A DNA stretch of 64,000 bases, taken from contig NC_081387.1 in the NCBI RefSeq assembly GCF_030684315.1, positions 26,530,647-26,594,646 of the forward strand. Reading direction: 5' to 3'. The position numbers were made by a program, and so were the translations under genes. Within the stretch, counting starts at the first letter, position 1. Each line of letters starts with the position of its first letter. Below are positions 1 through 64,000 of the stretch, piece by piece. Below the pieces are notes generated by a model. The model was not told the origin of the DNA. It saw only the letters and a program-made list of their open reading frames with translations, and did not search any database. The stretch is from Stegostoma tigrinum (lineage: Eukaryota).

Positions 1-1925
1 TCAAGCATTTAGATGCCTAGCACTTGAACACATTGTGTTCCCACACCCACATTTCTGTCACAGGCCTGATGCAATATTCCAGAAAGGCTCAATGCAAGCT
101 GGGGGGCAAACAACACCTCTTAGGGACCTCACAGCCTTTAGGGTTCTGCACTAAGTTTAACAATGTTGTAGCGAGACTATCCCTTTCCTTGTTTCCAACA
201 ATCCCAGGTGCTGTGATGAAACGGGTTGTTTTCAGCACAGCCAACCCATTTTCAACTACCTGCAGCCCCCACTGTCAGCTATCTAGCTTTTCATCTTCCC
301 TGGCTTATTATCAACAATCCCTTTGTTTGTCTCTCTATTTCCCTTCTTGCTCTCTCTGGGCTCCCTCTCCACCATCTGCTCATTCTTTTTCCCCTCACAA
401 ATGCAACCCCGTCTTCAGCATAAATACCACCTTCTCCATGCTTATTCTAGTTCTGAGGAAGTGGCACTGGATTCAAAATGTTCACTCTGCTTTCTTTCTT
501 CATAGGCACTGCCGGACCTGCTGAGTTTCTCCAGCAATTTCTGTTTTTTGTTTGAGACGATTCTGCTCCCTGGGAAATGTCTGAAGCCAAATCAGGTTCC
601 TTCCTATTTTGGCAAAATGTCCCTGTTTGAGCCTAAGTCAAGCTTCCGACTAAATAGCCAAGGCAGAGTATTTCCACCTTAAACACAATGAATGATCTCC
701 ATCCGCTGCTGAAACCATCAGCCAGGATGATACTAAATCACCAGACTGGACTATTCCAAGGATTTCTTCGCTGAATGCCCATATTCAGCTCTCCATACTC
801 CTATAGCTGTACAAACCTTTGCAGCCCATGCCCTGATTTGCATCATATTTAGATTGCCCATCAGTGCTGTACTTGCTGACTCCTCATCCATTAACAGTTC
901 CATTTAAATTTTCTCACCAAGGTCAAATTTCTCATAACTCCACCAACTCAGTCACTTCCTCCAAATCTGGCCACTCATCTATCACTAATTTTAATCATTC
1001 CACCACTGACAATTGGAAATGTAGCTTCCCAGCCTCTGGTACAGGCCCTGGCATTCCCAGCTCTAACTTCTCAACCTCTGTCTCTTCCTCAAAAGCTCAT
1101 CCTTTGACCAAACATTTGGTTAAATGTTTCCTCCTTTTCATGCCTATCTCTGGCAGGTAACATTCTGATGAAAAGATTTGGGATATTTTAATGGCCGGCA
1201 CACACAATACAAGTACAGGTGGTCATTGTCGCACATGAGAAGGAGCAGAGTCACACTCAGCTAAAGTGCTCCTCCCGCGGGTTTCAAAGGGGGTGAAAGA
1301 TTGTCAGGAATAGGCAAGCACGTGGAATAATTAAATCAGCCATGATCTTATTGAACGAGAGCTGCAGAAAAGTGGCCTACTCCTGCTCCTAATTCATACA
1401 GTCACATCAATAATGGCCAATTGGGCGAGGCACCAGAGCACCAGCCTTACACCTGAGTGGGCAACAAATGAATGGGTCACATGCAGAAAGTGGTGCATTG
1501 CTGCCAGCAATCAATACCTCTCCTCATTAACATTCAATTTTACATGCTCGTCACTGGCAACATTCAGATAACAACTCGAATAAAACCTGACGGAAGTCGG
1601 GAAAACGCCAAAAAAAAATGCCATGGCAGAAGTGAGAGAGACAGAGGCATTCACTCTTCAAGAGGGTTTTAAAAGTGAGCACTGAGGTACTGCAAGGTGG
1701 GAGGGAATTGTGAAAGATTAAAGGCACCGAGTGAGGAATGCCTTGTACACACCAGAGGACATCGGACTTTCCAACTTCTGCACAGGTTTGCTGAGAAAGT
1801 ATTTCAAGGTCAAAAATAAGGAAAGGTTTGGATCAAGTGAGTCAAGTCAAAACTAATTTTCAATGACTGAAGGCTCCATAGCCAAAGGGCAAAGATTTAA
1901 GGTGATGGGTGTGACAGGAGGGGAA

Positions 1926-3539
1926 AAATAGTAGGAACTGCAGATGCTGGAGAATCCAAGATAACAAGGTGTAGAGCTGGATGAACACAGCAGGTCAAGC
2001 AGCATCAGAGGAGCAGGAAAGCTGACGTTTCAGGCCTAGACCCAGAAATGGGGGAGGGCAAGGGGGTTCTGAAATAAATAGGGAGAGAGGGGGAGGCGGA
2101 TTGGAGATGGACAGAGGAGAAGATAGGTGGAGAGGAGACAGACAAGTCAAAGAGGCGGGGATGGAGCCAGTAAAGGTGAGTGTAGGTGGGGAGATAGGTC
2201 AGTCCAGGGAGGATGGACAGGTCAAGAGGGCGGGATGAGGTTAGTAGGCAGGAAATGGGGGTGCGGCTTGAGGTGGGAGGTGGGGTTAGGTGAGAGGAAG
2301 AACAGGTTAGGAAGGCGGGGACAGGCTGGGCTGGTTTTGGGATGCAGTGGGGGGAGGGGAGATTTTGAAGCTTGTGAAGTCCAATTGATACCACAGTGTT
2401 CCCAAGCGGAATATGAGTTCCTGTTCCTGCAACCTTCGGGTGGCATCGTTATGGCACTGCAGGAGGCCCAGGATGGACATGTCGTCTGAGGAATGGGAGG
2501 GGGAGTTAAAATGGTTCGTGACTGGGAGGTGCAGTTGTTTACTGCAAACTGAGTGTGGGTGTTCTGCAAAGTAGTCCCCAAACCTCTGCTTGGTTTCCCC
2601 AATGTAGAGGGAGCCACAACGGGAACAGCAGATGCAGTATATCATATTAGCAGATGTGCAGGTGAACATCTGACTGATGTGGAAAGTCTTCTTGTGGCCT
2701 GGGATGAGGGTGAGGGAAGAGGTGTGGGGGCAAGTGTAGCACTTCCTGCGGTTGTAGGGGAAGGTGCCGGGTGTGGTGTGGTTGGAGGGGAGTGTGGAGC
2801 GGACAAGGGAGTCCCGGAGAGAGTGGTCCCTCCGGAAATCAGACAAGGGAGGGGATGGAAAAATGTCTTTGGTGGTGAGGTTGGATTGTAGATGGTGGAA
2901 GTGTCGGAGGATGATGCGTTGGATCCGGAGGTTGGTGGGGTGGTATGTGAGGATGGGGGGTATTCTTTTTTGGTTGTTATTGCGGGGACGGGGTGTCAGG
3001 GATGAGTTGTGGGAAATGCGGGAAACACGGTCGCGAGCGTTCTCAGCCACTGTGGGGGGTAGTTGCAGTCCTTGAAAAACCAGGACATCTGAGATGTACA
3101 GTAGTGGAATACCTCTTCCTGGGAGCAGATGCAGCGGAGGCAAAGGAATTGGGAATAGGGGATGGCATTCTTGCAGGAAGGTGGGTGGAAGGAGGTGTAT
3201 TCTAGGTAGCTGTGGGAGTTGGTGAGCTTGAAATGGATATCGGTTTCTAGGTGGTTGCCCGAGATGGAGAAAAATTGGTCCAGGAAGGTGAGAGAGGCAT
3301 TAGAGATGGTCCAGGTGAACTTAAGGTTGGGGTGTAAAGTTTTGGCGAAGTGGATGAACTGTTTGAACTCCCCGTGGGAGCATGAGGCGGCCCCGACACA
3401 GTCATCAATGTAACGGAGGAAGAGGTGGGGTTTAGGTCCAGTGCAGGTACGGAAGAGGGATTGTTCCAAGTAACATACAAAGAAGCTGGCATAGCTTGGG
3501 CTCATGGCCACCCGCTTTGTCTGTAGGAAGTGGGAGGAC
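1926..3539 (-). mobile_element. Penelope-like element, 5'-truncated and frameshifted (3' half of RT, GIY-YIG endonuclease, 3' pLTR)
   Basis: ORF 2996..3511 has PLE RT motifs (MSPSYASFF...FLRYIDD); ORF 2307..3143 has the GIY-YIG-type YCICCSRCGSLYIGETKQRFGDYFAEH; the 3' end matches many copies in the window. Confidence 0.85.
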
Positions 3540-3689
3540 TCTCTTTGAGATAATTGTGGTGATAGTTACAACAAATCTTTAAAATGGGCTTAATATTTGA
3601 TGGAGGGAAATATATCCAGGATATAGGAAAAGAGCGAGATCAGTTAGACTGCTCCTCGGAAGGACCAGTACAATTTTTTTGTTTTATTC

Positions 3690-4010
3690 ATTCACAGGAT
3701 GAGGAATATGCTGCTTTAATTACCAAGAGGGCAGTTGAAAGTCAACCACATTTCTGTGGGTCTGGAGTCACATGTTGGCCAGACCTGCTAAGGATGGCAG
3801 TTTCCTTCCCTGAAGAACATTAGTGAACCAGGTGGGATTTTCCGACAATTGACAATGGATTCATGCTCATCATTAGACTCTTAATTCCAGGTATTTATTG
3901 AACAGAAATTCCACCAGCTGCTGTGGCGGGATTCGAATCCAGGTCCCCAGAACGTTATCTGGGTCTCTGGATTAACAGTCTGGCAATAATACCACGAGGC
4001 CATTGCCCCA
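3690..4010 (-). mobile_element. tRNA-derived SINE
   Basis: Minus strand starts with a tRNA-like head (tggcctcgtggt...ggattcgaatcc, A/B-box-like); a related copy lies near 15780-16040. Confidence 0.6.
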
Positions 4011-4148
4011 TTCAATAGTCTGAATGCTCTACTCATGTACTCCACAATCCGGTCATTCTGAATAATCACATACAGATACATAATTTAAGAGTTCAACATA
4101 ACAAAACCGTGTCATATTGCGAGGTTAGAAAAGGGGCACCTGCCTTAC

Positions 4149-4244
4149 CAAGGTGTCCTCCAGCAGACCCTCAAATTTTCTTTTCGCAACGTTTCGCTTT
4201 TCAATCAAGGTTTGCAGTTTGATGACAGATTTCTGAAGTTGTGT
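4149..4244 (-). CDS. TRIM gene, coding exon 3 (96-nt coiled-coil exon, TQLQKSVIKLQTLIEKRNVAKRKFEGLLEDTL)
   Basis: Poly-T tract + CAG acceptor (4245-4246), GTAAGG donor (4147-4148), phase 0-0; 96 nt is the canonical size of the first TRIM coiled-coil exon; later exons presumably lie left of the window. Confidence 0.85.
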
Positions 4245-4379
4245 CTGACGGGGAAAAAAAAAATCAAATCACAGCACACTGAGGCTCTGCAAGAGCAGAA
4301 GATGCAACTGGAATCCAGAATTTGTGTGATTTTATGGCCATAAAACAGAATTTTTAAATTCAGAAATAAGTATATTTAG

Positions 4380-5480
4380 TGTCAAGTTGTCATCCTCGGA
4401 GACCTCAACATTAACTTCAGAGGCCATGAAATGTCATGGTATCAGGTCGCACATAGGCAAGGAGATTTTTTAATGATTACACCCCACCAGCCCTCCCCAG
4501 ATGAGGGATCACCACTTTATGTTAAACACCACTTACAGGAAACACTGAATGTGCTAAGGACACAGAATATACTTGGGTGAGGCTGGGGACACACACATCT
4601 CCCAATGTCCACCACCATGAGTGCTTCAGCAGCAAAACTACTGACTGAGTTGGCCAAGTCCTAAAGGACACAGTTGCAAAACTGAGAGTCTGCAGCAAGT
4701 TGCGACCAACAAGAGGGAGAAAAATGTCCTTGACCTCATCCTCACCAAGGTGCGAGCTGCAGGTGGATCTATAACAGCATTGGGTACATTGACCACTTAC
4801 ACAGTCTTTGTGGAGATGGAGTCGCGTCTTCACACTGTGCGCACCCTCCATCCACTATCACTGTGCTAAACAGGGCCGATTTCAAACAGACCTAGCTGTG
4901 GACCATCAGCAACTGCAGACTTGTATTCTACCACACTCGGTAATCTCGCTACCTGGTATGTGCATAATGGGCCAGATGGGTTCCTTTTGCACCATGTTCT
5001 GGCATATCGCCAACTCCACCATTACCATTGAGCCAAGAGATTAACACTGATTCAATGAAACATATAGCAGGGCATGTCTAAAAACGAGGGGTCGACCTGA
5101 TGAGGTTACAATAGTGTCCTCTGCATGCCAAACAGCTAAAACAGCATTTTCATTTTCATTCACTCATGTTTTTCATTCACTCATGGGAGGTTTTATTTTA
5201 TTTCAAAGAGAATGAAGTATAAAAGTAGGAAGGTTTCACTAAAACCATGCAAAGCACTAGTTGGACCACAGCTGGAATACTGTGAACAGTTCTGGGCCCC
5301 TTAAATAAGGAAAGATGTTGGAAGCAGTCCAGGGAAGGTTCAGTAGCTGATACTAGACATAGAGAGACTACCTTATGAGGAGATGTTGAGTGGCTTTGGC
5401 CTGTATTTATTAAAATAAAGAGGTGACCACGTTGAAACACACAAATTTCTTAGGGGACTTGAAAAGGGAAATGTGGAAAG
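4380..5480 (+). mobile_element. Decayed CR1/L2-clade LINE fragments
   Basis: Remnants of endonuclease (ILGDLNI, LDLILT-like) and CR1 RT C-terminal (ALVGPQLEYCEQFW) sequence. Confidence 0.55.
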
Positions 5481-5823
5481 GTCTACGGCCTTTACCTTTA
5501 GCAACATTGGCTGAGTAAACACCATCCGGGACATTGTAAGGGCTTCTGGTTTTTCCAAAGGACAGCCCCTGCTTGGTGAGGAACTGGGCCATCAGCTTAG
5601 GTCCGGTTAATTAGCTGTACAAGCATCATACCCCTGACTCTGAATGAGACCTCCAGCGGTGCCAATGTGAGATTTGAAACAGAAGGACAGATGCCCGGTG
5701 TGCAACATGTGAGCCATATATGTCGTGGGACACTTGCGTGCCTGGGAAGGGGTGTGTTGGGATGTTGCAATGTCATAAAGGACCTGAAGTTAACCGAGAG
5801 GAGCGTGGTGTCACACTTAGTAC

Positions 5824-6127
5824 CTTGAACTCCTCCGCAGCCTCCTGTACGTTGAGGACATCGTGATGCAAGTGTTTCCTGGAGTCCCGGCAGTCCAGGC
5901 AGATAACTTCGCAGTCTGTCACGCAAAAGCGTTCCATTTTCTTCCGGTGCTCCGGGCAGATGTGCTGGCTGGGCAAGGTCTCCTCCAGCTGGGCACATCC
6001 TTTGCAGACTGTCGCCACGACACTCGAGAGCTTGCGGTTACTCTTCAAAGCACTCGACCCAGAGATATTGGAGCAAACCGAGCACACCAACTGGCCCTGC
6101 TGCTCCCAGTATTTTGAAATGCAATCC
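5824..6127 (-). CDS. TRIM gene, coding exon 2 (second half of RING plus B-box2)
   Basis: Acceptor cctttcttcacAG (6128-6129), donor AAG|GTACT; encodes (R)DCISKYWEQQGQLVCSVC...CPEHRKKMERFCVTDCEVICLDCRDSRKHLHH...AAEEFK; phase matches exon 1 (2) and exon 3 (0). Confidence 0.9.
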
Positions 6128-6179
6128 CTGTGAAGAAAGGATTAGATTATAAATTATTTAGCTGGGAGCTACAAAACAC

Positions 6180-7910
6180 AGGAGTAGAAGTAGGGCCATT
6201 CAGCCCTTCGAATCTGCTCTGTCATTCAATGAGATCATGGCTTCTCAGATGATCCTCAACTCTACTTTCCTACATTTTTCCGCATAACCTTTAAATGCCC
6301 TTACTGAGGAAAATCTGACCACCTCAATCTTGAAAATGCTTAATCGCCCAGCCTCGACAGACCTCTGATCTGTCACCATTCTCAGAGAGAAAAAAAAATT
6401 CCTCCTCATCTGTCTTAAATGTGAGAATCTTATGCCCCCTGGTCCTAGACTCTCCCACAAGGGGGAAAAAAAACCCTGTCCACATCTCTCCTGTCAAGGC
6501 CCCTAAGAATTTTTAATGTTTCAAAGGGGCCACCATTCATTCTTCTATATTCGAAAGACTATAGGCTAAGCCTACTCAACATCCCCTCATAAGGCAGCAG
6601 TTCTTCTCTTCCTGGTATCAGCCTATTGAACCATCTCTGGAATGCCTCCAACACCAGTCTATCCTTCCTTAGATAAGGTCCCAAAACTGTCCACAGTATT
6701 CCAGCTGTAGGTCTGACAATCATGGACCATGATGGACCAATTATGCAGCATGATCTTGATCAGCTGGGTAAGTGGGTCCAGAAATGGCAAATGGAGTGTG
6801 AGGTGTTGCATTTTGGAAAGTCAAATCCAGTTAAGTGTTTCATTGTGAATGGTTGGGCCATAAGGAGTGTAGTGGAACAGATGACCTTGGAGTTCAAGGG
6901 CACGGTTCGCTGAAATTGGAGTCAGGCGTCGATAGGGCAGTGAAGAAGGCTTTTGGCACACTGGCCTTCAGCAGGCAGGGCATTGAGTACAGAAGTTGGG
7001 AAGTTATGTTGCAGCTGTACAGGACATTGGTGAGGCCACACTTTGGAACAGTTTTCAGTTTTAGTCACCTTGCTGTAGGAAAGATGTCATTAAATTGGAA
7101 AGAGAGCAGAAGAAATTTACAAGCATGTTGCTAGGACTCAAGGGTCTGAATTATAGAAAGTGGTTGAAAAAGCTCAGACATTTTTCTTTAGAGTGTAGGA
7201 GCCTGAGGGGCGATCTTATAGAAGCATATAAGATCATGACAGCCATGGATAGGATGAATGCACTCAGTCTTTTTGCTGGGGTTGAAGGATCATGAACTAG
7301 ATGCATTAGTTTAAGGTAAGAGCAGAAAGAATACATGGGAACCTGAGGGACAGCTTTTTTTGGCACAAGAGGATGCTAGGCATATAGAATGAGCTCCAGT
7401 GGAAGTGGGTGAGGTGGGTACATTAACAACATTAAAAGGCATTTGGACAAATACATGGATAGGGAAGGTTTAGAAGGATATGGACCAAGTGCAGGGAAAT
7501 GGGGTTCGTGTGGATGGACATTTTGGTCAGCATGGACCAGTTTGGGCTGAAGGGCCTGTGTCCGTGCTGAGGACCCTGTGACTAGTGCCTTGTGTAGTTT
7601 TAGTTTTTATACCTACTTTTATACTTCATTTGCTTTGAAATTTAAGCCAACACTCTATTTGTCTTCCCAATTAACTGACGAACTTAGTTTTTAGTGATTC
7701 ATGAGAAAGGACTCCCAAATCCCTCTGAAGTAGATTTCTGCAATCTTTCTCCATGTAGACAACATTTAGCTCCTCTACTCTTCCTGCCAAAGTGCGTAAC
7801 CTCATACTTTCCCACATTATATTCTGTCTGCCAAGCATGTGCACTCACTTCACCTGTCTGCATTCCTCCACAGACTCTGTCATCCTCACCATTTGTGTTT
7901 GCACCTATTA
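6180..7910. mobile_element. Nested CR1 LINEs: a - strand copy (6180-6715 and 7581-7910) split by a + strand copy (~6720-7580)
   Basis: CR1 RT peptides (CEVLHFGKSN, LYRTLVRPH, LRGDLIEAYKIM; KYEVTHFGRK on -); the outer copy resumes at tgac|tagtgcc. Confidence 0.75.
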
Positions 7911-8414
7911 CTGGTTTAGACCAGGGCAATCTTTTAGCTTTTACCTTTAGGGGCTTAAGTATATCCAAGGAGCTTAATGAAAGGACAGATTTGCATTCAT
8001 GTAACATACCTCACAACTTGAAATGCAGGACATGCAGCTCAAACGTGTGCAAAATTTTCTAAAAATGACAATCACAATTTCAGTGAGATTGGATTTTGCG
8101 GGATAAAGATTAACCCAGGACACCAGGAAGTACTTTCCTACTCAAATATTGCACCATAGGATGCACACATGAACGCAAAATTGCAGATGGCACTACCCTT
8201 CATTACTGATCTTAAAGATTCTTGGAATTTAAGTTCCACTTAAGTCAATGGTGATGAGCTATCTTCGTGAATCACTGCAGTCATAGGGTGTGGGAACACT
8301 TGCAATGCTGCTAGGGAGGGAGTTTCAGGACTTTGATCCAATGATAATGAAGAAAATTACAGATGCATGGCTCGTAGGTGACGGTGTTTCCATATATCTA
8401 CTGCCTTTTGTGGT

Positions 8415-8645
8415 CGAGGGTTGGTTAGCTCAGTTAGCTAGATGCCGATCCATGATGCAGCGTGAAGCCAACAGCATTGGTTCCATTCCAAAATTGGCTC
8501 AGGTCACCATGAAGGACTGTCCTTCTCAAAACCTTCCTTCACCTGAGGTGTGATGACACTCAGTTTAAACTACCAACTGGTGTCTCTCTCGCTCTAATAA
8601 AAGAGCAGCCCTCTGATTTGGTGAGGCTTTGGTGATTTTAACTTT
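8415..8645 (+). mobile_element. tRNA-derived SINE
   Basis: ttagctcagttagctaga A-box-like head, decayed B box, short repeated tail. Confidence 0.5.
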
Positions 8646-8734
8646 ACTGCTCCTGTTCTTATGGGTGGTTGAGGTCGTGGGTTTGAAAAGTGCTAACAAA
8701 GAACCTTGGCGATTGCTGCAGTATGTTTTACAAA

Positions 8735-9140
8735 CAGTGATAAACACCAACTGGCTACAAAAAGTCATGACCAATACTCACTCATCTCAATCCACACGGA
8801 CAAGGAGAACCACCACTTCAACTGGGACAACACCAAGATCCTGGGACAGGCTCGGCAGAGACAAGCACGGGAATTCCTGGAAGCATGGCACTCCACAAAG
8901 CATGCTAATAAACACATTGAACTCGACCCCATATATATTCCACTGTGGATGAAACCCAGAAGTGACGCAATCCATCTCAACGGATTCCGGAGTTTAAAAA
9001 CAACACTGAAAAACATACCAACAATCGCACTGAGGATGTTACCAAGCACAGTAACGAAATGTCTGCGTAACAAGGAACGAGCTTGGTGAGCCATCCAACC
9101 TCAACACCTACAACCCGGGCTACAGATCTACTCCATAACC
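8735..9140 (+). mobile_element. Penelope (Poseidon-type) 3' fragment
   Basis: HQLATKSHDQYSLISIHTDKENHHFNWDNTKIL...REFLEAWHS, the same family as 13504-14068. Confidence 0.75.
9026..9067 (+). ncRNA. Minimal type I hammerhead ribozyme motif in a Penelope pLTR
   Basis: CGCA-CTGAGGA-T-GTTAC(caagcaca)GTAAC-GAAA-T-GTC-TGCG: catalytic core, 5-bp stem II, GUC triplet, stem I CGCA/TGCG. Confidence 0.7.
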
Positions 9141-10929
9141 TTGGTGATGTGATACAAGGTAACTGCTCTTTGTTTCAGTGGTGGAGAGAGTTAACGTTTA
9201 CGGTGGTGGATTCTGTGCTGGTCAAGCAACCTGGATGTTATCAAGTGTTCTTGGAGCTGTACAAATCCAAGCATTTGGGAAGCATTCCATCACACTCCAG
9301 ACCTCCAGCAGGACAACACTCCCTCAGCCCTGTACTGAACTTGGACTGATTCTTAGCCCACAACCTTAAGCAGCACTACTACGGAGCTTACAATTGTGTA
9401 AGTTAAGTGCAAAGTCTAAACCTTGATTCTCAATGATATGCACATTCATGAGTGGAAATACCAACATGCCGGAGAAATCTACAGGAATTTTAAAGAGATA
9501 AGCTGGTGTTTTGTATCATCTGTCACTACCACTGCACATGCTGAAGACTATGCTGCTAAAGGAGAACTATTTGAAAATTAGTCATTGCTGTAATGTAGGA
9601 AATGCAGCAACCTGTTTTTGCTGAACAAACTTCCAGAAATAGCAATTAGCAGGTTTTTAAAATGTTTTATCAAATAACAAACATTGTTCAGACATAGGGT
9701 AACTGCCATTGCACATCTACCCAAGAAGGTAGGCATGGAAACAGTTTAAAATCTCACCTGTAAAAACCGGTATTCAAAAGGTCAGCACTGCATGGCATCT
9801 GCCTAAATTTTTCTGCTTAAGTTTTTTGACTGAAACTTGAACTTATGCTGAAACATCGGAGGGCTAACAATTAAGCTGTAGTTGATCTCAGTAAAATGAC
9901 ACAACCACATACAAAAATGTCCATTCCAAATTTCCGAGCAAACAGAATTCCTGCAGGGTTAGCAAGAAGAATAAGGACAAATAGTTAACAGCACTGCTGA
10001 GTTTTCATGAGCCAGCTGTGAGGGGTCACACCTGAACCACATCCCACAGTTTAAACACCATAAACATTTAAAAACAAAATCTTAACATGATTCGCCTTGC
10101 AGCAGTTTACTGAATACTAGTGAGATTTTGAGCTGGCTGTGAATGCAGCCTTGCTCACCATTAAAAATTCAAATATTACAACCTTGAAATTTTGAAATAA
10201 AGTCAGTCAGTAATGGAATACAGCACTTACTAGTACTTTTCAGAAAAAAGTGCCTGTCCTCCAATTCAAACACTTCAATATCATTTTTACAATAGATATT
10301 TCTATTATGAACAAACAACATCAGTCCAAGCTTATTTTTAACAAAATAAAATCTAAAGTTTCCATTGTGGGAGTACTGCAAACGCAAGGTAACTGTTTTT
10401 TGGTTACCAACCTAAATTGAGGCAACCCTGCATGATCATCAAGCTAGACACAAGATCCCGTAGTTCTGAAGGATAGCAGGGGAATTCTCCCTGGTGTCTA
10501 TTGAGGCTTGCTGTGTACAACCTGGCAGACACATTTCCCACATTACGACAGTGGCCACAATTCAAAAGGCACAAAATTCAACCTGAAGCACTTTGGAAAG
10601 TACAGAGATTGTGCAAGAAGCTTTCCTATTTTGCAATAACCTGCCAGATACTGTGGTTAATTTCTGGCAATAAACCCATAATGTAAACAAACTATTGTTT
10701 ATCTCAATTTCTGAAAGCGGAATTTGAACTCAGTATCCAGAACTGAATCCAAACTTAGCTTTGCACTTCTCTTCAGTCTGTCATAGGTAAAACAAACCCA
10801 TGCCATGATACATTCTTCATCCACTGAAGCCCTGTAACATTAACCCTGCCAAGTTCAAAAACAGTCCCTCCACCAGCCAGGTGATGGCAAACCCTTCTCC
10901 AAGCCCAATGTCTTGTGCCCCCACCACTC

Positions 10930-11350
10930 CCAGATTAGTATCAGCACTCTGCTTCTTCCAGCCCAGTATCAGCTCCTGCATTACTCACAACCCAGTGGCA
11001 GCAGCCCCCCGCCCTTTCTCCCAACCAGTGCAGTGTCAGCGCCCTCCAGCACTCACAAACCAGTGACAATTCCTGTATAACGCTCAGCCCAATGGCAGCA
11101 CCCCTCCTTTCTCCCACCAGTCCAGTGTCAGCTCCCAGCCTGCTCGCAACTCAGTGACAGTTCCCCACTTCTCCCACCATCACAGTATCAGTTCCCTCCC
11201 ATCACTCCCAACCCAGTGTCAGGTCCTCTCCGCCACTCCCAGCCCTGTCAGCCAGTAAGTTCTCGCCTCTCCCAGGCCAGTGGATCCTCCTCTCTCCCCC
11301 AGCCGTGACATCGCCACCCTAAGCTCTACAGCTCTCCCTCTCCCAGCCAA
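10930..11350. repeat. Degenerate ~30-bp C-rich tandem repeat in TRIM intron 1
   Basis: Recurring units like actcccaacccagtgtcagctcc. Confidence 0.6.
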
Positions 11351-11497
11351 TTATCCTCTCCAGATGAATAATCTCCATCCAATCCTAAAGTCCACCTTTT
11401 CCAAGACCAATGTTCATTCCCCACACCATCCTGCACCATATCTGATCACATTGTGAGGTTTTTAAGGCCCAGATCAGTCACTACAGCAGACGCGCAC

Positions 11498-11604
11498 CTG
11501 CAGAAATAATGCTCGCATTGTAGCTCCACGGGGTCGGTGAAGATCGCCTGACAGAGGGGACAAGTCAAGTCCAAGGCCAGCTGTGACAGACTCTCCGCCG
11601 CCAT
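11498..11604 (-). CDS. TRIM gene, coding exon 1 (first half of C3HC4 RING: MAAESLSQLALDLTCPLCQAIFTDPVELQCEHYFC)
   Basis: ATG at 11604 in strong context (aagATGG), RING CxxC...CxHxxC, donor CAG|GTGCGC; joins exon 2 in frame to complete the RING. Confidence 0.9.
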
Positions 11605-12450
11605 CTTAGATTGAGTCTCCGCCCAGGGAAACGACTGCGGTGGTATCGGCCAATTAGAGAAGAGGACGGGCACAGCGAGTCATTCTCGGCAGTAGCCATT
11701 TGGGAACAATGTTATCCGTAGTCAATCCGCCGGGTGTTAACACCTCCACCAATCGCAGCTTCGATCAGGCTTAGCCGCAGCCAATCATAAATTCGGACTC
11801 CTCCTACGTCACATACAGGATGCATGCATCCACGGCGGGGGACGAATGGGAAAGACGGTAGCGTAGACTCGGACCAATCAGTGTATCGGCTGGATCCACG
11901 GCCGCCACGCAGCTGCACCTGACGTCACAAAGCGTGCGATATGCGGCCAATAGTTAGGAAGGGGCTGACGTGGCATAAGCCAATCGCCAGACTAGCACTG
12001 AGGCCGCCCTCGACGTAACTGGCCAATCATGCCGTCGGACCGACCCCCTAATACCCTCAGGTCTCTCATTAAGGCGGCTACCGCTGTTCACAGGTTTTGG
12101 CCGAGCAGATGCAACGGGTTCAAGATTGCTGAGCGCGCTAGCCTAGTGTGCAAATCTGGTCGCAGTGCCTCTAAGGCCTTCCGCCTACAGCACTGGACCT
12201 CTCTGTTGCGCCATCTCGTGGTGCGTCCGGTGGGCTGCGGCGCTGGTCATAGGAAACACCACATTCACAAAGCGGCGGCGGCCCGGAAACGGCTCCTCTG
12301 CGGGAAGAGGAGGGCTAGCAGGGGGACAGTCCAATGCAAGATAATGGTCCGCAAAAGATTCGTGTGTCGACCTAGATTATCACGACACTCCGTCCGCTGA
12401 GCGACATGACAAACTTGACGTTTCGGCATCTTAGCGCCCACGTTTGCTTT
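11605..12450. promoter_or_regulatory. CpG-island promoter of the TRIM gene with a CCAAT/CRE array
   Basis: CpG-rich in a CpG-poor background; about seven CCAAT boxes from 11650 to 12027, TGACGTCA at 11920-11927, TGACGTGG at 11966-11973. Confidence 0.75.
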
Positions 12451-12659
12451 TGCAATTGATGATAAAGTCAACATGACCAGGAACCTGGCTCAGGGGATTA
12501 ACTAATAGTTAAGCCTTCCCAAATTGGGAAAGTAATATTTCAGCAGCTGAGTGTCTTTGCAAGTTGCACGCGGAACCATTTCTCCATTTTTGCAGTATCT
12601 AAACAGACAAAAGCTGCAAGTAATACAAAAAGGTAGGTTGTTTGGGGGGGCATGTCAAT

Positions 12660-13270
12660 AACCTTGACAGATTGATACTACGTGAGTGGGTGAAGAGCTG
12701 ACAAACAGCGTATAACGTGGGGGCAAAAGTGTTTCCCTCATTTTGGAGAGTACAAGTCTACTCTTAAATAGACAAATAGCAAGAAGCTGCAACAAAAAAG
12801 AATTAGCAGTACTTGTGCATGAAACACGTAATTGGGAATGCTAATGGAATGTTGGCTCTTGTTTTGAGAGGGTTGGAGTACAAGCCTAGGGAAGTCTTAC
12901 TGGTGTACAAGGTGCTGGTGAGAGCACAACTGGAGTACTATGACCAGTGTTGGTCCCCTTATCTAACAAAAGAAATGCATTGGAAGCAGCAAGAAAAGCT
13001 CATCAGAATTATCTCTAGTATTGTGAAGGTGTTGGGGGGGGGGGGGGAAGAACACTGAGCAAAGGTCCAACTAGTTTGGACTCTACTCACTGGGGTTTCG
13101 AAGAATGAGGTGACCTTGATGAAATACACAGGATTCTTGAAGCTAGACCAGGTAGGTACTTGGGATGTTTCTCTTACTTGAATCTTTAAGACTAGAGGGC
13201 ATACTGTCATGAAGTTTGATTTTTCTTGAGGGTTGTTTTTAAGAACACGTTGTGCCAGACCTGTGGGGTA
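12660..13270 (+). mobile_element. CR1 LINE 3' fragment
   Basis: ANGMLALVLRGLEYK...YKVLVRAQLEYYDQCWSPYL. Confidence 0.7.
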
Positions 13271-13503
13271 AGACAGCTTGTGTACACCTGAGAACTGAAC
13301 TTCATAGCTTGACTAGTATGAGACTTGAGGGTTCCTGTGAAAAGGAGGGAAAATAGACATGAGGGATGTTGGATTAACTATGGTCCTGGCTGAATGTTCT
13401 ACTCCTGTTTCTAACTGAACTATCCATGCATTGTAAAATGTTGACTTGGTGCTGCCAGAAGTTCTAGGCACCTTTTTGGGAAGGGTGTGAAAGACAGTAA
13501 ATA

Positions 13504-14068
13504 CCACAAACCCACCAACACACTAAAACAGCAGCTAATGAACTTCAAAGACCCTATACAGACAACAAGCAAAGCCACAGTCATCTACAAAATACCTTGC
13601 AAGAACTGTGACAAACACTACATTGGACAAACTGGCAGAAAGCTAGCCACCAGGATACATGAACATCAACTAGCCACAAAACGACATGACCCACTATCAC
13701 TCGTATCCTCTCATACAGATGAGGAAGGACACCACTTTGATTGGGACAACACATCCATCCTAGGACAAGCCAAACAGACACGCACGAGAATTCCTAGAAG
13801 CATGGCATTCCAACCGGAACTCCATCAACAAACACATTGATTTGGAGCTCATCTACCATCACCTGAGGAAAAGAACAGGAAATGACATCACCAACACAAG
13901 GAATCCTAACCAGATAAATAGAAAGCGGGACATAACACCAGCGCTTCACTGGAGGCTCACTGATGTTACCTAGAATGATGACGAAACGTCTGAAAACTAA
14001 CCTTCCAGCTCAGCGAGCAAACTCTCATAAAGAACCTCAACCTGAGCTACAAATCTTCTCAACTTGCT
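13504..14068 (+). mobile_element. Penelope (Poseidon-type) 5'-truncated insertion with 12-bp TSD
   Basis: GIY-YIG motif VIYKIPCKNCDKHYIGQTGRKLATRIHEH; agacagtaaata at 13492-13503 and 14069-14080; damaged hammerhead near 13960-13992. Confidence 0.85.
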
Positions 14069-14635
14069 AGACAGTAAATATTTATAATTGGCTAGTTTTC
14101 TCACAACTGGAGAATTGTCTAAAAATACAGATTTTGACAAGATGTGAAAAAGGCTTAAGCTTATACTAAGATTAATACTATTATCAGATAAATGGGTTTA
14201 GTAACTTCAATAGATTGGAGAAGCTGAAGTCACTTACCTTGGCAACAGAGATATACAAAATTAGGAAGGGTCTGGTCCAATCAGTAGACTAAAAAGAAAC
14301 TAACCATTGCTGGAAGGGCCAAGTGACAGAGCAAAATTAAGGGGAATGGCAAAAGCATGGAATGAAGCTGGAGGAAAACACTTAGATAGAATAGAGATCT
14401 AGACTTCAAAAGGTGGGAGAGGCATTTCAATTCTTTCAAAAGGTAACTAGCGTGTGAATGGAATCATTCAAAAAAGGCTGCCAGAAGAGGGCAGTGGTGA
14501 GTTTAGCTAAATTTCCCTTGGAGTGAGCAATGGCATCTGACAGATCCACACAAGTAAAATTAAGCACTTTAATTTTCCCCAATATTAACTTGGACAGACA
14601 GTGTGAAAGTCTTTAGTGTGCCAATTGGCTTTTTA

Positions 14636-14640
<5 letters not shown>

Positions 14641-14680
<40 letters not shown>
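14641..14680. repeat. (TC)20 microsatellite
   Basis: Read directly. Confidence 0.95.
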
Positions 14681-14682
<2 letters not shown>

Positions 14683-15039
14683 ACTCTCTTGAGGGAGTGA
14701 TGCTGGACCTAGGTTTGTGGAAGATGTGGCAGTGGGTGCCCCATTTTGTTAGTGACCTCTTTAATTCAAGACTTTAAGGCCTTATGGATAAGGAGGAGGG
14801 TAGACCAGAAATGTTTCTCATTTGTTGGAAGTAAGATTATTAAGATGCTGGGATCTGGTCAGATTGGAGTAGCTAGTTTGCAAGAAAATTCACATCAGTG
14901 GTGGGAGTCATTGAAAAATGTGGTGTAGGTCCAATGCTTTGCTGTGAAGGGTGAGACCAAGTTCAGAGAATCCTAGGTAATTGAGGGATGTACAGGACAG
15001 AATACAGGGGGAGAAAAGGAAAGTTTTAAGGTAAAAATT

Positions 15040-16890
15040 TCACTCATCAGCAAATAGCCTAAGTGTACAAAAAATGTCAGAGCCCCCTTAAATAAGACAG
15101 TGAAGAGGGTGCTGAAGAAACCCTTCCTTTTAAGGGGGGGGAAAACGAATGTTTTGTTAGTATATTGGGGGCAAGAGAATAACCCTAACAGGGCAATCTG
15201 TTTAGAACTTGGAAGACATGGTTTGTGAAGATTTTAATGAGTACTTTGCATCTGTATTCACCATAAAGAAGGATGATGTGTATAGAAATTGGGGTGATGG
15301 AAAATGAGTGAGGGGATGTGATACTTGAACAAATTAGCATTGAGGAGGAATGAGTAATTTAACATGCTTGAAACTGTAAAAATCCTTGGCCTAGGTGAGA
15401 TGTAACCCATGCTGCTGAAATCAAGGATCCTAGGGATAAACTAGAAATTCAGTGAATCTAACTGGGGAAAAATTGAGTGACAGAATTGATTTCCTGTTCA
15501 AGAGGCAGAGATGATCAGCATAGCTTTCATTGGGAGAGATCATGTCTAGCAGATTTGATTTGAATTTTTTGTGACTAAATGTGTAGATGAGAATAGTGCA
15601 GTTGATTGTCAAGTTGGATTTCTGACATTGGTTTTGCATTGGAAACTACTTTTTGAGCTGATGGGATCCAGGACACTGGATCTAAAATGGCTTAGCCACA
15701 GGAATCAAAAGTTGATGGTTAAAAGGTGGTTTTGACTGCCAGCAGATTTCAATGGCAGTGACAGGATTTGTCAGTTTTATTAAATTCATTCATGGATGAG
15801 GGTGTTGCTGGCTAGACCATCCTAATTGCCAAGAAGGCAGTTAAATCAACTATATAGCTGTGCACCTGGAGACCACACCTAAGGATGGCAGCTTCCTTCC
15901 TGAAAGGGCATCAGTGAACCAGATGAGTCTTTATTCATAATCATTGGACTCAATTTTTTAAAAATTGAGTTTGACAAATGCCACCATCTGCTGTGGTGGG
16001 ATTCAAACCTGGATCTCTGAACTAACAATCCAGTGATACCATCAGCATGTTGGTTCTGCTTGCTGTTTGTGTACATTAAGAATGTAGGTGGTATGATGAG
16101 TGAGTTCACATTATGATAGAAAATTAGTTATGTGGCAAATAGTGAGGAGCCTTAAACTGCAGATCCTTTTGAAAAGCTGAACAGCAGCAAATGAAATTTC
16201 TCCTGAAAATAAGGTGATATGTCTCATTGTGCAAAGGAGTACATGCTGAATGGTCAGACCCTAGGAAGTACAGAATTGGAGGGACCTTGGTGTGCATGTC
16301 AATGGATGCCTGAAGGCAGCAAGACAATTGGATAAGATGGTTAAACAAGACATGGGATACTTTGTTCCTTATTAGTCAAGGCATTGAATACAAGAGCAAG
16401 GAGTTATGATGGAGCTACAAAAGTTAATCAGACCACAACTGGAATACTGTGATTTTGTTGCACCCACCATCCAAAAAGAATGAGCCTGCACTGGAGGGAT
16501 ACAAGAGATTCACTTGTACAATACCTGGATTGCAATAATTTCTTTAAATGACTAACACTAGGGTAGTTTCCTTTGGCAGAAAAAGCTGAGGGGCATCTGC
16601 GAGAAGTGCAGAAAGTTCTGGGGCTCTGTCAGGGAGAAACTGTTAGTGGAGAAATCAATAACCAAGGAGGACACCTCTTAAGGTAAAGGGAGTTGTTTGA
16701 GGTGGAGGGGGGGGGAAATTCTGAGTATTTGAAACTAACTTCCTAAAACACTGGAGACGGTGACTTTCAAAACAACAAATAAAATGTCACAGCATAAAGT
16801 TACAGGCCAAGTGCTAGAAAATTGGATTGGAAAAGATAGATGTTTGTTTGACCAGTGGGTGAGAGGACCTATTTCTGTTCTATTAAAGCT
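15040..16890 (+). mobile_element. Highly decayed CR1 LINE with an internal SINE
   Basis: Remnants such as ttttaatgagtactttgcatctgtattcac and agaccacaactggaatactgtg, plus a CR1-like 3' end. Confidence 0.6.
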
Positions 16891-17236
16891 GTATAATTTT
16901 AAGTTTTGGGGGTGGTTTGGGGAATAAAAGGGAGTCTGTTTTAGTGAAGCTAATGGTTAGAACATTGTTTAGTTGTGGTCAAATCAGTGTTATCAGTTGT
17001 ATTGTAGTCAGAATAACAAATGTATGCTGTGTCTGACCCAACATGTAACCAACCTCTCACATACCTTCCCATCTTTGCAGAGCAAGGCCTACAAATTTTT
17101 AGGGATATGTGAACAAGTTTGTCTTTAAACTAACACCATTAAATCCTTATCAAGGTTGTCTCATTTCCATTACAGGAAGGTGAAAAGCATTTCATAAACT
17201 GGGGAAATGAAGAAGCACATTGTGCTCTACATAAAG

Positions 17237-17422
17237 ATAATAGGAACTGCAGATGCTGAAGAATCAGCTGGATGAACAGCAGGCCAAACAGGATCTTTCA
17301 GAGCAGAAAAACTGATGTTTTGGGCCTAGACCCTTCATCAGAAAGGGTCTAGGCCCAAAATGTCAGCCTTTCTGCTAAGATGCTGCTTGGCCTGCTGTTC
17401 ATCCAGCTCTACACTTTATCTC
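17237..17422. mobile_element. Mini fold-back (palindromic) Penelope pLTR insertion
   Basis: Two inverted pLTR ends meeting at the hammerhead region; imperfect TSD ttgtgctctacataaag / ttgtgctccatataagg. Confidence 0.75.
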
Positions 17423-17626
17423 TTGTGCTCCATATAAGGCTAGTTGTAATTTTGGTGTTTTACAAAGGGACAGTCCTAATTTGCTGAACACATTCTTTAA
17501 ATATCTGTAATAGTGATTTTTAGTTTTGACTGTCTTTGCCTTTTATTGCTTAAGGCAGAATGAGTATACTTCACTATATTTGTCTTTTTCACATGGGGGT
17601 GTCCTGAAGGTAACAACAGGTACCAT

Positions 17627-17965
17627 CTAATCCAAAACCAGCCCAGCCTGTCTCTGCCTCCCCAACCTGTTCTTCCCCTTGCCCATCCCTTCCTCCCACC
17701 CCAAGCTGCACCTCCATCTCCTACCTACCAACCTCATCCCACCTCCTTGACCTGTCCGTCTTCCCTGGACTGACCTATCCCCTCCTACCTCCCCACCTAT
17801 ACTCTCCTCTCCACCTATCTTCTTTTCTCTCCATCTTTGGTCCACCTCTCCCTATTTATTCCAGAACCCCCTCTCTGAAGGGTCCAGGCCCAAAATGTCA
17901 GCTTTTGTGCTTCTGAGATGCTGCTGGGCCTGCTGTGTTCATCCAGTGTCACATTTTGGTATCTT
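17627..17965 (+). mobile_element. Penelope 3' pLTR fragment
   Basis: Matches the 3' end of the 1926-3539 element. Confidence 0.75.
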
Positions 17966-18552
17966 TGTGAACTTGCTTTTCCTGTTTACAGATGCAAATT
18001 AAACAGCCTACAAGTCATCAGTTTGTGGAAACTGAATAATTTGCACTTGAACATAAAAAGATGCAAAAGTTCCTCATCTATAATGTTTTTAGGATTTGGA
18101 TTTCAAAAGAGGCACATGGATGAGTTCTGTGGCTTCTTTGTTTAAAAGTTAATTTTGAAGGAGTGACCTATAAACAGATATTAAGTGAAATGCTTACCCT
18201 CTTGGGTTTACAAGAAGCAGAATTAAAATAACTTCAATTAACTTTTTAGAACAGAAGATTCAAAGTTTGTTTTCAAAATCCAGAAAGATTGTGTTGAATG
18301 AGCAGGGAACTAACTTTTTCCAACTTGTTCAGAGGAACCAGTCTGCTCAATTAATAGCTGCTTGTCTGTAGAGCTTCCAATCCAGGAGACTAGATTTAAA
18401 TTTTCAAGTTGTTGGAACTTTTGTAAAGTTTCATAGTCAAATTGAAACAAAATAGGTCTCAGCAGTCCAAGGAAAAAGTCAGTTAAGCAAAGCTTTTTAA
18501 AAGCTTTCCCATGGAAGAGATACTATTGGGAACCAAAAACTTATTTTTAATG

Positions 18553-18712
18553 AGAACCAAGGTGTAGAGCTGGATGAACAAGCAGGTTGAGTGGGAAGGC
18601 TGGTGTTTTGGGTTTAGACCTGAAACATCAGCCTTCCTGCTGCTTGGCCAGCTGTGCTCATCCAGCTCTAAACCTTGTTATCCCATTCTCCAGTATCTTC
18701 AGTTCCTATCTC
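18553..18712. mobile_element. Mini fold-back Penelope pLTR insertion
   Basis: Inverted arms, tail on the right arm only, TSD-like aaactt(a)tttttaatg on both sides. Confidence 0.6.
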
Positions 18713-18980
18713 AAACTTTTTTAATGCTAGTGTTAGGATGTCTTCTTTTGTCACTTATTGAACAAGTAAAGCTGTAATAAACTTCATTCTGTTAAAGAAC
18801 AGCTGTCTTGAGTTGACTGCTTCAGTGACTAACAAAATACTAACCAATTGCAAAACTTAAATATTTGTCGAGGTAAGGTTCATTCGGGGAACTGATGTGT
18901 CCAAGACTAACATAAGGTGGGATTATAAATGTTGGATATGTGATCTACTGAGAATGACATCCATAGGAACAGATGTGTTT

Positions 18981-19002
18981 GGGGGGGGGGGGGGGGGGGG
19001 GG
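18981..19002. repeat. G22 homopolymer
   Basis: Read directly. Confidence 0.9.
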
Positions 19003-19166
19003 CGCGGCTGTTTTTTGAAGAAAATCAGAATGGAAACTGAAGGTACCACCACTTTCCTCTTAAATCAGGTGAGATTCAAGAGGGCTTCAGGCCCTGTGCC
19101 TTTTTCAAAAAAGATGTAAGGATAAGCCCAACATTTCAGATCAGCCACTTAAAGATTTTAGTATCG

Positions 19167-19181
19167 GGAAGTTTCTAGAAA
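19167..19181. promoter_or_regulatory. Perfect 3-unit heat shock element (gGAAgtTTCtaGAAa), distal to HSP70 copy 1
   Basis: Matches nGAAnnTTCnnGAAn; lies in a decayed CR1 fragment; function unproven. Confidence 0.4.
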
Positions 19182-19370
19182 CAAATATTCCGGATACAAT
19201 TTGCAGTGAAGAGCTATATGTATTTCTAAAGGGAAAGTTGGAGTAAACATGTTTATTGTAGAGTTATCAAAAGGGATCAAGAGGATAGTGCTAAGGTCTT
19301 TGTATATTTTTCAGAAACCATTTGATAGCTGCACAAATTTTAAGACTTGTAGCTCAAAGAATAAATGAAA

Positions 19371-19635
19371 CAGTAGCTCAGTGGTGAGCACTGCTGCCTT
19401 GCAGTGTCAGAGACCTGGGTTTGATTCCACCCTCTGGTGACTGTGTCTGTGCAAATTCCATATTGTCCCTATGTCTGAATGGGTTTCCTCCCACAGTCTG
19501 CAGATGTACAAGTTAAGTGAACTAGCCATGCTAAATTGCCCATAGTGTTTGAGGATGTGTAGATGGGGTGGGTTGCTCTGAGATTTTGGTGTGGATTTGC
19601 TGGGCCAAAGGCCCTGTTTGCACTCTAAGGATTCT
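19371..19635 (+). mobile_element. HE1-type (V-SINE) elasmobranch SINE
   Basis: tRNA head agctcagtggtgagcactgctgcc...ggtttgattcc, V-domain gggtttcctcccacagtc...ctaaattgccc, CR1-like tail. Confidence 0.75.
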
Positions 19636-20199
19636 GGGTACAAATCTGAGTTTTCAATGAATTAGAATTTCTTTTGCATTTCAAGTATGTAGAAATATTT
19701 GGAGATAACACTTTGAAAATGTCACTTCATGATTCTGTCTATAGATAACAACACTTTTTATAAAAAAAATCACAAACTGAGGAGGCTAGTGTCAAATTCC
19801 AAAACTACAAACTGTCCAAAGCATGTCAATGATCTACATGGCAGGAGAGTGATGAAATAACTTCCTTTTTACCTGGATAAACACAGCTCCAAGGACAAAA
19901 CTAGGTAACAGCCTGTACAGTGCATTCACAAACCTCCCCTAGAGGCATAACGTGTAAACAGCCAAAGGCTTTCCCCAGGGTTGTGGCGTCCAAAACTACA
20001 GGTCTGGCTTTTAAGCTGAGAAGGGAAAGAATTAAAAATGACCTGGGGCAACTGTTTCACATAGCTGATGCTCATGTATGGCATGAGGTTTCTACAATTA
20101 CATTAAAAACGCTTCGGGCTGGGTATATGAAGAGGAAAGATTTGCGGGCTAGGGGCCAAATGCTAGCACATTAGTGGTGGCGGGGGGAGAGAGAGAAGT

Positions 20200-20430
20200 A
20201 TCCTGGGGAGATCCCGCTGGAAACTGCCGCCCCTTTCCAGAACCACCTTCTCCGGACTCGCTCCTTCCAGGACACACGCGCACTGTCGGCGACCCGCCTC
20301 GCTCTCATTGGTCGCCGCTGCAGAACCTTCCACAACATTCCGACCATTACCTCACCGACCCGCTTCCTCATTGGTCTGTACCACCGTCGATCATCCGCCT
20401 GCTGCCGCCCACACGCTCTACATAAAGGGC
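20200..20430 (+). promoter_or_regulatory. HSP70 copy 1 promoter
   Basis: HSE aGAAccTTCcaCAAcaTTCc 20322-20341, partial HSEs near 20235 and 20265, inverted CCAAT at 20307 and 20370, GC box, CATAAA 20421-20426. Confidence 0.8.
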
Positions 20431-20560
20431 CACAACTCAGCCGGAATCGTCACAATCACAGTCGCCAGGTTCGATTGGACGCCACGTGCCAGCTCCATCA
20501 CTACGACAGGAGACATTCCACGGCAGAGGAGAGGACTCAGTGATACACACTCTCATCAAC

Positions 20561-22492
20561 ATGTCCCCTGCAGCTCAAGGAACAGCCATTGGTATTGACC
20601 TGGGTACCACCTACTCCTGTGTCGGGGTCTTCCAGCATGGCAAGGTGGAGATCATCGCCAATGACCAGGGCAACCGCACCACCCCCAGCTACGTGGCCTT
20701 CAATGACACTGAGAGGCTCATCGGAGATGCTGCCAAGAACCAGGTAGCCCTGAACCCACAGAATACCATCTTTGATGCCAAGAGGCTCATCGGAAGGAGG
20801 TTTGATGACCCAGTCGTGCAGTCTGATATGAAGCACTGGCCCTTCCGGGTGGTGAATGAAGGAGGGAAGCCCAAGGTCAGGGTCGAGTACAAGGGTGACA
20901 GTAAAGCCTTTTACCCTGAGGAAATCTCGTCCATGGTGCTGACCAAAATGAAGGAGACAGCAGAGGCTTACCTGGGACACCCTGTCAGTAATGCTGTTAT
21001 CACAGTGCCTGCTTACTTCAATGACTCGCAGCGCCAGGCAACCAAAGATGCTGGTGTGATCGCTGGCCTCAATGTCCTCCGTGTTATCAATGAGCCAACA
21101 GCAGCTGCCATTGCCTATGGCCTGGACAAGAAGGGCAGAGGAGAACACAATGTTCTCATCTTTGACCTGGGGGGTGGCACCTTCGATGTGTCTATCCTCT
21201 CCATTGACGATGGTATCTTTGAAGTGAAATCGACAGCGGGCGACACCCACTTGGGAGGAGAGGACTTTGATAACCGCATGGTCAATCACTTCATTGAGGA
21301 GTTCAAGCGTAAATACAAGAAGGACATCAGTCAGAACAAGAGGGCGGTGAGGAGGCTGAGGACAGCCTGTGAAAGAGCCAAGAGAACCCTGTCTTCCAGC
21401 ACACAAGCCAGCATTGAGATTGACTCCCTGTTTGAAGGCATTGACTTCTACACCTCCATCACCAGGGCTCGGTTTGAGGAGCTGAATGCTGACCTTTTCA
21501 GGGGCACTCTGGAACCAGTGGAGAAAGCTCTGAGAGATGCCAAGTTGGACAAGTCACAGATCCATGATGTTGTCTTGGTTGGGGGCTCCACCCGTATTCC
21601 CAAGATCCAGAAACTGCTGCAAGATTTCTTCAGTGGCAAGGAGCTGAACAAGAGCATCAATCCCGATGAGGCCGTAGCCTATGGGGCAGCTGTTCAAGCA
21701 GCTATTCTGATGGGGGACAAGTCCGAAAATGTTCAGGACCTACTTCTCCTGGATGTTGCTGCCCTGTCGTTGGGCCTTGAGACAGCAGGAGGTGTCATGA
21801 CTGCACTCATCAAGCGCAACACCACCATTCCCACTAAGCAGACCCAGATCTTTACTACCTACTGTGATAACCAGCCTGGTGTGCTTATTCAGGTGTATGA
21901 AGGAGAGCGACCCATGACCAAGGACAACAATCTCCTGGGGAAATTTGAATTGAGTGGCATCGCTCCTGCCCCTCGTGGTGTGCCGCAGATCGAGGTCACC
22001 TTTGATATCGATGCCAATGGCATCTTGAATGTCTCTGCCATTGATAAGAGCACTGGCAAATCGAACAAGATCACTATCAGCAACGACAAGGGCAGGCTGA
22101 GTAAGGAGGAGATTGAGAGGATGGTGCAGGATGCAGAAAAGTATAAGAATGAAGATGAAGCCCAACGGCAGAGGATCGCAGCCAAGAACTCTCTGGAGTC
22201 CTACGCCTTTAACATGAAGAGCACAGTGGAGGATGAGAATGTCAAAAATAAGATCAGTGAGGGAGATAGGAAAAAAGTAATTGAGCAGTGTAACCAGGCC
22301 ATATCCTGGGTGGAGAAGAATCAGACAGCAGACAAGGAGGAGTTTGAGCACAAGCAGAAAGAGCTGGAAAACCTCTGTCGGCCAATCATTTCCAACCTGT
22401 ACCAAGGAGGGGCAGGTGCAACAGGGGGATCTTGCAGAACCCAGGCTGGAAATGCCACTTCCACAGGACCAACTGTGGAGGAGGTGGATTAA
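20561..22492 (+). CDS. hsp70: Heat shock 70 kDa protein, inducible cytosolic type, intronless (copy 1; 643 aa)
   Basis: [22 protein letters not shown] and [13 protein letters not shown] signatures; ends GPTVEEVD; first ATG at 20561; AGTAAA at 22812 is a possible polyA signal. Confidence 0.97.
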
Positions 22493-23079
22493 GAAACCAC
22501 AGAGGACCCTCACTTTAAAGACTTGAGTTAAATGTTACATGGATGTTTACACTGCTCATGATCTTCCTTGTGCTGTGTATCGCATTGACCATTATTCCAC
22601 TTTTACCTCCTGAGACTTTGATTTCTGCTGGATGGAAGGACCTATTATTCATGGCAGTGTAATGCAGTTTGCTTCGCTTTTAAGTTGCATTGCCACTAAG
22701 TTGTTTGATTGTATTTTGATCCATGCTGTTCGGAATTTTTTTAAAATGTAATACTGTTGTTTGTATGGTATGAGATATTTTTGAAGTGAACTCCAAAACT
22801 CAAATGCTTTCAGTAAACTTTTGGCTAAAATTCTTTCTCCTGCTTCTTTCTGTTGAGTTAGATTTTAGCTGCACTGATGAAATACACAACAGTTCCCAAG
22901 GAATTACATTCAGATGTGAAGTGGTCAGCCATTTCTTAGCAATGCCACAAAGCGAATGTTAAAATAACTTATTACAACTTTCCTAGACATTCTAAAATGT
23001 AATATTTTTGCTTGCTGATTATAGTGATTGTTATATTAAGTAAGTAACGGCAGTTAGGTAACTTGTTGCATATTTATAG

Positions 23080-24670
23080 AGTTGTCCAGTTTAACAGACC
23101 CTTCTGTCCCAAATCTCTGTGCAGACCGGATGTCCAAAATAAAACTAGTTCCATTTGCCAGCATTTGGCCCTTATTCCTCGAAACTTTTCCTATTTCTAT
23201 ACCCATTCAGATGCCTTTTAAATGTAGTAACTGCACCAGCCTTTGGCAGCTCATTTAATACATGCATTATCTTCTGCAAAATGTTTCCATTTAGGTCCCT
23301 TTTAAATTTTTCTCCTCTCACTCTTAAAGAATGTGCTCTAGTTTTCGACTACCCTAGTAACGAGACTTTGGCAATTCACCTTATTATGCCCCTCATGATA
23401 ATGATAAACCTCTCCAGGGGAAGATAGCTGCAGCCTGTTCAACCTCTCCCAATAGCTCAAACCGTACAATCCTGGCAACATTCTTGTAAACCATTTGTGC
23501 ACCCTTCTTGTTTAACAATATCTTCCTATAGCAGGGAGGCCAGAATTAAATGCTGTATTCCAAACTTACATAACCCATGACCTGTACAGCTGCAACATCT
23601 ATATTCAATTCACCAACCAATTAGGGCGAGTGTACCAACACCTCCTTCAGTACTGTCTACCTGTGACTACACCTTTTGCAAACTTACTTCCCATTCTGCC
23701 TATATTCAAATCCAGAGTATTTAAATAAATTTCAAAAAGCAGTTGACACAACACTGATCCCTGCAGCACACAGCTGGTCACAGACTTCCAGTTCAAAAAC
23801 CATCAGCTTGTCTCCTACCTTCAGCCAACTTTGTATCCAGATGGCTCGGTCTCCCATGTGATCTAACCTTGGTAACACATCTACCATGTGGAACCTTGTT
23901 GAACTCTATACAGACGATGTTTAACACTCTGCCTTCATCTGTCCTTGTCACTTCAAAAAGCCAGGTTAGAGAGACATGGTTTCTTACATACAAATGTGTC
24001 TTGACAATCCCAAATCAGTTCCTGCCTTTCCAAATACATGGTAAATCCTTGTCTTCAGAAGCCACTCCAACAACTTACCCACCAGTGACACAGGCTCACC
24101 CAGTCTATAACTCCCCGGCTTTTCCTTACAACCTTTCTGCAATAATGGCACAACAATAGCTACCCTCCAGTCTTCTGGCACCTCAGCCATGGCTATCAAT
24201 GATAAAATTATCTCAGCAAGGGACCCAGGAATCACTTAATAAAAACCAAAAGAACTGCAGATGCTGTAAATCAGGAACAAAAACAGAGTTGCTGGAAAAG
24301 CTCAGCAGATCTGGCAGCATCTGTGGAAGAGAGGAAGTTCTGAGGAAGGGTCACCAGACCCGAAACGGTAACTCTGTTTTCTCCCCCAAAGATGTTGCCA
24401 GACCTGATGAGCTTTTCCAGCAACTTTGTTTTTGACCGAGACTTGCCTAGTTTTGGGAGACACCTGTTCGGCTCCTGGGAATTTATCTACATTTATGCAT
24501 TTTAAGATGTCTAGCATCTCCTCCTTTTAATGTGGACTTTTCAAGATATCACTGTTTATTTCTCCAAGTTCTCTAGCTTCTACATCTTTCTCCACAGTAA
24601 ATAGAGATGTGAAATTAGTATCACCCATCTCCTGCAGTTCCCTACATAGATGGCCTTGCTGACCTTCACT
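23080..24670 (-). mobile_element. Decayed CR1 LINE
   Basis: VPEDWRVAIVVPLLQKGCKEKPGSYR, IEFNKVPHGR and a CR1 3' end. Confidence 0.75.
24238..24434. mobile_element. Fold-back pLTR element with a central hammerhead-like motif (24336-24373)
   Basis: Inverted arms; AGTT-CTGAGGA-A-GGGTC(acca)GACCC-GAAA-CGGT-AACT, with the cleavage-site U replaced by G. Confidence 0.7.
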
Positions 24671-24880
24671 TAAAATCAATGGAGAAATGCTCCCAAATGT
24701 GGAATGTTTCATCAAGTTGGGAAGTTAGCTCCCATCTATGGGAATAGTATGAAGCAAAATTTGAGCAGGAATTATTTCAAATGATATTAAGGCAGAGTGC
24801 CATACCTGTATGTTTACAATAGAGTTTAGGTTTTCTATAAGGAGATGTAGGTGCAGAGATCCAACAAGTAAAAACCTTTG

Positions 24881-27800
24881 TAGGAGCAAATTATTGCAGA
24901 TGCTGGAATCTGTACTGAAAACAACACACGCTTGAGATCAGAGTGGATCAGGCAGTATCAATGGAGAGAGTGCAAGCTAATGTTTCAAGTTTAGATGACT
25001 TTTCATTTGAAGCTGAAGTGTGTAGGGGGCAACATTTATGCTATAATGGGGGGGCGGGGTATGTGAGGGTGGTGAAGTGCTGGTGCAGAAGAGGTTTTGA
25101 TAGTTCTGTTTAAGTGATTAGCAGTAAGAATGGCAAAACAATGGTGTGTCTAGCTGCCAGACTTGAAAGAGCAGACAGTCCCACTGGGGTGGGGGGAGGA
25201 GATTCAAGACATGATAACAGAGAATGTAACAAGTAAAGCTAAAAGGAAGGGAAGAAATGTCCTGTCAGTTCTCAGCTTGCTGCAGTGTTCCAGTGAATCA
25301 CAGCACAGACTAGAGGAACAACATCTCATCTTCAGACTCAGCACTTCACAGCCTTCCTGATTTAACATTGAGTTAAACAGCATCAAATTATGAATCAACT
25401 CCCATTTCTTCCAATTCTTTTAGCTTTACTTGTTACATTCTCTGTCACCCTATTCTCTCTCCCCTTCCCCCACGCAGGTGGGACTGTCTGCTCTTTCAAG
25501 TCTGGCAGGTAGACACACCACTATTCTGCCATTCTCACGTTCCAATTTCCTACTATCTCTACAAGAACAATCAACATGCTTTCTCCACTGCCCCCTACAC
25601 TTCATCACATCCACACATCCACCAACTATAGGATACTATTGCCCCCTACAGACATGACTTTAATGACTACCGCCCAATAGCACTGATTTCAAAAATCATG
25701 AAGTGCTTCAAGAGGCTGGTCATGGTCCACATTGACACCAGTCTCCCAACTTGCCTCGATTCCTGACGGCTTGCCTACCAACATTACAGGGCCACAGATG
25801 ATGCCATATAGCTAGACCCGCACTCTTCCCTGGAATATCTGGGCAACAAAGACACCTACAACAGACACCTGCTCGTTTACTACAACTCTGCCTTCAACAC
25901 CATTATCCCCTCCAAACCACTCTGCCCACTGTTGATACTGCTCCACCCCCACAGCCAGCAGCTCTACAGTAAACACCAGCCCCCAGCCCTGCTGGGTCTT
26001 CACCATCCTGCCAGACCTCCCCCTCACTGAGGATGAATGGTCAGTCCTCAGTAAAGGACTTACCTTTTCCCCACCAAAAACCCAAACATTAATGAATACC
26101 GCTCACGCTGGGACATCAGTTTTTCTGCCACCTCCGCGTTTATTTCTTTAATTGTGAGTCTAACCCCCGTCTAATGACCTCTTCTCCCGCCTCCAACACA
26201 CCCCATCCTCCTGAATCTCCACCCCAAGGCCTCCAACCCTCCCTCGAACTCTTCATCTCCAACTGCTGTTGTGACACCAATCACCTCAACCTCTTCACCC
26301 CTCTCAACCACTCCAACCTCTCACCCACAGAATGTGCAGGCCTCTGCTCCCTCCGCTCCAATCCCAACATCACCATAAAACCCACGGAGAAGAGAGGTGC
26401 AGTTGTGGTATGGCGCACTGACCTCGACATCACCGAGGCCAGGTGCCAACTCTCTGACACCTCCTCCTACCACTCCCTTGATCATGACCCTACCCCGACC
26501 ACCAAACATCATCTCCCAGACCATCCACAACCTCATCACCTCAGGTGACCTCCTACTCACAGCCTCCAATCTCATCATTCCCCAACCCTGCACTGCCCGT
26601 TTCTATCTCCTTCCCAAAATCCATAAACCTGGCTGCCCTGGTTTACCATTGTCTCTGACTGCTCCTGCCCCACAGAACCTATCTCCACTTATCTTGACTC
26701 CATTTTCCCTCCCCAGTCCAGGAACTCCCCACCTACGTCCACGACACCATTCATGCCCTCCACCTCCTCTAAAATTTCCAATTCCACTTTACTAACACCT
26801 TCCACCCCAACCTTAGGGTCACCTGGACCATCTCTGATACCTTTCTCTCCTTCCTGGACCTCTCTGTCTCCATGTCTGGTAACCACCTGGAAACTGATTT
26901 CAGAAGAAGGGTCCAGACCCGAAATGTCAGCTTTCCTGCTCCTTTGGTGCTGCCTGGCCTGTTGCATTCATCCAGCTCCACACCTTGTTATCTCAGACTC
27001 CAGCATTGGCAGTTCTGACCATCTCAAAACTGTGTGACCTTGGTCTCCACTCTGCCCTCTGCACTGGATCCTCAACTTCCTGACCCATAGGCTGTATAGG
27101 TAACTGCACTTCCTCTACAATAACACTCAATGCTGTAGCCTCCCCAAGGATGTGTCCTCAGCCCCCTATTGTACTTGTACACCTATGACTGTGTTGCCAA
27201 ATTCTAAACAGAGGCATCTGCAAGTTTGCTGATGACACCACCATTCTGGGTGGATATCTAACAACGTCGAGTCAAAATACAGTAGGACGATAGAGAGCTT
27301 GGTGACGTGGTGCAACAGAAAACAATTTATCTCTCAACATCAGCAACACTAAAGAACTGATCATCGGCTTCAAAATGAAAGGAGAACACGCCCCCATCTA
27401 AATAACAGAACTGAGGTAGAGAGAGTGAACAGCATCAAGTTCCTTGGAGCAACAATAACTCACAACCTGTCCAGGAATTCCCATGTAAATGTGACAGTCA
27501 AGAAGGCCCTTTTTCCTCAGACAGCTCAGGAAATGTCCATACCGTCCCTCATCAACTTCTACAGATGCGCAATTGAAAGCATACTGTCCAGGTGCATAAT
27601 GGCCTGGTATGACAATTGCTCTGCTCAAGACCATAAGAAACTACAGAAAATGGTGTGCACAACTCAGATCATCACAGAAGGAAGCCAACCTTCCATCTAT
27701 GGACTCTACTTACATGGCTCGTTGCCACGGAAAGGTGGCCAACATCATCAAAGACCCATCACACCCTGGTAAGAACCTCCCACAACCTCTACCATCAGGC

Positions 27801-28102
27801 AGCCTGAAAGCATGACAAGCAGGCTCAGGAACAATGTCTTTTGGGTTGTTATCAGGCTGTAGAATGGACTCTAGTCTCAAACAATATAACTTGCAATGTA
27901 ACCTGTATGCCTCTGTCTTTTCAATCTGTACACCCTTTGCTTGCTGTGATCAGTCTGTACCACTCATAAACCGCTTTTCACTGTATTTTGGTACACATGA
28001 CAATAAAATCAAAATCAAACCAAATCTAGATTTGAATCATTAGCTTGCTCTCTCTCCATGGATGCTGTCTCACCTGCTGTGATCTCCAGCATTTGTTGTC
28101 TT
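24881..28102. mobile_element. Three-level nest: fold-back Penelope containing a Rex1/Babar-like LINE (~25660-28025), itself containing a Penelope fragment (~25925-27020)
   Basis: Outer TSD caagtaaaaacctttg (24865-24880) / caagtagaaacctttg (28103-28118); Rex-like FYRCAIESILSRCIMAWYDNCSAQD; PLE NITIKPTEKRGAVVVW and FYLLPKIHKPG. Confidence 0.7.
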
Positions 28103-28394
28103 CAAGTAGAAACCTTTGCTTGCAACTGATTGAGGCAATTCCATGGAGATTATAAAACGGACATTCACCCTCATCCCAAGACAAGTTTCTGACCATCTTA
28201 CCTACACTATCATGAACAAGGAGAATTTCATTCTCCCGTACTGACCTAACTTCTTAAATTAACACCTATACTATCTCCAGCCTTCACTATTCCAACATAT
28301 ATCCTCACTGCCTACTGAAGTGACCTACTCAGACACTCAGATCCAGACCAAATAGGGGGTTGACGATAATGATTGACTTTGTGGCTGATGCCCA

Positions 28395-29790
28395 CATAGA
28401 ATCACACAGAGATGTACAATATTGAAACAGACCCTTCAGTCCAACTCATCCATGGTGACCAGATATCCTGGATAAATCAAGTCCCATTTGCTAGCATTTG
28501 GTTCATATCGATCTAAACCTTTCCCCCCTATTCATACACACATCCAGATGTCTTCTAAATATTGTAATTGTACCAGCCTCCACCAATTCCTCTGGCACCT
28601 CATTCAATACACGCACCGCTCTCTGCATGAAAAGGTTGCCCGTTAGGCGCCATTTAAATCTTTCCCCTCTCACCTTAAACCCAAGCCCTCTAGTTTTTGA
28701 TCACCCACCCCAGGAAAAAGACCTTGCCTATTTATCCTATCCATGCCCTTCATGATTTTATAAATCTCTATAAGGTAGCCCCTTAGCCTTCAATGCTCCA
28801 GGGAGAATAGCCTTTTCAGCCTCTCACTATAGCCTCCTCCGTCAGCTAATGAATCTGTGCTCCTCCATGTCGAACAATACTTGAAGGAAACATTGCGGAT
28901 GGCAGAGTACAGATAGTACTTTGAGTGGGGATTTCAGGGTCCACCACCCAGAGTGTCTTGGCAGCAGCACTGCTTATCTTGTTGGTTGACTTCTAAAGGT
29001 CACTGCAAATAGACACTAAAAAATGCAGTGAGGGAACCAATGAGGTGGAAAAACATACTTAACCTCATTGTCACCAATTTGCCTACCGAATGATAGGCCT
29101 AGTGGAAACAAAGACGATTCCACAACCAATGGGTCAGGTGAAAGATACATCAGTAGGAAATGTCAGGCTAAAGCAATCGCAACAACCTTTAACAGAAGTG
29201 TTGAGTAGAAAATCCATCTCGGCCTCCTCAAAGGTCCTCAACTTTACACATGCCAGTCTTTAGCCCAATCAATTCACTCCACATAGTATCAAGAAATGGT
29301 TAGTGGTACTGGCATGTACCAAAGTTATGGGCCCTGATAGTAATACAGCAATAGTTGTGAAGATTTGTTCGCCAGAAGCTGCCACTTCCCTAGCCAAGCT
29401 GTTCCAGTACAGTTACAACACTGGCATCCACCCAACAATGTGGAAAATTACCCAGGTATGTCCTGTGCACATAAAAGAGCTCAAATCCAACCTGGGCAAT
29501 GATTAATCATCAGTCTTATCTCTAACATCACTAAACTCGTGGAAGGAGTCACCAATAGCGCTATCAAGCACTGCTTGCAATAACCTGCTCATTGATATTT
29601 TGTTTGAGTTCCGCAAGGACCGCTCAGTTCCTGATCTCTTAAAGCCATGGTTCAAACATGAAGAAAGAGTAACAGCCCATGACATAAATGCTGCATTAGA
29701 CCACATGTGGCATCAAGGAGCCCAACGGAATCAGAAGCAGGAAACTCCACTGGTTGGAGTCATACAGGGCACATAAAGTGATGACTTTGT
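28395..29790. mobile_element. CR1 3' end (-) followed by an L2/CR1-clade LINE fragment (+)
   Basis: CR1 tail on -; LAKLFQYSYNTGIHPTMWKITQVCPVH on +. Confidence 0.6.
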
Positions 29791-29822
29791 CACATCCCAT
29801 GACTAAACTTGACAAAATGGCT

Positions 29823-30035
29823 CAGAGCTAATAGGAACTGCGGATGCTGAAGAATCCATAATAACAAAATGTGAAGCTGGATGAACACAGCCGGCCAAGC
29901 AGCATCTCAGGAGCAGAAAAGCTGGTGTTTTGGGCCTAGACCCTCTGATGAAGGGTCTAGGCCCGAAACGTCAGCTTTTGTGCTCCTGAGATGCTGCTTG
30001 GCCTGCTGTGTTCATCCAGCTTCACACTTTGTTAT
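29823..30035. mobile_element. Mini fold-back Penelope pLTR insertion with 15-bp TSD
   Basis: cttgacaaaatggct at 29808-29822 and 30036-30050; long inverted arms. Confidence 0.85.
29943..29974 (+). ncRNA. Minimal hammerhead ribozyme motif with intact core
   Basis: ct-CTGATGA-A-GGGT(ctag)GCCC-GAAA-C-GTC-ag; ACGT palindrome in place of stem III; stem I only about 2 bp. Confidence 0.6.
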
Positions 30036-31045
30036 CTTGACAAAATGGCTGTCTGGGGCGTTTGGCAGCTATAAAAAGACTTTTACAGCCAGAATTGTGG
30101 TCTCCATACAGAATTACTAGATAAGATAATGAAAGGTCCTGTGGGGGTCATATGAGGGTCGTAGTGGAAAGAAATATTAGGGAATTTACTTGGGTTTCTG
30201 TAAACAGACTGTTCTAAGTACATAAGCATTTTAATAAGGGGCATTGTTGAAAGGCCTAATTAAGCTAAGGGGGCCAAGTTAATTATTTTGTAAAAAGTAG
30301 AAAAAAAAGTCTGCTCCTACAGTATTTTTTAGGTTATTCTAAGTTAGAAATGCAACCAAAATATCAGTGTGAAAGGGTAAGTTGAATTCCTTGAGCAAAT
30401 GTTTGTAGACAGTAGAAGAAGCTCATGGCATCATTAGGTAAGATAAAGCAATAAATGATGTGAATACAACCTCTGGAAGTTCACCAGCAGAAGAAGATTG
30501 CAAAAGAACTTTATAACAAGGGAGTTCAGGACATGGGACAGCTAAACAATTGGAGCTTAAATGAAGATGTGGACAATTCGAACAAAGTCTTGCATCCAAA
30601 GTTCAAGGGAAGATTGTTAGAAGTACTGAAAGATATCCCAAAGACAGATGATGGCGATATCAGGTAGACATCATGATATTAGGGAGGACATAGGGCTGTC
30701 CATAGAGTTGTTCATCATCGATGGTGTGTTTGCTGGATCGGATGTATAGATAAGGAGGATATGGATATCAATAACATCAATGTTGCATATAATTATTATT
30801 ATTATTATGGAAAAAGTATAAAAAATGTTGTATTCAGCTGGGGTAAGTTACAGCATCATTGACCACTCCTCAGTTCTGAGTTGCATTTAAGAAGGCAACT
30901 GGGCCCCACGTGAAAGCCAGATTCGGAGCAGTCTCTTGGCCTCTCCCAAATGTGGTTAAAGAGCTTTGAATGAAGGTCATTTGTACTGTTGAACACAGAA
31001 CTCAAGGCTCCTCTTTGATATTTCTCTCTACAACAATGGTAATGA

Positions 31046-31980
31046 TTGTCACAGCTCCAGGACATCTCTCTAGGGGTTCCTCAGGGTAGTGTACTAGGCT
31101 CAAACATCTTCAGCTGCCTCAATGACCTTCCATCCATCATAAAGTCAGAAGTGGGAATATTCACTGACAATTGCACAATGTTCAATGCCAGCCATGATTC
31201 CTCAGGCACTGAAGCAGTCTGTGTCTAATGAAGTAAGACATTGACAATATCCAGGCTTGGGCAGTCAACTGGCAAGTAACATTCATGCCACACAAATGTA
31301 AGGCAATGACAACCTCCAATAAGAGACCTTCTCACTAACTCTCCATGACATTCAATGGCATTGCAATCAAGGAATTTACCACTACCAACATTTTTGGGGT
31401 TACCACTGACCACAAAATGACCTGGACTAGCCATATAAACACAGTGGCTACAAGATAAGGTCAAAGGCTTGGAATCTTACAGCAGGTAACTCACCTTCAC
31501 TAAAACCTGTCAAACATCCACAAGGCACAGGTCAGAAATGTGATTGACTACTCTCCATTTGCCTGGATGAGTGCTGCTCCAAACATTCACAAAATTTGAC
31601 AACATGCATGAAAAAGCAGTCCATCCCTCCACCAGCGATGTTGTGTATCAGTGATGTGTACCATTTACAAGATGTACTGAAGAAATTCATTGAAGTGCCA
31701 TGGATAGCTCCTCGCAATATGAAAACTACTTCCATCTAGAAGCACAAGGGCAGCCAATGCATGGGAACACTACCACCTGCAAGTACCCCCGCAAGACATT
31801 CATCATTAGGACTTGAAAATACATCACCAATCCTTCAGTGTAACTGGGTCAAAATCCTGGGACATTTCCCTGTCTTGCAACGTGCAGATCTACCCACTGT
31901 ACCTTCTCAGGGAGAACTAGGAATGGGAAATAAATACTGGCCCAGCCAGCGACACCCACATCCCAGGAATACATTTAAAA
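31046..31980 (+). mobile_element. L2/CR1-clade LINE 3' fragment (paralog at ~42650-43605)
   Basis: GVPQGSVLG...IFTDNC RT motifs. Confidence 0.7.
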
Positions 31981-32819
31981 GAATAAATGGAACTGGAACG
32001 AGACAGCGAGGATGCCACAAAAAGGACTGTATGAATAGGCAGATACAAACTGCGCTCTAGATTAGATCTTTGTTAACAAACATAATTTGAAAAGTCATGG
32101 GGTTTAGGTGGAATTTGGAGGTGAGGCCATTGAAGTTTTAAAGCAGTTCCTACTCACTCTGAGTGAGTGATAACCCAACTGCAAAGATTCTTCTAAGGAT
32201 GCCTACCTTGAAGAAGTTACCCTCCTCCCTCCAGAAAGACCTCAATGGTTCTCTCTCCCACTGCAACCCTCTGGTAATCTCTTTGTAACTTCTCTCACAC
32301 CTGCTCCACTTTCTGCCTTCTGTCAACACACCACCACCACCCTCTATTTATTTGAGCACTCTTTCTCCTTCCCCATTTCTGAAGAAGCATCCTGAACTGA
32401 AATAACAAGGTGTAGAGCTTTCCTGCTCCTCTGATGCTGCCTGGCCTGTTGTGTTCATCCAGCTCCACACCTTGCCATGTCTTATGGAGAGGTTCTTGAT
32501 AGGCATGGGATTCAAGGGATATCAGGGATTAACATCTGATCAAAGAGAAAATTAAACAGGTTTAACCCGAAACTCAATACAATAATGTGCTGACAAGACG
32601 TTTCTCAAACAGTGTGTTTCATTCCCCTACCTCCCAAGTTTTCCGTGCAGCACTGTCCCATTCCTGGACACTCCCTGACAATCCTGGACATTTGGTGAAC
32701 CCCCTCCTCACAGCTCACACCGGCCCGCCCCCCGCCGTCACTCCGGGATCCAGACCCTGCCCCCAGTACATCCCACTCCCATCCTTTTCCCCGGTAGAGG
32801 GGGGGGGCTGGATCATGGG

Positions 32820-33050
32820 GAGATCCCGCTGGAAACTGCCGCCCCTTTCCAGAACCTTCTTCCACCGACTCGCTCCTTCCAGAACACTCTCGGGCTCTCG
32901 CCGTCTCGCGGACCCGCCTCGCTCGCATTGGTCGCCGCTGCAGAACCTTCCACAACATTCCGACCACGACCTCACCGACCCGCTCCCTCATTGGTCCGCG
33001 CCGCCGTCAATCACCCGCCCGCTGCCGCCCACACACAATGCATAAAGGGC
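32820..33050 (+). promoter_or_regulatory. HSP70 copy 2 promoter
   Basis: Perfect HSE tTTCcaGAAccTTCt 32846-32860, further HSEs at 32877-32890 and 32942-32961, inverted CCAAT at 32927 and 32990, CATAAA 33041-33046. Confidence 0.85.
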
Positions 33051-33180
33051 CAGAGCTCAGCCGGAATCGTCACAATCACAGTCGCCAGGTTCCATTGGAC
33101 GCCACGTGCCAGCTCCATCACTACGACAGGAGACATTCCACGGCAGAGGAGAGGACTCAGTGATACACACTCTCATCAAC

Positions 33181-35112
33181 ATGTCCCCTGCAGCTCAAGG
33201 AACAGCCATTGGTATTGACCTGGGTACCACCTACTCCTGTGTCGGGGTCTTCCAGCATGGCAAGGTGGAGATCATCGCCAATGACCAGGGCAACCGCACC
33301 ACCCCCAGCTACGTGGCCTTCAATGACACTGAGAGGCTCATCGGAGATGCTGCCAAGAACCAGGTAGCCCTGAACCCACAGAATACCATCTTTGATGCCA
33401 AGAGGCTCATCGGAAGGAGGTTTGATGACCCAGTCATGCAGTCTGATATGAAGCACTGGCCCTTCCGGGTGGTGAATGAAGGAGGGAAGCCCAAGGTCAG
33501 GGTCGAGTACAAGGGTGACAATAAAGCCTTTTACCCTGAGGAAATCTCGTCCATGGTGCTGACCAAAATGAAGGAGACAGCAGAGGCTTACCTGGGAAAC
33601 ACTGTCAGTAATGCTGTTATCACGGTGCCTGCTTACTTCAATGACTCGCAGCGCCAGGCAACCAAAGACGCCGGGGTGATCGCTGGCCTCAATGTCCTCC
33701 GTGTTATCAATGAGCCAACAGCAGCTGCCATTGCCTATGGCCTGGACAAGAAGGGCAGAGGAGAACACAATGTTCTCATCTTTGACTTGGGGGGTGGCAC
33801 CTTCGATGTGTCTATCCTCTCCATTGACGACGGTATTTTTGAAGTGAAATCGACCGCAGGCAACACCCACTTGGGAGGAGAGGACTTTGATAACCGCATG
33901 GTCAATCACTTCATTGAGGAGTTCAAGCGTAAATACAAGAAGGACATCAGTCAGAACAAGAGGGCGGTGAGGAGGCTGAGGACAGCCTGTGAAAGAGCCA
34001 AGAGAACCCTGTCTTCCAGCACACAAGCCAACATTGAGATTGACTGCCTGTTTGAAGGCATTGACTTCTACACCTCCATCACCAGGGCTCGGTTTGAGGA
34101 GCTGAATGCTGACCTTTTCAGGGGCACTCTGGAACCAGTGGAGAAAGCTCTGAGAGATGCCAAGTTGGACAAGTCACAGATCCATGACATTGTCTTGGTT
34201 GGAGGCTCCACCCGCATTCCCAAGATCCAGAAACTGCTGCAAGATTTCTTCAGTGGCAAGGAGCTGAACAAGAGCATCAATCCTGATGAGGCTGTGGCCT
34301 ATGGGGCAGCTGTTCAAGCAGCTATTCTGATGGGGGACAAGTCCGAGAATGTTCAGGACCTACTTCTCCTGGATGTTGCTGCCCTGTCATTGGGTCTCGA
34401 GACAGCAGGAGGTGTCATGACTGCACTCATCAAGCGCAATACCACTATTCCCACCAAGCAGACCCAGATCTTCAGCACCTACTCTGATAACCAGCCTGGT
34501 GTGCTTATTCAGGTGTATGAAGGAGAGCGAGCCATGACCAAAGACAACAATCTCCTGGGGAAATTTGATTTGAGTGGCATCGCTCCTGCCCCTCGTGGTG
34601 TGCCACAGATCGAGGTCACCTTTGATATCGATGCCAATGGCATCTTGAATGTCTCCGCCATTAATAAGAGCACTGGCAAATCGAACAAGATCACTATCAG
34701 CAATGACAAGGGCAGGCTGAGTAAGGAGGAGATTGAGAAGATGGTGCAGGATGCAGAAAAGTACAAGACTGAGGACGAAGCCCAGCGGCAGAGGATTGCA
34801 GCCAAGAACTCTCTGGAGTCCTACGCCTTCAACATGAAGAGCACAGTTGAGGATGAGAATGTGAGAAATATGATTAGCGACGGAGATAGGAAGAAAATTC
34901 TTGAGCAATGCAACCAGGCAATCCTTTGGCTGGAGAACAATCAGACGGCAGACAGGGAGGAGTTTGAGTACCAGCTGAAGGAACTGGAGAAACTCTGCCA
35001 TCCTATTATTGCCAGCTTTTACCAATCAGGAGCAGCAGCAGCGGGGGGTTCTTGCAGAGCCCAGGCTGGCAGTGCCGCTTCCACAGGACCGACTGTGGAG
35101 GTGGTGGATTAA
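33181..35112 (+). CDS. hsp70: Heat shock 70 kDa protein (copy 2; 643 aa; ends EVVD)
   Basis: Intact ORF with all HSP70 signatures; AATAAA at 35408-35413. Confidence 0.95.
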
Positions 35113-35564
35113 AACACTGAAAACTCTGTCCCTCTGAAATCCAGAACACAACGTTAGACTTCTTTTGTTTTTGTTTTCTCCACTCCCTGTCATTGCAAGT
35201 TTGCTGCAAAAGTTACTACCAGGTGTAACAGTTAAGATGTTTGTGATCTGGGAGCCTGTTGACATTGGTAATTTAATTTTCTGAATTCTGGGGAAGAAGA
35301 TGAATGTGTTTGCCATCTTGTTGTGTTGGCTTGATTCGGAGAAGTTCTTAATGTACAGAAGTATTTATTTTTGTTTACAAATACTGTTTATTTTTGAAAG
35401 AAAATCTAATAAAAATGTTCACTTAATGATTTCTGTCAGTTGTCTGTGCTGTGTAACTTCAAGTAAGTGCTATGAATGTTTTTTTTGTTTTCCCCACTGA
35501 GGTATTTTTGACCTATTTTCACACCAGCACTGTGACTTATTTTAACACCCAATTAACCAATATC

Positions 35565-36085
35565 AAACAGTAAAGCACAGGAACAGGCCCTTCATCCCAC
35601 GGTATTGTGCTGAATATGACCTGAAATTCAACTAAGCCCTTCTGCCTGCCCTCTCCATTCCACGTTTATTCATGTACATATCCAAAGCGCCTTAAAATCT
35701 TTATGCTACCTCCCTGCAGCACTACACCAGCCTTACATTCCACAAACTTTTTTTCCCCAAAGAACTCTCCCTCACATTTCTTTTGAACCTTCCCCTCTTA
35801 CTGTGAATGCAAGCCCTCCACTGTTAGACATATCAACTCTTGGCAGGGAGAGATGCTACCTGTCAACCTTATCTCTCAAACTCTTATCAGGTTTCCCGTT
35901 GACCTCTGCTGCTCCAGAGAGAACAATCCTTGTCTAATCCAGCCTCTCCTAAGAACTCGTACTCTGTAATCCAGACAGCATCCTGGTGAACACTCTTTGC
36001 ACTCTTCCCTAAAGCCTCCACATCCTTCCTGTCGTGCGGCAACCAGAATTGATTGGAACGCTCCAAGTGCGGCCTAACCAACACA
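35565..36085 (-). mobile_element. CR1 LINE 3' end
   Basis: LVRPHLERSNQFWLPHDRKDVEAL and a CR1 tail. Confidence 0.7.
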
Positions 36086-36979
36086 AGGGAAATGTTTACA
36101 TTTCCTTCATCTCAAAATCTTGTCATTGGCAAAGACCATTTTAGAATTGCTCACTCGTGATAAAGTACTGTTTCTTGTTGATGTTTTATTTTCAATTTAA
36201 ACTGAGCTTCATGCTCAATACTGTTTACTGCAAAACGACAAGATTGTTGTCCAAAATAAGAAAGAATGAACATTTCAGTGATTAATAAACTGCGTCTTTA
36301 CAAAGTGCACAGAATGTCCATGTGCCGGCTGGCTGGCTGCAACAAAGACATTGTCGGGTGAATAAGTGGAGGCTGGTAATAAGGAGTTAGTGCTGGCAGA
36401 ATCATAACGTCAGTTCAGAGGCCAAGTCAATGTTTTGGGGCATAGGTTTGAATCCATCCACCGTAGTTTGAGCAATTTATTTCAGTTTCAAAACAAAATT
36501 GAAGAAAGCTGTGGCCAAATGGCAATAAAGTCATCATTTTCAACTGTTGTTTCAAAAAATCTGGCTCCTGATTGTCCTTTATGGAAGGAAGCTGCTCTCC
36601 GTACCTGGTAGGCTGACGTGTAAATCCAGTACCAGAGCAATGTGGATGATTCATAACTGACCTCTTGCCAAGTAATGACAGGCAATGAACGCTGACCCAG
36701 CCGGCAATGCCCACACCCTGCGAACGAACAAATTATAAAAGACATCTTCGTCCAAGTTCCCTGCTGCAGTCAATGCAATTCCACAGGGTGTTGTGGCCTG
36801 CTGTCTGTATCAAAATCTGCACCAGGGTCTGACTACTCACTAACACTATCCTCTTTCATAATTTGAGTTTGGGTCTTTCAAAATGAGTAGAGACAATTTC
36901 AATCAGTGAGGGAATCAAGGGTTACGGACAAAGGGCAGGGAAGTGGATTTGAAGATTTTCAGATCAGCCATGACCTCAA

Positions 36980-39730
36980 TATTCTCCTATTATCACTATC
37001 ATCTACGTAGGAGCAGACAGACGGAGGAAATTAGAAATTGGCCACCAAATGCACTGCTGATTGCAGATTACAAAATCCTGTCGAACGCCATCGCCTACTG
37101 GGTCAGGTCAGCTCTGGGATCTGTGATTTCCCTTGACCAAATCTGTGCTGCGCCGAGCAGGATGATCTCGGAGTGTCTCGAGCTCCTCAGGGATACGGCT
37201 GCCGATGTGCAGAACCGGGGTGGTGACACCCACCTCAACAGACTGGACAAGGAGAAGGCCGTTGATAAGATATCATACATCCACATTTGGGACACACTCT
37301 AACCACTTAATTCAGGATTCAACGCATCATTTTCCACCACTTCTGACACCTGCAATGTGACCCCACATAGCGAAGGATATATTTCCCTCTGCACCCCTAT
37401 CTGCCTTTCAGAGGCACAGCTCTCTCCACGACTCCCTCGTCTATTCCACACTCCCCACTAGCCCCACAACCCCAGCACCTTTACCTGTAACCGCAGGAAG
37501 TGCTACAACTGCCCCTACACTTCCACCTCCATGTCAGGACGAATAAACCTTCCACATCAGACATATGTTCACCTGCACATCCGCTAAAGTGGTCAACTGT
37601 TCCCAATGTGGCCTCCTCTAAATTGGTGAGACCAAGCGGAGGCTCAGAGACTGCTTTGTAGACAACCTGCACTCAGTTCATGACAAGCAACACCTTCCAG
37701 TCACAAACCATTTACATTCCACCTCCCACTCCCTGGACAACACGTCCATTCTGGGCCTCCTCCAGTGTCACAATGATGCTACCTGGAAACTGGAGAAGTA
37801 GCACCACACATTCCTCTTTGGGAGCCTACAACCCAATGGTCTCAATGCAGACTTTACGAGCTTCAAAATCGCCCCACCACCGGCCTCATCCATTGACCAA
37901 CCCTCCCTCTTATCCCCACCTCCTTGACCTCTCTGTCTTCTCTCCCACCTATCCGCTCCTCCAACCTAACTGACCAATCCCCACCATTGCCTATCTGCAC
38001 TCACCTATCACCATCCCGCGTTCCTGACACAGTCACACCCTCTTCCCTCTATTTATTTCAGCGCCCCATTCCCCCTCCCCCATTTAAGAACAAGGCTCCT
38101 GATACGCAACATCACCTTTCCGGCTCCTCTGGCGCTGCCTGGCCTGCTCCTCCTCCTGCAGTGTTCCTCCAACTCCACACTGTGTTATCTCTTCATAATG
38201 GGCTTTGTGGAGAGAATCTGCAATTGGACCAACTACTTTACACCAACATTGTTGGTGCACTCTCAATCAATGAGCTGGAATTAGAAAGCTTGTCAAACAC
38301 ATCTGGAGTCAGGCAGTGTTACCACTCTCTCCTGCCTTGTTTGTGTGTTTTATAGGGCATTTTGCTGAGATCATCATGAAGATGTGAGCCTCAGAAGGGT
38401 GACTAGTCCAGGCACTGGGGGCTTGCAGGTCAAGACCTCCCTGTACATGGATGACGTTGCCATTTTCTGTTCAGATCCTCTGTTAGTGCACATACTCATC
38501 AACGCCTACCATCAGTTTGAACAGACCTCAGGAGCCAAGGTAAATCGCGGCAAGAGCAAGGCCATGTTCCTCAGGAACTGGGCCGAATAATTCTTTATCC
38601 CCTTCATTCTCATCATCAGGACACATTATCTGAAGGTGCTGGGAGTATGGTTCGGAGGGGCGGGGGCATGCCCAAATTCTTGGCAGGATTCCATCGCCAA
38701 TGTGAGGCCAAAACTGACCTTTTGGAATCATAGCTCCCTCTCCATTGCTGGTTCAAGCCTGGTCATCAGGTGTGAGGCACTCTGTCGGTAACTTGTCACA
38801 GGTCTATCCCATTCCCAGAACCTGAGCTTGTGCAGTCACCCATCATACACCTCACCTGGAGGTCTAAATGTGGACTGTGTCCATAGGGACATCGTGTGAA
38901 AAATGCTAGATGAGAAGGAGGGAGCAGAGAACATACCACCATCATCCTGACAGCCATCTTTCTGTGCGGTTCCATCAAGCAGTGCGTGGACCCTCGCTTC
39001 GCAAAAACATAAAACATCATAACGTACTATGGTTTTGCCTTCTCGGTGCTGCAAAGCATGGGACTGACCCCACTGTTTTGGAATGCTCCAAATAGTTGGA
39101 CTGTTTTCTATCTCCTGTCCTTTGTGGAAAAATTTGCAAAGCACCTTTGACCGTGAGTCCATCAGCAAGTTGTCAGCACATGGCATTCTTCAGACCCTGA
39201 GGGGAATAGAGAGGGTGGATCCTGTCGCACGGTTCCCTGAGCAGACTGTCAAAGTCATTTAGCAGATTGCCTCATCACCAGAACTATCCAACAAGCACCA
39301 ACACATCACTTGGCTGGTGTTTGGACAGGTACCACCTTTCACATCCATCGTGTATGCCCAGTTGGTCTGCGCCATTGCATGCTGCCCTCGAAGCGGCTGC
39401 GAGGGGTTGAGACTGTCACACATCTCCTCTGGAACATGCTCTTCCAAAGGGTGTCCAGAGAAAGATGCTAAGGTTTTTAATCGAGGGTCGTCATAAGCAA
39501 TTCTGTGATGCAGGAGTCTGTGTTCTGTGGTCTGTTCCCCAGGACACAAGTGAGGCTAACACTGGCGGCACCTGGACAACCATCAACTCGATGAAGGGTA
39601 CCTTTTCCGGCTGCTCAAAAGTTGGGGCTGCTGCCGCCAAGGTGCAGTAGGTAAGACTACTGTCTGAGTCTTTCTGCTGAAGTTAAAAAGGGTTCTGTTC
39701 ATTGATCGGACCCTCCCTATTGCCTCAATT
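36980..39730 (+). mobile_element. Decayed L1/Tx1-clade LINE RT region, interrupted by a Penelope insertion
   Basis: IRNWPPNALLIADYKILSNAI...DQICAAPSRMISE...LDKEKAVDKISY and LYMDDVAIF. Confidence 0.75.
37303..38190 (+). mobile_element. Penelope 3' fragment inserted into the Tx1 element
   Basis: GIY-YIG remnant plus pLTR; absent from the paralogous site near 50860. Confidence 0.75.
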
Positions 39731-40644
39731 GCATAGAAATGTTGTTATGCACCACAGCAGAACCCATCAAAACATTTTCAGAAGGTAGCCTCGACCAGAA
39801 TTTTTTTCTTATTTGAAAGGCAAATATAAAGTACCAGATGCAATCAGATTACTCAATGTTAAGCAAAACACAATTTATTTGAACATTATATTTAAAACAT
39901 AATCAAAGAAAGAGCAATTTAAAAGAACAACACTATTGAAAAACTTAACATCACAATAGATACTGTAACTACTGTACAGAGCTGAACAATTTCTCACTAT
40001 GTATATTTTGCAAACACATTTCTTATGAACTAAGCATACTTTTTAAATTAAAAAAAAAACACAGCCTAACGACCTACGGATTTGCGCTCAGCTCAACTGG
40101 TCTTCTTCCAGGTTCTGCTCACAATCACAATCCAACGATGGTCTCAAGACCTTCCAATACTGAAGGTTCTCTGCTCAGAGTCTGAATCAAGGTGTCCCTC
40201 CTGCCAGGTAAGTATTGTTCTCAGCCTTTTCTTTCTCATGTCACTTTTGGCTCTTTTACTAACCACATTCAATCTGTGACCTCTCATTCTCTTATTTCTT
40301 ATTGTGTTTGGTCACATGGGATTATTTGAAAAATGCTGGAATGATGCTATCCCTGTTTCCCAGGACAGCATCTCCCACTCTTTCATTGCTATCAATGAAC
40401 AGATGACCCAGGGACATTGAGGACCAGCCACTATGAACACAAGCCACAAGCCACTGGATGATAATGCGGATAGAGATGATGTGCAGAGAGATGGTGAACA
40501 GGCAGGAGATTGGCATTACGTCATAGATCCAAAGCAGGAATGATAGGCTGAATGGCATCATTCAGCACCTTAACAATTCTGTGATTCTATGTCACCACTG
40601 GTTCTTCTGCTAATGAACTTCAATCTAATCCTTTGTCTACAAGA

Positions 40645-41060
40645 GCCAAAGGTGTAGGAGCAGACGCAGGCCATTCGGCCCATCAGGTCCACTCGGCCGT
40701 TGGATATTTGACTGATATGTTTCTCAACTCAATTTTCCTGCCTTCTCCTCTTAACCGTTAATCCCCTGACTAAACAAGAACCAATCTATCGCTCTCAAAG
40801 ATAATCAATGACTCTGCTTCCACAGGATTCTCTGGCAATAAATTACAGTTTCACCACCCTCTGCCTGAAGAAATCCTCCTCATTTCAGTTCTAAAGGGTC
40901 ATCCCTTCAGTCTGAGACTGTGTCCTTGGATCCCAGATTCCCCTACCAATGGAAACATCCTATCCATGATTATTCGATGCAGGCCTCTCAGTATTCTGCA
41001 TCTTTCAATGAGATCACCCCCTCACCCTTCATCAACTACACAAAGTCCTCACCCGTTCCT
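40645..41060 (-). mobile_element. CR1 LINE 3' end
   Basis: aggagcagacgcaggccattcggcccatc terminus and RT-tail remnants. Confidence 0.65.
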
Positions 41061-44000
41061 GAATGACAGGCCCTTCCTTCCTAGGATCATTCCTGTGATC
41101 CAACTGAACATAACCTTCAATGCCAGCACATCCTTTCCAACTTGACTGCCAGTGGCATGCAGCAGCATCTAGGTGCGTGCATCTAAATTCAAAAATGGAA
41201 CATTTTTGGCACGAAAATGGATCCAACAAAGGCAAATTTTGCTTATATATCACGACATATACACATATTTCAGGCATCAGGAGAGTTCAAAAACTGAATG
41301 AACCCTCATTGACCTCTAGCTGAAAGAAATCACACTGAGGTCTTCCCTCACTGCGCCTTAGTGGCAGTTGCACCAGGCCTTGGAGAATCACACAGCATGT
41401 ATCCTGGACCTTGCAGTGTGCATCACTCTGTTGAAGTCAACTCCTTGCTCGAGAAGACCAACAAGGACACACTGTGACTGAGTTGATGGTCCTCCTGGCG
41501 CAGTCGATCTTTCTTTTACTACATCAGATAACATCAGATAAGGTCCCGTGCGGTCATAATGGGGTCGCAGTGAGGAGAAACATTAGCTCTTCTTCTTCAG
41601 ATACTGCTTGGCCTGCTGTGCTCATCCAGCTCTACACCTTGTTATCTCCGATTCTCCAGCATCGGCAGTTCCAACTATTTCCCACCAAGTAAATTCCCTA
41701 ATGTTTCTTCTAAAGAAGAAGGGTCCAGACCCGAAACATCAGCTTTCCTGCTCCTCTGATGCTGCTTAGCCTACTGTGTTCATCCAGCTCTACACCTTGT
41801 TCTATCAGGGAATTTGCTTGGGTTTCTTTCAACAGGCTGTTCTAAATACATAAGCATTTTAATAAGGGGCGTTTTCAAAAGGTTTAGTTCGGCTAAAGGT
41901 ACCCAGTTCATTATTTTCTTAACAACTCAAAGAAAAGTCTGATCCTCCAGTATGCTCAACTTTTTAGATCATTCTAATTCAGAAACAAAATCAACAAATT
42001 AGTGAGAAAACGTTTGTTGAATTCCATGACACATGTTTGTTCATCGTAAAAGAAGCGCATGGCATGATTAGGCATGATAAAGCTAAATAAAGTAAACACG
42101 ACTTCTAGAAGACCACCAGCACAGGAAGGTCACAAAGGAACTTTATACAGAGGGAGTTCAGTTCAGGGGGCAGGTAAACGATTGCAGTTTAAGTGAAGAG
42201 GTGGATAATTTGAACAAATTCTTACATCCAGAGACCCAACGGAAGACTGGCAGACGTCTTCAAAGATATCTCAAAGGCAGAGGTTTCTGGTAATCATCAC
42301 AAGATTGTGAGATTTCCTCAGAGTTGTTCATTATTGATTGCATTTCCTGGATTGGATGTACAGATAAGGGGTATGTGGCTACCAGTGACATCAATGTTTC
42401 ATAGAATTTGTTTGACACAAGAAGTATAAAAATGTTGTATTCAGCTGGGAAACGTACTGTGCCATTGACCACTTCTCTGAACTGAGCTGGGTTTAAGGCG
42501 GCAACTGGGCCCCACATGAAACCCAGATTTGAGCAGTCTCTGGCCTCTCCCACACGTGGTGAAACAGCTCTGAATGAAGGTCGTTTTTAACTGTTGAACA
42601 CAGAACTCAAGATTCTTCTTTGATATTTCTCGCTAATACAATCATTATGATTGACACACTCTATCCAGGGCATCCTTCAGGTAGTGTCCGAGGCTGAGAC
42701 GTGTACAGCGACCTCATCAATGACCTTCACTCCATCAGAAGGTCAGAAGTGGGAATATTCACTGACGATTGCACAATGTTCAACACCATCATGTTTCCTC
42801 AGGTACTGAAGTAGTCCATGTCTAATGAAGCAAGAACTCGACAATATCCAGGCATGGGCAGCCAACTGGCAAGTAACATTCATGCCACACAAATGCCAGG
42901 CAATGACAACCTACAATAAGAGACCATCTCACCATCACCCCACGACATTCATACAACATAGAAAAGTACAGCACGGTACAGGCCCTTCAGCCCACGATGT
43001 TGTGCCGTGGAATAATCCGAATTCAATGGCATTGCCATCAAGGGATTTACCACTATCAACATTCTGGGGGTTACCATTGACCACAAGCTGAACTGAACTA
43101 CCACGAAACTACAGTGGCTACAAGAAAAAGTCAATGTTCCGACAGCCAGTAACGCACCTTCACCAAAGCTTGAAAACCGTCTGTAAGGCACAGGTCAGAA
43201 ATATGACTGATTACTCCCCGTTTGCCTGATTGAGGGCGGCTCAAAACACTCACAAAATTTGCAGAATCTATGAAGAAGCAGTCTCCCCCCTTGGCCACCT
43301 GAGCATACCATTTACAAGATGTACTGCAGAAATTCATCAAAGCTGCAAGGGCAGCTCCTCACAAAATGCAAACCAATTGCATCTAGAAGGACAAGGGCAG
43401 CGGATACATGGGAACTCCACCACCGGCAAGTTCCCCTCCAAGCCATTCATCATTCAAACTTCAAAATAAATCACCCATCCTTTCGTGTCACTGGGTCAAA
43501 ATCCTGGGACACCCCCACATCTCGCAGCCTGTTGACCTACCCACAGCACCTTCTCAAGGAGAACTGGGGTTGGAACAGCCAGCCACATCCCAGGAACACA
43601 TTTAAAAACAGAAATAAAACTGGACTCGACCAGAGAGGTGCTCAGAGATAATGGGAACCGCAGATGCTGGAGAATCCAAGATAACAAAGTGTGAAGCTGG
43701 ATGAACACAGCAGGCCAAACAGGAGCACAATGGATTGTAACTCGAAATGATAACTTTGTTAACAAACATAATTTGAAAGGTCGTCGGGGGATGGGTGGTA
43801 AATGGAGAGGGGGCCATTGAATTTTAAAGCAGAGATGGAACGATTCTTGTTAGATTTGGCATTCAAGGGATTTCAGGGATTAACATCTGATCAAAGAGAA
43901 AATTAAACAGGTTTAAACCGAAACTCAATACAATAATGTGCTGACAAGACGTTTCTCAAACAGTGTGTTTCATTCCCCTACCTCCCAAGTTTTCCTTGCA

Positions 44001-44169
44001 GCACTGTCCCATTCCTGGACACTCCCTGACAATCCTGGACATTTGGTGAACCCCCTCCTCACAGCTCACACCGGCCCGCCCCCCGCCGTCACTCCGGGAT
44101 CCAGACCCTGTCCCCAGTACATCCCACTCCCATCCTTTTCCCCGGTAGAGGGGGGGGGCTGGATCATGG

Positions 44170-44400
44170 GGAGATCCCGCTGGAAACTGCCGCCCCTTTC
44201 CAGAACCTTCTTCCACCGACTCGCTCCTTCCAGAACACTCTCGGGCTCTCGCCGTCTCGCGGACCCGCCTCGCTCGCATTGGTTGCCGCTGCAGAACCTT
44301 CCACAACATTCCGACCACGACCTCACCGACCCGCTCCCTCATTGGTCCGCGCCGCCGTCAATCACCCGCCCGCTGCCGCCCACACACAATGCATAAAGGG
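44170..44400 (+). promoter_or_regulatory. HSP70 copy 3 promoter
   Basis: Nearly identical to the copy 2 promoter (offset 11351): HSE 44197-44211, CATAAA 44392-44397. Confidence 0.85.
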
Positions 44401-44531
44401 CCAGAGCTCAGCCGGAATCGTCACAATCACAGTCGCCAGGTTCCATTGGACGCCACGTGCCAGCTCCATCACTACGACAGGAGACATTCCACGGCAGAGG
44501 AGAGGACTCAGTGATACACACTCTCATCAAC

Positions 44532-46463
44532 ATGTCCCCTGCAGCTCAAGGAACAGCCATTGGTATTGACCTGGGTACCACCTACTCCTGTGTCGGGGTC
44601 TTCCAGCATGGCAAGGTGGAGATCATCGCCAATGACCAGGGCAACCGCACCACCCCCAGCTACGTGGCCTTCAATGACACTGAGAGGCTCATCGGAGATG
44701 CTGCCAAGAACCAGGTAGCCCTGAACCCACAGAATACCATCTTTGATGCCAAGAGGCTCATCGGAAGGAGGTTTGATGACCCAGTCGTGCAGTCTGATAT
44801 GAAGCACTGGCCCTTCCGGGTGGTGAATGAAGGAGGGAAGCCCAAGGTCAGGGTCGAGTACAAGGGTGACAGTAAAGCCTTTTACCCTGAGGAAATCTCG
44901 TCCATGGTGCTGACCAAGATGAAGGAGACAGCAGAGGCTTACCTGGGACACCCTGTCAGTAATGCTGTTATCACGGTGCCTGCTTACTTCAATGACTCGC
45001 AGCGCCAGGCAACCAAAGACGCCGGGGCGATCGCTGGCCTCAATGTCCTCCGTGTTATCAATGAGCCAACAGCAGCTGCCATTGCCTATGGCCTGGACAA
45101 GAAGGGCAGAGGAGAACACAATGTTCTCATCTTTGACCTGGGGGGTGGCACCTTCGATGTGTCTGTCCTCTCCATTGACGATGGTATCTTTGAAGTGAAA
45201 TCGACTGCAGGCGACACCCACTTGGGAGGAGAGGACTTTGATAACCGCATGGTCAATCACTTCATTGAGGAGTTCAAGCGTAAATACAAGAAGGACATCA
45301 GTCAGAACAAGAGGGCGGTGAGGAGGCTGAGGACAGCCTGTGAAAGAGCCAAGAGAACCCTGTCTTCCAGCACACAAGCCAACATTGAGATTGACTGCCT
45401 GTTTGAAGGCATTGACTTCTACACCTCCATCACCAGGGCTCGGTTTGAGGAGCTGAATGCTGACCTTTTCAGGGGCACTCTGGAACCAGTGGAGAAAGCT
45501 CTGAGAGATGCCAAGTTGGACAAGTCACAGATCCATGACATTGTCTTGGTTGGAGGCTCCACCCGCATTCCCAAGATCCAGAAACTGCTGCAAGATTTCT
45601 TCAGTGGCAAGGAGCTGAACAAGAGCATCAATCCTGATGAGGCTGTGGCCTATGGGGCAGCTGTTCAAGCAGCTATTCTGATGGGGGACAAGTCCGAGAA
45701 TGTTCAGGACCTACTTCTCCTGGATGTTGCTGCCCTGTCGTTGGGCCTTGAGACAGCAGGAGGTGTCATGACTGCACTCATCAAGCGCAACACCACCATT
45801 CCCACTAAGCAGACCCAGATCTTTACTACCTACTGTGATAACCAGCCTGGTGTGCTTATTCAGGTGTATGAAGGAGAGCGAGCCATGACCAAAGACAACA
45901 ATCTCCTGGGGAAATTTGATTTGAGTGGCATCGCTCCTGCCCCTCGTGGTGTGCCACAGATCGAGGTCACCTTTGATATCGATGCCAATGGCATCTTGAA
46001 TGTCTCCGCCATTAATAAGAGCACTGGCAAATCGAACAAGATCACTATCAGCAATGACAAGGGCAGGCTGAGTAAGGAGGAGATTGAGAGGATGGTGCAG
46101 GATGCAGAAAAGTACAAGACTGAGGACGAAGCCCAGCGGCAGAGGATTGCAGCCAAGAACTCTCTGGAGTCCTACGCCTTCAACATGAAGAGCACAGTTG
46201 AGGATGAGAATGTGAGAAATATGATTAGCGACGGGGATAGGAAGAAAATTCTTGAGCAATGCAACCAGGCAATCCTGTGGCTGGAGAACAATCAGACGGC
46301 AGACAGGGAGGAGTTTGAGTACCAGCTGAAGGAACTGGAGAAACTCTGCCGTCCTATTATTGCTAGCCTTTACCAATCAGGAGCAGCAGCAGCGGGGGGT
46401 TCTTGCAGAGCCCAGGCTGGCAGTGCCGCTTCCACAGGACCGACTGTGGAGGAGGTGGATTAA
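44532..46463 (+). CDS. hsp70: Heat shock 70 kDa protein (copy 3; 643 aa)
   Basis: Intact ORF ending GPTVEEVD; AATAAA at 46758-46763. Confidence 0.97.
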
Positions 46464-47580
46464 AAGACTGTCAACTCTGTAACTCTGAAATCCAGACCTG
46501 AAGTTTAGACTGGGACTCATTGAGCACCAAGATCTCTCTTCAGTGATATGTTTGCAGTCATTTCTGCCTGGTGTAACAGTGAAGTTGACTGTGACCTTGC
46601 AGCCTGTTCACATTTGTAGTTTTTCATCCTTTTTGCTGAATTAATTTTCAAACCCATGGAAGTAGATCAATATGTTTGTCATCTTGTATATTTTTGATAT
46701 GGACTCGGTTTTAATGTAAAAAAAGCATTGTTTAGAAATGCTTTTTTTTGAGAAACTAATAAAGTTTCCATGATTTATTTTCTGCATGTTTCTTGCTGGT
46801 TTATCATTTGATGCAAGTGCTATGAATTATTTTTGTACTGCAAAGTGTTTCTGACATTTTCACACCAGCGTTGTGAGTCATTTTTAGCTCCAAACTAAAT
46901 AATAGAAACCATCACAGCACAGAAACAGGCCCATCTGCCTGCTATGTTGTGCCAAACATCATGCCCAAGTTAAAATAGTTCCTTCCGCCTGCCAATGGTC
47001 CATAACTCTCCATTCCATGTTTATTCATGTTCCAGGTACCTGCCACTCTCTTTGCCGTCCTTACCTGGTTTGGCTGACATGTGAATCCAATACCTGAACA
47101 ATGTAGATGATTCTTAACTGTCCTCTTGCCAAATAATGACAGACAATAAAAACTGACCCAGCCAGCAATACCCGCATCTTGCAAACGAACAAATTGAGTT
47201 CCAGGCTGCAGTCAATGCAATTCCACAGGGTGTTGTAGCCTGCTGTCTGTATCATAACCTGCACCAGGGTCTGACTACTCCCCAACCCTGTCTTCTTTCA
47301 CACGTTGTCAACATTTATGTCCCAAAATGTCTTGGCTCCTCTGTTCTAATTGGTCACCCTTCAGGCATTTAGTCATTTGTTCAGATATCTCTTTCTGGTT
47401 CTATCACAACATGCCTAATAATATGACAGCGAAGTGCCTCGAAATGGTGTACAATGCTAAGCTACACAGATACAGGTTGTTTTGTTCTGATCATCGCAGA
47501 ACAGTCAGGACCAGCACTAACACAGCTTATGATGCCTATTGCTGAGAGATTATATGAAATCAAAACAATAAAACCAAAGA

Positions 47581-49300
47581 TAACAAGGTGCAGAGCTGCA
47601 TGAACACAGCAGGCCAAGCAGCATCAGAGGAGTATGAAGGCTGACGTTTCATGCCTAGACCCTCCTTCAGAAATGGGGGAAGGGGTTTTAAATAGAGAGA
47701 GAGGGGGAAGTGGATAGAAGATGGACAGAGGAGACAGACAGGTCAAAGAGGTGGGGATGGAGCCGGTAAAGGTGAGTGTAGGTGGGGAGTTAGGGAGGGG
47801 ATAGGTCAGTCCATGGAGGACAGACAGGTCAAGGGGGTGGGATAAGGCTAGTAGGCAGGAGATGGGGGTGGGGCTTGTGGTTGGAGGAGGTGATGTGTGG
47901 TAGGAAGGACAGGTTAGGGAGGCGGGGACAAGCTGGGCTGCTTTTGGGATGCGGTAGGGGAGGGAAGATTTTGAAGCTTATGAAGTCCACATTGATACCA
48001 TGGGGCTGCAGGATTCCCAAGTGGAATATGAGTTGCTGTTCCTGCAACCTTCGGGTGGCATCGTTGTGGCACTGCAGGAGGCCCAGGATGGGCATGTCAT
48101 CTAAGGAATGGGAGGGGGGGGGGTTGAAATGGTTTGCGACCTGGAGGTGGAGTTGATCAGTGCGAACCGAGCAGAGGTGTTCTGCAAAGCGGTCCCCAAG
48201 CCTTCGCTTGGTTTCCCCGATGTAGAGGAGGCCACAACAGGAACAGTGGATACAGTATGCCACATTAGCAGATGCGCAGGTGAACATCTGCTTGATGTGG
48301 AAAGTCTTCTTGGGGCCTGGGATGAGGGTGAGGTGGGAGGTGTAGGGGCACAGTGTCTCCTGCATTTCCTGCAACTCATCCCTCACACTCCCTCCCCGCA
48401 ATAAGAACCAAGACAAATCCCCCTCGTCCGCACGTACCACCCCACCAACTTCTGGATCCATCACAGCATCCTCTGACACTTCTGCCATTTGCAATCCGAC
48501 CCCACCACCAAAGGCATTTTTCCCTCCCCACCCTTATCTGCTTTCCGGAGGGCCCACTCTCTCCGTGACTCCCTTGTCCGCCCCACACTCCCCTCCAGCC
48601 CCACAACACCTGGCACATTTCGCTGCAACCGCAGGAAGTGCTACACCTGCCGTTGCTTGGTTCGCACTAGACAGCTCTATCTCCCAGTCGCGAACCATTT
48701 CAACTCCCCCTCTCATTCCTTAGATGACCTGTCCATCCTCCTGCAGTGCCAGAACAATGCCACCTGAAAGTTGCAGGAATAGCACCTCATATTTCACTTG
48801 GGAACGCTGCAGTTCATTGGTATCAATGTGGGCTTCACAAGCTTCAAAATCTTCCCTCCCCCTACTGCATCCCAAAACCAGCCCAGCTTGACTTCACCTC
48901 CCTAGCCTGCCCTTCCTCCCACCTATCCCCTCCTCCCACATCAAGTCCCACACCCCATCTCCTACCTACTAGCCTCATCCCACCCCCTTGTCCTGTCTGT
49001 CCTCCCTGGGCTGACCTATCCCCTCCCTAACACCCCACCTACACTCACCTTAACTGGCTCCATCCCCAACTCTTTAACTTGCCTGTCTCCTCTCCACCTA
49101 TCTTCTCCTCTATCCATCTTCGATCCACCTCCCCCTCTCTATTTCAGAATCCCCTTCCCCTCCCCCATTTCTGATGAAGGGTCTCGGCCCGAAACGGCAG
49201 CTTTCCTGCTCCTCTGATGCTGTTTGGCCTGCTGTATTCATCCAGCTCTGCACCTTGTTATCTCAGATTCTCCAGCATCTGCAGTTCCTCCTATCTCAAC
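47581..49300. mobile_element. Fold-back Penelope insertion (- arm ~47581-48350, + arm ~48351-49297) with 12-bp TSD
   Basis: GIY-YIG LYIGETKRRLGDRFAEH; taaaaccaaaga at 47569-47580 and 49301-49312; hammerhead motif at 49171-49200 (GTC changed to GGC). Confidence 0.85.
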
Positions 49301-50544
49301 TAAAACCAAAGACTCTGGATTGTGACTAGTGTGCCAATTTATTTCAGCTCTAATATCCTCCAGGTATAATGTAGTTCAGCAGCCAGGAACAAAGCCTGTG
49401 TTATGAACCTGCTCTGCTCCTAGAAAACAGTCCTTGCTCTTCTGCTCTGAGAGTTTGACTGGACCGTGACTGACGACCCCAGACGAGTAAATTGAAGTGC
49501 CATCCCTGAGAAACTTCAGCAGCAGTTTCCTTACCCGGACACTAGGTGGCAAAGTTGCCTGTTGCAAATGACACTAAATGAAACAAGACAGGATGTAAGT
49601 GAAGGATATCTGAAAGCACAAATGCTGAGACTGAGAGAGATTGTACAAGTAGAATCGTTTGAACTCCTGAAATCCCCTCCCTGACAGCATTGTAGATCTG
49701 ATTAAAATAAATCGGTTAATAAGGTAGCTCATCACCACCTTCTCAAGGAAAACTAGGGAAGGGCAATAAAGCTGGCCGAGCCAGTAATGCCTGCTTCCCA
49801 TGTGTCAATGAAACTTAAAAGACATGAAGTTTAAGAAAGTAACAAAGTCTAAATCAGGGTTACTGTGCAAATCTGTGAATGTGCTGAGTATAGTTAATAA
49901 GACTGGAAAAACCATGTTGCGTCACTACCAGAAACATGCCTCAAGGAAGGGCGGGCTAAACATTCCTGATGTCAAGGCTTTCAGAGAAGACTGGTGGAGG
50001 ATCAATAGCTGTATTGGTGAATGAGAGCATTCCATGTCTGGAGAATGTGGATTTCCCACAAGGTCCAATAAATGTGACTTGAGCTAAGGAACCAAAATGG
50101 TGCAATGACATTACAAAAGTGTCATCTCTCAACCATTAACCATTTAGAGGGATGTAGATGAACAAATTTTTTATAGCATAGTTTTAATGGGGGACTTTAT
50201 GAACCCGGATATAGACAGGGAGACTGCTAGTGTGTAATGTGAAAGGCAAGTATTCCCATACAGTGTGACGGAGAATTTTCAACATCAATCTGTGTCCTGT
50301 CCAACAAGAAAGGATCCACTCTTCAGCCTGGCCCTTGGAAATGTGGTGGGCCAAGCAGATCAAGTGTGAGTGTGTGATCGTTTTGGAGACAGGGATAATT
50401 CTGCAGAATTCTTTACCACAGAGTGCTGTTGTGTTTGGACCTTTCAAAGTAAGAGGGAGATTTTTAATTGGTAAGAGAATGAAGGGTTATGGGGAAAAGG
50501 CAGAAAAATGGATTTTAAGATTATCAGATCAGCCATGATCTCAA

Positions 50545-52010
50545 TGATCTCCTCTTATCACAGTCATCTACATAGGAACAGGCAGATGGAGGAAATTAGA
50601 TATTGCTGATGAAATGCACTGCTGAACGCAGGTTACAAATTCCTGTCTAAGGTCATCGCCCACTGGGTCAGGTCAGCTCTGGGATCAGTGATTCGCCCTG
50701 ACCAAACCTGTGCTGTACCGAGCAGGATGATCTCTGAGGGTCTCGTGCTCCTCATGGATACAATCCCCTATGGGCAGGACTGGGCTGTGGATTCCTGCCA
50801 CATTAGCCTGGCAGGAGAAGGCCATTGGCATGAGATTGTACACTTACATGTGGGACATGATCTCCAAAATGGGCTTTGGGGAAGGAATCTGCAGTTGGAA
50901 CTGACTGCTCTATACCAAAATCTTTAGTGTAGTCTCAATCAATGGGTGGGAACCAGAAAGCTTCCTGATCAGGTAGGGCTGCCCACTCTCTTCTGCCTTG
51001 TTTGTGTGTTGTATAGAGCCATTTCCTGAGTCCATCAGGAAGGATGTGAGCCTGAGGGGTGACTATTCCAGGCAGCAGAGTCCTACAGGTCAAAGCCTCC
51101 CTGTATACTGGATGTCATCACCAGTTTCTCCTTGGATCCACTATCAATGCACAGACTCATGAGCATCCACGACCAGTGTGAACTGGCCCTCAGTGGCCAA
51201 GGTAAATTGAGGCAAGACTGAGGCCCTGTTCTTTGGGAAATGGGCCAACTAATTCTTAATCCCCTTCACCACCAGGACAGATTACCTGTAGGTGATGGGA
51301 ATATGGTTCGGATGGGCTGTGACATGTGCAAAATCTTGGATGGAGCATATTACCAAGATGAGGCAGAACAGCTCTTTTGAGAACACTGCTCCCTATGCAT
51401 TGCTGATACAAACCTGGTTATCAGTTGTGAGGCACTCTCTCTGTTGTGTACATGGAATGGGTCCGGCCCATTTCCAGAACCTACGCTAATGCAGTCACCC
51501 AAGCCACCTTCCATTTCATCCTGAGGTCTAAGACAGACCGTGTCTGCAAGGACTCAATGTCTGAAACTCTGAATAAATGGGGTTAGAACGTAACCAACAT
51601 CCTGATGGCCACCTTTGTGCGTCGCTGCTTCAAACTTTGCGTAGATCCTCAGTATGCAAACACCAAATGTATTGAGGTTCTACCTGTCGCTGACGGTGCA
51701 AAGTTTGGGAGTGGCCTCGTGGCTGTGGAATGGTTCAACTAATCGGACCATTCCATATCACCTGCACCTGGAGCATCATTTATTCAGTGAAAGATGCTTT
51801 TTGGTCCATCTAAAAATTTTGGTTTTCCACGAGTTGATCTTCACCGAGCATGGCAGACTGCACATTCCAAGGTTCAGGACTACGTGCTGAGGGACACACT
51901 AAAGCTTGAGGCAGCTGCCGCTAACAAGAAGAGGGAAAGACCATTGTCTGAGGTCTTCCTGCTGAAGTTCAGTGATGTCCATTCAGTTATCAGACCCTCC
52001 CGGTGCCACA
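50545..52010 (+). mobile_element. Decayed L1/Tx1-clade LINE (paralog of 36980-39730)
   Basis: IRPDQTCAVPSRMISEGLVLLMDTI; same 5' junction with a CR1 tail. Confidence 0.75.
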
Positions 52011-52149
52011 AATATATGTAAATATAGTCTTGTAAAGGTAAGAAATGCATTTGGATTGCTCTTATTCTCCCTCCCCCATTTCTGAAGAAGGATCCCGACC
52101 CAAAACACCAGCTTTCCTGCTCCTCTGATGTTGCCTGGTCCAACTCAAT

Positions 52150-53470
52150 AGCCTAATCCTGGTTTCTTCACATAACCTTTAATTCCATTTGTCCGAAGTG
52201 CTATATCTAGTTGTGTCTTGAATGTATTCAATTACTTCCTGTGGTAATGAATTCCACAGGCTCACCACTCTTTGGGTAAAGAAATGTCTGCTCATCTCCG
52301 TCCTAAGTGGTCTACCCCGAATCCTAGACTGTGACCCCTGCTTCTGGTCACACCCACTATGGGGAACGCCTCCCTGCATCTACCCTGTCCAGTCCTGTTA
52401 GAATTTTATAAGTCTCTATGAGATCCCCCTCATTCGTCCGAACTCCAGCAAAAACAATCCTAACCTAGTTCATCTCTCCTCATACGTCAGTCCCGCCATC
52501 CCCGGAATCAGCCTGGTAACCATTCATTGCACTTCCTCGAGAGCAAGAGCATCTTTCCTCAGAAAAGAGACCAAAACTGCACACAATGTTCCAGATGTGA
52601 CCTCACCAGGGCCCTGTATAACTGCAACAACACATCTCTGCTCCTGTACTCAAAACCTCTTGTAATGAAGGCCAACAGACCACTTACCTTCTTTAACACC
52701 TGCATGCTTCCCTTCAACAACCGGTGCACAAGGACACCCAGGTCCCACTGCACACACCCCTCTCCCAATTCACAGCCATTCAGGTAGTAATCTGCCATCT
52801 CGTTTTTGCTTTCAAAGTGCATAACTTCACATTTATCCAAATCATACTGCCTCTGCTACTGATTTGCCAACTCACCTAACCTGTCAAGATCATGCTGAAG
52901 TATCTCTGCATTCTTGTCACAGTTCACCCTCCCACCCAACTTGGTATCATCTACAAACTTGGAGATGTTACAGTTTCTTCCCTCATTCAAATCATTAATA
53001 TATGTTGTGAATAGCTGGGTCCCAGCGCCAACCCCTGTGGCATCCCACTAGTTACTCACCACCAATTTGAAAAGGACCCATTAATTCCTACTCTTTATTT
53101 CCTCTCTGCCACCCAGTTTTCCATCCATCTCAATACACTTTCCTCAATCCCATGCACTTTAATCTTGCACAATAATCTGTTACGCATGCCTCTGACAAAT
53201 GCTTGCTGAAAATCCAAATTTATCGCGTCAACTGGCTGCTCCTTGTCAACACTGTTGGTTACATTTTGATAGTATTGCAATAGATTTGTTGAGCATGATT
53301 TCCCCTTCATAAATCCATGCTGACTCTGTCTGATTGTGCCTGTGCTTTCTAAATTTTCTGCTATAAAATCCTTGATAATTAATTTGAGAATTCTCCCCAC
53401 TACCAATGTTAGGCTTACTGGTCTATAATTTCCTGTTCTCTCTCTACCTCCCATTTTTAATACTGGAATG
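52150..53470 (-). mobile_element. CR1 LINE 3' ~1.3 kb
   Basis: GNYRPVSLTLVVGRIL...SQHGFMKGKSCSTNL, LYRALVRSHLEHCVQFWS. Confidence 0.85.
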
Positions 53471-53474
53471 ACAG

Positions 53475-54020
53475 TAACAGAGTGGCATGCTGAGGACAAA
53501 CATGTGGGCATGCAGGCAAGACACTGTGTTAAAATAGGCAGCTACAGGAAGGTTGGGGTCACGGGTGTGCACATATTGGAAGTGTTCTGCAAAGCGGTCA
53601 CCCAGTTTGTGTTTGGTTACTCCAATTTGGAGTAGGCCACTTTGGGTCCAGTGAATACAATATACAAGATTGGAAGAGCTATAGGTGAATTGCTGCTTCA
53701 CCTGGAACGACTGTTTAAGCCCTTGGATGGTGAGCAGGGAGGACATGAAGGGACAGGTGTTGGTGGTTGTGAAATGGACTAGTGTATCCCAGAGGTACTA
53801 ATCCTTGTGAAATGGAGACAGGGAGAGTGAAGGGAAGATGTGTTTGGTGGTAGCATTTTACTGGAGTTGTCTGAAATGACGGAAAATGATCCTTTGAATG
53901 TGGAGGCTGGTGGGATGAAACATGACAACAAGGGGAACACAACCACACTGCTGTGAGTGATGGGAAGGTGGAAGCACAGGTGATAGGTCATCATCCAACT
54001 GAGGGCAATGCCACACAACC
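53475..54020 (-). mobile_element. Old Penelope fragment
   Basis: LVYCIHWTQSGLLQIGVTKHKLGDRFAEH. Confidence 0.7.
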
Positions 54021-54175
54021 AAATCTTGGGGATGCTGGAAATCAGAAATAAAATTAGAAAATGTTGTAAATCTTCAGCAAGTCAGGCAGCATCTGTGGAC
54101 AGTGAGTCAGAATGAAATACTACGGATGCTGGAAATCCTGGAAGAGAGTGGATCTTGTTCTCTATCTTCTCACTG

Positions 54176-54292
54176 CACCTGATGAATGAGCTGCACTCTG
54201 AAAGCTTGTAACTTCAAATAAACCTGTTTGACGATAACCTGGTGTTGTGTAACTTCTGATATTGTCCACCCCAGTACAACACCAGCACCCCT
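54176..54292 (+). mobile_element. Short repeat beginning with a decayed hammerhead-like motif
   Basis: cac-CTGATGA-a-tgag(ctgca)ctct-GAAA-gctt-gta followed by a sequence I recall as a common shark repeat terminus. Confidence 0.45.
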
Positions 54293-54752
54293 ACATAGAG
54301 GCTTCTCCAACGATACAAGTAGCTCAATACAGCATGTTATGGAATTGCAGCTTTGTCACCCTTCAGCGTATGGATTTCCCATTCAGGATTTCATGTTCTG
54401 GGTGTAGAGATGGAAACACAGAAGAATCCCAGCTCAGGACTGGGAAACAGGTGAATGGATGAACAATAAACTGGAATGGGTGGGGTGAGGGTTGAAATTT
54501 GACTGAAGCAGGGAGTAAATGAGACACACAAGAGATTTCATGTCCTTGTTATTTTCACCATCTGACATTTATACTTGGATAAGATTTATTTACGCTTTGG
54601 TTGTGATTTTACAAAATATAGACTTGAAATTCAACGACACATTTTGTTGTCAATGGGGATTTCTGATCCCAATCCCTGACCTCTGACCCTAATCTCAGGA
54701 TCATGACATTGTGACCTCAGGGAGGCTCCAAGGCCCTCATCCTTTCACATTT

Positions 54753-55279
54753 TCAGATCCAACCGGAGCAGATTCTCAGAAACTGGTTTTCCAACCAAGT
54801 CATGAAGAAAGGATAAAGTTTCTCAGTGAATTTATTCCCAGTAAAGGTGTAGAGATGGGACTTGGTGTCCGCATTGTAAAATGAAACTGTCCCAGATTCA
54901 TAACTGAGATAAACTCCCACGTTCCTGGGGACCTGATTGACAGGGAGAGTGAATTCAGGGAAGTTTACATAAAATTGATTCCAATCCCGCCAAATGATCC
55001 AGAATCCGTTCTCCGGGTTCAGGCTGACACGTCTCTTCCTCTCCACAGACTCTGCAGCTACTCCCAGACTCCAGCACTGATTCCCCATCACCTCCACCAC
55101 CCAGTAATGTCTCCCTGATGTGAATCCCTCTGATCCCAGGGCACAGGGACGGAACCAGTCTGTAAACCTCTTCCAGGTGTCAGGGAGGCTCCTGGGAATC
55201 TCAGTCTGTCCCAAACTCTTCAGGTCCTCAGAGACCTCGAGCTCGGGATTTGCTGTTTCCACATCCAGGGTCACAGAGA
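54753..55279 (-). CDS. PRY-SPRY (B30.2) terminal exon of a TRIM/butyrophilin-like gene
   Basis: Acceptor ttttttccttccAG (55280-55281), phase 1; SVTLDVETANP...RF...GFTSGRHYWVVEV...VGVYLSYESGTVSFYN...LYPFF; TGA at 54753; AATAAA (minus strand) at 54585-54590. Confidence 0.9.
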
Positions 55280-55761
55280 CTGGAAGGAAAAAACAGAGAA
55301 TTAGAGACAGTCCCTGTGTGTGTGCGTGTGGAGGAGCGTGGGCACATCTGTGTGCCCTTGTGAATCACAGCACAAACTGGAGGAACAACATCTCATCTTC
55401 TGACCAGGCATTTTACAGTTTTGTGGACTTGATATTGGGGGAACATGTGTGAGTGAGGTTGTGTGGGTCGGTATGGGTGGGATTGTGTTTGAGCAGTGTA
55501 TATGTTCATTGGGTATGTGTATGTGTTGGGTGGATGTGTGTATGTGTACGTGGGGAGATGTAGACGTAGGTGAGTCTTGGGAGAATGTGTGGCTGGGGAG
55601 ATGTGCCTGTGTATGTGTGTGTGGGGTGGGAAGTTTGTGTTGAGCACAAGTATATAGGTCAGCATCATATTCTGAAGTGCAGTTTGAGGCAGCTAATAAA
55701 TGTGGATCTTGAGAGCTGCAAATTTTTTTAAAAATTCAAAAATAAATTATTCAAATTAATG

Positions 55762-57110
55762 TAGGAGCAAATTACTGCAGATGCTGGAATCTGTTCTGAA
55801 AACAACAAATGCTGGATATAACAGCCAATCAGACAGCATCCATGGAGAGAGAGCAAGCTAATGCTTCGAGTCGATGTGACGCATCAACAGAGCTGAAGTG
55901 AAGAGTGTAGGAGGGAGCGTTTATGCTCTAGTTTGGAGAGGAGTGGGGTGGTCTGGATGCTGGGAGCAGTGTGCCGGTGAAGAAAAGATGTTGACAGTTC
56001 AGATTCAGTGAACCAAATGTGAGAATGGTAGAACAATGGGAGATAACAAGAACAACAGATGCTGGAGGCAGAGTCTAACTCAGTGTGGAACTGCAGGAAC
56101 AAAGCTGGTCAGGCAGCATCAAAGAAGTGGAAAAGTTGATGTTTCAGGTCGGGACCCTTCTACAGAACAGTGGTGAGTCTCCTGCCAGACTTGAAAGGGT
56201 AGTTAAGTGGGGGGGGAGAAGAGGACATGATAACAAGTGAAAAGAAAGGGAAGAAATGTTCCCAATTTAAAGGTGTTGAACTCAGTATCAAGTCCACAAA
56301 ACTGTAAAATGACTGGTCAGGAGATGAGATGTTGTTCCTCCAGTTTGTGCTGTGATTCACTAGAACACTGCATTATGCCAAGGGACAGACATGTGGGCAT
56401 GCGAGCAGGACGCTGTGTTAAAATGACCTACAGGAACGCCAGGGTCCTGCTTGCATACAGACCGGACGTGTTCCGCAAAGTAATCACCCAGTTTGTGTTT
56501 GGTTTCTTCAATATAGAGAAGGCCACATTGGGTGCAGTGAACACAATAAACAAAATTAGAGGGGGTACATGCAAAATGCTGCTTCACATGGCAAGACTCT
56601 TGGAGCCCCTTGGATGGTGAGCAGGTAGGAGATGAAGGTGCAGGTGTTGCTATGGGAAGGTGCTATGGACACAGGGAGCGGTGTTGGTGGAATGGACTAG
56701 GGTGTCCTGGAGGGAAAGACCTCTGTGAAATGCTGACGGGGGAGTGAGTGAAGATGTGTTATGGTGGTGTTCTGCTGGAGTTGTCTGAAATGGCTGGGAA
56801 TGATCCTTTGTGGAGGCTGGTGGGATGAAAAGTGAGGACAAGGGGAACCTGATCATGCTGCTGCAAGTGATGGAAAGGGACAAAGGTGGATACTTCGGGT
56901 GATAGGTCGGATGTGGTTGAGGGCCCTGTCAACCACAGTGGGTGGGAAATCACAGTAATGGAAGAAGCAAATCATGTCAGCAGCACTGTTTTGGAAGGTG
57001 GCATCATCCGAATAGGTGTGATGTAGGTGAGGGAACTGGAAGAATGGGATGGGGTCCTGACAGGACGTGGGGTGTGATGTGCTGTAATGAAGGTAGCTAT
57101 GAGAGTCAGA
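55762..57110 (-). mobile_element. Old Penelope copy
   Basis: FVYCVHCTQCGLLYIEETKHKLGDYFAEH and a pLTR matching 24881-25020. Confidence 0.7.
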
Positions 57111-57390
57111 GCTATGGGATTCAGGCCTCTTATAGCTCCATAAATTTCTAACTCTACTGCTTTTATGTTATTCTAGCCTTTTTCAAGCTTTCTCCCTCAG
57201 TTTACAACCACTGGAATATTGCTACAGCTGCCTCAGTGAGAACAAGCTCCTGTTTGTTCAAGTCCCACTGACATTCATTATTTCCCAAACTCATGTGGGA
57301 GTGAAATGTGTTTTCACAAAACTGAAAGAGGAATTGCTGACTCTGATCTCAAAATACCAATTAAATCTCCCGAAACCCAATGTCATCAAA

Positions 57391-57563
57391 AGGAACAAAC
57401 ACAGAAGTTGCAGGAAAAGCTCAGCAGGTCTGGCAGCATCTGTGAAGAAAAGTCAGAGCTAACATTTTTTCTTCACAGATGCTGCCAGACCTGCTGAGCT
57501 TTTCCTGCAACTTTTGTTTTTGTTCCTGATTTACAGCATCCGCAGATCTTTCAGTTTTTATTT
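57391..57563. mobile_element. Near-perfect hairpin element (arms 57391-57451 and 57467-57527, plus tail)
   Basis: ~60-bp inverted repeat, same family as 24238-24434. Confidence 0.8.
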
Positions 57564-57612
57564 AGTAATTGAAAAGAAAGCAGTTGGCACTGACTGGACT
57601 GATGTACTGGGA

Positions 57613-58774
57613 TAATAAAATGTGAAGCCGGATGAACACAGCAGGCCAAGCAGCATCTCAGGAGCACAAAAGCTGACGTTCCGGCCTAGACCCTTCATCA
57701 GAGAGGGGGATGGGGGGAGGGAACTGGAATAAATAGGGAGAGAGGGGGAGGCGGACCGAAGATTTAGAGAAAAGAAGATAGGTGGAGGGGAGAGTATAGG
57801 TGGGGAGGTAGGGAGGGGATAGGTCAGTCCAGGGAAGACGGACTGGTCAAGGAGGTGGGATGAGGTTAGTAGGTAGGAGATGGAGGTGCAGCTTGGGGTG
57901 GGAGGAAGGGATGGGTGAGAGAAAGAACAGTTTAGGGAGGCAGAGACAGGTTGGACTGGTTTTGGGATGCAGTGGGTGAAGGGGAAGAGCTGGGCTGGTT
58001 GCGTGATGCAGTGGGGGGAGGGGACGAACTGGGCTGGTTTTGGGATGCGGTGGGGGGAGGGGAGATTTTGAAACTGGTGAAGTCTACATTGATACCATTG
58101 GGCTGCAGGGTTCCCAAGCGGAATATGAGTTGCTGTTCCTGCAACCTTCGGGTGGCATCATTGTGGCACTGCAGGAGGCCCATGAAGGACATGTCATCTA
58201 AAGAATGGTAGGGGAAGTTGGAATGGTTTGCGACTGGGAGGTGCAGTTGTTTATTGTGAACCGAGCGGAGGTGTTCTGCAAAGCGGTCCCCAAGCCTCCG
58301 CTTGGTTTCCCCAATGTAGAGGAAGCCACACCGGGTACAATGGATACAGTATACTGTATATAGCTATTCCCCTCCCCCCACTGCATCCCAAAACCAGCCC
58401 AGCCTGTCTCTGCCTCCCTAACCTGTTCTTCCTCTCACCCATCCCTTCCTCCCATCCCAAGCCGCACCTCCATTTCCTACCTACTAACCTCATCCCACCT
58501 CCTTGACCTGTCCGTCTTCCCTGGACTGACCTATCCCCTCCCTACCTCCCCACCTACACTCTCCCCTCCACCTATCTTCTTTTCTCTACATCTTCAGTCC
58601 GCCTCCCCCTCTCTCCCTATTTATTCCAGAACCCTCACCCCATCCCTCTCTGATGAAGGGTCTAGGCCCGGAACGTCAGCTTTTGTGCTCCTGAGATGCT
58701 GCTTGGCCTGCTGTGTTCATCCAGCTTCACACTTTATTATCTTGGATTCTCCAGCATCTGCAGTTCCCATTATC
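57613..58774. mobile_element. Young fold-back Penelope insertion with 15-bp TSD
   Basis: actgatgtactggga at 57598-57612 and 58775-58789; ~400-bp inverted arms; 39-bp triplication near 57950-58065. Confidence 0.9.
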
Positions 58775-58799
58775 ACTGATGTACTGGGAAAGAGTTTTA

Positions 58800-59290
58800 T
58801 TGAACAGTGGTGACAGGTCAGAGAAGGTTCAGTCGTTTGATTCCTGGGATGAAGGTATTTCCTGGTGATGAAAGGTTTCAGGCTGAGGCTGTACTCATTG
58901 GAGTTCAGAGGAATGAGAAGTTCTTACTGAAATGTACAAAATCGTGAAGGTGCTGAAAGAGCAGATGTTGAGAGGCAGTTTCCCATCGTGGGGGAGTCTG
59001 GAACCAGGGACAGCGTTTCAAAGTAAGGGGTCTGCCAACTACCATGGAGATGAGGAGGAATTTTGTGCCTTGGGATCATTAATCTTTAGAATTCTCTCCC
59101 TCTCGAGAGCAGAGGAGACCAGGTTGTTGAGTATATTTGAAGCCGAGTTAACAGGTTTTTGATCAATGAGGGAGTCCAAGATAGTTTGAGTCAGGCAGGA
59201 AAATGGAGTTAAGGTCATAATCAGATCAGCCATGCTCTTTCTGAATGATAGAGCAAGCTCTAGGGGCCACTCCTGTTCCTGTTTCTGATG
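58800..59290 (+). mobile_element. CR1 LINE 3' end
   Basis: cagagaaggttcagtcgtttgattcctgggatg... and a CR1 tail. Confidence 0.7.
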
Positions 59291-59899
59291 TACGAATGTT
59301 CTTATGGTATTTTCATTTGTACATTGTTTTAAGTTACCAGCTTTTGAGTTTCCTTCCTTTCTGTGTGTTAAAAATAAGTTCGTATCTTACTTTCTAACTC
59401 ACAAATTCCCTTCTACCCCGGAAGCAGAAATAATAAATAGACTGAAGAACATGCTGAGATATGAAGCATAAATAATTCAGCACAAAGATTTTCACAGAGA
59501 TTTTTAAATGTGGTAGATACATGGATATGTGCGGTGGGAAAAATGTGTGCATTGGGGGAATGGGCGTGACTGCGGCATGTGTCTATGTGAGGGGATGCAT
59601 GTGTTAGTGTGTTGTTGAGTAATATGTTTGCGTGGGTGAGGTATGAGGTGGAGAGGGTTGCGCATGTGGGGAAGATCTTTGTTGTGGGATGTGTGTAGGG
59701 GGTGATCTGGTTGTCACGGTGGGAGTGGATGTGTGGGTGTGGAGAAGGAGTGAGTCAAATAGATGGAGATTGTGCCCAGAGAGAGAAATGATGGGGAACC
59801 AGACGAAGGGGCGACTGATGATAATCTGTGAGAGAGGGAAATGCTTAATGGATACAAATGGGAAATGGGAACAGGTGACAATGGGTTGTACGTGCTTAG

Positions 59900-61230
59900 T
59901 ATAACCTATAGGGAACAGGACCTAGAGGTGTGGGGGTGGGGAATGAACATGAAGGGAGGTATTAACACTCTGAAATTGTTCAACTCATTGATGAGCCTTG
60001 AGGGCTGTAAGGTACCAAGTGGGAAGATGAGGTGTGGTTCCATCAGTTTGTGATGAACTTCACTGGAGCACTGCAGCAGACCTGAGACTGAAATGTTGGG
60101 ATGGAAACACGGTGTGGTGGGGGTGTGGATGTTGAAGTGGCTGGTAACTAAAAGCACAGGATCATTGTAACTGACAGAGCAGAGGTGTTCTTCAAAGCGG
60201 TCACCCACCTCCACCCCGCCGCCGGGTCTGCATTTCATCTCCCAATGTAACAGAGACTGCATTGTGAGCAGTGAATGCAATAGACTGGATTCAGTGAAGT
60301 GCAAGTGAATCTGGAAGATGTATCTGGGCCCTTGGATACTGAGGAGGAAGGAAGTAAGTGGGTGTTGTACCTCCTGCGGGAGCAGAGCAAGGTGACATGG
60401 GGCTGTGGGGAGATGTCGGGAGTGAAGGAGGACTGGACCAGGCTTTCCCAGAGGGAATGATCCCTGTGGAATGCTGAGAAAGGAACGGAGGAGAATGTGC
60501 GTCTGGGGGTGGCATTCCACTGGAGATGACATAATTGGCAGCACATGATCTTTTGGATGTGGAGGGTGGTGGACCCTGTCATTGCTGGGGGGATGGGAAG
60601 GAGTGCTGCCAGAATTGTGGGAAATTGATCGGATATAGCCCAGTTAACCATGGTGGTGGGAAGTGCTGGGTTGAGAACACAAACATTTTTGAGGTGCCTC
60701 TGTGGAAGGTGGCATCATCAGATCTGATGTGATAGAGACAGAGAATGGGATGTGATATGCAGAGAAAGCAGGTTGTGAGATTGTATATTGAAGGTAATTG
60801 TGGGAGTTGCTGGATTTGTGATGGATATTGGTGACCAGTCTGTCCCAGAAATGGAAACAGAGATGTCAAGGAAGGGAATAGATAGTCAGAGATGGACCAG
60901 GTAAAGGTGAGAGCAGGATTTGGACAACTCTACTCCATTTGCTGCTGACAATGTCATCTCCTCTTCATTGAGAGACGAAATGCACACTGGATGACTGCTT
61001 TGCAGAGCACCTATTCTCTCTCGGTAAGAATGACCCTGCGCTTCCAGTTTCCTGCTATTTCAACACATCCCACAGTGTTGTCATGTCAATATTTCTGCCT
61101 CAGGTCTGCTGTTGTGCTTCTGTGAAGCTCATCACAAGCTAGTGGAACAATATCTCATCTTCCCCTCTGTACCTTACAGCCCTCAGGGCTCAACAATCAG
61201 CTGTACAATTTCAGAGTGTGAATAGTCTGT
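59900..61230. mobile_element. Old Penelope copy with an inverted arm
   Basis: GDRFEEHLCSV...LIFPLGTLQPSRLINELNNFR on -; a mirrored segment on + from ~60960. Confidence 0.6.
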
Positions 61231-61259
61231 TGGTTAACTCATGTTGGTTAACGACTATT

Positions 61260-62850
61260 CTGAAAACAAGAAGTGCAGGGGAAACTAATGGGGATGAAGA
61301 CCTATAGGCCCCCTGGGCTGATAGCATGCATCCTCGATATTAAGGGAAATAGGAACACAGATGGCTGACAGTAATCTTCCAGATATCCTTAAATCCTGGA
61401 AAATCCCACCGTATTGGAAAATTGACAATGTAACAGATTTACCTGAAAAATGAAGAAGATTGAACAAATGTAATTCCCAGCCAGTTAGGTTAATACATGT
61501 TCTTGGGGAAATGTCCAAATCTATTGCAAATGATGCAATACAAGAGCTTTTAATATTATGAAGCAGAGTCAAGAAGGTGGAAACATGCCAGACAAATTTA
61601 CTTAAAATCTTTGAGAAGGTAATAAGCAGGATTGATGAAGGGAAAGTTGTGGATGTAATTTACTTGGAATTTCAGAAGGCATTAGACAAGATGCTACATA
61701 TTAAGCTTTGGAAGAAGATAAGAGGCCATGGGGTAGGAGATAGTTTATAAAAATGGAGAGATGATTGTTTAACTAATAAAAGAATGAGAATTGGGATGAA
61801 TGTGACTTTTTCAGGATAGCTAATAATTACTAGTGAGCCAAAAGGATCAGTACTGCGGCCACAATTATTCACAAAATATATGAATGACTTAGTTCAGAAC
61901 AGTGAATGCGAAGATTGCAGAAAATAGGTGGGACAGTGAGGATGAAATAAAGAATCTGCAGAGGAATATAATCAGGTTAAGTGAGTGGGAAAAATCTTGG
62001 CAGATGAAACACAATATAGCAAACTGAGGTGATTGAATTTGGCAGGAAGAATAGAGATGGGTGTTATTTAAATGGAGAAAAACTGTAGGTAGCTATGGAA
62101 CTCAGGGATTTTGGAGTACTCATCCAGGAATCACAAGAAAAGAGCATCCAAGTTTAGAAGATTATAGGGAAAGTGAGATTGAATGTTGGTCTTTATTTCA
62201 AAGGGAATGGAATGTAGAAGTAGGAAGCTGTTAAAACTGTTGTTTGTTGGAAGCAGTTGTTAAAACTGTACAAGGCACTAGTCACACCACAGGTGGAATA
62301 TACTGTGAACAGTTTCGGTGCCATAGGAAGAGAACAATATATTGGCATTGGAGGCAGTCCAGAGAAGGTTCACTATGGTTATTTCAGGGATGGAGAGATT
62401 ATGCTATGAGGCATGGTTGAATAAACTGGGCCTATACTTGTTGGAATATTGAAGAATGTGACACGCCATTTTTGAAACATGCAAAATTCCTTGTGGACTT
62501 ACTAGGGGAGATATGGAGACATTGTTTCCCATTGTGAGAGAGTTGAATGACCACAGGGTATATTCTCAGACAAGGGGTTACGCATTTAAAACAGAGATGT
62601 GGATGAACTTCTTCTCTCAGAAGGTAGTGAATCTATGGGATTCTTTACTGCAGAGGGCTGTTGAGGATGGGTTGTTAAGTATATTCTAGTCTCAGGCAGA
62701 CATTTTTTTTTAATCAGGAAGTGAATCAAGAGTTAGAGGGAAAAGGCAGGGAAGTGGAGTTAAGGATTACCAGCTCAGCCACGATCTCATTGAATAATGG
62801 AGCAGACTTGATGGTCTGAATGGCCTCCTGCAGCTCATCAATCTTAAATC
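61260..62850 (+). mobile_element. Decayed CR1 LINE
   Basis: VDVIYLEFQKALDKM-like RT remnant through to the CR1 3' tail. Confidence 0.75.
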
Positions 62851-63489
62851 TTAACCTTGTGCCAAACCCCCTCAGTTTAAATGAAACACACACTGTTTAT
62901 TCTCTCCACAGATCTTTGTAGATCTATCAAGTATTTCCTGTTCTGTTTTTGTTTTTATTTCAGATTTACACAAACCTTGACATTTTTCTTTGCAAAAGTA
63001 GTGACTTCATTGTAAATAATAAATACACTCATTTTTTTCTTCAATATTGACTGGAAATTATTGGTCATGTCCAAATACTTCCATCTGGTCCATGGGAACA
63101 CATAACAGTCAATATGGGGACACACGTCAAGGTGGTAATTCAATGTGCTACACAACAGTCACATCTCCATCTTAACGTTCTCCCCACTTACAGAAAGGAT
63201 TCTCATCTGAAGTGGGGGTAATGTCTCCTCAGGGTTATTGCAAAGATAGACTTTGCTGAACGTGCAGGAAATGGATTGTCATCTCCACAGTGAGCACCAG
63301 CTGACTCCACCCCCTCACTACTCCTCCCTCCCCAATGCGCAGACAAAGCTTCATTCCCAGATTCCCTGTCCTGACCTTGGTCACAGTCATGAGGGTGACA
63401 CACAGCAGGGAGATGTACCAGGGAATAAGGATTGGAGAGGAGGAAAGGTTCAGCTGGGAAGGGTGAGGTTTTCACAACATAAATTTCGT

Positions 63490-64000
63490 GAAGTTTGACG
63501 TTTACATAAATGATTTTGATGTGATTACAGGAGGCATGGTTAGCAAGTTTGCGGAAGACACCAAAATTAGAGGTGTAGTAGACAGCGAGGAAGATTACCT
63601 CAAAGTACAATGGGACTTGATCAGATGGGCTGAAGAGTGGCAGATAGAGCTTAATTTAGATAAATGTGAGGTGCTGCATTTTGGAAAGGCAAATCAAGGT
63701 GGGACCTACACACTTAATGGTAAGGTTCTGGAGAGTGGTGCCAAACAATTAGAAACCTTAGAGTGCAGGTTCGTAGTTCCTTGAAAGCACAGTCACAAGT
63801 AAATAGGATAGGGAAGAATGTGTTTGGTATGCTTGCCTTTATTTGTCATTGCATTAAGTATAGAAGTCGATGTCATGTTGCGACAGGACAGGACATTGGT
63901 TAGGCCACTTTTGGACTACTGTGTGCAAATCTGGTCTTCCTGCTATAGGAAGGATGTTGTGAAACTTGAAAGGTTCAGAAAAGATTTACAAGGATGTTGC
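63490..64000 (+). mobile_element. CR1 LINE fragment running off the window
   Basis: YINDFDV...SKFAEDTKI...WAEEWQIELNLDKCEVLHFG. Confidence 0.8.

What the first reader, a model, noticed from the sequence alone, without database searches (positions are those of the whole stretch)
9026..58680. Hammerhead ribozyme motifs in several Penelope-like families, with compensatory stem II variation
Seen: the core CTGA(N)GA-N-[stem II]-GAAA-(C/T)GT(C/T) recurs at 9026-9067 (GTTAC/GTAAC, 4-bp stem I), 29945-29972 (GGGT/GCCC), 24340-24369 (GGGTC/GACCC), 49171-49198 and 58650-58677. Decayed forms occur at ~13960, 17320(-), 26900, 41710, 54179, 55865(-), 56145(-) and 57680(-). Stem II differs between families but stays paired. 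Known: Penelope-like elements carry minimal type I hammerheads with a palindromic stem III that are thought to act as dimers. Inference: a few copies (9026, 29945) may still self-cleave if transcribed; most were inactivated, often by CpG decay of C-GAAA-CG.
Basis: partly seen in the sequence, partly recalled or inferred. Interest (0 to 1): 0.72.

Follow-up and report, generated by a model that had tools for sequence, protein, structure and literature searches.

The report
Penelope retrotransposon hammerheads and their footprints
These are real copies of a tiny self-cutting RNA motif already known from Penelope-type jumping genes, present about 190,000 times in this genome and mostly broken in this window; the copies' ends suggest that the jumping gene's RNA likely starts right at the motif and is usually copied uncut, with a rare trace of likely cutting.

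Summary
Real, and a known kind. All 13 named sites are remnants of minimal type I hammerheads in pseudo-LTRs of Penelope-like elements (PLEs), from at least five families, each tied to a GIY-YIG 3' end. Only 9030 and 29945 keep a perfect core; 24340, 49171 and 58650 carry non-CpG core changes. Helices I and II covary across families (7 of 8 pairs), and one family swaps the stem III palindrome ACGT to AGCT. The genome holds 191,993 cores against 920 for the control. 29945 is a poor candidate: it has a 2-bp helix I and lies in a predicted -73 kcal/mol hairpin. 9030 is the best one. In 900 kb of unselected DNA, copy 5' ends pile up just upstream of the core, 4 to 9 times the in-core rate, and not at the cut site. 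This likely marks the transcription start, with uncut RNA as the usual template. A small class restarts exactly at the cut site after other element sequence, a possible record of cleavage in vivo. No RNA data were available. This scan has reported the same motif and both readings many times on other DNA, this genome included.

The parts
9026..9067 (+). Family A1 minimal hammerhead (core 9030-9063, predicted cut after 9063); intact core, 4-bp helix I, 5-bp helix II, two tolerated CpG-type changes; best candidate for activity in the window
8743..9139 (+). 5'-truncated PLE end (GIY-YIG C-terminus, pLTR, tail) carrying the 9030 motif
13445..14062 (+). Family A2 PLE end: GIY-YIG frame 13445-13837, hammerhead at about 13960-13990 with a 3-nt deletion in the core region
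17235..17419 (.). Head-to-head family B insertion with 8-nt flanking repeat; minus-strand core 17314-17341 has G12 to A and G16.2 to A (CpG decay)
24247..24434 (.). Head-to-head family C insertion; core 24340-24369 (+) has U16.1 to G; the arm begins 4 nt upstream of C3
26897..26993 (+). Short family B2 copy starting 4 nt upstream of the core; core 26901-26928 has U4 to A
29822..30039 (.). Head-to-head family B1 insertion with about 15-nt flanking repeat; perfect core 29945-29972 (+), 2-bp helix I, predicted to be buried in a long hairpin; the minus arm lacks CTGATGA
41706..41801 (+). Decayed family B2 copy
47577..49295 (.). Inverted family B2 PLE insertion with 12-nt flanking repeat; cores at 47637-47676 (-, decayed) and 49171-49198 (+, U16.1 to G)
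54179..54207 (+). Family D hammerhead with AGCT stem III palindrome; catalytic bases intact, but helix II has lost its first pair and helix I is 2 bp
55854..55896 (-). Decayed family G hammerhead (helix II GAGTC/GACTC type)
56083..56171 (-). Decayed short B-type copy; core 56138-56165 has A6 to T and CpG changes
57611..58780 (.). Inverted family B1 PLE insertion with 15-nt flanking repeat and a GIY-YIG frame (57932-58363, -); both cores (57669-57707 -, 58650-58677 +) read GGAACGTC
1958..3565 (-).
447..548 (+).
17632..17965 (+).
24973..25016 (-).
32345..32474 (+).
52069..52140 (+).
57391..57551 (.). Head-to-head family C tails without a full core (the Rfam mir-4659 look-alike)

Best explanation
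The motifs are minimal type I hammerhead sequences in the pseudo-LTRs of at least five endonuclease-bearing Penelope-like families; the element's RNA likely begins about 4 nt upstream of the core, and the reverse transcriptase likely starts 65 or 100 nt downstream of the cut site and usually copies uncut RNA, leaving short or head-to-head stubs that then decay. Shown: the motif, its place between the GIY-YIG end and the next ORF start, cross-family covariation, two 3' end clusters, and the 5' end pile-up. Inferred: that the pile-up is the transcription start; that cleavage needs a second copy pairing through the 4-nt palindrome and, above all for family B, help from the element's protein; and that cleavage removes the capped leader of about 32-34 nt from a minority of RNAs. 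Individual window copies are mostly dead; 9030 is the one most likely able to cut if transcribed and given a partner.
For: Full unit pLTR-ORF-pLTR of about 3.5 kb in L041; RT and GIY-YIG Pfam hits, all below gathering score. GIY-YIG-type sequence lies about 110-440 nt upstream of cores in A (15 of 30 loci), C (2 of 30), G (3 of 30) and D (1 of 30, weak). Covariation on 16 real copies: 93% of cells paired, 7 of 8 pairs with double changes, score 0.76 against 0.23 shuffled and at most 0.25 slid. AGCT-palindrome cores: 5,989 against 132 control. In family B, N7 varies (T66/A26/G1 of 93) while the non-CpG core bases from U4 on vary by at most 5%. 5' ends per nt at risk: B 0.049 at -8..+2 of C3, 0.013 inside the core, 0.016 at the cut +-3, 0.001-0.005 in the body (170 copies); C 0.117, 0.0125 and 0.0096 (55 copies) (Poisson p 3e-12 and 6e-17). 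No shared exon lies upstream of these ends. 3' ends cluster at +61..68 (72 of 169) and +97..105 (48 of 169), like the two internal RT starts in PMC11167929. That paper also found its hammerhead protein-assisted and uncut RNA the main substrate. Both arms of 57611-58780 read GGAACGTC, which fits a ribozyme-dead template having been inserted.
Against: No RNA data. The initiator-like matches (TCAGTTC, CCATTTC, pyrimidine run) were judged by eye against recalled consensus motifs and arise easily in pyrimidine-rich DNA. Boundaries come from local alignment and are good to about 2-3 nt. Covariation counts related sequences, and the family A versus B/C/G pairs may not be homologous columns; the two pair-level measures did not beat shuffles (145/500 and 60/500). 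The catalytic dimer fold is never the predicted minimum: 7-12 kcal/mol above it for A, C, G and the D copy L223, and about 32 for B. Family B, the most abundant, has only 2 bp of helix I. No intact, currently active master copy was identified. PMC3846280 proposes antisense templates and self-priming, which would give the ends another meaning.
Confidence: 0.62

Rival explanations
1. Unit-length processing and circle model (PMC4209133): the hammerheads cut tandem precursors efficiently, monomers are ligated to circles, and the circles serve as templates. Re-ligation at the cut site rebuilds the motif, so inserted copies look uncut.
For: A full unit holds two hammerheads 3.5 kb apart. A small excess of starts falls exactly at the cut site: 27 of the first 100 listed of 3,357 (hand tally).
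Against: A circle has no end upstream of the core, so it does not explain the main pile-up. The +1 class is roughly 1-2% of family B copies (3 of 170).
Confidence: 0.12
2. In family B the motif is a vestige: the short helix I and the CUGAUG:CGUCAG self-pairing have switched it off, and the family spread without a working ribozyme.
For: Helix I is 2 bp in B1 and B2, while family G keeps AGCT/AGCT. The hammerhead dimer fold scores -5.5 against -38.0 kcal/mol for the minimum. PMC8557442 notes that PLE clades without the motif proliferate well.
Against: The core is kept across B subfamilies while N7 and one helix II pair change in tolerated ways. Sense restarts occur at exactly +1 in 7 of 25 contexts against 1 of 45 at other starts. 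D. virilis Penelope also has a 2-bp helix I (PMC4209133).
Confidence: 0.18
3. The 5' pile-up is an RT stall or an integration preference (structure, bound protein, or microhomology with AT-rich targets), not an RNA end.
For: Ends are also raised inside the core (0.013 against 0.001-0.005 in the body). Microhomology explains many junctions at -4/-3 and some at +1.
Against: The peak lies on the far (5') side of the structure, after RT has already passed it. It recurs in B, C and D with different upstream sequence, and the rate drops about ninefold beyond -8 in B.
Confidence: 0.15

Closest known systems
Minimal hammerheads (min-HHR) in pLTRs of metazoan PLEs (Cervera and De la Pena 2014, PMC4209133; read parts 1-2 of 4)
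   Same: Type I topology, no loop 3, palindromic 15.2/16.2, extra base between 9 and 10.1 (53 of 53), G10.1-C11.1, short helix I, many dispersed single copies, several families per genome.
   Different: Scale: 191,993 plus 5,989 core-pattern hits here, against about 4,000 (coelacanth) and 9,000 (Xenopus). Their descriptor also required helices; with helix II >=4 and helix I >=3 my extrapolation is about 32,000. Helix II is shorter (4-6 bp). The passages read name no cartilaginous fish and do not analyse copy ends.
PAc, Poseidon of Anolis carolinensis (PMC11167929; read parts 1-2 of 4)
   Same: Two internal RT start sites define the tail, the hammerhead lies upstream of them, and uncut RNA is the main substrate.
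   Different: In PAc the ORF starts inside the ribozyme; in family B the long ORF starts about 135 nt after the cut site. That paper found no RNA-seq ends at the cut site, and the parts read do not map the RNA start.
Drosophila virilis Penelope (PMC4209133; PMC2377424, passages)
   Same: 2-bp helix I; transcription starts inside the pLTR from an internal promoter.
   Different: There a 75-bp intron begins 46 bp after the start and ends at helix I. Here no shared upstream exon was found, and the ends suggest the start is at helix I itself.
Non-LTR retrozymes of animals (PMC7229834, passages; bioRxiv 10.64898/2026.07.22.740005, part 1 of 5 and passages)
   Same: Type I hammerheads in short non-coding repeats at very high copy number (126,247 in axolotl), proposed to derive from PLE pLTRs.
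   Different: Retrozymes are head-to-tail tandem arrays. The window's copies are single stubs or head-to-head pairs with flanking repeats, continuous with PLE bodies.

Membership tests
Minimal type I hammerhead (min-HHR) | Catalytic boxes CUGANGA and GAAA..UH around helix II | tested here: met
   Family level. Copy level: strict hits at 9030 and 29945 only; 54179 keeps the boxes but not helix II
Minimal type I hammerhead (min-HHR) | Helix II paired with compensatory change; G10.1-C11.1; extra base after A9 | tested here: met
Minimal type I hammerhead (min-HHR) | Palindromic 15.2/16.2 without loop 3 | tested here: met
   CG in A, B, C, G and GC in D
Minimal type I hammerhead (min-HHR) | Helix I of about 4-5 bp closing the motif | tested here: inconclusive
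   Met in A1 (5), C (4), G (4), D1 (3-4); A2 has 3; not met in B (2 bp)
Minimal type I hammerhead (min-HHR) | Self-cleavage after H17 as a dimer | not testable with these tools
   Only indirect genomic junction evidence
EN+ Penelope-like element | Single ORF with RT and C-terminal GIY-YIG | tested here: met
   for B (Pfam scores below gathering cut-off, frames broken); GIY-YIG end only for A, C, D, G
EN+ Penelope-like element | Partial tandem pLTR, inverted 5'-truncated copy, optional 30-40 bp tail | tested here: met
   L041, L055; 3' ends about 36 nt apart; window pairs
Neptune/Nematis-type PLE (family B) | CX2-5CxxC linker between RT and EN (PMC8557442) | tested here: met
   CNRRKCYTC-type linker; no tree was built, so Neptune versus Nematis is not resolved
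Penelope/Poseidon-type PLE (family A) | No linker zinc finger | tested here: inconclusive
   Absent in the one long open frame (L067); other copies were frameshifted; no tree
Non-LTR retrozyme | Head-to-tail tandem units, each with a hammerhead | tested here: not met
   No such array among the window's copies; not surveyed genome-wide

The most novel reading that the evidence does not exclude
The PLE transcript begins with the ribozyme itself, and the genome records both states of one switch. Hundreds of thousands of stubs end at the capped start of uncut RNA, and a few hundred to a couple of thousand restart exactly at the cut, showing that a hammerhead with only a 2-bp helix I, predicted to misfold on its own, does cut in the germ line, presumably when the element's protein folds it. 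The ribozyme would then be a self-decapping regulator rather than a monomer-releasing enzyme.
Probability: 0.33. Interest if true: 0.65.

Novelty: new member of a known kind. Interest (0 to 1): 0.38.

Why it matters
What PLE hammerheads do is still open: PMC8557442 calls their function unclear, and PMC11167929 found cleavage dispensable in vitro and no RNA ends at the site. A genome with about 190,000 cores gives enough insertion junctions to map template ends without RNA, and it yields two exact predictions: caps about 4 nt upstream of C3, and rare cyclic-phosphate ends at position 17. It also warns that these stubs mimic microRNA hairpins. The individual motifs in this window are unlikely to matter to the host.

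Tried and rejected
Rfam scan: no hammerhead model hit; the miRNA, snoRNA and U6 hits are all below gathering score and were rejected. One search used an off-frame ORF as query; it still returned PLE loci, but its stop counts are meaningless. One search had one misplaced pair; one search replaces it. Alignment A1 put family D one column off, so D was left out of the pair count and the model and was assessed junction-anchored instead. Splicing at helix I as the cause of the pile-up was rejected: no common upstream exon in 16 B and 17 C non-inverted flanks (3 of 120 and 1 of 136 flank pairs scored >=30; the B pairs appear by eye to be missed inverted arms). The cut-site footprint in family C is uninformative, because helix I itself gives microhomology (71 hits). 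In the 900-kb sample the cut site +-3 was not above the in-core rate (p 0.26). A simple fold-back origin for head-to-head pairs was dropped in favour of two-ended insertion, since 4 of 6 window pairs have flanking repeats. Lunse et al. on dimer cleavage is not held, so only its summary in PMC6765202 was read. No supplements were read; alignments in the supplements of PMC4209133 and copy-end plots in those of PMC11167929 may bear on novelty. Seven paper searches listed no paper on cartilaginous-fish PLE hammerheads or on copy ends at the ribozyme; the library lacks most subscription journals.
Full report
Setting. The window is G000:C44:26530647-26594646 in a 3.2-Gb, CpG-depleted genome (CpG o/e 0.29). 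That it is a shark or relative is my recollection of these repeat types and agrees with earlier scan notes; I did not test it.

Observation. A strict descriptor (both boxes, helix II of at least 4 bp, pairable 15.2/16.2, UH) gives 2 hits, 9030-9063 and 29945-29972, against a mean of 0.02 in 200 shuffles. 24340 and 49171 have U16.1 to G and 58650 has A13 to G. A covariance model from 16 outside copies recovers 12 of the 13 named sites and 8 more at E<=1; 54179 is a fifth family not in the model. Genome-wide, the core pattern with ACGT occurs 191,993 times (reversed control 920) and with AGCT 5,989 times (control 132). Family-specific patterns give 104,586 (B), 2,345 (C), 409 (A with GGTAAC) and 67 (G/H). 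In 900 kb taken at round coordinates the strict descriptor finds 53 (shuffles 0-2), of which only 9 have a helix I of 3 bp or more.

What carries them. Locus L041 holds a whole, broken family B unit: pLTR with hammerhead, about 135 nt of leader, an ORF with RT, a cysteine linker and GIY-YIG, then a second pLTR, about 3.5 kb in all (Pfam hits below gathering score). GIY-YIG-type sequence lies shortly upstream of cores in 15 of 30 A loci, 2 of 30 C, 3 of 30 G and 1 of 30 D (four further hits looked like neighbouring B elements and were not counted). Most C, D and G copies are too short to include it.

Covariation. On 16 hand-picked real copies (A1, A2, B1, B2, C, G, H), 93% of cells pair, 7 of 8 pairs show double changes and the score is 0.76 against 0.23 shuffled; the two pair-level counts do not beat shuffles, and relatedness inflates the rest. 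G10.1-C11.1 is invariant, and family D changes the palindrome to AGCT. Within B no double-sided change was seen: N7 varies freely, pair 4 goes U.G to U-A, and the other large variation in the core sits at the two CpGs. 60 of 93 tail-anchored B copies spanning the core keep every catalytic base, and 46 also keep a pairable palindrome. Helix I is 5 bp in A1, 4 in C and G, 3-4 in D1, 3 in A2 and only 2 in B. Folding predicts that B pairs CUGAUG with CGUCAG and that its catalytic dimer lies about 32 kcal/mol above the minimum, against 7-12 for A, C, G and D copy L223. 29945 is also predicted to be buried in a -73.1 kcal/mol hairpin formed with its inverted arm.

Copy ends. I anchored copies on the tail, so without selecting for the core, in the 900-kb sample. 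For B (170 copies) 5' ends per nt at risk are 0.049 at -8..+2 of C3, 0.013 inside the core, 0.016 at the cut +-3, 0.005 at -9..-40 and 0.0013 beyond. For C (55) they are 0.117, 0.0125 and 0.0096. D (9) and G (5) point the same way but are too few. In 16 of 31 head-to-head B pairs the longer arm stops at -6..+1. No common exon precedes these ends. 3' ends form two clusters about 36 nt apart, matching the two internal RT starts reported for the Anolis element (PMC11167929). In all six head-to-head pairs in the window one arm has the short and the other the long tail, and four have flanking repeats of 8-15 nt. I infer that RT starts in the tail and runs to the RNA's 5' end about 4 nt upstream of the core.

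Cut-site trace. After seeing earlier scan notes I tested this directly. 3,357 B1 tails lack the upstream AAA of the core. A hand tally of the first 100 gives apparent starts of -4:17, -3:7, -2:0, -1:9, +1:27, +2:5, +3:6, +4:12 and +5 or later:17. Six of the 27 and many of the -4/-3 starts are microhomology junctions with an inverted arm. I read 70 of the 100 contexts (the first 30, plus 40 that I chose). 7 of 25 starts at +1 follow other sense-strand element sequence, against 1 of 45 elsewhere once in-core deletions are set aside (Fisher p 0.002; 0.006 if two similar junctions count once). This fits RT reaching a cut 5' end and jumping templates. Against it: the class is about 1-2% of copies, the broad window around the cut is not above the in-core rate (p 0.26), A-rich flanks inflate +1, and family C is uninformative.

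Comparison. The motif meets the sequence features of metazoan min-HHRs (PMC4209133), except helix I length in family B, where D. virilis offers a precedent. Catalysis is untested. It is a new member of a known kind; the copy-end reading was not found in the papers searched, but this scan has reached it repeatedly on other DNA. Papers seen: PMC4209133 parts 1-2 of 4; PMC11167929 parts 1-2 of 4; bioRxiv 10.64898/2026.07.22.740005 part 1 of 5 plus passages; passages of PMC8557442, PMC7229834, PMC6765202, PMC2377424 and PMC3846280; no supplements. Hammerhead numbering, the roles of U16.1 and A13, and initiator consensus motifs are recalled knowledge.

Verdict. Real and well supported, ordinary in kind, unusual in number, with a testable mechanistic lead. 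Interest 0.38.

Noticed in passing
window 20426-22492, 33046-35112, 44397-46463 (+): Three intact intronless Hsp70 ORFs (643 aa from the first Met), 95-99% identical in DNA, inside a tandem segmental repeat; a heat-shock-element-like TTC/GAA array lies upstream of copies 2 and 3.
   Followed up: partly
window 5773-6141 (-) and 54753-55361 (-): RING/B-box and PRY-SPRY exons of two different TRIM-like genes flank the Hsp70 cluster. The minus-strand hammerheads at 55893, 56165 and 57703 would be sense in the second gene's pre-mRNA if it extends that far, but all are decayed.
   Followed up: partly
window head-to-head pairs at 17235, 24247, 29822, 47577, 57391, 57611: Every pair has one arm ending at the near tail site and one at the far site, which suggests that the two DNA strands are primed at different RT start sites.
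   Followed up: partly
L041 7490-7370 (-); L055 about 1760-1880 (+): A short upstream ORF starting about 19 nt after the cut site appears in frame with the main PLE ORF and is separated from it by a single TGA in the two pLTR-ORF junctions read.
   Followed up: no
L286 and L315: Two junctions join unit position about +172, just inside the ORF start, to the cut site; possibly a third preferred RNA end or RT site.
   Followed up: no
window 53095-53797 (-), with related pieces at 48137 and 56428: LINE-type reverse transcriptase fragments unrelated to the hammerhead families.
   Followed up: no
window 57422-57496: A head-to-head family C stub scores 47 bits against Rfam mir-4659 (gathering 92): these stubs can pose as microRNA precursors.
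   Followed up: yes
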